Assembly: GCA_052055015.1 (NCBI GenBank)
Contig: JBQJIT010000038.1
Length of the DNA stretch: 45,591 nucleotides
Reading direction: 5' to 3' (one strand)
Source of the DNA: Malassezia furfur
Lineage: Eukaryota
Below are positions 1 through 45,591 of the stretch, piece after piece. Numbering within the stretch: position 1 is the stretch's first letter; each line of letters begins with the position of its first letter. The notes beneath the pieces are model-generated. The model did not search any database. It was not told the DNA's origin and was given only the letters and a program-made list of their open reading frames with translations. The position numbers and the translations under genes are program-made.

Positions 1-2434
1 GACGCCCGCCGAGGCATCTGCCGAGGCGGCGCCGCCGACCGCGGCGGTGCCCGTCGCCGAAGTGCGTGCCGTGCCGCCGACGCCGCGCGTCGCGTCACCC
101 GCCGAGCTCAGCGAGCCGGAGGACATGACCGGCGTGCTGCTCGACCCGATTGACGACGTGGAGCTCACCGACGACGATGACGGCGGCATAGTCCCGCAGC
201 CGCCGGCACGCACACGCCGCAACCGCTCACCGATCCCGATCCCCAACGCACGGCGCCCGCTGCATCGCGGCATGCACACACCGGGGTCGTCGCCGCGGCA
301 CGCGCCGAGTGCGTCGCTGAGCGATGCGCGCTTCCTGTCGATCGCGAGCCCGCGGCTGGGCGCGACGCCGACGTCGCCGAGCCTCGTGCCACGCGCACAG
401 CCCAAGGCGACCGTGGCATCGGTCAAAGACTTTGAGCTGCTCAAGCCCATCTCCAAAGGCGCGTACGGCTCCGTGTTCCTCGCGCGCAAGCGCGCGACGG
501 GCGACCACTACGCGATCAAGGTGCTGAAAAAGGCCGACATGATCGCCAAGAACCAGATCACCAATGTGCGTGCGGAGCGCATGATTCTCATGAACCGCAC
601 GCAGTCGCCGTTTGTGGTGAAGCTCTTCTTCACATTCCAGAGCGCCGAGTATCTCTACCTCGTGATGGAGTACTTGCCTGGCGGCGACTGTGCATCGCTC
701 GTCAAAACGCTCGGCGAGCTGCCCGAGGCATGGGCGCGGCAGTACCTTGCCGAGATCGTCAACGGCCTCGCGTATCTACACAGCACCGGTGTGGTGCACC
801 GCGACATGAAGCCGGACAACTTGCTGATCGACCAGCGCGGCCACCTGAAGCTCACCGACTTTGGACTGAGCAAGTTTGGCCTGCTCGGCCGTCAGACGCG
901 CGTGCGCAGCGCCCATGCGTCCGACAGCGCCGCGCCACCGCTCGCCGCCGCGCCGTTCTCGACGACATGGGCGCAGCTGCCTGACACGACGTCGGCGTCC
1001 GACGGTGCGCCTGTACCGCTGGCGAGCGTGCCGAACGCCGCGCAAAACACCGAAGCCTACTTCCGCAGCATGGCGCAGGACGGCGAGACGAAGCGCATCG
1101 TCGGCACGCCCGACTACCTCGCGCCCGAGACCATCCTCGGTGTGGGCATGGACGAGTTTGGCGTGGACTGGTGGGCGGTCGGAGTGATTTTGTTCGAGTT
1201 CTTGTGTGGCTACCCGCCGTTCCACGCGTCGACGCCGAACCAGGTCTTTGACAAGATCCTCACGCGCAGCATCGATTGGGACACAGATGCGCCGCTCTCA
1301 GACGAGGCGCGCGATCTCATCGAGCGCCTCATCTGCACTGACCGCCGCGAGCGACTCGGCGCGCGCGGCGTCGATGAGATCCGCGCACACCCCTTCTTTG
1401 CGGGCGTCGACTGGGACCACCTCGCAGACACCGACGGGCCGTTTGTGCCACACCTCGACGATGCAGCGTCGACGGACTACTTTGACCCGCGCGGCGCCGT
1501 GCCGCAAACCTTTGACGAGGACGCACCTAGTTCGTCGAGCGATGCACCTGTACCGGCCGCGCCGCACTCGCCCGTGCCTATCGCACGGACGTCAGGCAGC
1601 TCGGGATCGTTTGTACACGCGAACGAGTTTGGCTCGTTCAGCTACAAGAATCTGCCCGTGCTCAAGCAGGCGAACGACGAGATGGTCCGCCGCATCCGCA
1701 CCGAGTCCAACTCAGGGCCGCCGTCGGCGTCGCCCACATCGGCAAGCAGCGCATCCGTCGCAGTGCCCGTGCGCCCGTCGCTGATGCACCGCCGCGCGCA
1801 CTCCGACCTGCCGCGTGTCTTGGCGCCCTCGGCGAGCAACGGTGCCGGGACGCCGCAGAGTGCGGTTGCCAGTGGCGCGAGCGAAGCGGCGTCGTCGCCG
1901 CGCAGCAGCGGTCGCTCTAGCTCCATGCGATCGCACCCGGCGCACGCGTCGTGGACGGGCAGCGCATCCGAGACACGCACGCCGCTCCCGGTGCTCGTGG
2001 CCGACTTCAACCCAGTGTCGCGCCGCGCATTGCAAACCGCACTCGTCCAGGCGGGCGCCCAGCCGACGCTTGTCGAGGACGGCGCAGAAATGTGCCGCTT
2101 GGCGATGGGGGAGACTAAGTATGCGATGCTATTCGTCAAGCTCGCGCTGCGCGTGGTCAACGGGCAAGATGTCGCGCGAATGATCAAGTCGACGCGCAAT
2201 ATCAACGCACACACACCCATTGTCGCGCTGATGCTCCACGACGATGCGACTGATGCATCCGGCAGTGTCTTTGATGCGATCTTGTCGCTGCCAGCATCAC
2301 CCGCGCAGCTCGCGGCGTTGCTGCACCCGCTGCGCGAGGAACACGTGCCGAGCCCCTACGTACTGAGTCCCACGTTTGCCGAATACGAGGACGACGGGAC
2401 AGGCACATTGAATTTGGACCGGCTGATGCTCTAG
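1..2434 (+). CDS. RIM15: Rim15/Cek1-type AGC Ser/Thr kinase with C-terminal receiver (REC) domain; 5' part lies outside the window
   Basis: Kinase motifs KPISKGAYGSV, AIKVLKK, HRDMKPDN, DFG, then an insert before GTPDYLAPE; AGC tail (STDYFDPR, FGSFSYKNL); REC-like C-terminus VLVADFNPV...VNGQDVARMIK...HTPIVAL. Frame is open from the window start; stop TAG 2432-2434. Confidence 0.9.
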   Translation, partial: TPAEASAEAAPPTAAVPVAEVRAVPPTPRVASPAELSEPEDMTGVLLDPIDDVELTDDDDGGIVPQPPARTRRNRSPIPIPNARRPLHRGMHTPGSSPRHAPSASLSDARFLSIASPRLGATPTSPSLVPRAQPKATVASVKDFELLKPISKGAYGSVFLARKRATGDHYAIKVLKKADMIAKNQITNVRAERMILMNRTQSPFVVKLFFTFQSAEYLYLVMEYLPGGDCASLVKTLGELPEAWARQYLAEIVNGLAYLHSTGVVHRDMKPDNLLIDQRGHLKLTDFGLSKFGLLGRQTRVRSAHASDSAAPPLAAAPFSTTWAQLPDTTSASDGAPVPLASVPNAAQNTEAYFRSMAQDGETKRIVGTPDYLAPETILGVGMDEFGVDWWAVGVILFEFLCGYPPFHASTPNQVFDKILTRSIDWDTDAPLSDEARDLIERLICTDRRERLGARGVDEIRAHPFFAGVDWDHLADTDGPFVPHLDDAASTDYFDPRGAVPQTFDEDAPSSSSDAPVPAAPHSPVPIARTSGSSGSFVHANEFGSFSYKNLPVLKQANDEMVRRIRTESNSGPPSASPTSASSASVAVPVRPSLMHRRAHSDLPRVLAPSASNGAGTPQSAVASGASEAASSPRSSGRSSSMRSHPAHASWTGSASETRTPLPVLVADFNPVSRRALQTALVQAGAQPTLVEDGAEMCRLAMGETKYAMLFVKLALRVVNGQDVARMIKSTRNINAHTPIVALMLHDDATDASGSVFDAILSLPASPAQLAALLHPLREEHVPSPYVLSPTFAEYEDDGTGTLNLDRLML

Positions 2435-2659
2435 ATACCCATGCGCCGTAGCTATCACCGGAAATACGAAGTGTGCACCCGACGTGGACTGCGCGTCGCA
2501 GCGCGGTACGGCAGGCGAGCGCGCATGCGGCCACCGCCCCCACCTCCCACACGCCTGTCAAATTACGTGCATTTCTCAGCATTTTTTTTCCGCCCCGATC
2601 GCCGCCACCCACACGCAAGTGGCCCCCGATTGGCCACCAACCCCACTTGACCCAGCGCG

Positions 2660-4585
2660 ATGACAAGCGAAGAACGGCAGCCGCTGCTTGCGCACGCAGA
2701 CGGCGATCGGACGACGCGTGTGTGGTACAAGGCGAGCACCACGTTGCGCACGTCTGTGCACAATGCCAAGCAGGCGATCAAGTCGGCATGGCCGACGCTG
2801 CAGGTGCTTGTGCTGCCGCACCTGTTGGGTCTCGTGCTCTCGGTCGCGACGCCGGCCGAGGTGGACGCGATGCGTTCGCTGAGCTGTGTGCACTACTACT
2901 CGTTGAATCCTGATGTGGGTGCCAAGGTCAAGGGCCTGGACGCCACGAGCTGCCAGGCGCCCGCCGTCGAGGTGCACTTCAACTCGCTGATGACGCGCAT
3001 CACCTTTTCCGTGGTGCTGGCCAACTTTGCCGGCATGCTTCTGTACAGCCGCACGTTCTCGAGCAAGTGCCGGCGGTGGTACGCGATTATGGGCATGCTG
3101 GGCTGTGCACTCGCGCGTGTCCCTCTGCTTCTGCTGCCGCTCTATCAATACCCCTATCGGACGCCCGAGTCGATGTTGTCGATCTCACCGCGGACGATGC
3201 TCAAAGTGTACTGGTCGTGCGCGATCCTGGGCGGGTTCTCGGGCGCGAACGAGCTGGTGACGCTCACGGTCGAGTCCCTGGTCGTTGATACCCAGAGCCC
3301 CGAGCAGCGCTCGCGGCTCTTTTCGCAACTGCAGATTGCCCAGCTGCTCGGTGCAAGCATTGGCCCGATGCTCGGGAGCACGGCGATGCGCCTTCTTCCG
3401 AGCCTCGCGAACCGGTGTGTGGGCTACACCCATTGCCTCGAGAACAAGACGCTGCACTCCCCCCAGCGCGGCTCGCACGGCCATCTGCTGTTCAACACTG
3501 CGTCCTACTGGCTCGCCGTGTTCTTTGCGCTGTTCGGCGTCGTGTGGCTGCTGTTTGTGGTACATTTCAAGAGCGCCCCACTGCAGTCGACGTCGATGCC
3601 GGACTGCGAGCCGTGCCAGGAGCGCGCATCGCAGCGCAAAAAGATGCTGATGCGGAACCCGCCCAAGTACGCATGGCTCGGTGCATTCCAGCGCCTGATC
3701 CCTGTGCGCCTCGGTCCATGGCGGTACGACGCGCGCGTGCTGCAGTTCACGCTCTCGGAGATCTTTACGGCGATGATGAATGAGGGTGTGGTGGTGCTGA
3801 TCCTGGTCATGGGCTACGTCTTCCATTGGGGTGGTGGCCTGATCGCCATCGGTCTGTCCGTGTCCAACTCGCTGCGCCTTGCGATGATCGTGCTGGGGCT
3901 GCCTGCGCTGCTGTCGGTGGTGTCGAAGCGGCTACCGAAGCCTGCGGATGTACAGGACCTGTCAAAGGAGCAAATCGACGCCGTGCTCGCCATGAGCCAC
4001 AGCGACGTGCGGCGCCGGCCGAACTGCTGCCCGTCGTACCAGCGCACGGACGAGTCGCGGCTCCTGTCGAACGTCTCGCCGTCGCAGCGCACGCTGGTGC
4101 GCCTGTGGCGCGCGCAAGTGGATTTGATCGTCGCGCGCATCTCCTACCTGATCAATGCCTTGTCGTGGCTCATGATGGCGTATGGCATCCAGCAACACCA
4201 GGAGTGGGTCGTGCTGGCGGGTGCGTCGCTGCTGACGGGCGGCAGCTCGGCGCAACCGATGGTGCGCAGCACCGCGTGCACCATTGCCGACCAGATCGTC
4301 GACTCGGAGCGCAACGCGGCGCTCCCGCTCAAGCACCGCCGCCCGGCATCCGAGGAGGAGCAGGAGCTGCTGCCTGACGGCGCGGACAGCTATTTGGTGA
4401 TCGTGTCGACGGTGCTGCTTCCGTGCTTGCTGTTGGGACTGATAACACGCAACGCTGTGTATGGCTCGACGATTGAGACGTTCCCCGGCGCCTTTTTCCT
4501 GGTGGTAGCCGGGTTCAACGTCGCGGTGCTCGCGATTCTCGGGTGGATGCGCTCCGCCCCCACATTTTATTTAGAGGTCTACTAG
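2660..4585 (+). CDS. Multi-pass membrane protein, probable major facilitator superfamily transporter (substrate unknown)
   Basis: 641-aa single ORF with many hydrophobic segments; N-terminal ERQPLL dileucine-type motif; DTQSPEQRSRLFS..LLGASIGPMLG resembles the MFS TM4-5 motif; C-terminal FPGAFFLV. Confidence 0.65.
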   Translation: MTSEERQPLLAHADGDRTTRVWYKASTTLRTSVHNAKQAIKSAWPTLQVLVLPHLLGLVLSVATPAEVDAMRSLSCVHYYSLNPDVGAKVKGLDATSCQAPAVEVHFNSLMTRITFSVVLANFAGMLLYSRTFSSKCRRWYAIMGMLGCALARVPLLLLPLYQYPYRTPESMLSISPRTMLKVYWSCAILGGFSGANELVTLTVESLVVDTQSPEQRSRLFSQLQIAQLLGASIGPMLGSTAMRLLPSLANRCVGYTHCLENKTLHSPQRGSHGHLLFNTASYWLAVFFALFGVVWLLFVVHFKSAPLQSTSMPDCEPCQERASQRKKMLMRNPPKYAWLGAFQRLIPVRLGPWRYDARVLQFTLSEIFTAMMNEGVVVLILVMGYVFHWGGGLIAIGLSVSNSLRLAMIVLGLPALLSVVSKRLPKPADVQDLSKEQIDAVLAMSHSDVRRRPNCCPSYQRTDESRLLSNVSPSQRTLVRLWRAQVDLIVARISYLINALSWLMMAYGIQQHQEWVVLAGASLLTGGSSAQPMVRSTACTIADQIVDSERNAALPLKHRRPASEEEQELLPDGADSYLVIVSTVLLPCLLLGLITRNAVYGSTIETFPGAFFLVVAGFNVAVLAILGWMRSAPTFYLEVY

Positions 4586-4601
4586 CCGCGCACGACCGCT
4601 G

Positions 4602-4607
4602 CACGTG
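4602..4607. promoter_or_regulatory. CACGTG E-box upstream of CDS1
   Basis: Palindrome in the 66-nt gap between the MFS stop and the CDS1 ATG; the same motif recurs in other promoters. Confidence 0.45.
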
Positions 4608-4651
4608 ATAATTCGCGTGGGGTGCGTGCGGACGCCGTCGTCACGATTACC

Positions 4652-6338
4652 ATGCCGCCGCGCGGGAAGTCGGGACGGGCCGAGCCATCTCGCGCCAACC
4701 GCTTCGCATCATCCACGCAGTTTGATGCACTAGCTGTCGATCAACTGCCGTCCGACACGGACGAAATCGCACAGATCGCCACCGACACCGAGCCACGCAC
4801 GCCCCGCACACGTTCTGCGGCGAAGCGCGCCGCCAAGAGCAAGTCCAGCAGCGGCGCATCCACGCCGCAGGTCAAGGAGGAGGCGACACCGGATGCAGTG
4901 CTCACGCACCGCGTCAAGACGGAGCGCGGGGCGGGCGCAGCCGCTGCGGCGTCGTCGCCTGTCCCCAAAAAACCGGCGGCGCCGGCGCCGACGACCGCGC
5001 CGAATGCGGCCGCCACCAACGCTGCGGCACCGCCCACGCCCTTCACCCAGGCGGGCGACGGCGAGGTGTCGCGCGCGTTCTGGAAAAAAGTGCGCGAGCG
5101 CACCGTCTTCTCGCTGCTGATGATCGCTGGATTTTTGAGTACGTCGCGCGTGCGAAGCTGACCCAGCCATCCTGTTGATGGGCCCGTCGTACATGATTTT
5201 GTTGGTGCTCGTGATCGAGACGCTAGTATACCGCGAAGTGACGGCGCTGTTCAACATCCCGGGCCGCGCGAGCCTCACCGGCTCGACCCGCGCGAGCCAG
5301 AGCGAGGGCGACGAGGAGCTCGATGCCGAGCAGCGCCGCCAGGACAAGCGCCGCCAGGAGGTTTGGAGCAAGACGCTCAGCTGGTACTTTTTTGCGGTGT
5401 GCAACTTTTTCCTGTACGGAGAGTCGCTCATCTACTACTTTAAACACGTTGTGTACGTCGACTCCTTCTTCCTGCAATTCGCGCGCCACCACCGGTTCAT
5501 CTCGTTTATGCTGTACATTTTCGGGTTCATGGCGTTTGTTACGAACCTGCGCCGCCGCTACCTCAAGTACCAGTTCGGCCTGTTCTGCTGGGTGCACATG
5601 TCGCTCTTGCTGATCGTCATGTCGTCGCACTTTATCGTGAACAACATCCTCGAGGGCATGATCTGGTTCTGGATGCCTGCAAGCCTGGTTATCTGCAACG
5701 ACATCTTTGCGTATGTGTGCGGCATGCTGTTTGGCCGCACGCCGCTCATTAGCCTGAGCCCCAAGAAGACGGTCGAGGGTTTCGTCGGTGCGCTGTTCAT
5801 CACCATGGCCTTTGCGTGGTTCTGGGCGGGGATCTTCCAGCGCTTCGACTTTATGGTGTGCCCCGCGGTGAACCTCGGCATGACTGCGTTCAGCAACATC
5901 AGCTGCGACCGGAACCCGGCGTTCTTGTCGCACGAGGCGCAGCTGCCCACGCTCGTGTCCAACGTGCTGTCGGCCGTGATGCGGCGCCCGGTGACTACCT
6001 TCACCTGGTCTCCGTTCCAGTTCCATGCCCTTGTCATGGCCGCATTCGCGAGCCTGGTCGCGCCGTTTGGCGGCTTCTTTGCCAGCGGCTTCAAGCGCGC
6101 GTTCAACATCAAGGACTTTGGCGACAGCATCCCCGGCCACGGTGGTCTCACCGACCGTTTTGACTGCCAGTTCATCATGGGACTGTTCAGCTATGTGTAC
6201 TACTCCTCGCTCATCCGGGAATCGCGGATCACGGTCGGGCATGTGATGCAGATCATCGTGACGCAGATGCCCGTGGAAAAACAGACCGAGCTGCTGCGGG
6301 AGCTCTCACGCTACCTCACCAGCGAAGGCCATATCTAG
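4652..6338 (+). CDS. CDS1: Phosphatidate cytidylyltransferase (CDP-DAG synthase); join(4652..5138,5167..6338), 28-nt intron
   Basis: Signature motifs ICNDIFAY, SPKKTVEGF, SGFKRAFNIKDFGDSIPGHGGLTDRFDCQ. Intron GTACGT...CTGACCCAG 5139-5166 joins ORFs 4622 and 5175 in frame (GFL-T-ILLM). Confidence 0.95.
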
Positions 6339-6630
6339 CGCCTGCCTTTGCCCGTAGCTTGTCACCTGCTGTGCTTTTGTTGTGAAGGGGAAGCTGGAGA
6401 GGCTAGGCGCAAACCAAGGGCCGCCCACGCCTTGCGCGGCGGGGCCACTGGGCCCCGGGGACGCCTCGCGGCCTCGCGGCCTCCACCGGAGTGGCAGCTG
6501 CACGTGGATGCACGGCCCCCGGCCCTGCGTCGCGCTGCAGCGCTCCACCCCCGCTGCGAAGAGGCGCGCCGCTGTTGCCCCGCGCTGCGAAGTTGTGCGT
6601 GTGCTGCCTGCCGAGCCCGTCGCGCACGCG

Positions 6631-9600
6631 ATGCAGAGTGAGAGCGGCACAGCGAGGCTCGAGCCGCAGTGGGCCAACGCCCATCTCAATCTCCCTCAAG
6701 CGCCTGCACCTGAGCGGCGGCATGCGATCGGCCGCGTACCGGTGCCGCCCATCGAGGGCGCGGCTGCCGCGCCGCTGCCGGATCATCTCGCAAGTCTGCC
6801 GTATCTGAGCGACGCGGGGCATGCCGCGCCGGCGCCACCTGCATCGTACACACCTGTGTCAGCGCCTTCGTACGCGACGCGCGCGCCGCCACCGCCGCAC
6901 AGTGCGCCTATCGCGACGCCCGCCGAGCTCGACCGGCGCTTTGGCGACACGTCGAGCAGCACCATACGCACGCTCCGGCGCAATGACTCGGACAGTATCT
7001 CGTACATGCCTTCGTCGTCGTCGATGGACATTTCCGCCTCGCAAATGTCGACGCTCTCATCGACAAGCCGCACCGCCAAGCCATACGCGTCCGACCTGCT
7101 GGGCAACGGCGCACTGTACGATCACTCGTATGCACCTGCATCCGACCTTGCGCGCTCGCGGCAGCCGTCATCCGGCTCGCTCGCGCGCAGCTTCGCGAGC
7201 GAGGAGGAGCCGAAGCTTGCGTCGTCGGCGAACAAGCCGCTTGCGGCCGCCGCGAACCGCGTTGCGGGCACCTTTTCGCGGCTCACACGGCTGCACAAGC
7301 GCCAGACACCGCGTGGCGCACCTTCTGGCGTGCCACACACCGCCGATTCCGACACGCGCTCCGAGCGCGAGGCCGAATGGGGCGCACTGCCGCTCGATGC
7401 AAACACTGCGCTGTCACGCACCGACAGCGGTGATACGTCGGCGACGCGCGCCGTAAGTGAGGCATCTTTCTCGCGGCACACTCGCGGCACCAGTGAGCGG
7501 TCACAGGCGAGCAGCGGTGGGTCTCTCGCACTGCGCGACGCGCCGCAGGCGCCTGTCGGCGACGCGTCGCGTGCGGCGCCGCGCGCGATGGCACCGTCAG
7601 CATCGCGCAGTGACTTGCTCGGGTACGACCACCAGCTGCAGCGCCTCGAGCTGATCGGTCGCGGCGCTTTCGGCGCCGTGTACCGCGCGCGGCACCTACG
7701 CACCAATTCGTTGGTGGCCCTCAAGGTGATCGACCTCGACACGCCCGACGACGACGTGAGCGAGATCCAGCGCGAAGTCGCATTGCTGAGCCAGATGCGC
7801 CAGGCACACACGAAAAACATTGTGCGGTACTGGGGCAGCTGGCTCCAGGGTCCGACGCTGTGCATCCTGATGGATTATGCTGAGGGCGGCAGTGTGCGCA
7901 CCTTGGTACGTCTCCCTTTGCACTCACCCAGATGAAAGCCGGCCCGATCCAAGAGCGGCACCTCGCGGTGATCATGCGCGAGACGCTCGTTGCGCTCGAT
8001 TACATCCATAAAGCTGGCATCATCCACCGTGACATCAAGGCGGCCAACATCCTGGTGACGCGCACAGGGCAGCCGATGCTGTGCGACTTTGGCGTCGCAG
8101 CGTCGTTTGTGCATGGCGGTACGCGCGGCAAACGCACGACGTTTATCGGGACGCCCTACTGGATGGCGCCTGAGGTGATCGCCGAGGGCAAGGCATATGA
8201 CTACAAGGCGGACATTTGGAGCCTTGGTGTGACCGCCTACGAGATCGCCACGGGGAACCCGCCGCATGCCGAGCATGACCAACAGCGTGTGATCGCAATG
8301 ATCCCCAAAAACAAGCCGCCGCGCCTGCCGGACGGGCCGTACTCGGCGGCTTTACGCGAGTTTGTCGCGGGGTGTCTCGACGAGGACCCGCAGGCGCGTC
8401 TTTCTGCCGAGGAGCTGGCGCGCACCAAGTGGGTCCGTGCATACGCCAAGTTGCCCGTCTCTGTGTTGCGCGAGCTTTTGGCACAGTACGCCGCGTGGAC
8501 GCGCGCGGGCGGCGTGCGCACGAGCCTCATCCAGGGCAAGGACGGGCCGCTGGCGCTCCGCTTTGCGGACGAAGAGCCGTCGGTGGTGCCCATTGAGCCC
8601 GAGTGGAAGTTTGAGTCGACCGACTCGGACGACGGGCTGCCGACGCGCGCCGACGATACGCCTCCGGCAGAGCCAGTGCAGGACCACCCGCTCAAGCGGC
8701 TATTTGACGCCGCGGATGCCGAGCCTGTGCCGGCACCGGCGCCAGCGCCAGCGCCAAGCGCGAGCAAACCGGCACCGGGCGCCGCAAGTACGCCTCGCCT
8801 CGCGCCGCCTGCCGCCACGCCGGCACGCGCCGAGCGGCCTGCAGGTTCGGGCTTCACCGGCTCGGGCGCCACGCCGTTCCGCTTTGGCATCGGGAGCCGC
8901 GCCGAGCCACCGGCGGCGCCCACTCCACACCCCATACCTCCTGCCCCCTCCGCGGAGCCACCGCCCGAGCCGACCGATGCAGCGACGCCGTCGGTCGTGT
9001 CGCGCAGCCCGTCGCTCGCGGCAATCGACGAGGCAGAGCACGCCGAGACGCATACGACCCCTAGCACCTCGCCTTTGGAGGCGAGCGAGCCATTTGCGCC
9101 GAGCCTCTCGCAGTCGACCTCGCCCGACGGCGAGGGCGGGAAGAGCGAGGGCGAGTCGCCACGCAGCTCGCCGGCGCTCCGACGCGTCGGCCGCTTCGTG
9201 CCGAGTCGACGCACAGTGCAGCCGCCGGCTCTACGGATGGCCGCCTCCTCCTCGTCGCTCGGCCTGGACGCAAGCCGCGCGGCGGCGGACGCCGAGCGGC
9301 GTACCGACCCAGCGGCTCGGAACGACATCCCTTCGTTTCTCGAAGAGCCTTTTACGGGCTTCCGGCCGCAGGGCGCCATCAGCCGCACGCGCAGCCGCAG
9401 CGGCAGCGCGGCGGACCTGCGCTCGCGTGCGTATGCGCATCAGACGACTCACTCGTTGACGAGCCGCACGCGTGTCGTGCCGATGCAGCCGCTTTTGCGT
9501 CTGCAGCCCGACGCGGAGGGCACCTCGCCGAAAAAAGCGGGGGCCGGAACCACGCCGTCGCCTACAGGGCTCACCGCCTCGGCGTCGCTGTCGGTGCTGG

Positions 9601-9974
9601 GCAAGTCGGACGAAAACGCGCATCTACGAAAGCACCACGGCGGCTCGGATCCTACGACGCTATTGAACCCGCTGATGAGCCCTGCACATCTGCGCAAGAC
9701 GTCGGACCTACCGCTGCCGATCGACGAGGGCGACGCGCCGCGCGCGCCACAGCGCCGCCACGTGCCCGCCTTGCCCGCGCTGGACAAGGATGTGTTTCAT
9801 ACCCCTCCTGCGGCGCTGTTTGACGGTCCTGCATTGCGCCCTCTGGACCTTGCGAACCTAATGAACCGCCAGGAGCTGCACACCGAGCTCATGCAGACGG
9901 TCAACGACCTTGGCGCATGGCTTGATGCCGTCGCCGCGGGGCTCACCACCGTGCTCACGCCGCCGCCACCATAG
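6631..9974 (+). CDS. KIC1: Ste20/GCK-family kinase, Kic1/Nak1-like; join(6631..7905,7932..9974), 26-nt intron
   Basis: IGRGAFGAVY, VALKVIDLDTPDDDVSEIQREVALL, HRDIKAAN, DFG, FIGTPYWMAPEVI, YDYKADIWSLG. Intron GTACGT...CTCACCCAG 7906-7931 gives SVRTL-MKAG. The start codon is tentative. Confidence 0.85.
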
Positions 9975-10115
9975 CCACGTGGTCTGTAACGAATTTCCCG
10001 TTGAGCCAATCACGCGCAACCCATTAGCCGGCAACAGGGAAGCCGCAGGGCCACACGGTCGCTTTTTCCCTACCGAACCCTGTCGGCGGCAACACGGATG
10101 TTTGCGGTAGCGCCG

Positions 10116-12011
<1,896 letters not shown>

Positions 12012-12044
12012 TGTCTCTGGAGTCCGCGAAGAAAGCAGCGGTGT

Positions 12045-12050
12045 CACGTG
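12045..12050. promoter_or_regulatory. TCACGTG box in the 81-nt HMT1/BOS1 bidirectional promoter
   Basis: GTCACGTG lies roughly central between divergent ATGs at 12011 and 12093. Confidence 0.5.
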
Positions 12051-12092
12051 CGCAGCACAGACACCGCAACGTGCCTGGCTGCCACCGCCTCG

Positions 12093-12993
12093 ATGAACTC
12101 GCTGTACAATCTGGCCTCGCGCCAGACAGCTGCGATCCGCGCCGATGTCGACGCGTACAGCGTCGATCCGGCGCATACATCTGCACGGCGCGCTCAGATC
12201 AATGCGGCCATCACAACGCTCCTCAAAACGGTCGAGGACTACGAAGGCATGGCCAAACGCGAGTTGGTCATTGCGAAGCGCGAGAAGGCACTCCAACGCG
12301 CCGCCGATTTCCGCGCTGAGGTCAATCAGCTCCGTGAGACGCTCGCACGCGCAGACACGAGCGGTGGTGCCCCCGCGCACACGTCGGCCTCCGCGCGGCC
12401 CATGGCACCTGCTATGTCCGCAGCGCGACCCAGGGTAGGTGCACAAACTCACCCAGACCGTCGACATGTCAAATCATGCAGCACCGCCTTCCATGCACAC
12501 CATGGCTTCTGCACGACCAGCGCTACAGGCCTATGCGCAGCCCACGCTGTCCGCACACTACGCGCCGCCCCCAACGCACGCGTCGCCCTACATGTACGGC
12601 GGAGCTGCGCCGCCCGATCCGTTGGCCGCCTACAAGATGCATCAGCCCAACGCACCGCTCAGTTCCGAGTCACCCTACAGCATGCGCGAGAACCATGCGC
12701 TACGTGAGCATTCCTTCATCCAGAACACCGAGGCACAGCTGGACGCCTTTATCGCCCAGGGGCGGTCCGTGCTAGGGAACCTCGTCGAGCAGCGTGGCAT
12801 TCTCAAGGGTACACGCAAGCGGCTGCTCGACGCAGCCAATACGGTGGGATTGAGCCGCGAGCTCATTGGATTCATCGACCGAATTGGTGCGCAGGACCGC
12901 ATCATCTTCGCCGTGGGCGCCGTGTTTACGCTGTTTGCCTTTTGTACGTGACACTGCACTCACACAGTCATGATCTACCGGTGGTTCGGTTAG
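12093..12993 (+). CDS. BOS1: ER-Golgi Qb-SNARE (Bos1/membrin); join(12093..12434,12457..12943,12968..12993)
   Basis: MNSLYNLA N-terminus; REHSFIQNTEAQLDAFIAQGRSVLGNLVEQRGILKGT...NTVGLS SNARE motif; C-terminal TM anchor ending MIYRWFG*; introns of 22 and 24 nt. Confidence 0.9.
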
Positions 12994-13034
12994 ACGACGA
13001 ATGCGATATATACCCTACACTACAGACTCCGTTG

Positions 13035-13981
13035 CTAAAACGAGACGACTTTTTTCGCAGGCTTGCGTGGCTGTGTCGGGGCAGACTTGTGCTGGGTCTG
13101 TGCACGCTTCCGTGCAAGCAAGTGGAATTCGTCATCGTCCGCACCGACGGGGACGTCCTCGGTAGACACCATGCCGACACCACCGGCCTCGACCGAGTGC
13201 GCCGCCGAAGTACGCCGCGGGTCCAACGGACAGTCTTTAGCCAAATGTTCCACTGACTGGCACACCTTGCAGCTGCCACCGTCTGGGTACACGCCACGAC
13301 CCTGGTTCTGGGGGCACTTGGATGCCAGGTGGCCTTTCTGCGTGCAGATGTAACACGTAGCAAACGGCAGCTCGTCGCCATCCTTGGGCGCAGGTTTCCG
13401 GCACTTAGCCAACGTGTGTTCCGTGCTACCACACCGGAAACAGATACCGACCGTGTCCTTGCCCAGCTTGGACGAGGAGACATCCGTCAGCGATGAGCTG
13501 CCTGTTCCGACATTCTCAGGGCAGTCTTTCGCCGAATGTCCAGTCCCACGACACACAAAGCACCGCATGTTGCTCGTACGTTCCTGTGCACGCATTTGCC
13601 GCCGGAACTCGGATTTTTGATCGGCGTCTGGGTCAGTCATAGGCACGTACCCAACCGGGGTCGCTGGTGGCGCCTTGGTGTGTCCTCATCCTTCTTACGC
13701 TTGCCCAGTTTCCCGCGGAGTCCATTTAGATTGTTGACTTGTTGTTCCAGCGCCTTAGCATTCTGCAAGTGCTTTTCCCGCGTCTCGTTCGAGTTGGTTT
13801 TTTTGGCTTTGAGGCGCAGAAGCTTGGCGCGCTTTAACAGCCGTTTGGGATCTTGACTCTGTCCAGGCGCGGCATCTTGAGAGACAGTGGGTGGATTTGT
13901 TTCCGTGGGCTCGTCCGCCAAGGGGACGTCGTGTCCAGAAGGGATGGAGCGACGGCCATCCAGCTTCGTATAGCGAGTCAT
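13035..13981 (-). CDS. CCHC zinc-knuckle protein (ZCCHC9-like, 4 knuckles); complement(join(13035..13627,13651..13981))
   Basis: Knuckles CFVCRGTGHSAKDC, CFRCGSTEHTLAKC, CYICTQKGHLASKC, CKVCQSVEHLAKDC; basic N-terminus; KKVVSF end; 23-nt intron. Confidence 0.85.
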
Positions 13982-14034
13982 GTTGCTCGTCGCACGACCA
14001 ATGCTGCGTACAAAAATAGTGTCGAATGACTAAA

Positions 14035-15488
14035 TTACTCCACTTTTACATGAAACGCACTCACGCGGAGAGGTGTTGCTAACCAGTGCTTCAGAGGGGC
14101 ATCGTTCGCTTCAGCATTGCCAATGGCAACCCCTCCGACCTCAGTTGCACCTGCCGTATCTGAATTGATCACAAGAAAATTTTGAACTCGTTCCTCCTTC
14201 TTTGCATCGTTTAAAGCTCCGCGCAGTTGGCGCTTAGCTTCCTGGTAGGCAGCAATAGGAGCATGGTGAGCAGACAAGGATGCAGGGGGATGCTTGCTTT
14301 CGGCATAGCTTTTATCATACAAAACCATGCTCCCTTCTAACTCCTTTTCCGCCTGGAGAACTTGTAAATACCATGCTCGTGGACATAGCGAGGACCTGTT
14401 TAAGTACAACCAGCTCCGTACCATGAAGATTGTGGCAGTACATCATTTTTGCGTTTGGTGGATGCTCCCATCTTGATACCTCCCAGCAAGTTTTCCATCC
14501 GATGGTTGCGGCGCCAACTAATTGCTGCGTGAGTAGGGAACATACATGCGGCACCTGGTACCGGCTCGACATCGGGCCACGCTGATGACCCAATCTCGAT
14601 GCCGGTTTCCCTTGACACGCGGTGTTCCATCATTTCACGGCTATCAGGAAACGGCGTTGAATTGGCATAGACAGGGCACGAGTGAGTTGGGTCTAGGCCA
14701 GCAATGACTTGGGCACACGTTAATGCTAGCGAATGGTCGGTGTCGGGAAGGGATACAACAACACTCGCCAGAAAGACCGGTTCCAACCAGCGTATGAGCA
14801 ATGCACCCTGGATCCCCAATGTATTCCAAACGCGCAGTTTGTCCGAGCATGACATACTGATGCTCGGAGGCGAATCACGTCGTCCGGGTTTAGTTCGTAG
14901 CAGGATGCCCTCCCGTGTCGCAATGGTCTGCCTGCCACGGAGAAGAGTGGCGCTGTTGTGTTCTGGCACACGTACGGTTCCACCTTTCGAGTCTTGCTGC
15001 TGGTGACGTGCTTGGAGCAGTTCGGTAGATGCCTCTCCGCAAGGTAACGTTGATATGTAAAGGTGGATTTTTGCTTGCGGAAGTAGACGCCATCGTTTAG
15101 GTTCGTCGTGGCTTTCATACACCGGGGTGAAGAGCCGCGGGAGACCATCGATTGTATCTTCTGCGCTGCGAACTTCTGAGACAAGTCGTTCAAGCAGCCA
15201 TGCACGGGTGGATCGCCTCGCGAGCACCTCGGCATGACAGTCGTGTAGTACGTCGCCATAGGGGGAGAGACGGACGTAGGGCGTGCACTTTACGCCAGTC
15301 GCCAATGTCAACGGTACCCACTGGTCGTCTACTTGCAAGACGGTGCCCGCAAGAATGGTCCATTCATTCCTGGGTCAAACATAGACTTACCTTCCGTTGG
15401 AGCGACGTTGTGGTTTGCCTCCTCCACGGGGTAGCGTTGCGTATGCATCGAGACAAGTCCGTGCAACTTGTTCGGCACATGGGGTCAT
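14035..15488 (-). CDS. TAD1: tRNA-specific adenosine-37 deaminase (Tad1/ADAT1); introns 15370-15390, 14525-14545, 14396-14421
   Basis: N-terminus ...GKP..NEWTILAG..LATGVKC; catalytic DCHAEVLARR, YISTLPCG, LRTKPGRRD, MSCSDKL; no dsRBD seen. Confidence 0.9.
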
Positions 15489-15518
15489 ACAGGAGAATTT
15501 GGCTGAAAATACCACTAA

Positions 15519-16706
15519 TTACAATTTCTCAGATTTGGCGTCCGTGCGCGCGTCCAATTTGGTGGCTTTCAGTTGCTCGGCTAGGGCTTCGGTTGCATCG
15601 GGGTTCGATTCGTCTGAATCGCCTTTGCTAGTTGAGGCCGAGTCCTTCGCACTTTCTTGGACTGCACTCCCTGGATCGGACTGGGCATGCAACTCATCGT
15701 AGAGGTTGTCCAGCTCTTCTTCCCAGCCGCACTTTTGGGCAAGCACACGAATAGTGTCATCCACTTTGCCCTGGCAGAACACGTCGCGTGAGTCTTCACT
15801 AAAATCGAAACCGCCACCACCAAGAGGATCAAATCGAGATAGGAAGCCACTAGACCGCGACTCGCCCACACGGTCGAGATTAAAAAGATATCTCGGGCAC
15901 TGAAGGGGCACTTCGTCTATCAGTGACGCGAAGGGATTAACCTGGATCAGGCAATACACATACCACCAACGATGTTCCCATGACAAGTAAAACTTGGGCA
16001 CGGCGGAAGTCCACCAGCCGCTCGAAGAAACGGTCAGGCAAGTTTTCGCCGAAAACTGCATGAGCCACGCCACATACAGACAATGTCCGGCTTGATGCTT
16101 GGCACCTGATCCTTTTTCTGGCACTTGGGCTGCTCACAGCGGGCCACAGATCCGCCGATCACCTTTTCTTTGAGCCAGTCGTCATCCACCTCTGTCTTGC
16201 ATTCGATACAACGCGCTTTGGCGAATGAGCCATGAGCCTCCACCAACCTGTCGGGTGACAGGCCGCCCAAGAGCTCGAGCGTGTCGACTGTGTGAGCCAT
16301 GCATACGTACTATTCTGCGTAAACACCCGCAAGAGCTTTCCTTTCTTCTCAAGCAGGCGGAAGAAGCAGTGCGTCAGCGTGGGTTTGTACCGTGAGCCGT
16401 CGGGATAAAGCTCTTTGTACAACGTGTAAAACGGTTGCGGGTTCTCGCGGAAAAACCCAATGTCGAACAAAGCCTCCGGGTAAGGTAGGTCATACTTGGC
16501 CAAGCTTGCGTACAGCCCCGTTACGGGCGAGCGAAAGTCGGGGATCCCAGCACTAGTGGAGATCCCCGCACCGGCCATAATCAGCACGCGTTGGACTATG
16601 TGAGTGGTCAATCGCACATACCTTTGCCATTCGTGAGCAGCTTAGCCAGTCCCTCTAGCTGGGCTTCCACGCTAGGCGAAACATTCGGCTTCTTGGATGC
16701 CACCAT
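15519..16706 (-). CDS. HST2: NAD-dependent deacetylase, sirtuin class Ib (Hst2/SIRT2); introns 16596-16621, 16288-16310, 16055-16076, 15942-15963
   Basis: [41 protein letters not shown] and MGTSLV-VNPFASL are restored across four 22-26 nt introns. An alternative ATG lies at 16712. Confidence 0.92.
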
Positions 16707-16791
16707 GCCCATGCACGCGGGGAAGTCGTGGGGCAACGTCGCGGGTGACTAAAATGTCCACCGGTGCTGCCCTCCACCACTCGCTGCGGAG

Positions 16792-18123
16792 ATGGTCGAG
16801 GGAGGTCCGGCTCGGGCAACACGAGCCGCCAAAAAAGCGGATGCAGAGAAGGAGAGCGAGGAGGTCGCGAAACAGCCCAAGCGTCCTTCGACCGGCGAGC
16901 TGCAGGCGGCTTTGCTCCATATCAACCAGATGCTCTCGCTGTTGGATCTGCCGCTAGCCCAAGGCCGGCCCAGCCGGCAGCCTCCGTCCATGCACGAAGG
17001 CCTGATGTACAGTTTGAACGATCTGCTTATACCCCTCAACTCGCTAATGCGAATCCCATACTCCACGGAGCAAAACCTAGCGGCTGCGATCGGCGCACAG
17101 AACAATGCGGGCAGCGCTCCGACGCACGACTTGGGCGTGTACGAGTCGACTGCAACGGGCATTGCGCACGTACTGGAGCAACTCAACTCGCTCATGCACG
17201 AGTCCCTTCCAGGAAGTTCGGATGGTGACACTGCCGTTCAGGTGGTCGAGCGCCATCTTGCCCAAGACCCACTCAGCACGACTGAAGTTCGCGACGTGCT
17301 TTTGCGCATGCGGCAAAAACGTCGACGACTAACCGCTGTACCTACCGCCCAGACAGGAAAAGGGCGGAGTTCCAAAAATCCGCCAGGAACCGCGCTACGG
17401 AGCCCCCTGTATCCCATGCCAACGGCGCTGCACTTTGCGAGCCTCACACCCTGGATCGAGGAGTGCGAGGCATCTGCCAAGAGCCAGCCGATTCAGGATT
17501 CCCTCAAAGTGCTTGTCCAATCCTTCAATGAAGTCATGGCCGTACGGTGCCGCAACGAGGCCGAGGCGCTGAGATCGCCCAGCCGCGACTTTGGGCAGCA
17601 TCTGCCGATACAGCGCGTGCGAGCACGACTCGCTTCATGGGGTGACCGGGCTGGAGAAATCCAAGTCGAACTTCGAGACATTGCGCTCATTACGATAGGG
17701 CTGCAAGGTGCGGACGATGGTGCGCATGTGGCACGAATCAACCTGTTTGCTCCGAGCGAGTCGGGCGACGACGAGCGCCGCGGCGTGAGTGGCTCGCTCC
17801 TTCCTTCAAGGTTTGCGCGGTACAATGAAATTGCAGACCATCTTCTCATCTATGCACTCGAACGGCAGCGAAGTATGTCCTACCTGCAGGCCCTGGGTCA
17901 TACCCTGGAGCAGGTGGCTGCGTTACGCACTGTTTTTGATCCACTGCCTGTACCCGAGTCGCTCGTTTCGCCCGTCCCAGCACGCATCGAGGTCGGCACG
18001 CTGGCGCAAGACAAAACTATGGACCACGCGAAATGCATCGTATGGAAATGGTGCAGCGTGCTGCAGCCCGACGCGACCACGCCACAGGGCGAGTGGTGCG
18101 CCTACTCGCCACGGCTGATGTAA
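16792..18123 (+). CDS. Hypothetical 443-aa protein, possibly a divergent Mediator subunit MED27
   Basis: Single long ORF. The C-terminal segment INLFAPSE...PSRFARYNEIADHLL...VAALRTVFDP...WCAYSP resembles my recollection of the Med27 C-terminal domain; not verified by search. Confidence 0.4.
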   Translation: MVEGGPARATRAAKKADAEKESEEVAKQPKRPSTGELQAALLHINQMLSLLDLPLAQGRPSRQPPSMHEGLMYSLNDLLIPLNSLMRIPYSTEQNLAAAIGAQNNAGSAPTHDLGVYESTATGIAHVLEQLNSLMHESLPGSSDGDTAVQVVERHLAQDPLSTTEVRDVLLRMRQKRRRLTAVPTAQTGKGRSSKNPPGTALRSPLYPMPTALHFASLTPWIEECEASAKSQPIQDSLKVLVQSFNEVMAVRCRNEAEALRSPSRDFGQHLPIQRVRARLASWGDRAGEIQVELRDIALITIGLQGADDGAHVARINLFAPSESGDDERRGVSGSLLPSRFARYNEIADHLLIYALERQRSMSYLQALGHTLEQVAALRTVFDPLPVPESLVSPVPARIEVGTLAQDKTMDHAKCIVWKWCSVLQPDATTPQGEWCAYSPRLM

Positions 18124-18129
18124 CACGTG
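18124..18129. promoter_or_regulatory. CACGTG(A) box upstream of ERG3
   Basis: Immediately follows the upstream stop codon, 84 nt before the ERG3 ATG. Confidence 0.45.
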
Positions 18130-18212
18130 ATCTGACCGGGTCCAGAGTCACGCCACATAGTCTTGCATAAATTTTGGCTCGCACTGCGTGTGTAGTGTGC
18201 GTTCCCGGCACC

Positions 18213-19169
18213 ATGGACTTGGTTCTGCACATTGCGGACGAATACGTCCTGGACTCCGTGTGGGCTCACCTGCTGCCTGCGTCTCGATTCTCGTCGGCAT
18301 GTGGTGCACAGGATTCCATGCTGAACAAAACGGTGATCGATACGCAGCAGATGATTTCCCAGTGCGGTGAGCCTGGCAAGGCCGTATCGTGGCTGCCGCG
18401 CGACAACATTGTGCGCCAGACGATCTCGCTCTACGTGATCACGTATATTGGGATCCTGTTGCTCTATTTCTCAATGGCGTCCCTCTCCTACTACTTCCTG
18501 TTCAACAAAGATCTGATGAAGCATCCCCGCTTCCTCAAAAATCAGATTAAACTTGAAATCCAGTCATCGCTTCGCGCGTTCCCATGGCTCGACCTACTGA
18601 CGGTGCCATGGTTTGTGGCTGAGGTGCGGGGCTACTCGCGGGTATACGATCGGTGGGATGAGTATGGGCTGTGGTACCTGATTCTGAGTGTGCCCTTCTT
18701 TCTGCTCTTTACCGATATCTGCATCTATTGGGTGCACCGTATCGAACACCACCCATCTATCTACAAATACGTGCACAAGCCGCACCATAAGTGGATCGTG
18801 CCAACACCGTTTGCCTCGCACGCGTTCCACCCGATTGACGGGTATGCACAGAGCCTGCCGTACCACATTTTCCCGGTGCTCTTCCCCCTGAACAAGCTTC
18901 TGTTCCTTGGCCTGTTTGGTTTTGTGAACATGTGGAGCATCATGATCCACGATTCGGACATGATCACCGGCACAGGGCTGGAGCGCATCATCAATGGCCC
19001 GGCACACCACACTCTGCATCACCTGTACTTTACTTGCAACTACGGCCAGTACAGTACCCTCTGCGACCGCCTCGGCAACAGCTTCCGCGAGCCGCATCGT
19101 GATGATGACCCCCTGATTCTGGCAAACCAGTCTCAGCCTGAGACGCGTGCCCACGTCAAGGAAGAGTAG
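18213..19169 (+). CDS. ERG3: C-5 sterol desaturase
   Basis: MDLVL start; His boxes HRIEH, HKPHHKW, HHTLHH; TPFASHAFHP; NYGQY. Confidence 0.95.
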   Translation: MDLVLHIADEYVLDSVWAHLLPASRFSSACGAQDSMLNKTVIDTQQMISQCGEPGKAVSWLPRDNIVRQTISLYVITYIGILLLYFSMASLSYYFLFNKDLMKHPRFLKNQIKLEIQSSLRAFPWLDLLTVPWFVAEVRGYSRVYDRWDEYGLWYLILSVPFFLLFTDICIYWVHRIEHHPSIYKYVHKPHHKWIVPTPFASHAFHPIDGYAQSLPYHIFPVLFPLNKLLFLGLFGFVNMWSIMIHDSDMITGTGLERIINGPAHHTLHHLYFTCNYGQYSTLCDRLGNSFREPHRDDDPLILANQSQPETRAHVKEE

Positions 19170-19296
19170 ACCGCAAGCGGATACTGGACACCCCTTTCCT
19201 TGGATCAAGACGCGATGTACATGTGCTGTCGCGGCCGCCTCTCGGCGTTTGCCCTTGGCATAGATCACTGTTGATAATGATACCAAACGTTCGTTG

Positions 19297-20271
19297 CTAT
19301 GGACGACGCCATTGTGGATCTTGAAGGAACGCGGCCATGTGCTTGCTCCCTGTCTGGAGCAACGGGTGCCCCGCGACGATCTGCAAGAACCGCTCCAGGC
19401 CCTCGCGACGCGCTTCAATTACGTCTTCCGAGAAGCGACCTGTGTACACCTTGCCGGGGAGCATGGGGATATTGACACGGTTCGACTCGCGCTCCAGCAG
19501 GTCACGGAAATAGTCGAAGTCGGAATACCTGCGCCGCACAGTGGAGTACGACAGCTTGAAGGCAGGGATGTTAGTACGCGTCACAACCTCGTAATCTGTA
19601 AACATTTTGCGCCCATGTCCATGCGTGATAGGGTTCCGTACTTCGACCTCCAAAAAGTTCTCAGGCACGCCGTACATGTCGTCGTTGGAGTCGTATCGCG
19701 AGCCGACCGTCTCCACCCGCGCAAAGGGTGAATAGGTGGTAGGGTATACAGATTTTGTCTGGGTTGCGGCGCGCGCGCTACCCGATGGATGCGCTGCGGT
19801 GGGTTGGGAAATGCGATCCGAACTCAATTGGGCCGTGTGTGCGGCGGGCTGAACGGGTTCTGCTGCAGCCTGGTATACGGTGCTCGTCGTCGCAAACGGT
19901 TGGGGGTCTGGTGTATTCGTCGCACCCAAGTACGACGGAATGCCGCTGGCCGGTGCAGCAAATGGCGAGAGGGTGGGGTCAGACACCGCCGCGAGCGGCT
20001 CCGGATCCACGGGCGCGGACGACATCCGGTCCCACGCATGCAGCGATTCTGTAGGCTGCTTGGGCTGCACAGGAGCTAGATCGGGTGGGGGGCCCCAGGG
20101 ATGCTCCTCGTCCACGACTTCCTCCGTGTCAGGCACGAGGGAGGTAGACTTTGGCACCTGCGCCGGTGTCCTGTCGAACACGTTCGACTGACTTGTACCA
20201 CCCCATACTTCGGCTTGGGAACCCGTCAGTGGGTTGTCCGAAAAGGAGCTCTCAGAATAGAAAAAGGACAT
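19297..20271 (-). CDS. SNX3: Sorting nexin 3 (PX domain) with a long N-terminal low-complexity extension
   Basis: [15 protein letters not shown]...[24 protein letters not shown]...LPGK...[22 protein letters not shown]. Confidence 0.9.
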
Positions 20272-20727
20272 TGCTGCCCTCTCGCTGGGACTCTGGACGA
20301 CAACCGGTGTGTTTGGCGACGACGATCGCTGTTGAGCGGGTGCGATCGGGAGCGACCCGATCGTCCTCCACTTTTGGATACGTTACTGCATGTGCCCACC
20401 ACATATGCAAATGAAGCGAGCAGGCGTGGCCAGGCAATGCAGGCAAATACATTGTTAGCCATAAAGCCCTTTGCATCCTTGGTGTTTTGGGTGTTTACAG
20501 CTTGCGGGGCTGTTCCTCTTTATCGTTGTAGCTAGCAATATATTGTACTGGAGCTAGTTTGATTTGAACCATGCGCATGCTGGCTATCGATACTACATTG
20601 AATCCTGTTTTCTGAGGCAGTATTGTCTTGGAGCTGGTCACAGCATCGGTCGTACGGCGGGACGCCGCGCACAGACCTTGCGGCCGCATGGCTTGTGGGG
20701 AAGGGGCACCGCCGTTCTCAACCAGGT

Positions 20728-20760
20728 CACGTGAATTGATAAAACTATACTTACCACGTG
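20728..20760. promoter_or_regulatory. Tandem CACGTG boxes in the RPL7 promoter
   Basis: TCACGTGA (core 20728-20733) and CCACGTGA (core 20755-20760), about 100-130 nt upstream of the ATG. Confidence 0.5.
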
Positions 20761-20860
20761 ATGAACAGGGTGCCGGCGGCACGCCGCGCGCTGTAAGGTC
20801 GTGCTCGCGGAAGGTTTTCGTTCTCACCTCCCATCGGTTGCACCGACACTTACACTCAAG

Positions 20861-22002
20861 ATGTCTGCTGCCCTGGTCAAGACGTACGTACTGCTCGCGG
20901 ATCCATCCCATGTTATTATGCGAGTGTTTGTATCGTGTCATGCGTGTGTGCGGTGAAAACGCGCGCACGAAACAGGACCCGATACGATGCGTGTAATAAC
21001 TTGGATGCCGCACTTTTTTCGTTCACAGTACTAACACCAAACCAGTTCTGTGCCTAGCGCCAAGGATGTGCTCGTCCCCGAGACGCTTCTGAAGAAGCGG
21101 AAGACCGACTCGAAGCTCCGCGAGGAGAAGCAGGCCAAGGCCGTCGAGCTCCGCAAGGTGTGTATTGCACACCTCTCGTATCTGCGCGCATATCCCCGAC
21201 GCCCTCTACATGATGTATACCAACCTTTTGTGGACTAGGCGTGCTTTGCATTGCCGATGATGTCTCAATTATACCATCTTTCGGGGCTGATTTGACTTTC
21301 ATTGTCATGGGAGGGGTCTCTTGCGTGCAGCAGATACGGGAGACGTTTTGTGTGAACATGTACTAACCCTTACAGGCCCGGAAGCAGAAGCGTGCCGTCA
21401 TCTTCAAGCGTGCCGAGCAGTACGTGAAGGAGTACAAGGCGCTGGAGCGTGAGCAGATTCGCCTGCGCCGCCTTGCCAAGTCGCAGGGTGACTTCTACGT
21501 GCCGGCCCAGCCCCGTGTTGCCTTTGTTGTGCGTCTGCGCGGTATCAGCAACATCCCCCCCAAGCCGCGCAAGATCATGCAGCTCCTGCGTCTGCTCCAG
21601 ATCAACAACGGTGTCTTCCTGAAGCTCACCAACGCGACCCAGCAGATGCTCCAGCTGATCACTCCCTACGTCGCCTGGGGTGAGCCGAACCTGAAGACCA
21701 TCCGTGAGCTCATCTACAAGCGTGGTTACGCCAAGATCAACCGCCAGCGCATCCCTATCTCCGACAACAGCATCATTGAGGAGCAGCTTGGCAAGTACGG
21801 CATCATCTCGGTCGAGGACCTCGTCCACGAGATTGCCACCGCCGGCCCCAACTTCAAGGTCGCGAACCAGTTCCTGTGGCCCTTCCAGCTCTCGAGCCCG
21901 ACGGGTGGCTTCAAGAAGCGCAAGTTCAAGCACTACATCGAGGGCGGTGACGCTGGTGACCACGAGTCGGACATCAACCGCCTGGTTCGCCGCATGAACT
22001 AA
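20861..22002 (+). CDS. RPL7: 60S ribosomal protein L7 (uL30); join(20861..20883,21046..21157,21376..22002)
   Basis: [47 protein letters not shown] motifs; strong codon bias; introns of 162 and 218 nt, both with perfect TACTAAC branch sites. Confidence 0.97.
20897..21011 (+). other. Long imperfect hairpin filling RPL7 intron 1
   Basis: Nested complementary blocks GCGG/CCGC, ATCCA/TGGAT, GTTATTA/TAATAAC, GTATCG/CGATAC and CGTGTGTGCG/CGCGCGCACG around loop GTGAAAA (20953-20959). Confidence 0.8.
21206..21293 (+). ncRNA. snR39B: Intronic box C/D snoRNA, snR39B/SNORD2-like (guide for the LSU rRNA G equivalent to yeast Gm805)
   Basis: C-like box ATGATGT 21210-21216, C'-like ATGATG 21257-21262, D box CTGA 21287-21290. 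The guide ACCATCTTTCGGG (21273-21285) is complementary to conserved LSU CCCGAAAGAUGGU, and the D+5 rule targets the G of CCCG. Ends are approximate. Confidence 0.85.
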
Positions 22003-22400
22003 GCGCTTGATTGTCTATACCGGTGTCGTTCTGTCATACGATGGATTTGCTATGATATAGCGAGTCTCATGTCTCTCTACTTGCGTGCATCATTTTCGAT
22101 GCTGCACTGGCCTGGACTCTTCGTGCCACATGGGATCTGTAGAGCTAGTTGCCAAAAAATTGGAATCCGCCCACATTGGTTAGTCAGCCGCACTGCGGGC
22201 CCCGAGGGTCGAACTATGCAGAAGGGCGGAGAATCTTGTAGAAGGTGTTTTTCAGCCTCGTAGGCCGCTGAATGGACATGTTTGCCACGCGCCGCGCTGG
22301 CTCGGTGGCCGACGCACAGGCGCCTGCGGTCAAGAAAGAATTAAAACACTGGCCGGGCCAAAACGTTTTTCTTGGACACACTCGAGTGTATTGACCGAAT

Positions 22401-24782
22401 ATGTCTAGTGTTGTCGGTCTGGATATCGGTAACAGTAGCAGCAAGTGCGTATTGCGTTCCTTAAGGCTCCATTGCTAACTGTGCAGAATCGGCGTCGCCC
22501 GCGCGCGCGGCGTCGACATTGTCGCAAATGAAGTGAGCAACCGCAGCACGCCGTCGCTGGTGTCGTTCCTCGACAAGGCGCGTGCCATCGGTGAGGCGGC
22601 GGCCACCGCGCAGACTTCCAACTTCAAGAACACGGTTGGGTCGCTCAAGCGCCTGGTCGGTCGCAAGTTCGATGACGAGGCGATTCAGAACATTGAGAAG
22701 AAGTTCATCTACGCCGAGCTGGTCGATGCCGGCGGCGAGGTAGGTGTCAAGGTGAACTACGCCGGTGAGCAGCACGTCTTCTCGGCAACGCAGGTGCTCG
22801 CCATGTACCTGGCCAAGCTGCGCGACACGGCGCAGAACGAGCTGGGTGGCCAGACGGTGAGCGACGTCGTCTTCTCGGTGCCCATCTGGTTCAGGGACAG
22901 CCAGCGCCGTGCGATGCTGGCGGCTGCGGAGATCGCAAACCTGAACCCGCTGCGCGCGATCAACGAGCCGACTGCCACTGCGCTTGGCTATGGTATCACC
23001 AAGACGGACCTCCCTGAGCCGGAGAACCCGCGCAACGTGGTATTTGTTGATATTGGCCACTCGAACTACCAGGTGTCGGTGGTGGCCTTCAGCAAGGGTC
23101 AGCTCACCGTGCTGGGTGCATCGGCGGACCCCAACTTTGGTGGTCGCAACTTCGACCGCGCGCTGGTGGAGCACTTTGCTGAGGAGTTCAAGGGCAAGTA
23201 CAAGATCGACGTCTTCTCGAGCCCGAAGGCCGTCTTCCGTCTGGCTGCCGGGTGTGAGCGCCTGAAGAAGGTGCTGTCCGCCAACAGCCTTGCTCAGCTT
23301 AACGTCGAGAGCTTGATGAATGACATCGACGCCTCGTCGCAGCTTAAGCGCGAGGAGTTCGAGGAGCTGATCAAGCCCTACCTCGCGAACATCGAAGCGC
23401 CGCTTAACGAGGCGCTCGAGCAGTCGGGTCTGACCAAGGACGAGATCTTCTCCGTGGAGCTGGTCGGTGGTAGCACGCGTGTGCCTGCGCTCAAGGAGCG
23501 TATCGCCGCGTGGTTCGGCAAGGGCCTCTCGACGACGCTCAACGCCGACGAGGCGGTGGTTCGTGGTGACACGCTGGCTTGCGCCACGCTCTCGCCCGTG
23601 TTCCGCGTGCGTGAGTTCTCGGTGCACGATGTCTCGCCCTACCCCATCAAGGTTTCGTGGCCGCCCGCGGCGGATGTGCCCGACGAGGAGAACGAGCTGG
23701 TGGTCTTCGCGAAGAACAACCCCGTGCCCTCGACCAAGATCCTCACCTTCTACCGCAAGGAGCCCTTCACACTCGAGGCGGCCTACGCGGACCCTGCCCA
23801 CCTGCCCATCGGCACCCAGCCGGCACTCGGCCAGGTGAGCATCGACAAGGTGGCGCCCAACGCCCAGGGCGACCATTCGATTGTCAAGGTGAAGGCGCGT
23901 TTCAACCTGCACGGTGTGCTCAACGTGGAGAGCGCCTACACGGTCGACGAGGTCGAGAAGGAGGAGGAGGTGCCCGTCGAGGGTGCGCAGCAGGTCGAGG
24001 GTGAGCCCGTCAAGACCGAGAAGCGCGTGGTGAAGAAGCTGCAGCGCAAGGACGACCTGCCCGTCGTCTCGCACATCAGCCACCTGACCGTGGAGCAGAT
24101 TGCGCAGCTCAAGGAGAAGGAGGGCCAGATGCACGCCGCCGACAAGCTCGTGGCGGACACCGAGGACCGCCGCAATGCGCTGGAGGAGTACATCTACGAC
24201 CAACGCTCGCGCCTGAGCGAGCGCTACGCCGCCTTTGTCCAAGCAGACGAGAAGGAGAAGTACCTTGCCGAGCTGAGCCAGGCCGAGGACTGGCTCTACA
24301 CGGAGGAGGGCGAGGATGCGACCAAGTCGGCGTACACCTCGCGTCTCGAGGCGCTCGAGAAGATGGGTGCGCCCATCCACAACCGTTGGAAGCAGAACGA
24401 GGAGCGCCCCAAGGCCGCCTCGCAGCTGCGTGAGGTGCTCAACAAGTACTCCACCGTGTTCGAGCAGGAGCCCGAGAAGTACGACCACCTCTCGGACGAC
24501 GACAAGACCAAGGTGATCGAGAAGGTCGCCAACGTGTCGAAGTGGCTCGACGACTGGATGTACAAGCAGAGCGAGCTGCCCAAGAACGCGGACCCCAAGC
24601 TCACTGTGGAGGACATCATGAAGAACAAGGACGACGTGATCTATGTCGTGACCCCGATCCTTGCCAAGCCCAAGCCTCGCGCCGCGCCTGAGCCCCCCAA
24701 GGCGGACACCAACGCGAACGCGGACGGCCAGGCGAACCAGGAGCAGGCGGACAAGCAGCAGGGTGACATGGACGTGGACTAA
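22401..24782 (+). CDS. SSE1: Hsp110-family chaperone (Sse1/Hsp88); join(22401..22444,22487..24782)
   Basis: MSSVVGLDIGN, NEVSNRSTPSLV, NFGGRNFD, LNADEAVVRG, EDWLY motifs; C-terminal MDVD; 42-nt intron. Confidence 0.95.
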
Positions 24783-24910
24783 ATAGCCACTGTCCCAGGA
24801 TTCCTATACCAAAACAAACAGTCAGTGCTTGTAGGTAAACGTGATCGTGTCATATACAAGTAATTGGATACTGGAGCATCTAATTGTCTGTCTATCTATC
24901 TACACACGTC

Positions 24911-25981
24911 TCATGCTAGTCCAAGGAGCAGCGCAAGCACGGCGCTCGCAGCCCAGTACGCCGCCAGCGGTTGCGTCACATACCCTGCATCGTGGTGCTC
25001 TGTGTCCGAGTCGGTATTCGACGTGGAAATATTGGCACCACTAAACTTCACGTTGTTCATTTGCGCCGCCGCCTCAAACACCGAACCATTGCCCTGGGCG
25101 AAGAAGTCGACCAGAACAAATGTAGGGTACGACCCATGCTCCTGCGCACAGTTGTTCATGTCCTGCAGGACCGAGTCGGCACTGTTGGTCGTATTCAGCT
25201 GGTCAACGTTCGGCGTCGAGAAGGTCTGACCAAACAACTGCTTTTCCTCATCAAGGAAATGGTTGGTGAGGTACATCATACTGCTGGCGCTCCCGTCGAT
25301 CCGATCAGGTGTGCAGTTGAAAGGTGTTTTGATCTGGTCGTATGGGTTTTCCCACACATTTTTGAACTCAGGCAGGATGTACTTGACGTTGCTGACGTCG
25401 GTCTCGTAGTCCATGAACACCACCACGCGCTGGTTCTTGCTGATCATTTCCTGCAGCGTCGGCCAGTTCTTCTTGGCCAATTTCTGACCGCCAGGGGCAT
25501 AGGTGTACGACTTGAGGCCCGACGAGGTAAAGCCTTTGTCCCACTGTGTGGCTGGCAGGTTGTCGTTGTTGGCAATGAAAATGCTGATCACGTCGTTCGG
25601 GTTTGCCTTGACCCAGTCGGTGACATTTGACAGGTAATTTTCGAGCGTGCCACCATTTAGAATAGTGCAGCTCGTGTGACAAAGCGAGATACCCGACCCA
25701 TCATTAGAAGATTTGTGGCCCTGGATCTGTAGCGCACGGATACCACTGTCAAGTTGGTCCTTCACAGTAAGCTCCTGATTCGCGCCGAAACGGGTCGTAG
25801 GTCCAACGGCGTAAGAGTCATGTGCACCAATAAAGGTGACATTTGAGAACTGCCGGCTGCACAGATCCGAGGATCCGTTGCACTTACTTGCCCGTTTGAC
25901 CATCATCGGGCCGGCATAGACAGCAGGCATCCACACCATCCATGCCGCCGCAAGGGCCAACCAACTTGCCGCCCGCATCAT
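24911..25981 (-). CDS. Secreted, probably GPI-anchored PLC-like phosphodiesterase (PI-PLC X-domain fold)
   Basis: Signal peptide; CNGSSDLCSR, FIGAHDSY, ANQ..V..QL..GIRAL, LCHTSC, WPTLQEMI, NHFL, PTFVLVDF; Ser/Thr-rich spacer and hydrophobic C-terminus. Confidence 0.8.
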   Translation of the reverse strand: MMRAASWLALAAAWMVWMPAVYAGPMMVKRASKCNGSSDLCSRQFSNVTFIGAHDSYAVGPTTRFGANQELTVKDQLDSGIRALQIQGHKSSNDGSGISLCHTSCTILNGGTLENYLSNVTDWVKANPNDVISIFIANNDNLPATQWDKGFTSSGLKSYTYAPGGQKLAKKNWPTLQEMISKNQRVVVFMDYETDVSNVKYILPEFKNVWENPYDQIKTPFNCTPDRIDGSASSMMYLTNHFLDEEKQLFGQTFSTPNVDQLNTTNSADSVLQDMNNCAQEHGSYPTFVLVDFFAQGNGSVFEAAAQMNNVKFSGANISTSNTDSDTEHHDAGYVTQPLAAYWAASAVLALLLGLA

Positions 25982-26138
25982 GGGAGAAGAAAAGTTGGCC
26001 GAACTTCACAGCCTCGTCGGTCGCCCATGCGCGCGTCAAATCTTGGCTTACTGACATGTGCTTTGTTTTTATTGGCTCGATTTCCGCCCAGGCACTGCAT
26101 ACTAGACATTCGCCAACGACCCACGTGGCCGTGGCAAT

Positions 26139-29100
26139 CTACGAGGAGCACCGTGCGGTGGCTGCTGCAATGTCATCGACGAACGTCGCAATCCGGTCCT
26201 TGGCCCCAGCTTCGTCAGGGACCGCGTCATGCTCTTGTAGGGTATCCGCATGCACAGGCTCCGCCAAGTCCGTATAAATTCGTAGCTGCTTCTCTTCCAT
26301 CATTGTCGCCAGTGCATAAAGTTCCCGTGCGTCTAGCACCGCATCCAAGCGGGGCGAAAATGCTTTTAGGTAAAGCGCTGGGTAAGTCGAATCCAACGTA
26401 CATTTGTCAAAAGGACAGTGCCGAATGGCCTGGTAAATCAATGCCTTGGCGCGCTGCAACGTCTGATTCGATTCGCGTCGACGCTGCCCGGCTGGATTGG
26501 CAAGGAGATGCATTTCGAATCCGATGGCTAAATGCCACAAAATGGACGAAGCACGCATGACATAGAGTGCTCTGTCAAACAAGCGGCGAATACGATCTGC
26601 ATCGACGTGTCTTTGCATCCGGAGCTCGACCACGATCGCAAGTATCCATGTTTGCTCGGTATTGTACCATCCATCGACAATTTCTTCAGCAGGTTGCAGC
26701 AGAAGGTTCGTCCAAGCACCCATCGTCCCTTTTTGTAAGACGGTCGTTTGCAAAAAGTTCCGCACATGGTTCTCAACGTGCGCATGCTGTTCTTGGAGCG
26801 TCAGCACTTGCAGATGACACGAGTTCTGCGCATTCTCTTGAGCCAGTCGGGTTGTGATCGCGCGCACTTCCCGTGGCCGAAAGGCGGCGTTGGGGCATAC
26901 GTGGCGCAGGGTATACAAGAAACGCTGAAAGGCTGCCGCAGTTTGCTGTTGCGCGCTGCCCTGGGCCGCCGCAAGTACATTGGTGAAAATGGACGCAGGT
27001 ACTGTCAACTCGTCACCGGCTGGAACGTCTTGGAGCAAAAATTCTGCAAGCGCGGTACAAAAGGCGAGCGATGCGAGCTTACGAGCGTATGACTCCGTAT
27101 CGTTGCAAGCGCGTTCGACCTGTTTGCGCAACGTCTGCAGCGTATGCAGTTTCTCGGTGCCTCGCAGCGCCTCTTTCTGGGCCGGAAAGACACGTGCATG
27201 TAAGCTGCTGGGCTCGCCCACAAACGCCAATTGAGCAGCAGCAGCCACTGAGAGCACACGCAGGGTTGTCGTGACATCACCCATGGCCCACTCCATCTCA
27301 GACCAAAGCGCCCATAACAAATGTGCCTCGTACGCATGGCTGTGCGAGGTCGTACATCCGACAGAGCCCAGGACCTGGACGACAACTTTCCGTGCGGCCT
27401 CGACATTGCCCCATGTGCTCAACTCAAGTTGGGCGTACGCATACCATAGCATAATAAGTTGATCGTTGCGTTGCAGCGCGGCACGTAGTACTTTCCGCGC
27501 ACTCTTAGGATTACCTGCAGCAGCACACACCATGGCATGTGGCAATGCAATCATACTCGCGAGGTCCTTGTAACCTGCTGCGCTCAGGCGCTGTTCAACA
27601 TGTACCAGAATACGTTCTGCAATTTGTGCCGTTTTCATTGTAAGCCTAGGCAGTACACAAAACCACCGCCCACGCGGATCCTGCGAGGTGCGTGGAAAAA
27701 AGGTATCGGGGGTAAGTGGCACATTTTGCACGGATAATGGGTGTGCATTGTCGGATTGCAGCCACGGTTCCTGCGACCACATCTCCGACGGCACAGTAAA
27801 GTGCTCCATGTCCGGCCATACGGTTGGCCGCTGTCTGAATTCGTTGTCCACTGGGAGAAAGGTCTGACCGAACAGCAGCGATGCGGAGAACCAATGAGAA
27901 GGCATACCCACGTATGCGAACAGTGCATCGGCGACCCGGATCGTCGAAGCCAGTACGTTCGAGCTAGGTTCGACCATGAACATGCGGAGATCATCAAAGA
28001 GCACGTAGGAGAACGGGTCGACCGACATGCCAGGGAGGTCGTCCTCGAACCGCCAAGGCGAGGCATGCTCGGCCGCATTTAGCTCAGTCCGTTGCCATGC
28101 CACCATTTCCTGGTTGCCGAGGGTTTCGCCACCGTCAGGCTGCTCTTGGGGAAGTGTGCTGGCATTCTGCAAGTATAGGGACAGCTGCCGTACCACGTTT
28201 TGATCATGGTTGAGATGAAACCCGTCGTAGGGAAGTGTGTCCCCCACTCGCGCATGCTCTGCATCCCACCAGGCCCCAAAGATCTCTGTGATGTGCTCAA
28301 ACTTGAGGTGGGGATGGCGCCCGTTCTCTAACACCCCCAAGTGAAGTTCTAAGAGTCCTTGTAGGATCCCATAGGCTCGTTCTTGGTACCCTGCGCTGCG
28401 CAAAGTTGAGCAGAGCTCGCTTACAATGTGCAGCTGGAACGCATGCACGATGTCCAAATCGGCTGCAAACATGGTTTGTTGTGGTGCTGCGAGAGCCTCT
28501 TCAAATATGCCGAGCATGTCGTCAAGGGCAAATGACGCCCAGTCGCTTTTGCGAAAGTGGACATACAGCCACCACAAGCGACAGTATTCGCGAAGCGAAG
28601 CATCCCTGCGACCCACATACTCTTCGAGCACATTTCGCCAGGCGCGATTCAGTTTTTCGCTCGTCCAAAGGCCGACATTAGCCGCTAGAAGGAGTCGTCC
28701 CAGCACCAATGGCATTGCCCCCTTGTTGTGCTCTGATGCCTCTTCCGCACGGTCCAAGACCGCCATCTGCATACGCGCCACACTCGACTCTTCTGCACGC
28801 GAGAGTGGTGTAGTCGGGTCGGCGTGCACCATAAGTGCTTGGAGTTCGGCGAGGTCGAACCATGCCCGAATGTCACTAGGGTTTTGCTGAGTGCGTTCGT
28901 GGAGCTTGCGGCTTAATGCTTGGACAGAATCTTGTGCAAAAACAGGTGCGTCTGTGAGCTTTCCCCTAGATTTGGGCGTCTTTGTCGTACGGTACGGGTC
29001 GCGATAAGCCTGGAGCGTGGATGCTTCTTTGGGGCGTTCCAACTCGACATAGGCAGCCTCGTCGTGCGACGGCGAGCCAGGCACAGGTGGAGGAGCTTGA

Positions 29101-29546
29101 ATCAAGTTCTTTGAAGGTGCTGCTTGTTGAGGATGGGCAGACGGCGCTGCCTGCCCAAGAGCCATACGGTGATTCGTCCGCTCGTACTTGGGTGTGGTAT
29201 ATTTGCTGGGTCCCAGCCTGGCTGTGTCTGCATCGCCAAATCGATCGATCACAAAAAGAGGGTCTTCTTGCATGAGTGACGTTTGCTTGGTAGACTCATG
29301 CGAGGCGACATGCTCAGTGCGCGCGCGGTGCCTGTGCCGTGTCGACGAGGTGTCGGTGTGTTCATGATGGCGGTGTTCCGTCCGTTCTCGATGTTTATGC
29401 TCGCGCCGCGTATCCGTAACTTTTGAATGGTCTTGAAACGCTTGCCTCGCCTGTGAGTGTGTGCCCTCGGGCGGCGACTGAACTGCAGACGGCGTGCGCG
29501 CCGCCGGCTGAAAGGACGCGAACCGCGGCGCGCCCCCCGGAGCCAT
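26139..29546 (-). CDS. NRDE2: NRDE-2/Nrl1 HAT-repeat splicing- and RNA-surveillance-associated protein; probable 24-nt in-frame intron 26378-26401
   Basis: N-terminal PRFASF; FVIDRFGD; NPSDIRAW; GYQERA; WWDAEHARVG; DPFSYVLFDDL; LWYAYAQLE; C-terminal YQAIRHCPFDK-S-LYL...MMEEKQLRI. Confidence 0.8.
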   Translation of the reverse strand: MAPGGAPRFASFQPAARTPSAVQSPPEGTHSQARQAFQDHSKVTDTRREHKHRERTEHRHHEHTDTSSTRHRHRARTEHVASHESTKQTSLMQEDPLFVIDRFGDADTARLGPSKYTTPKYERTNHRMALGQAAPSAHPQQAAPSKNLIQAPPPVPGSPSHDEAAYVELERPKEASTLQAYRDPYRTTKTPKSRGKLTDAPVFAQDSVQALSRKLHERTQQNPSDIRAWFDLAELQALMVHADPTTPLSRAEESSVARMQMAVLDRAEEASEHNKGAMPLVLGRLLLAANVGLWTSEKLNRAWRNVLEEYVGRRDASLREYCRLWWLYVHFRKSDWASFALDDMLGIFEEALAAPQQTMFAADLDIVHAFQLHIVSELCSTLRSAGYQERAYGILQGLLELHLGVLENGRHPHLKFEHITEIFGAWWDAEHARVGDTLPYDGFHLNHDQNVVRQLSLYLQNASTLPQEQPDGGETLGNQEMVAWQRTELNAAEHASPWRFEDDLPGMSVDPFSYVLFDDLRMFMVEPSSNVLASTIRVADALFAYVGMPSHWFSASLLFGQTFLPVDNEFRQRPTVWPDMEHFTVPSEMWSQEPWLQSDNAHPLSVQNVPLTPDTFFPRTSQDPRGRWFCVLPRLTMKTAQIAERILVHVEQRLSAAGYKDLASMIALPHAMVCAAAGNPKSARKVLRAALQRNDQLIMLWYAYAQLELSTWGNVEAARKVVVQVLGSVGCTTSHSHAYEAHLLWALWSEMEWAMGDVTTTLRVLSVAAAAQLAFVGEPSSLHARVFPAQKEALRGTEKLHTLQTLRKQVERACNDTESYARKLASLAFCTALAEFLLQDVPAGDELTVPASIFTNVLAAAQGSAQQQTAAAFQRFLYTLRHVCPNAAFRPREVRAITTRLAQENAQNSCHLQVLTLQEQHAHVENHVRNFLQTTVLQKGTMGAWTNLLLQPAEEIVDGWYNTEQTWILAIVVELRMQRHVDADRIRRLFDRALYVMRASSILWHLAIGFEMHLLANPAGQRRRESNQTLQRAKALIYQAIRHCPFDKCTLDSTYPALYLKAFSPRLDAVLDARELYALATMMEEKQLRIYTDLAEPVHADTLQEHDAVPDEAGAKDRIATFVDDIAAATARCSS

Positions 29547-29739
29547 CGTGGGGGTGGAGGTCCTTACGTCATCTGGGGCGTGCACGGTGATCGGCATAAT
29601 TCCCATTATCGCCACGCGTGCGTGCGCGTTGAACCGTCCGGTGGTCCGCGCTTACGACGCTTCGTGAGTTGCCACCGCATCGCGGAGGTAGACCAGAGCC
29701 GTTCAGCGAATTGCACGTTATCCGTGGACTAATTCTATC

Positions 29740-34272
<4,533 letters not shown>

Positions 34273-34348
34273 GGCGTCGGGGTCCGGGGTCGTGTGGAGG
34301 TGCGGCGACGCTCGTGCCTGGCGCCTCGAGGGATGGACCGTGGTGCCG

Positions 34349-36371
34349 ATGGCTCGTTGGCCGACGTACCACCTGCACATCTGTGAATTTGTTGGAGACC
34401 AAGGCACTCCGAGGTTTCCTCACAAGCTCTTCGCAAGCCCACAGACGACACTCGCAACCCCCGGGGCACCGCCGTCCGAGCACCCCGCCGATCTCGACCA
34501 ACGACTCGGGCCGATCGAGGTCCACTTTGTGCGTGTGCGCCGGCGTGCACCCCGGCATCCTATGGAGAATTTAGGTAACGAGACGTACGGTCGATTTCAG
34601 GAGGTAGACACCTTCGAGGTCGAGCCAGCACGCGATGAATGGAGCGACTCCGAGGTGCAGCATGATGTGCGTGTCGCGTTTGGTATCGTGCATCTCTTTC
34701 GCCTGCTAGAAGACGACTTTGACGACGATTCAGTGAGTGGAAAGACCGCCGAACCACCTGAAGAAACCGACGAGGACCCTATCGGGACAATCCTGGGCAT
34801 GGTATCTGTCCCCTCGTCGATTACTGTGTCCTCTCTGCTGGATTTCGTCGAACCTGCGCTGGAAGCAATCCAGCACATGCGCATCGTTCGGTACGTGGTT
34901 CTCTGACACAGACATGTCGATCTCGAGAACAACCTCGTTCTCCTCAAGTTCCGCGACACAGTCGATGCAGAGGAGTTCTACAAGATGTACAACGGCCGGC
35001 CATTTCAAGCGCTCGACGTACGTCTTTCTACTCACCCAGCCCTTGGCGACATGCAAGCTGGTCTACGTCACGGGAGTTACGGCGGCACCGAGCCCTTCGC
35101 TGCCCCACTCCCAACCGCTATTGAGCCACTCGGAGCCTTGGCCAGTAATTACGCCCGCCGACGCCGAGAAGGATGCGTCCCTGCGTGCACTGCTCCCATA
35201 CCAAGTCTCGTCTCCGCTCCGCACTGCTGCATACGAAATTCCGACGTGTCCCGTGTGTCTTGACCGGCTTGATGCCACCGTGTCAGGCCTGATCACCGGT
35301 ATCTGCCAACACACCTTCCATTGCAACTGTTTGCAGCGTTGGACCGACAGCCGCTGCCCAGTGTGCCGGTACACGCAGATTCCGGCAATTGAAGAGAACC
35401 ATGCTTCTTCATCAAATGAGGCTGCTTCACGCGCAACCCACTGTGAGCAGTGCGGCAGCGCGACAGATTTGTGGGTGTGCCTGATTTGTGCGCATGTGGG
35501 ATGTGGCCGGTACAAGCAAGGCCATGCCCGAGAGCATTTTGCCGAGACAGGTCACCTGTACAGCCTCGAGCTTGAGACACAGCGTGTGTGGGACTATGCC
35601 GGGGACGGCTACGTTCATCGCTTGATTCAGAGCAAATCGGATGGCAAACTGGTCGAGCTGCCGAGCGCCAGCAGCGTTGCCGCCGCCACGCCGGAGCAGG
35701 TATGGAACGCGCGCTACCCTGGGGCCGTGCAGGCACGATCTGCTCTGCCTAATACGTCCGCAAGTGCGGATGCCTCGTTACCGTCTCATCCAACCGACAT
35801 GCATCTGCTTGAGGAAAAGATGCACGCGCTCGGGTTGGAGTATTCCAGCATGATCATGTCACAGTTGGACTCCCAGCGTATCTACTACGAGGGCTTGCTT
35901 GCCGTGGCGCGCTCCGAACGGATGCCACGCGAGGAGGCCGAGCAGGTCCGCAGCGAGTACGCGGAGCTTCAGGCCAAGTATCAACAGGGCGAAGCTCGGT
36001 GCGTTGAGCTGCAGAACGAACTGGCGAAAGCGCACGCACAGACCGCGCGCTTCGAGACCCAACTGCGCCGTGCGCTCGAATCTGCGCGCGCGCTCAAGAA
36101 GGAACGCGATGAGGAGAAGAGCGTCTCAGATGGACTCTACAAGCACATCCAACAATTGCAAGAGGAACAAAAGGCGCTGCAAACCCGTGTGGCCGACCTG
36201 AGTGAGGAGCTTCGCGACGTCATGTTCTACGTGTCTGCTCGAGACAAGGTACAAGAGATGGACCAGGTTCTTCCCGCCGAAGAGTCACTGCACGGTGGTG
36301 CAGCGTATGTGCCGGACCCGCCGACCAAGCCCAGCAACGTGTCTCGCAAGGCCAAGGGACGTCGTCCATAG
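34349..36371 (+). CDS. ETP1: BRAP2/Etp1 RING + ZnF-UBP E3 ubiquitin ligase; join(34349..34890,34912..35017,35040..36371)
   Basis: BRAP2 domain (LVLLKFR..DA.EFY..YNGRPF), RING EIPTCPVCLDRLD...CQHTFHC.CL..W...RCPVCRY, UBP finger LWVCLIC..VGCGRY..GHA..H...TQRVWDYAGDGYVHRL, coiled coil ending LRDVMFY. Confidence 0.92.
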
Positions 36372-36688
36372 TTACGCACCCTTGCGTGCCTCCTTCTCCT
36401 TCTTCGCGATTTCTTGCTTCCGGATAACACTGGCGATAAACAGACCGATGCACCCGAGGCCTGCCACGAGCAGCAGCGCCGGCAAACGCACGGCCCAGAC
36501 GCGCGCGGGGAAATAGGACTGGATGGATGCATCCGCGGGGAAGAAGGGCTGCGTCAGCGCTTAGAGACATACCAGCACCAGCGCCCAAAGTGTATAATAC
36601 ACAAAGACAAATGTGGCAACAGCCAGGAAAGTGCCACCAATGAGCCGGTCGGACAATGCCTGCGTCAGTCGCGCCCAGCACCTACCAT
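36372..36688 (-). CDS. DPM2: Dolichol-phosphate mannosyltransferase regulatory subunit 2; complement(join(36372..36548,36573..36659,36686..36688))
   Basis: M-ALSDRLIGGTFLAVATFVFVYYTLWALVL-PFF...YFPARVWAVRLPALLL...IGLFIASV plus a basic tail; two TM segments; introns of 26 and 24 nt. Confidence 0.88.
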
Positions 36689-36758
36689 GCTGATGGAAGC
36701 GGTCGCCAGAATCGGCCGAAACTCCCTCCCTCCACACGATCTGGGGTCTTGCGCACGG

Positions 36759-37595
36759 ATGAGCAGTGCGCTGCATGCGCGTATTGGGCGCGCCTACGAC
36801 CGCGCCTGTAGCGCACCAGAGAGCAATGAACCAGAACCTGCCGAGGCTGGCGGCTTTTTTCCCGAAGCGGGTGGATTTATTCCAGAAGAGGCGGTCGTAC
36901 CTACGCATGCTCCGGTCCTTTTACTGCACCAGCTGTCGAATGCCCTTGCGCCGTTCCATCTGGATGCCGTGACGCGTGATGAGGTCGAATCACTGCTGAG
37001 GCAGTCTGCAGAATCATCAGAGGATGGGACCACGATCCGCCGCGACGATTTCATTGAGGTGCTCGAAATTGTGCTGGGGGAGCAAGAGGAGCGAGACTCG
37101 GAGGCCAGCGATGCATACGATCCGGCCGCGGATGACGACGACGACTCTGTCTATGAAACAGACGAAGCCAATACGAGGCAAGCACAAAACCGGATGCCAA
37201 AGCGCAAAGATCTCCACGAAAAAGCGCGGTTTTTGTACCGCCTGTTGCTGGAACGCATCCCTCTCGTGCCGTCGTCGGCGCTTGCGACCTACGATAAGAA
37301 CAGGAATGCTCCAACAGAAGTCGACGACCGGCAGCTTGAGACACGCCGAATTGGCCTGGAAGAGCTGCGATACGCTGCACAGTCGCTGGGTGAGCGCACT
37401 ACGACTCACGAGGTACGTGTCATGCTTACCTGCAGCTTGCAGAAATGCTCGAGGAAGCGAGCACATACTTCCGGTCCGATCCTGGGAAAGAACGACCCAA
37501 GGACGCGCGCATTGGGCTACAGGAGTGCGTTACACGGGCTCATTTACAGGTTCACCTACATGACTTACAAGACCGGCATGCTCGACACAATCTGA
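36759..37595 (+). CDS. Hypothetical EF-hand-like protein (possibly Rad33-related); join(36759..37412,37436..37524,37550..37595)
   Basis: GGFF/GGFI repeats, IRRDDFIEV, acidic linker and centrin-like IGLEELRYAAQSLGE...E-LAEMLEEA...IGLQEF after removing 23- and 25-nt introns. Confidence 0.6.
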   Translation: MSSALHARIGRAYDRACSAPESNEPEPAEAGGFFPEAGGFIPEEAVVPTHAPVLLLHQLSNALAPFHLDAVTRDEVESLLRQSAESSEDGTTIRRDDFIEVLEIVLGEQEERDSEASDAYDPAADDDDDSVYETDEANTRQAQNRMPKRKDLHEKARFLYRLLLERIPLVPSSALATYDKNRNAPTEVDDRQLETRRIGLEELRYAAQSLGERTTTHEVRVMLTCSLQKCSRKRAHTSGPILGKNDPRTRALGYRSALHGLIYRFTYMTYKTGMLDTI

Positions 37596-37764
37596 CCATG
37601 GCGTAGGATATAAGCATAGCGGGGTTTAATTGCAAATTCACGCGGGGCGCAGCTGCGCGCCTTGGCGCATGCGCCGCCTGGAGCTTGTCGCTCTCCACCT
37701 CTCGTACGGATTACCGGCTGACCCGGACGCTTGTGCAGCTGATCGCTCCACCGTCGGGTCCAGG

Positions 37765-39531
37765 ATGTCCCGGTTTGCGTGGACAACGACGCAGACGTCT
37801 AAGTCGGCTCCTACCGTTTCGTACGCAGAACGTCTCCGCCAGGCCGCAAGCCAAAAGGCACAGGCCCAGGCACTGGACAAGGAGTCGAGTCCGAAACAGA
37901 GTACCGCAGCTGCCACAGGCGCGCAGACATCTATGCCGAAGGAGAATGACTCCACTGTGCAGTCGCCGGTCAGCGATACGACGCAAGCGGAAGAATCGGC
38001 ACCGAGATCAACCACTCCCTCTCGGAGCCCCTCTAACGTTTGGACGGAACGTATGCGCGAGCGAATGATACATGCACAGAAGAAAGCTCTCGACAACGGA
38101 GCAAAAGTTACGCATGCACCATCCATGCCTGAATCCGCCCCTGTGCCTGTGTCACCCTCGCCCCAGCTCATGTCGGCAAGTAGTCCCCGCGAGACACGGC
38201 AGGATGAACAGCTTCCTGCGGCACCTATGGCGGACGGAATCTCCCATGCTCCGGCTAATACAACCCCACCAAGGACCACGGGCGGGCCCTTCCATGCCCC
38301 CGCTAATACAACTCCGTCATCAGGCAATGTTCCGTCAGACAACGATACATGGCTTACGAGAATTCATTTGCTCAACGGCGGCCCACCGACTCCTCGTTTT
38401 GTGAGACCCTCGCACGATTCCCCTCATTCCTCGCACGGCAACAACACACACCACGCTGACCCGGCCCGTCAGCCGCCATTTGCCCCAACGTTCTTTCCTG
38501 CCGGCTATGCGATGCCCATGGGCCCGCCGGTGCCGAGCTCGGATGGATCGTTTGCCCCTGTCCGCTCCTCGGACCAGCACAACTCGACGATGCATGCTTA
38601 TACACAGGCCGCGAGGAGCATGCCGATGGGCTACTTCCCGATGATGCCCGTGCCGCTTGGCTTCGATAATCTGGCTGACGGTCGCGACTGGGCACGACAA
38701 GGGCGTGACGGTCGGCCCCGCGGCCGAGGAATCGGGCGCGCACGCACCAATGCCAATACCACCACTCCACAGCTTCCGCTGCCCCCCAAAGCTACGCCGC
38801 ATATGATGGTGCCTGGAGCACCCGTACATGTGGCGCCGACCATGTCCCATTCGGGCTCGAGCGAGACGGAGGGTGCAGCGGTCACCTCTCCGACGGCGTC
38901 GCGCGCTGAAACACAGAGCAACGTCTCCTCGGATGCGGAAGAATCACGTTCGGATGCAGGCGAGGTGCAGAGCAGCTCACTGGACAGTATGCAGGGCCCC
39001 GGTTGGCTTCCGCATGCAGCTCCTCCGCTATACCCTCGTGGGCTGCCCATGGCACCAATGCAAATCCCCATGATGCCATACACCTACTTTGTTCCTGTAC
39101 CAGCGATGCCCGGGCCCTATGACCCACGCTTGGGGCCGATGATGCCTTCTATGGCCACGTTTCCGCCCGGCGCCCCGCCTGCTCCGATCATGCCCAATTC
39201 GTCTATTCTTGTGCAGCAGCTGCTTCTTCAAGTCGAATTTTACTTTTCGGAGAACAACCTCGAGCTCGACTTTTTCCTCCGGCAGCAGATGGACGCCAAG
39301 GGCTTTGTACCGCTCGATACGGTGCTCAACTTCCGCCGCGTTCAGGATATCTTTCAAGCCGTGGTCCCTCCCGGACCAGGGCAAACCCCGCTGGACCGCG
39401 AAAGCAGGCTGGCGCTGCTGCGCGATGCAGTGCTCTCAAGTCATGTACTCGAACTGAACCAGGATCACATGCGACTACGGCGCAAACAGAACTGGGAGCG
39501 CTATGTGCTGCCAGCGCAGACCGAGCGATGA
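37765..39531 (+). CDS. La-motif (LARP/Sro9/Slf1-like) RNA-binding protein
   Basis: C-terminal LAM: LLLQVEFYFSENNL..DFFLRQQMDAKGFVPL..V.NFRRVQ...RLRRK.NWERYVL, preceded by a Pro/Met-rich disordered region. Confidence 0.85.
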   Translation: MSRFAWTTTQTSKSAPTVSYAERLRQAASQKAQAQALDKESSPKQSTAAATGAQTSMPKENDSTVQSPVSDTTQAEESAPRSTTPSRSPSNVWTERMRERMIHAQKKALDNGAKVTHAPSMPESAPVPVSPSPQLMSASSPRETRQDEQLPAAPMADGISHAPANTTPPRTTGGPFHAPANTTPSSGNVPSDNDTWLTRIHLLNGGPPTPRFVRPSHDSPHSSHGNNTHHADPARQPPFAPTFFPAGYAMPMGPPVPSSDGSFAPVRSSDQHNSTMHAYTQAARSMPMGYFPMMPVPLGFDNLADGRDWARQGRDGRPRGRGIGRARTNANTTTPQLPLPPKATPHMMVPGAPVHVAPTMSHSGSSETEGAAVTSPTASRAETQSNVSSDAEESRSDAGEVQSSSLDSMQGPGWLPHAAPPLYPRGLPMAPMQIPMMPYTYFVPVPAMPGPYDPRLGPMMPSMATFPPGAPPAPIMPNSSILVQQLLLQVEFYFSENNLELDFFLRQQMDAKGFVPLDTVLNFRRVQDIFQAVVPPGPGQTPLDRESRLALLRDAVLSSHVLELNQDHMRLRRKQNWERYVLPAQTER

Positions 39532-39536
39532 TCAAT

Positions 39537-40859
39537 CTATACTGTATATCCACGAGCCTCGAGCGCATCCAGAAGGGCATCAAGCCTGCTCTGCGACCAC
39601 TGCACGCCGCGTTCCAGCAATTCTGCCTGGCCTGGGTGAGTGGGGGCACGTACCGTTGCGATATTCACGAATCTTGGCCAAGATCGAGTCGCGAACGCCG
39701 TCTGTCCCATCCTCTGCAACCCATGGGAGCGCATCGTCCACTTCATGCTGGGTCCGGACAAAGTGCGACCGCCGCATATGGAGGAACTGCTCCAGAGCCT
39801 CGCACGCATTCGCTTGGCGCAGCAACGAAGCAATCTCAGGATCATCAGCGTCTTCCTGGGCCATTTGGTCAGTGAGTATTTGGAGCACCTCGGTGGGTGG
39901 TTCAGCTTGCGCTTTCGACCAGTACACCATCTGAATCTCTCCATCGTTGGGCCGTCGCAGCGCAAGTACCAGCACATCATCTGGGCCGCCAGGCTGGACG
40001 AACCCATACGAGGCAGCCAATTCCTCGTTGCTTTTGGCACCGTAATTGTTAAACACCTGAGCACCAGGTGCCACTGCAGCGCGGGTCAAAAAACACGCTG
40101 CGTGATCCTTGCACTCCCATGTGACCTGCTCCCCGCGGCGGTGATTCAGGCAATCCAAACCGGGTACAAGTATAGGTACCGATTCAGCAGGCGGCGACCA
40201 GCCGGCAATTGATGCAGGAAAGCTTCGACTTCATTAGTATATGCCGTACCTTGTATACACATTCCGCGCCCATCGGCAGTGGGCCAACCATGTCTTTTCA
40301 TCTTGGACTGCAGCGCGAAGCAGCGCGCGCGCAGGGTCTGTGCTGGTTTCGAGGGCGGATGCGAGCCAGCTGCGGAGCCGCTGGGCACTCTCAGCTGTCT
40401 TTTGAAGCTGCAATTGAGCATTGTTGTAAAGAGATGTGCCTTCAAGGAGACCTAGCTCTGCAGGATAATACTCAAGCGGCGTCTCAAAGGTGTTGGGCAA
40501 AATACGCACATACGGCTTGTGTAAGAGGTAGGCGTCCACCTCAGCAAAGTCCTTGCCTTCGTACAACTTGTGGAACACAAGGTACAAGGTAATAAGGTCA
40601 TGCGATTCAAGCTCTTGGGGTATGGGCAATGCCACGATGGATTCTGTGCGGACGCGGCAAAGGTCGGGGTGCACACAGAGGGACTGGGGAATCGTCAGGA
40701 CACGCGTATTGGCTACTAGCCCCTCTTCCGTAAACAATCCCCATCCTGCATTATCGTCTTCCGTTAGCACGTGTACATGCCTTGCGAAAAGTACAGCTTC
40801 CCTGCAAACTGGGCGCCTCCATCTTGCATCCATGCCAGAAACGCTGCATGCTCCTCCAT
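39537..40859 (-). CDS. SET-domain (Rubisco-LSMT/Efm1/Rkm-like) protein lysine methyltransferase; introns 40758-40780 (GC-AG), 40229-40249, 39632-39653
   Basis: FLAWM..GG, GWGLF, PYVRILP...TPL, LLEGTSL, YT-S-RSFP, LVPGLDCLNH, QVFNNYGAKSNEEL..SYGF. Confidence 0.85.
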
Positions 40860-40979
40860 GTCGGCGAGGCGTTTCTTGCGCCTCCACCTGGTTGCCAAGC
40901 CCCCTTTACTAAACGTATCGTCTCCCAGATCCGGATACCGGTGCTCTCGCCTTGGTTGTACTTCGACGCCCCTAGAGAA

Positions 40980-41311
40980 ATGTCTGGAAACAACGTTGCG
41001 CACCTCGGTGCTGCAGATGCGCAGGACCGCAAGAAGATTCGCTCGGTATGTATATCACTAGCATTAACACGCAGCACATTACCGTGGGTCCCGAGTCGTC
41101 CAAGCAGGTTTCGCAGGACCCGACGCTTTTCTCGGAACAGCCTGCGGTCGTCGCGCCGGAGCTGGCACGCGACCAGAGCGCCCCGATCCCCCAGATTGAC
41201 CAGGATGCACAGACGGGTCCTGAAATTGTCGGCGCTGAAGACCCTCGCAATGACTCGGTGCAGAAGAAGCCGTCGTTCTTCGAGCGGATGAAGAGAAAGA
41301 TCCTAAAGTAA
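40980..41311 (+). CDS. Small hydrophilic hypothetical protein, 100 aa; join(40980..41045,41075..41311)
   Basis: AAA-ATG context; 29-nt intron GTATGT...TTAAC.ACGCAG joins MSGNNVAHLG...KKIRS to HITVGPESS...FFERMKRKILK*. Confidence 0.6.
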
Positions 41312-41547
41312 CGCAATCATACGAAAGTCTGCTCTTGCATGGATCGCATCCTGATTCTTTCTATACGAATCTATAATACGAAACACACGCAAGCTAATGT
41401 AGAAACTAGCGGGTTTGTGTATAGGCATTATTACCTTGATTCCGCCACCAATGGCTCCGCAATCGGTGGAGTCGAGCTTTGTCCCACATTTTTGGTCAGC
41501 ACGTGGCCGCGACATTTACGCGTCGGACCGCGTCGCGTGCAACGATC

Positions 41548-42768
41548 ATGTCGGAACCAAGCAAGGACAGTGCTGCGGACCAAGTCAAGGTCCAGCTAGA
41601 CGAAGCAAACCGGTGCTTTGCCCTGAAGAAGTACGATGGAGCTGCAGATATGCTGGCGTCAGCTCTAGAGGAACTGTAGGTGCATTCTTTTGACCCAGAC
41701 GCGACTCGTACGATGAAGATGCGCCTGAACTAGCGCCCGTTCTGCACTTATATGGGCGTGCATTGCTCGAGCACTTTATCAAGGTGGGCGGCGCGCTAGA
41801 AACGGGTGGTGCCGTGGATGCACCATCCTTGAGTGAACCACTGCCTCCCACAGAGAAGTGCGAAGTTGGTGCCGATGATGACGTCACGTCCAAGGCGACG
41901 GGCAAGCGCAAGGCGACCGATGCTGCAGATCAGGCACAGGAAGAGGAAGAAGAAGAAGAGGATGACCTTGCCGTTGCATTCACCGTTCTGGACTTGTCGC
42001 GTGTCATCTTTGAGCGGATTTTGGGCACGTCCGCTTCTCAGCCCGCCTCGTCTAAGGATGCGGCAGCCCGGACAAAGCACGACGTGCACCTTGTTACGCT
42101 GACCGGTGATACGCTCGATGAGCGTGATTTGGTGATTGAACTGGGAGAGGTATACAATGATCTGGGCGATGTGGGGCTCGAGTCTGGTATGTATGCATAC
42201 CTCACACAGAAAACTTTGAGCAAGCCTCAGAAGACTACGCGTCGTCCTTGCGCGTTCTCGCGCCTTTGCTTCTCCCTTACTCGCGCCGTCTCTCAGATGC
42301 GCACCTCCGACTGGGTCTTGCGCTTGAGTTTCATCCCAACAACGAGCGGCGAAGTGAAGCCATCTCTCACATTGAACAAGCGCTGCATGTGCTCCAGAGG
42401 CGCCTAGTGGAACTAGAGAAGGACGAGGTGCCGGCGTTGGAGGGCAAGCTTGTGTCTGAGAGGGACAACCTGGCCGCCATGGACAGCGACCAGCGGAAGC
42501 GCGAGATTCGCGACGTGAAAGAGGTGCTTAAAGATGTGGAACTGAAGGTACGTGTCTATTCACACTCATGCAGGTCGACGAAATGAAGTCCAACCCGGCG
42601 GCGCTGAAAGAGGACGGGAGGCTGTCGAATCCCGAACTGGAAGCGACCATTCGAGAAGCCTTTTTGAATGCTGCCCAGTCGGCTTTGGGCGAAAGCACGA
42701 CCAAGGTGCAGCCGAACCAGCCTGTCAACGACCTGAGCACCCGTGTCAAGAAGAAGAAGAAGATCTGA
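41548..42768 (+). CDS. NASP/Sim3/Hif1 SHNi-TPR histone chaperone; join(41548..41675,41699..42186,42210..42547,42574..42768)
   Basis: FALKKYD.AAD, LAPVLHLYGRALLE, acidic EEEEDDL.VAF.VLDLSR, LGDVGLES-ENFEQA..DY, C-terminal PVNDLS..VKKKKK. Confidence 0.88.
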
Positions 42769-42804
42769 AGTAGTTCCCCAATTAGTCATCCACCCTCTCC
42801 CACC

Positions 42805-43465
42805 ATGGCGACGAACATCACTTTCCACCCCGGCACCGTCACCTATGAGGAGCGTTGCGACCTCCTGAACCAGCAGGGCGCTACAATCTGGCTCACGGGC
42901 CTGTCTGCGTCGGGCAAGTCGACAATCGCTACGGCGCTTGAACAGCACCTGCTGCACTTGAAGAAGTCGGTCTACCGTCTCGATGGTGACAACATTCGCT
43001 TTGGTCTGAACAAGGACCTCGGCTTCTCGCCCAAGGACCGTGAGGAGAACATCCGTCGTATCTCTGAGGTGCGTATTACCGACTCATTTTAGGTGTCGCT
43101 CCTGTTCGCATCGTCGACGGCGCTGACCATCACGTCGTTCATTTCGCCGTACAAGGCTGACCGTGACTTTGCCCGCGAACTGCACGCGAAGCACAACCCG
43201 CCGCTTCCTTTCATTGAGGTGTACGTGGATGCCAGCATTGAGGAGTGCGAGAAGCGCGACCCCAAGGGTCTCTACAAGAAGGCCAAGGCCGGCGAGATCA
43301 AGGGTACGTCAGATGAGCTGACTCTCAGAATTCACCGGCATTTCGGCCCCTTATGAAGCCCCATCCAACCCCGAGATCCACATCGATGCCGACAAGTCGT
43401 CCATCGAGGACAGTGTTGCTCAGATCGTGCGGTACCTGCAGGAAAAGGGCTACCTGAAGGTCTAA
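42805..43465 (+). CDS. MET14: Adenylyl-sulfate (APS) kinase; join(42805..43068,43093..43303,43329..43465)
   Basis: [67 protein letters not shown]; introns of 24 and 25 nt. Confidence 0.97.
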
Positions 43466-43688
43466 GAGCGGGTGATAGCTTTACCTTACATCGGCGGGAA
43501 AATCGTGTTCCATCTCGACGCATAGATCCCTGCACACATAGTCGTCCTGTGCCTATTGTCTCTTCTCCGGCCCAAGCCTGGAAGCGGTCGGCAGTCTCCC
43601 CGCACAGACCCCAACCTTGTGCACGTGATGATCCTCTAGATCTGGGGAGGGTGGATGGTGGTGGAGCTTGGTGCGATGTACACTCGTT

Positions 43689-45591
43689 TTATTGGGCCGC
43701 AGCGTGACGTAGTTCTATCAGCGGCGCCAAAGCGCGTCGGTGTTAGTATACAGTGCTCATACCACCAGGCGTACATACCTTGCGCGCGCTTCGCTTCGCG
43801 CCCCTCCAACTGCCCCATAGGCGAGTCGGTCCCGGAACGATCTGGCCTGGTCGTCTCCGCCTCGCCGAGCGCATCCATATCCTCGGCGTCGTTCATCACG
43901 TCATGCTCATCTTCGTCGGCATCGCCATGCGGGTCGGCTGTCTGCACTTCATCGATGACAAACGTGTCGCGCTCCTGTGAGAGTGCCTCGTTGGCCACAC
44001 GCAGGCTTTCGACAGCTGCCTCAGGGCCTTTGTCGGCCAGTGCGTCGTCATCCTGTGCTGCCTTGGGCTCCGACTCGGCGGGCTCCACGGAGACCGACTC
44101 TTGCTCGGTCTTAGATGGTTGTCGACGCAGTGCGCCCACGAGCCGCCCGCCGAGGCTGGGCCGCACACCGGCCTCGCCCGTCATAGCGCCCGCTGCCGCC
44201 GAGGCGCCTCGCATGAACGCATTGCCCCACATGCCCTTGGGCTTCTCCGGCTCAGCGGTCGTCTGGGGCGCAAAACTCGGCAATGGTCCCTTCACCGTGT
44301 GGGTCTGCAACCGCAGCGCGACTTGGTCGGCGAGTGCGTCCATACGGGTCTTGCCCTCTTCGCCCAGTAGGCCACCTAGGAATCCGACGACCTTGCCGCG
44401 CGTACCGGTGGTAACGTCCCGGGAGTAGCTTGCGGGGGTATCCGCATCCAGCGGGGCGGCATTCCCATGGATGAGCGTCGAGGCAAGCGACACGGTGCCG
44501 TTGGACGACTTGCCCGTATTCCCCGCGACCGCCTTGGGCGTTCCGCGGGGGGCGATGGGCGCCGCGTGCCAGGCAAAAGCCCCGCCCGTACTAGACCGCT
44601 GCACGGGCTCCAAATGGATCGAGTGCACCAGGTCGTGCTCGAAAAAATTCTGTAGCACCGGCGAGGCCAGGGCCAGGGCGCGAAACGAAGCAAGCGACAG
44701 GAACGGCTGCGTCTCGTCGTCGGCAGGCGGCGCCGCAGCGTCGCTCAGCTCGGCGACCGGTGTACCTGCCGTTTTGGGAGCATCGGCGGTCGGAGCCGCT
44801 GTGGTCACAGAAGGACCGCCAGGAACGCCGGACGTGTCTGCCGGCTTGGCCGGTGCAGTAGGGTTCGGCTTGGTCGTGGTATGCGTTGTAGTCTTCGCCG
44901 CTGCAGGGGACTCCATGGAAGCTGCTGTGGCAGCGACATGCACAGGTGACTTGGATGCGGCAATTGTCGCTGTCTGTGCCGCTGGCTCCAGTGCAGTATT
45001 CTCCGATGGCGCATCGCTCATGTCCAGGGTACCTTCTTCGAGCGCCGTGGCACGGTCCACCGACACTTCCCAAAGCGCATCCATGTTGCGCTCGAGCTCG
45101 GAAGTCCAGGGTGCTGACCCCATATCATGGATGCTAGATGATGCCGTGCGGTGCAGGATGCTTTCGAGCTCGTCGGTGACCTGTGCACGGTTGTGTGACG
45201 CTGCGATGTACCGCAGGCCGGGGAACTGCCGCTCAAACTGGGAGTACAGGCCCGCGAGACGCGCATCGCCGCGAACGTGCGGGAACCCTGCAAGAAGCTG
45301 TGTTTGCTGCTGTGCGGACCAACCCGGCTCCTCCTCGACACAGAACCGGGCGACGTCCACGAGGCCGTCGTAGGTCAACGGTTGGCTGTCCTCTGGAAGG
45401 TCGGCAATGGCCTCTTTGCACTGCTCGCCTAGCGTTGTGGCAGCCTCGTATGGTAGGTACAGAAGCACCTGCAGCGCACGCGCAAGGCTACGCGCCTCCG
45501 CCGTCGGGATCTCGCTCGCCGGGATCACACCGGCGCGCATCCTGGAGGTGCTGGGCGTGGAGGTGCACGGGCAGCGCCGCGGCCGTGCCCC
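43689..45591 (-). CDS. C-terminal part of a large protein, probably a Gyp2/Mdr1-type RabGAP, containing an OHCU-decarboxylase-like segment; last intron 43715-43778; 5' part outside the window
   Basis: Frame is open to the window end. FLSLASFRALALASPVLQNFFEHDL resembles the Gyp2/Mdr1 C-terminal motif. A 64-nt intron with TACTAAC gives the end RAQ-ELRHAAAQ*. The TBC domain itself is not visible. Confidence 0.55.

Follow-up and report, generated by a model that had tools for sequence, protein, structure and literature searches.

Introns of budding and fission yeasts carry a GTATGT donor and a TACTAAC-type branch box, and introns shorter than 30 nt are also found in the nucleomorphs of chlorarachniophytes. 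Other lineages with introns below 30 nt are Paramecium and other ciliates, microsporidia, dicyemids and myxozoans; in the accessible part of the 2026 list of such lineages, Malassezia has 0 occurrences (PMC13644364). Short introns have been described before in Malassezia, as a preliminary description of the DNA analyzed here had stated, and some of them are annotated: the 5350 curated nuclear introns of M. sympodialis have a mean length of 30 bp and 99% are supported by RNA-seq (Zhu et al. 2017, PMC5389616), and a review refers to 'very short introns' (PMC7426719). The accessible part of the M. sympodialis account presents the mean and a cumulative plot (Figure S8), without a minimum, a branch-site layout or a branch-to-acceptor spacing (PMC5389616). 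In the ciliate Stentor coeruleus, GT-AG introns of 15-16 nt are 76% A+U, show a weak branch consensus and have the branch A at nt 10 of 15 and a 10-11-nt loop (PMC9505925).

The window, that is, the whole stretch of 45,591 nt analyzed here, belongs to the same genus-level group as M. sympodialis and the public M. furfur gene models and displays the same phenomenon. The closest named homologues of its proteins are Malassezia proteins, the nearest one being M. furfur Hst2 (335/366 identical, that is, about 8% sequence difference), which bears out the original attribution to Malassezia. Judging from the sequence, the host is a Malassezia furfur-like skin yeast and its short introns, of 21 to 29 bases, are real and of the ordinary type. 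As in Stentor, these are GT-AG introns that vary very little in length, lack a pyrimidine tract and end 5 nt after the branch A (PMC9505925); unlike those of Stentor, they have a G+C content of 53%, donor and branch boxes that are strong and yeast-like, and a predicted loop of at least 16 nt. The likeness to the other lineages with introns below 30 nt appears to consist in independent shrinkage of spliceosomal introns to a lineage-specific minimum in compact genomes, but most of those lineages are parasitic or are remnants of endosymbionts, and their introns are rich in A/T and carry only weak signals at the branch site. Budding and fission yeasts share with the window the strong donor and branch consensus and the slight reliance on a pyrimidine tract, whereas their introns are several times longer and the branch point is more distant from the acceptor.

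Introns of the window

Introns were traced between positions 5139 and 43328 by dynamic programming on motif and codon scores, followed by homology analysis, in which support was defined as continuity of a Pfam profile, a gap-free alignment with orthologues, or the presence of an intron in the equivalent position of syntenic relatives (metagenome loci L001-L007). Because candidates had to contain boxes resembling a donor and a branch site, the resulting consensus is partly circular; neither the fixed 5-nt spacing from the branch A to the intron end nor the 21-nt floor was preset. The 40 introns, in 28 genes, are listed below with coordinates, strand, length, gene and evidence.

5139..5166, plus, 28 nt, CDP-diacylglycerol synthase (CTP_transf_1) gene; motif and ORF joining; if retained, stop inside the intron after 7 codons
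7906..7931, plus, 26 nt, protein kinase gene; Pfam Pkinase 2-89 upstream, 90-263 downstream
10144..10188, plus, 45 nt, complex I 20-kDa subunit gene, first intron; motif and ORF joining; branch box TGCTGAC, 8 nt from the 3' end
10336..10358, plus, 23 nt, complex I 20-kDa subunit gene; motif and ORF joining
11935..11958, minus, 24 nt, arginine methyltransferase (PRMT) gene; motif and ORF joining, junction KD-Y-YADSY; if retained, immediate stop
12435..12456, plus, 22 nt, v-SNARE gene; motif and ORF joining
12944..12967, plus, 24 nt, v-SNARE gene, stop 8 codons later; motif and ORF joining
13628..13650, minus, 23 nt, zinc-knuckle protein gene; motif and ORF joining
14396..14421, minus, 26 nt, Tad1 (tRNA adenosine deaminase) gene; frame change in orthologue tblastn matches; donor GTACGG and branch box CTTAA, both atypical; only removal of 26 nt extends the ORF (to 461 aa)
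14525..14545, minus, 21 nt, Tad1 gene, in frame, no internal stop; gap-free against 12 orthologues
15370..15390, minus, 21 nt, Tad1 gene; gap-free against orthologues; if retained, stop after 1 codon
15942..15963, minus, 22 nt, sirtuin Hst2 gene; gap-free against M. furfur Hst2
16056..16077, minus, 22 nt, sirtuin Hst2 gene, KPDIV-FFGE; Pfam SIR2 81-146 meets 146-178; gap-free against M. furfur Hst2; a 26-nt alternative was rejected
16288..16310, minus, 23 nt, sirtuin Hst2 gene, FTQN-IDT; Pfam SIR2 1-85 meets 81-146; gap-free against M. furfur Hst2
16596..16621, minus, 26 nt, sirtuin Hst2 gene; gap-free against M. furfur Hst2
20884..21045, plus, 162 nt, RPL7 gene, first intron, 8 codons past ATG; dynamic-programming model and sequence reading; branch box TACTAAC
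21158..21375, plus, 218 nt, RPL7 gene, second intron; Pfam Ribosomal_L30_N 1-28 meets 28-72
22445..22486, plus, 42 nt, Hsp70-family gene, first intron; 3/3 intronless syntenic loci, 16-17/17 identical, no gaps
26378..26401, minus, 24 nt, NRDE-2 gene, in frame, no internal stop; gap-free in 3 syntenic loci
29816..29842, plus, 27 nt, CDC48 gene, first intron; indirect, 3 syntenic loci match from residue 21-26, junction at 25.3
32359..32380, minus, 22 nt, IKS1 kinase gene, unconserved C-terminal tail; consensus motif and reading frame
32476..32496, minus, 21 nt, IKS1 kinase gene, unconserved C-terminal tail; motif and reading frame; if retained, stop after 6 codons
32861..32881, minus, 21 nt, IKS1 kinase gene, in frame, no internal stop; gap-free in 8 orthologues and 4/4 syntenic loci
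33158..33179, minus, 22 nt, IKS1 kinase gene; Pfam Pkinase 94-134 meets 139-259; gap-free against orthologues and syntenic loci
33556..33578, minus, 23 nt, IKS1 kinase gene; gap-free in 7/8 orthologues and 4/4 syntenic loci
33662..33682, minus, 21 nt, IKS1 kinase gene; gap-free in 8 orthologues and 4/4 syntenic loci
34891..34911, plus, 21 nt, BRAP2-type RING/zf-UBP gene; Pfam BRAP2 continuity (stops at 42 at the donor, resumes at 48, 5.3 residues past the acceptor); gap-free in 3 syntenic loci
35018..35039, plus, 22 nt, BRAP2-type gene; gap-free in 4/4 syntenic loci, 9-10/18 identical
36549..36572, minus, 24 nt, DPM2 gene; Pfam DPM2 1-27 meets 25-73; same-codon intron in four relatives (25, 34, 49, 34 nt)
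36660..36685, minus, 26 nt, DPM2 gene, right behind ATG; motif and model
37413..37435, plus, 23 nt, unnamed conserved gene 36759-37595; gap-free in 3/4 syntenic loci
37525..37549, plus, 25 nt, unnamed conserved gene 36759-37595; motif and relaxed model; relatives' matches stop nearby
39632..39653, minus, 22 nt, SET-like gene; gap-free against orthologues and 3/4 syntenic loci, the fourth having a 9-residue insert at the exact junction
40229..40249, minus, 21 nt, SET-like gene; gap-free in 7 orthologues and 4/4 syntenic loci; donor GTACGG, atypical; branch box TACTAAT; acceptor AAG; two internal in-frame stops; a 60-nt alternative would lose conserved residues
41046..41074, plus, 29 nt, small unnamed gene; 3 syntenic loci match from residue 67, junction 66.0
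41676..41698, plus, 23 nt, NASP/SHNi-TPR-like gene; at the same spot, relatives have a stop-containing 27-nt insert (2 loci) or a GT-AG intron of 34 nt
42187..42209, plus, 23 nt, NASP-like gene; matches interrupted here in 2 loci, 27-nt insert in one
42548..42573, plus, 26 nt, NASP-like gene; same-codon intron in three relatives (28, 28, 43 nt)
43069..43092, plus, 24 nt, APS kinase gene; Pfam APS_kinase 1-66 meets 68-133; intronless relatives 18/18 identical across
43304..43328, plus, 25 nt, APS kinase gene; position-matched intron in relatives (40 nt, about 36 nt)

Homology supports 28 of the 40 junctions, including 6 of the 7 in 21-nt introns; the basis for the other 12, one of them of 21 nt (32476-32496), is motif and reading frame. 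Pfam profiles run on across 9 junctions, and the spliced products of Tad1, IKS1 (4 junctions), the SET-like gene (2) and Hst2 (4) align with orthologues without gaps. In the syntenic loci, either the intron is absent and the alignment is gap-free or an intron of another length, often not a multiple of three, occupies the same codon (25-49 nt, compared to 23-26 nt in the window). The junctions originally proposed to restore FTQN-IDT and KPDIV-FFGE in the sirtuin and KD-Y-YADSY in the PRMT are correct.

These comparisons bear on the nature of the segments. Assembly errors, decaying pseudogenes, or cutting of the tRNA or IRE1 type appear highly improbable as explanations: errors or decay would not consistently yield a GTAYGT start and a CTSAC-N-CAG end on the coding strand, the same codons hold GT-AG introns of other lengths in relatives, and such an origin would require simultaneous damage to 20 genes, the products of which nonetheless align full-length with orthologues. 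It is also improbable, albeit less so, that some short in-frame segments are optional or retained coding inserts, so that the intron list is inflated. Three segments (14525-14545, 26378-26401 and 32861-32881) are multiples of three and stop-free, such that retention would leave the protein unbroken, and exactly 7 extra residues are present at the first of these spots in three ORF-called proteins of relatives (P0002-P0004). However, the donor, branch and acceptor consensus is complete in each of the three, and orthologues, including intronless ones, lack residues at these spots; the inserts in P0002-P0004 stem from unspliced ORF calling, and their residues vary as intron sequence does.

Length distribution and the lower limit

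The lengths of 36 of the 40 introns fall between 21 and 29 nt (7, 7, 7, 5, 2, 5, 1, 1 and 1 introns in order of increasing length), the remaining four are of 42, 45, 162 and 218 nt, and none is shorter than 21 nt; the preliminary description had counted 37 of 43 in the same range, a minor difference in the totals that leaves the picture unchanged. A strict pattern (GTNNGY..CTNAY N0-5 YAG, total length up to 30 nt) has 43 matches, compared to a mean of 11.1 and a maximum of 15 in 30 dinucleotide shuffles; at 21, 22, 23 and 24 nt, there are 6, 7, 6 and 6 matches against 0.5-0.9 expected. The short-intron pattern is thus more frequent than expected by chance. Some matches are probably fortuitous, namely 8514-8534 (plus), inside an exon, and 37386-37409 (minus) and 43742-43768 (plus), on antisense strands. 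Lengths divisible by three, found in 13 of the 36 short introns, are not depleted.

The sharp floor at 21 nt, a neat feature of the window, is genuine for these 40 introns. We consider it possible, although rather unlikely, that the introns are real but the sharpness of the floor is a small-sample impression, with a soft limit and a minority of RNA-supported 18-20-nt introns genome-wide. The sample comprises no more than 40 introns in 28 genes, there is no physical bar to smaller lariats given that Stentor splices 15-16-nt introns (PMC9505925), and weakly marked in-frame introns of 15 or 18 nt would slip past both the reading-frame test and the pattern search. Against a soft limit, there are 0 introns of 20 nt or less next to 7, 7 and 7 at 21, 22 and 23 nt, and introns of at least 21 nt account for all the frame breaks in the gene models. 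The seven strict-pattern matches below 21 nt were all rejected: five are nested in 21- or 23-nt introns and in the wrong frame, one lies across the CDC48 stop codon and one is antisense to CDC48. The orthologous Tad1 intron corresponds to exactly 7 residues in three relatives at 55-82% identity, and in the syntenic loci, no intron at a conserved position is shorter than 25 nt. The floor is not a group-wide property because the introns of these relatives show no crowding at 21-23 nt.

Internal layout and a putative minimal intron

The layout given in the preliminary description, GTA(C/T)GT, a spacer, a CT(C/G)AC-type branch site and NYAG, is that of canonical GT-AG introns and was recovered here. 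In the GTAYGT donor consensus, G1, T2 and G5 are found in 34/34 and T6 in 33/34; a spacer of at least 6 nt follows, and then CTSAC. The acceptor is YAG in 35 of the 36 short introns, and in 29 of them, the predicted branch A is followed by exactly 5 nt. The seven 21-nt segments listed originally lie at the coordinates given, and all of them read GT...AG on the coding strand (six on the minus strand, 34891-34911 on the plus strand) and contain a CTSAC/CTAAT-type box with the A at nt 16. Among the 36 short introns, the predicted branch A never precedes nt 16; its positions are 16, 17 and 18 (8 introns each), 19 (3), 20 (1), 21 (5), 22 (2) and 23 (1), and this cliff, from 0 below nt 16 to 8, 8 and 8, also argues against a soft limit. 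In the 23-nt intron 37413-37435, the A is at nt 16 and is followed by 7 nt, which places the limit on the donor-to-branch distance. Because only 3 nt separate the branch A from the AG, there is no room for a polypyrimidine tract, as was claimed initially.

Taken as a whole, these are very probably ordinary major-type (U2-dependent) GT-AG introns that have shrunk to the smallest size accepted by the spliceosome. Each consists of three parts: a 6-nt GTAYGT donor, which would pair with U1 and subsequently with U6, a spacer of variable size but never under 6 nt, and a fixed 9-nt end module, CTSAC-N-CAG. As 5 nt follow the branch A in this module, the first AG past the branch would be the acceptor, and no polypyrimidine tract would take part. 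A branch A at nt 16 or later plus 5 nt after it would yield both the 21-nt minimum and a smallest lariat loop of 16 nt. From the sequence, we infer that these segments are removed from RNA, that branching occurs at this A and that the limit has a steric cause. A donor-to-branch distance of 15 nt would suffice in the window, compared to an estimated requirement of about 52 nt from the 5' splice site to the branch site in the published geometry of the human B complex (PMC6692369). The previously suggested adapted spliceosome is plausible; no splicing genes are encoded within the window.

Gene models and longer introns

The expectation of systematic mis-annotation holds for some approaches. The ORF-only calls err: P0002-P0004 read through the 21-nt Tad1 intron and P0001 ends at the unspliced ORF. 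Homology-only annotation of M. sympodialis lost thousands of introns (PMC5389616). In contrast, the public M. furfur Hst2 model is exactly the product of the four-intron model (both 366 aa, 0 gaps). RNA-seq-guided annotation already copes with such short introns, which also counts against the claim.

The four longer introns are either first introns or snoRNA-bearing, which fits the maintenance of length only where it is useful. A box C/D snoRNA-like element is located at 21206-21292, inside the second RPL7 intron, and matches Rfam snR39 with 25.6 bits, under the gathering score of 40 (E 0.037); a snoRNA in an RPL7 intron has been described for fungi, including M. sympodialis (PMC8476143).

Gene content and gene models

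The window (45.6 kb, G+C fraction 0.53-0.69) carries about 28 protein genes, densely spaced on both strands. Both the closest named proteins, which come from Malassezia, and the compact spacing (28 genes in 45.6 kb) are typical of a Malassezia nuclear genome. The best named match of the tRNA adenosine deaminase Tad1 is from M. sp. CBS 17886 (47% identity), and those of the kinase IKS1 are from M. yamatoensis (56%) and M. sp. CBS 17886 (50%); the spliced model of the sirtuin gene Hst2 is identical to M. furfur Hst2 at 335 of 366 positions, with equal length and no gaps. These matches assign the DNA to M. furfur in a broad sense or to a close sister species. The analysis draws on sequence, homology and published work. 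A tRNA scan of the window and an Rfam search of the whole window at the gathering score yielded no matches. Gene models were obtained by codon-score dynamic programming limited to short introns, followed by homology correction; they replace an ORF-length model that fused sense and antisense frames and a long-intron model that merged adjacent genes.

Short introns and their lower length limit

Altogether, 40 introns were traced between 5139 and 43328, all of which begin with GT and finish with AG. Their lengths are 21, 22 and 23 nt (seven introns each), 24 nt (five), 25 nt (two), 26 nt (five), 27, 28 and 29 nt (one each), and 42, 45, 162 and 218 nt. Within the window, the introns belong to an ultra-short regime, mostly below 30 nt, with a narrow spread and an abrupt lower edge: 36 of the 40 are 21-29 nt long and none is shorter than 21 nt, a minimum that refers to 40 introns of one window and not to the genome. 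Lengths divisible by three are not depleted among the short introns (13/36). The preliminary description had reported 37 of 43 introns in the same size range and identical outer limits; the seven 21-nt segments that it singled out are present as described, and the pervasive occurrence of 21-29-nt introns is confirmed at the level of the sequence.

The excess of intron-like segments was assessed with a strict pattern (GTNNGY, any spacer, CTNAY, 0-5 nt, YAG) searched on both strands and compared with 30 dinucleotide-preserving shuffles. This pattern, which presupposes the donor and branch boxes although not the exact place of the branch box, has 43 matches of up to 30 nt, compared to an average of 11.1 (maximum 15) for the shuffled sequences. 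At lengths of 21 to 26 nt, there are 6, 7, 6, 6, 2 and 5 matches, respectively, against about 0.5-0.9 expected per length. Seven strict matches are shorter than 21 nt, and none of these is an intron. Five are nested within 21- or 23-nt introns and would break the frame (32476-32490, 15 nt; 32861-32877, 17 nt; and three 19-nt matches), one overlaps the CDC48 stop codon (32235-32250, 16 nt), and one is antisense to CDC48 (30710-30729, 20 nt). A 20-nt candidate at 12704-12723 was also rejected as part of an out-of-frame path.

Several other matches are of intron size but probably occur by chance:

8514-8534 (+), 21-nt strict match with the poor donor GTGCGC, in frame and stop-free, in the low-complexity C-terminal part of a kinase
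37386-37409 (-), perfect 24-nt intron-like antisense pattern, 4 nt from the homology-supported intron 37413-37435 (+)
43742-43768 (+), intron-sized pattern match

The first of these could be either a chance match or an eighth 21-nt intron, the former being the probable reading of the sequence.

Support for the splice junctions

Homology supports 28 of the 40 junctions, including those of six of the seven 21-nt introns, and the remaining 12 are supported by motif and reading frame. The seventh 21-nt intron, 32476-32496, is located, like 32359-32380, in a C-terminal tail that is not conserved. When all 444 stop-to-stop translated pieces of at least 60 residues were scanned against Pfam, neighboring pieces in different frames were found to match consecutive parts of one profile at nine junctions.

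Junctions at which neighboring translated pieces match consecutive parts of one Pfam profile (profile; intron or junction; profile positions)
Pkinase; 7906-7931; 2-89, then 90-263
SIR2; 16288-16310 and 16056-16077; 1-85, 81-146, 146-178
Pkinase; 33158-33179; 94-134, then 139-259
BRAP2; 34891-34911; up to 42, restart at 48 after 5.3 residues
BRAP2; 35018; up to 78
DPM2; 36549-36572; 1-27, then 25-73
APS_kinase; 43069-43092; 1-66, then 68-133
Ribosomal_L30_N; 21158-21375; 1-28, then 28-72

The spliced products align with orthologues without gaps at two Tad1 junctions, the first four IKS1 junctions, both junctions of the SET-like gene and all four Hst2 junctions. The third Tad1 intron, 14396-14421, was identified through a frame change in the orthologue matches; owing to its GTACGG donor and CTTAA branch box, it had escaped the pattern search. 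Only the removal of 26 nt opens the frame here, to 461 aa. A fourth Tad1 intron at 14043-14064 was rejected given that the orthologue matches continue straight through this segment. Likewise, a 60-nt alternative to 40229-40249 would remove residues that are kept in the orthologues, and a 26-nt alternative to 16056-16077 is incompatible with the gap-free alignment to M. furfur Hst2. The intron 40229-40249 contains two in-frame stops. Three introns (14525-14545, 26378-26401 and 32861-32881) are in frame and stop-free, and, judging from the sequence, could be retained without harm.

Splice signals of the short introns

The donor conforms to GT[AG]NGT in 34 of the 36 short introns, and the other two have GTACGG. 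In the initial list of 34 short introns, every donor has G1, T2 and G5; T6 occurs in 33, A3 in 30 and C or T at position 4 in 29. The branch box is CT[CG]AC in 24 of the 36, and the last nine bases follow the layout CT[C/G]AC-N-CAG, with the complete box in 19. In 29 of the 36, a T-N-A box places the branch A at position -6, where it is followed by exactly 5 nt (the pattern detects 28 of these, and the other is 40229-40249, with the acceptor AAG). YAG acceptors occur in 35 of the 36. Only three bases, mostly C (T accounts for 14%), separate this A from the AG, so that there is no room for a polypyrimidine tract; its absence, which had been pointed out in the preliminary description, is borne out by this three-base spacing in 29 of 36 introns. 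The longest run of T is 1-2 nt in 30 of the 36.

Counted from the 5' end, the branch A is at nucleotide 16, 17 or 18 (eight introns each), 19 (three), 20 (one), 21 (five), 22 (two) or 23 (one). Combined with the fixed tail, these positions imply that the 21-nt floor is the sum of a minimum donor-to-branch distance (A at nucleotide 16, with a 6-nt spacer) and the 5-nt tail. In the 23-nt intron 37413-37435, the A is also at nucleotide 16 but is followed by 7 nt, an indication that it is the donor-to-branch distance that is limited.

The two introns whose donor has G instead of T at position 6, 14396-14421 (-) and 40229-40249 (-), both have A-rich branch boxes (CTTAA and CTAAT, respectively) and may represent a minor variant class of splice signals.

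The four longer introns

The introns longer than 29 nt are either first introns located 8-15 codons after the ATG or a snoRNA host:

22445-22486, 42 nt, first intron, about 15 codons after the ATG
10144-10188, 45 nt, first intron, about 15 codons after the ATG
20884-21045, 162 nt, first intron of RPL7
21158-21375, 218 nt, second intron of RPL7
21206-21292 (+), box C/D snoRNA-like element within the second intron of RPL7

All four introns have a box of the TACTAAC, TGCTAAC or TGCTGAC type that is located 8-11 nt from the acceptor, not 5. The snoRNA-like element scores 25.6 bits with the Rfam model snR39 (E 0.037), below the gathering score of 40, and matches it well in the 3' guide and box D region. 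The element is in line with the RPL7-intron snoRNA that is reported to be conserved in fungi, including M. sympodialis (PMC8476143). The length of the second RPL7 intron is probably due to this element.

Introns in syntenic relatives

A metagenome scan with the IKS1 alignment yielded nine loci, of which seven (L001-L007; G+C 0.45-0.49) are syntenic with positions 22,000-43,500 of the window, from the Hsp70-family gene to the APS kinase gene. The junction search in these loci gave no result in 4 of 15 cases, which were left out, and a doubtful 43-nt BRAP2 candidate in L003 was excluded. At 11 window introns, the relatives contain no intron, and their coding sequence runs gap-free across the window junction: intronless relatives are identical at 16-17 of 17 positions around the Hsp70-family junction and at 18 of 18 around the junction of the first APS kinase intron; for four IKS1 junctions, 4 of 4 loci align without gaps. 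These introns, at least 11 in number, were either lost in the relatives or gained in the lineage of the window. IKS1 as a whole has six introns in the window and none in the syntenic relatives of lower G+C.

Eight window introns have a counterpart of different length at the equivalent place in one or more relatives. In four of these cases the signs are indirect: the relatives' matches start or break at the junction of 29816-29842, 41046-41074 and 42187-42209, the last of which also corresponds to a 27-nt insert in one locus, and a 9-residue insert is located exactly at the site of 39632-39653 in one locus.

Introns shared in position between the window and the syntenic loci (intron; length in the window; lengths in relatives)
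DPM2 intron; 24 nt; 25, 34, 49, 34 nt
NASP third intron; 26 nt; 28, 28, 43 nt
NASP first intron; 23 nt; 27, 27, 34 nt
APS kinase second intron; 25 nt; 40 and about 36 nt

Conservation of position combined with freedom of length is the behavior of introns. Among the shared introns, the window copy is always the shortest in comparison with L001-L007. Given that the introns of these lower-G+C relatives are longer, the 21-nt edge can characterize no more than the lineage of the window. As a counterpoint, the orthologous Tad1 intron is translated as exactly seven residues in three relatives with ORF-called proteins (82, 60 and 55% identity).

Implications for the splicing mechanism

The most economical reading of the sequence is normal U2-type splicing by intron definition, in which GTAYGT would pair with U1 and then with U6, CTSAC would pair with U2 leaving the A bulged, and the acceptor would be chosen by proximity, as the first AG 5 nt downstream of the branch. 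The introns combine GT-AG ends, a donor capable of pairing with U1 and U6 and a YTNAY-type box, and their removal restores frame and protein (28 of 40 by homology and 12 by frame). The long, rigid U12-type donor RTATCCTT, which is accompanied by the branch box TCCTTAAC, occurs in none of the 36 short introns.

In Stentor, the branch A is at nucleotide 10 of 15 according to the text available from PMC9505925, and the introns of the window resemble those of Stentor in having 5 nt after the branch A; the comparison suggests that a 5-nt tail may be the least that the second splicing step generally allows. The tiny introns of ciliates are A/U-rich, whereas those of the window have a G+C content of 53%, compared to 60% for the window itself. 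For the human B complex, the accessible part of PMC6692369 gives about 52 nt from donor to branch as the estimated necessary distance without structural change, with assembly failing at 35 nt, whereas 15 nt are enough in the introns of the window. It is reasonable to infer from this contrast that the splicing machinery or its assembly path differs; the window itself has no spliceosome genes and no bearing on spliceosome proteins or snRNAs. The adapted spliceosome proposed in the preliminary description is a plausible element of an interpretation that is partly supported.

The 21-nt edge might be a hard mechanical limit of the spliceosome in this lineage, which would require 15 nt or more upstream of the branch A and exactly 5 nt downstream, and against which the M. 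furfur lineage has pushed its introns while the syntenic relatives keep 25-49 nt; we put this forward tentatively, as a proposal to which we give slightly less than even weight. If so, the spliceosome would assemble in a geometry unlike that of the human B complex, these introns would be the shortest known among fungi other than microsporidia, or even with microsporidia counted, and a GC-rich fungus that can be cultured and transformed and has strong splice signals would be the best bench model for minimal introns. An organism with textbook donor and branch boxes and a strict intron minimum, set by a 16-nt loop plus a 5-nt tail, would offer a clean system for studying which factors fix the smallest size of a spliceosomal intron.

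Previous knowledge and annotation

That introns are short in Malassezia, as the preliminary description stated, is documented in the literature: in M. sympodialis, the 5350 curated introns have a mean length of 30 bp and 99% of them are supported by RNA-seq (PMC5389616, with the length distribution in its Figure S8), and a review notes the "very short introns" of Malassezia genes (PMC7426719). In the same M. sympodialis account, RNA-seq added 2585 supported introns and changed 64% of the protein sequences (PMC5389616). The mean of 76-79 nt quoted for M. globosa from earlier pipelines in the accessible text of PMC4634964 illustrates the annotation problem. Malassezia is absent from the available part of a 2026 survey of introns below 30 bp, which covers ciliates, microsporidia, dicyemids and myxozoans (PMC13644364), so the case seems to be little known outside Malassezia genomics. 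In the Malassezia literature searched, no description was found of a minimum intron length, the branch layout or changes in the spliceosome. Short introns are published for Malassezia and partly captured in public gene models, so that the present results are a refinement of what is already known and no discovery; the 21 = 16 + 5 rule and the compression of the introns in comparison with the syntenic loci, as they appear in the sequence, are tidy refinements and not a new kind of system.

The systematic mis-annotation predicted in the preliminary description is apparent in the Tad1 relatives P0001-P0004, database proteins called as plain ORFs, and is not apparent in the public M. furfur Hst2, which agrees in length with the four-intron model. 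Some of the P0001-P0004 entries stop at the unspliced Tad1 ORF (312 aa, 99% identical), and others have the 21-nt Tad1 intron translated as 7 extra residues; these entries show concretely how tiny introns can contaminate collections of proteins. Gene callers, protein databases and aligners that disallow introns of about 21 nt would yield truncated, frame-shifted or padded proteins. By default, some read aligners score gaps shorter than about 20-21 nt as deletions, a setting that would produce an artificial floor.

Antisense frames and convergent genes

Long open antisense frames are frequent in the G+C-rich DNA of the window:

22464-24803 (-), antisense ORF of the Hsp70-family gene, matching Pfam PF10712 (NAD-GH; E 9e-27)
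29830-32475 (-), open frame opposite CDC48

We take PF10712 to be an artefact family derived from the antisense strand of Hsp70 genes, so the first of these frames does not look like a gene. The modeled coding regions of the convergent genes CDC48 and IKS1 end within 3 nt of each other, at 32241-32244, so that either their 3' untranslated regions must overlap or the IKS1 tail is mis-modeled; the model of this tail depends on two introns that have motif support only.

Follow-up and report, generated by a model that had tools for sequence, protein, structure and literature searches.

The RPL7A and RPL7B genes of Saccharomyces cerevisiae are among the described systems closest to the locus analyzed here. 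According to the accessible part of a preprint (bioRxiv 10.1101/2025.03.14.643126), these genes contain two introns, with a snoRNA in intron 2 and both a zipper stem and a conserved structure in intron 1, and compensatory mutants showed that the RPL7B zipper enhances splicing. Zipper stems have been defined as stems of at least 6 bp that shorten the path from the 5' splice site (5'SS) to the branch point (Rangan et al., PMC12350175), and a minimum of 42 nt for their linkers was derived from modelling of the S. cerevisiae A complex (PMC12350175). With regard to snoRNAs, the available part of PMC5519232 places human intronic C/D snoRNAs at approximately 50 nt upstream of the branch point, and states that, with long external stems, snoRNA assembly no longer depends on splicing.

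The window analyzed here (the whole stretch of DNA, 45,591 nt of a Malassezia furfur contig) contains a gene identified as RPL7 (uL30), whose exon 3 matched the Pfam families Ribosomal_L30_N (3.9e-18) and Ribosomal_L30 (3.5e-14). The gene model built from the sequence includes two introns of 162 and 218 nt, the sizes claimed in an earlier sequence-only reading of the same DNA (Table 1). The junction at the end of exon 1 was also found in close relatives and in distant fungal loci, and both intron positions were common to the distant loci. In all four close lineages checked, the 42-nt Hsp70 intron of the window was missing, while both RPL7 introns remain long (156-282 nt). Both long RPL7 introns are real, strongly folded and old. 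We consider it probable (roughly 0.6 for the explanation as a whole, including the roles given to the stems below) that the 5' part of RPL7 keeps an old two-intron design, which is also present in S. cerevisiae RPL7A/B.

Table 1. Coordinates of the features of the RPL7 locus, as positions within the window.
Feature	Position	Strand	Description	Basis
RPL7 exon 1	20861-20883	+	23 nt; ATG at 20861; end AAGAC/GT	reading frame
RPL7 intron 1	20884-21045	+	162 nt; GTACGT...TACTAAC...CAG; phase 2	gene model
Long imperfect hairpin	20897-21011	+	43 predicted pairs; encloses most of intron 1	folding
Intron 1 branch site	21029-21035	+	TACTAAC; branch A 21034	
RPL7 exon 2	21046-21157	+	112 nt	frame continuity; orthologous exon in relatives
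RPL7 intron 2	21158-21375	+	218 nt; GTGTGT...TACTAAC...CAG; phase 0; snoRNA host	gene model
External stem, 5' strand	21173-21206	+	ends 4 nt before box C	folding, flank duplex
Predicted box C/D snoRNA	21210-21290	+	snR39/snR59 family; 81 nt	Rfam, 11-locus alignment, intron position
Box C	21210-21216	+	ATGATGT; last base deviates from consensus RUGAUGA	
D'-like box	21235-21238	+	CTAG	
C' box	21256-21264	+	GATGATGTC	
Guide	21265-21286	+		
Box D	21287-21290	+	CTGA	
External stem, 3' strand	21311-21342	+	starts 20 nt after box D	folding, flank duplex
Intron 2 branch site	21361-21367	+	TACTAAC	
RPL7 exon 3	21376-22002	+	includes stop codon	Pfam matches

Intron 2 hosts a predicted box C/D snoRNA of the snR39/snR59 family, which accounts for the length of the intron and, through the Rfam match and the conserved boxes and guide, bears out the earlier guess that a snoRNA might be carried as cargo. 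The match to Rfam RF01197 (snR39) scored 25.6 bits with an E value of 0.03, short of the gathering score (40 bits), and there were no Rfam matches at gathering level in the whole window. In the cmscan alignment, the guide ACCAUCUUUCGGGGCUGA did not differ from the Rfam consensus, nor did the 18-nt guide-plus-box-D segment from that of the snR39 family, and the guide as well as boxes C, D', C' and D were invariant over the 11 aligned loci (TGATG core, CTGA). We take the guide to pair with a conserved segment of the large-subunit rRNA. snR39 was the best Rfam match in five of the 10 loci scanned (27.2-36.8 bits, all below 40), and among 80 related loci, 16 carried the guide motif upstream of, and on the same strand as, the RPL7 exon 3 match, while a 17th carried it on the opposite strand. 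Four close lineages, together with at least six contigs of distant fungi, had the same snoRNA in the same RPL7 intron; its location in the phase-0 intron 2 was found in the window, the four close lineages and the distant loci L020, L021, L023, L025 and L043. A scan of the window for box C/D and flank pairing found no second snoRNA with a long stem: the RPL7 snoRNA was the best of six candidates, and the plausible candidate that followed it, at 39869-39980 on the minus strand, lies in what looks like coding sequence.

The folding of both introns was more stable than that of shuffled sequences. For intron 2, the minimum free energy (MFE) was -74.7 kcal/mol vs. -58.8 ± 4.4 kcal/mol in shuffles (z = -3.59; none of 200 as good). 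In this structure, CTCTCGTATCTGC (21173-21185) pairs with GCAGATACGGGAG (21330-21342) through 12 Watson-Crick pairs and one G-U pair, GCGCA (21186-21190) with TGCGT (21322-21326), and GACGCCCTC (21198-21206) with GAGGGGTC (21311-21318). The 13-bp helix, with a predicted pair probability of 0.90-1.00, persisted when positions 20800-21450 were folded as one piece, and lies 15 nt from the 5'SS and 23 nt from branch A (linker of 38 nt). For intron 1, the MFE was -59.2 kcal/mol vs. -43.8 ± 3.8 kcal/mol in shuffles (z = -4.03; none of 200 as good). Its hairpin starts 13 nt past the 5'SS and ends 22 nt before branch A (total linker of 35 nt), with a predicted mean pair probability of 0.94 over 43 pairs, kept at 0.93 when 20800-21450 was folded as one piece. 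The sequence-only reading had located the intron 1 hairpin and the intron 2 helices correctly, including the lengths left outside (13+34=47 nt and 15+33=48 nt, respectively), and was right in regarding both introns as closed by stable long-range helices. The additional closure that it had proposed between CACAC and GTGTG reached a probability of only 0.11, since CACAC has an alternative partner in the GUGUG at intron 2's own 5' splice site.

The nested helices modelled in intron 2 represent pairing between the two snoRNA flanks, an arrangement already described as the "external stem" of intron-encoded snoRNAs. In the window, the flank-to-flank duplex (about 30 predicted pairs) reached -47.0 kcal/mol (z = -4.92; none of 300 shuffles as good), and values in close relatives were -36.9 (z = -5.28), -54.8 (z = -3.38), -42.0 (z = -3.93) and -46.8 kcal/mol (z = -5.81) in L002, L004, L006 and L007, respectively, so that pairing was above chance in all five close loci (0-1 of 300 shuffles as good). 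Pairing around the same snoRNA was also detected in three of five distant contigs (z of -6.35 in L043, -3.05 in L025, and -2.1 and -2.6 in two runs for L020; +0.3 to +0.55 in L021 and +1.6 to +1.9 in L023). The flank sequences were unalignable between lineages, yet complementary within each one. Among four alignable sequences, which included the two closest lineages, none of the 66 predicted pairs had changed on both sides, three had changed on one side with pairing kept, and one was broken in one sequence. The distance from box D to the branch point was 75 nt in the window, 75-122 nt in the five close loci including the window, and 38-57 nt in the five distant loci.

From these patterns we infer roles for the stems of both introns. 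In intron 2, where the snoRNA lacks a good terminal stem of its own, the two intron flanks would instead pair over their full length and bring boxes C and D together, so that the snoRNP could form although box D lies 75 nt, and not about 50 nt, from the branch point. Two points count against this explanation: full-length pairing exceeds the need of snoRNP assembly alone, and the external stem does not abut box D, being looser than a classic terminal stem (gap of about 20 nt in the window, 5-25 nt among relatives). The hairpin of intron 1, in turn, would take the place of the zipper that yeast RPL7 has in its first intron, acting as a structural splicing enhancer and possibly as a regulatory site.

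Intron 1 has no detectable cargo or RNA gene. No blastn similarity to it was found elsewhere in the window or in 80 loci, the only Rfam match was a sub-threshold miRNA-like hairpin on the opposite strand (20.5 bits vs. 43), and the Rfam scan of 10 related loci gave no intron 1 match. Its hairpin resembles the zipper stem of intron 1 of yeast RPL7A/B. In three distant fungal contigs, an RPL7 intron 1 of 363-376 nt was closed by a conserved zipper (z of -2.71, -3.07 and -7.05; linkers of 50, 71 and 78 nt), in which L021 and L025 differ at both positions of one pair. Closure of RPL7 introns is therefore not special to this organism, given these three contigs and the three of five with paired snoRNA flanks. 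Homology of the intron 1 hairpin to the conserved intron 1 element of distant fungi was rejected: a covariance model of that element (R1, from eight distant fungal loci) did not detect it in the RPL7 genes of the window, L002, L004, L006 or L007, and its search in the window and nine loci returned five weak matches, all outside RPL7 (E 0.79-10). The R1 element probably corresponds to the published ascomycete RPL7 intron 1 structure (Rpl7-binding "Hooks"). A 16-nt motif comparison showed 11 of 16 identical positions in the window (p = 0.047), an exact 8-mer in L002 (p = 0.023), an 11/16 match elsewhere in the intron in L007 (p = 0.037), and none in L004 and L006; these matches are marginal, and with five introns tested they represent a lead rather than a finding.

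The sequence-only reading had also proposed an "effective length" rule, by which long introns are folded back towards micro-intron size. Its statement that most introns here have 21-29 nt was supported, as all 12 validated micro-introns in the window had 21-28 nt; in the 11 with a recognisable branch motif, branch A lies only 10-23 nt from the 5' end. The rule itself was not borne out. When the 5'SS-to-branch path was determined on MFE structures with splice signals kept open (12 introns, 100 shuffles each), between 4 and 97 of 100 shuffles reached the observed value, and fewer than 10 did so in just one of the 12 introns, a result that fits the report, in the accessible part of PMC3017586, that in any long RNA the two ends are near each other. 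Under a stricter measure, in which only confident helices were considered, the distance was below the shuffle median in 10 of 10 introns, a modest shift in which no intron stood out individually, as 7-28 of 60 shuffles gave a distance as short. Since short end-to-end distances also occur in shuffled sequences, only excess helix stability is informative, and introns of 42, 45, 62 and 64 nt were no more structured than shuffles (z of +1.42, +1.24, -0.46 and +1.48, respectively). The 62-nt intron of HMT1 (10913-10974, minus strand), claimed to behave in the same way as the RPL7 introns, was among them, with 58 of 200 shuffles as good. Regarding other candidates for longer introns, 16553-16621 and 16021-16077 turned out to be introns of 26 and 22 nt whose supposed 3' parts encode conserved SIR2 motifs, and 18096-18145 and 18534-18597 had no frame support; 43715-43778 stands, among those screened, as a candidate only. 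The only long introns at hand both belong to a single gene for which reasons for structure are known, and whose yeast orthologue shows this design on gene-specific grounds.

These data bear on the possibility that a spliceosome tuned to introns of 21-28 nt takes long introns only if stems loop out the excess, closure being selected for splicing genome-wide, which we regard as rather unlikely. The short branch distances of the micro-introns, the closure of the long introns to 10-15 nt of the 5'SS and 11-23 nt of branch A, the shift in the confident-helix measure, and a pairing that spans whole flanks and is far stronger in close loci (-37 to -55 kcal/mol) than in the five distant ones (-6 to -21 kcal/mol) would agree with such tuning, whereas the MFE distances, the lack of individually unusual introns and the absence of excess structure at 42-64 nt would not. 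Moreover, about 36-39 nt of path remain, still double the spacing found in micro-introns, the same two introns are closed in distant fungi too, the sample is one gene, and the 5.6-kb flanks of the four close lineages do not suffice to show a micro-intron habit there. A related proposal is equally doubtful: in yeasts whose introns are normally 21-28 nt, the few cargo-bearing long introns might be selected for full-length zipping, leaving a residual path of about 20-40 nt, shorter than the 42-nt S. cerevisiae minimum, with flank pairing serving splicing as much as snoRNP assembly and closure strength scaling with the smallness of typical introns. A limited literature search, which took in a paper on Stentor, found nothing on such a rule in micro-intron organisms, and the idea may still have been published. 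The structure observed here is better described as a known gene-specific design than as a new genome-wide splicing rule.

For intron 1, evidence from relatives was uneven. Fold z values were -2.32, -2.16, -2.76, +0.04 and -1.57 in L002, L004, L005, L006 and L007, respectively, and this variable strength counts against the preferred explanation; the intron 1 sequence had nothing in common with those of relatives. Between the two closest lineages, all 14 changes in intron 1 fell in the 5' half, with none in the 70 nt of the 3' half. The hairpin could accordingly be a neutral by-product, for instance of an inverted duplication inside a fast-evolving intron, with intron length kept by a promoter or enhancer element or by a protein-binding site. 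A sequence that is unique to the window and unalignable between lineages, the wide spread of z values and the confinement of changes to the 5' half, as expected for a conserved linear element and not for a helix, are consistent with this alternative, but z values of about -1.6 or lower in four of the five close-relative loci, and the zipper found in the orthologous intron of yeast and of three distant loci, make it unlikely.

Self-complementarity might also let each 5' splice site pair with the branch site of the same intron and so prevent the skipping of exon 2, as reportedly proposed by Howe and Ares for yeast RPL7A. The same layout of two self-complementary introns around a short middle exon is present here, and loss of the 112 nt of exon 2 would shift the frame; however, introns of 21-28 nt are presumably removed through direct intron definition, which would already make skipping improbable, and we give this explanation little weight. 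Some yeast snoRNAs are released in an RNase III-dependent way, and the roughly 30 flank-to-flank pairs do make a long duplex, but cleavage sites of this type, freeing the snoRNA from the unspliced pre-mRNA, are very improbable here, as no cleavage-specific feature was found and such cleavage would presumably sacrifice the mRNA that hosts the snoRNA, a transcript of a highly expressed gene for a ribosomal protein.

Under the preferred reading, that of an old two-intron design, a predicted snR39-family snoRNA that was unannotated and missed at the Rfam threshold is now placed in a micro-intron genome, and the RPL7 arrangement, in which a structured first intron accompanies a snoRNA-bearing one, is common to this fungus, to lineages close to it and to distant fungi. 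The analysis also provides a control for the "effective length" idea, as shuffled sequences have short end-to-end distances as well. Should the reading of full-length zipping be true, RPL7 would constitute a compact natural test of a micro-intron spliceosome on long substrates.

Compared with known systems, the snoRNA matches the consensus of RF01197 (snR39, clan CL00054) in box C, box D and the guide-plus-box-D segment, and differs from its yeast seed in the middle of the RNA. The external stems described by Hirose, Shu and Steitz (2003), as summarized in the available part of PMC5519232, likewise consist of complementary flanks around C/D snoRNAs located more than about 50 nt from the branch point; relative to that account, the stems found here are unusually long, involving almost all of both flanks, with the 3' strand 5-25 nt past box D. 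In terms of the zipper stems of Rangan et al., both the intron 1 hairpin (predicted probability 0.94) and the 13-bp helix of intron 2 (0.90-1.00) agree in their stems and in their distances to the intron ends (13 + 22 nt and 15 + 23 nt, respectively), while their total linkers (35 and 38 nt) fall below the range of 42-85 nt, a minimum that cannot apply here because whole introns have only 21-28 nt. With respect to S. cerevisiae RPL7A/B, the covariance model found no counterpart here of the conserved protein-binding structure of intron 1 ("Hooks"). According to the accessible part of the preprint, RPL7B intron 1 has 409 nt, compared with 162 and 218 nt for the two introns here, and yeast intron 1 has the weak branch site UGCUAAC, because of which its zipper is necessary, whereas both introns here have the consensus TACTAAC. 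What is alike is the gene itself, its division by two introns around a short middle exon, the C/D snoRNA that intron 2 carries with the same guide (snR39/snR59 in yeast), and a long-range stem that links the 5' end of the first intron to the stretch preceding its branch point.

Both RPL7 introns were closed by folding above chance, as the sequence-only reading had observed. The RPL7 (uL30) gene starts on the plus strand of the window, and its introns carry consensus 5' ends (GTACGT or GTGTGT) and TACTAAC 9-11 nt upstream of the 3' AG. Every helix named in that reading was present where it had been placed, and the predicted folds reached -59.2 kcal/mol for intron 1 (z -4.03) and -74.7 kcal/mol for intron 2 (z -3.59), with 0 of 200 dinucleotide shuffles as good in either case. 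Predicted pair probabilities were 0.90-1.00 for the 13-bp helix of intron 2, and the intron 1 hairpin comprised 43 predicted pairs (mean probability 0.94); both persisted in a joint fold of 650 nt of pre-mRNA. The optional outer closure of intron 2 by CACAC and GTGTG was weak (probability 0.11), because CACAC can also pair with the 5' splice site of the same intron. This site (GUGUGU) and the CACAC at 21168-21172 could form a small hairpin, predicted to hide the splice site and to compete with the outer closure. Upstream of the gene, two CACGTG boxes lie approximately 30 nt apart and CCAYCGGTTGCACCGAC directly precedes the ATG; all were kept at the same places in the window and in related loci from metagenome contigs (L002, L004, L006 and L007), and are likely promoter and 5'-UTR elements.

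Coordinates of RPL7 features, other introns and one open frame (window positions unless a locus is named)
Feature	Coordinates	Strand	Basis or status
CACGTG boxes, together with CCAYCGGTTGCACCGAC	20727-20765 and 20831-20850		
RPL7 start codon ATG	20861	+	gene model
RPL7 exon 1	20861-20883	+	gene model
RPL7 intron 1, 162 nt	20884-21045	+	gene model
RPL7 exon 2	21046-21157	+	gene model
RPL7 intron 2, 218 nt	21158-21375	+	gene model
Possible GUGUGU/CACAC hairpin	21158-21172		predicted
RPL7 exon 3, to stop	21376-22002	+	Pfam Ribosomal_L30_N and Ribosomal_L30 matches
Hsp70-type gene first intron, 42 nt	22445-22486		frame continuity
NADH dehydrogenase 20-kDa subunit intron, 45 nt			plausible only
HMT1 intron, 62 nt	10913-10974	minus	accepted
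64-nt intron candidate	43715-43778	minus	unvalidated
Long open frame with NRDE-2 domain	26142-29651	minus	4.9e-48
Distant intron 1, L021	635-1010		
Distant intron 1, L023	1276-1638		
Distant intron 1, L025	1839-2209		

In a permissive Rfam scan of positions 20800-21450, the box C/D snoRNA family snR39 was among the top matches within intron 2 (21206-21292; 25.6 bits, E 0.03; Rfam gathering score 40 bits), and no gathering-level match was found in the whole window. The guide-plus-box-D segment was identical to the snR39 family consensus. A search of metagenome contigs with RPL7 exon 3 yielded 80 loci, nine of which were close relatives (86-88% identity) from four lineages (L001-L003; L004 and L005; L006 and L009; L007 and L008). 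Two introns at the same positions were found in every close locus reaching far enough upstream (L001, L002 and L004-L008; L003 and L009 end too short for this comparison), with lengths in L002 and L004-L007 of 156-258 nt for intron 1 and 227-282 nt for intron 2. In 16 of the 80 loci, among them distant ones at 64-71% identity, the guide motif was located upstream of the exon 3 match and shared its strand; in a 17th it was on the opposite strand. The best Rfam family was snR39 in five of the ten loci scanned (27-37 bits), and box C core, D'-like GNCTAG, box C', guide and box D were all invariant in an 11-locus alignment. Only this snoRNA core, and not the intron 2 flanks, could be aligned between lineages.

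In intron 2, the nested helices represent pairing between the two flanks of the snoRNA. Duplexes between the 5' flank, which runs from the splice site as far as box C, and the 3' flank, which runs from box D as far as the branch site, were judged against 300 shuffles of the two flanks.

Flank-to-flank duplexes around the intron 2 snoRNA
Locus	Duplex (kcal/mol)	z	Shuffles as good, of 300
Window (query)	-47.0	-4.92	0
L002 (close)	-36.9	-5.28	0
L004 (close)	-54.8	-3.38	1
L006 (close)	-42.0	-3.93	0
L007 (close)	-46.8	-5.81	0
L043 (distant)	-21.2	-6.35	0
L025 (distant)	-19.3	-3.05	2
L020 (distant)	-11.3	-2.1, -2.6 (two runs)	10, 7
L021 (distant)	-14.2	+0.3 to +0.55	183, 206
L023 (distant)	-6.4	+1.6 to +1.9	293, 298

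The flanks were unrelated in sequence between lineages, yet complementary inside each, a stronger argument than the pair changes in a four-sequence alignment, where 0 of 66 predicted pairs were altered on both sides, three were altered on one side and still paired, and one was broken in a single sequence. The distance from box D to the branch A was 75-122 nt in the window and close relatives, versus 38-57 nt in distant loci. According to a review (PMC5519232), human intronic C/D snoRNAs favour a distance of about 50 nt from the branch point, on its upstream side, and long external stems can free snoRNP assembly from dependence on splicing. Given that the spacing exceeds this favoured distance, and given the reviewed role of such stems, the simplest reading is that the helices of intron 2 form an external stem that serves a snoRNA which has no good terminal stem and lies at a non-optimal distance. 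Against a pure assembly role, the paired region takes in nearly all of both flanks, and the 3' strand of the stem begins 5-25 nt past box D.

In a comparison of L006 with L007, which represent the two closest lineages, intron 2 flanks were as identical as exon 3 third codon positions (90% in both cases), so that the flanks evolve at an approximately neutral rate; the snoRNA showed 1 change in 81 nt. In the same pair, the 3' half of intron 1 (L006:2078-2147) had no differences in 70 nt, the 5' half had 14 in 86 nt, third codon positions were 10% different, and exon 2 differed at one of 112 nt; taken with exon 2, the 3' half of intron 1 is a constrained element or else a tract whose divergence is locally low. 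Both RPL7 introns were long in the window and in all close lineages, unlike the Hsp70-type intron, which was missing in four of four close lineages checked, with continuous coding sequence (an intron gain or loss between close relatives). The retention of the RPL7 introns is consistent with introns kept for their cargo. No introns informative on a micro-intron habit of the close relatives were found in the 5.6-kb flanks of their loci.

Across the window, coding strands were fixed by Pfam matches on 109 open frames, and candidate introns were judged by reading-frame continuity. Twelve micro-introns of 21-28 nt were validated, in agreement with the earlier estimate (most at 21-29 nt), with the branch A 10-23 nt from the intron start (11 of 12 with a recognisable branch motif). 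The window's intron sizes are similar to those given for Malassezia sympodialis (5350 introns, mean 30 bp) in PMC5389616. Five longer introns were accepted, two of them in RPL7 and one each in the Hsp70-type gene, the NADH dehydrogenase 20-kDa subunit and HMT1. Candidates measuring 57 and 69 nt were rejected, as they proved to be 22- and 26-nt introns, and the 64-nt candidate, with perfect GTATGT and TACTAAC, had no reading-frame support. The HMT1 intron is placed two codons ahead of the stop, the spliced C-terminus ending in ...YKMS. Among the 17 validated introns, the branch motifs of micro-introns were of CTGAC type, with CTAAY in one of the 12, versus CTAAC or CTAAT in four of the five longer ones. 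Fisher p is ~0.01 in this small sample, and the longer class may depend on a stronger U2 match.

The sequence-only reading had proposed a general rule by which long introns are folded toward micro-intron size. The MFE path from 5' splice site to branch point took 12-34 steps in 12 introns; shuffles of the same interiors averaged ~20 steps (minima 8-11), with 4-97 of 100 as short or shorter. A short residual length is thus expected of any sequence of such size and composition, in line with the necessary closeness of the ends of large RNAs stated in PMC3017586. With a stricter distance, for which helices needed 5 or more stacked pairs and a probability of 0.7 or more to count, the introns gave 21-81, where shuffle medians were 64-126, and ten of ten lay below the median, yet with 7-28 of 60 shuffles as short in each; the direction of the idea held, with a modest effect size across ten non-independent cases. 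The HMT1 intron, said to behave like those of RPL7, showed no excess structure (z -0.46), nor was any found in the intermediate introns (42 nt, z +1.42; 45 nt, z +1.24) or the 64-nt candidate (z +1.48). The residual path after closure was ~36 nt in intron 1 and ~39 nt in intron 2 (via the 13-bp helix), which remains roughly double the micro-intron spacing. For S. cerevisiae zipper stems, which shorten the path from 5' splice site to branch point, PMC12350175 gives a modelled linker minimum of 42 nt; the RPL7 linkers of the window (35-38 nt) are under it, and those of distant L021, L023 and L025 span 50-78 nt. These short linkers, from very few lineages, are the sole observation leaning to the proposed rule. 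A limited literature search returned no account of a rule like this for organisms with micro-introns, and the present data neither establish nor refute it as a genome-wide rule.

Searches of intron 1 revealed neither an RNA family nor a repeat nor any conserved sequence. With splice signals held open, structure z values were -3.87 in the window, -2.32 in L002, -2.16 in L004, -2.76 in L005, +0.04 in L006 and -1.57 in L007, a folding tendency that is real yet uneven among relatives. In S. cerevisiae RPL7A/B, as described in a preprint (bioRxiv 10.1101/2025.03.14.643126), a zipper stem connects the 5' end of the orthologous intron with the region before the branch point, and compensatory mutants identify that of RPL7B as a splicing enhancer; the same source reports a conserved alternative structure of intron 1, bound by Rpl7, and a snoRNA within intron 2 of both paralogues. 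In distant L021, L023 and L025, intron 1 (363-376 nt) starts at the same AAGAC/GT junction and is closed, in the MFE, through a conserved zipper of ~20 bp (z -2.71, -3.07 and -7.05), whose 5' segment lies 19-36 nt after the 5' splice site; one pair was altered on both sides between L021 and L025. The 3' strand of this zipper can alternatively make a local hairpin, conserved in eight loci. Across eight loci, the distant intron 1 element averaged 85% column identity (64 columns), and its core was also present in L012-L015, L017, L018, L026 and L027. A covariance model of the distant local element had no match in RPL7 of the window or close relatives, so that the window's intron 1 hairpin counts as analogous in position and shape rather than as a demonstrated homologue.

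The closed introns are best explained by a largely known arrangement specific to this gene, an old design of RPL7 in which the snoRNA-bearing intron 2 would be held in an external stem and intron 1 would be closed by a zipper-like hairpin. In the distant loci, the alternatives of local hairpin and zipper look like the switch model published for yeast RPL7B.
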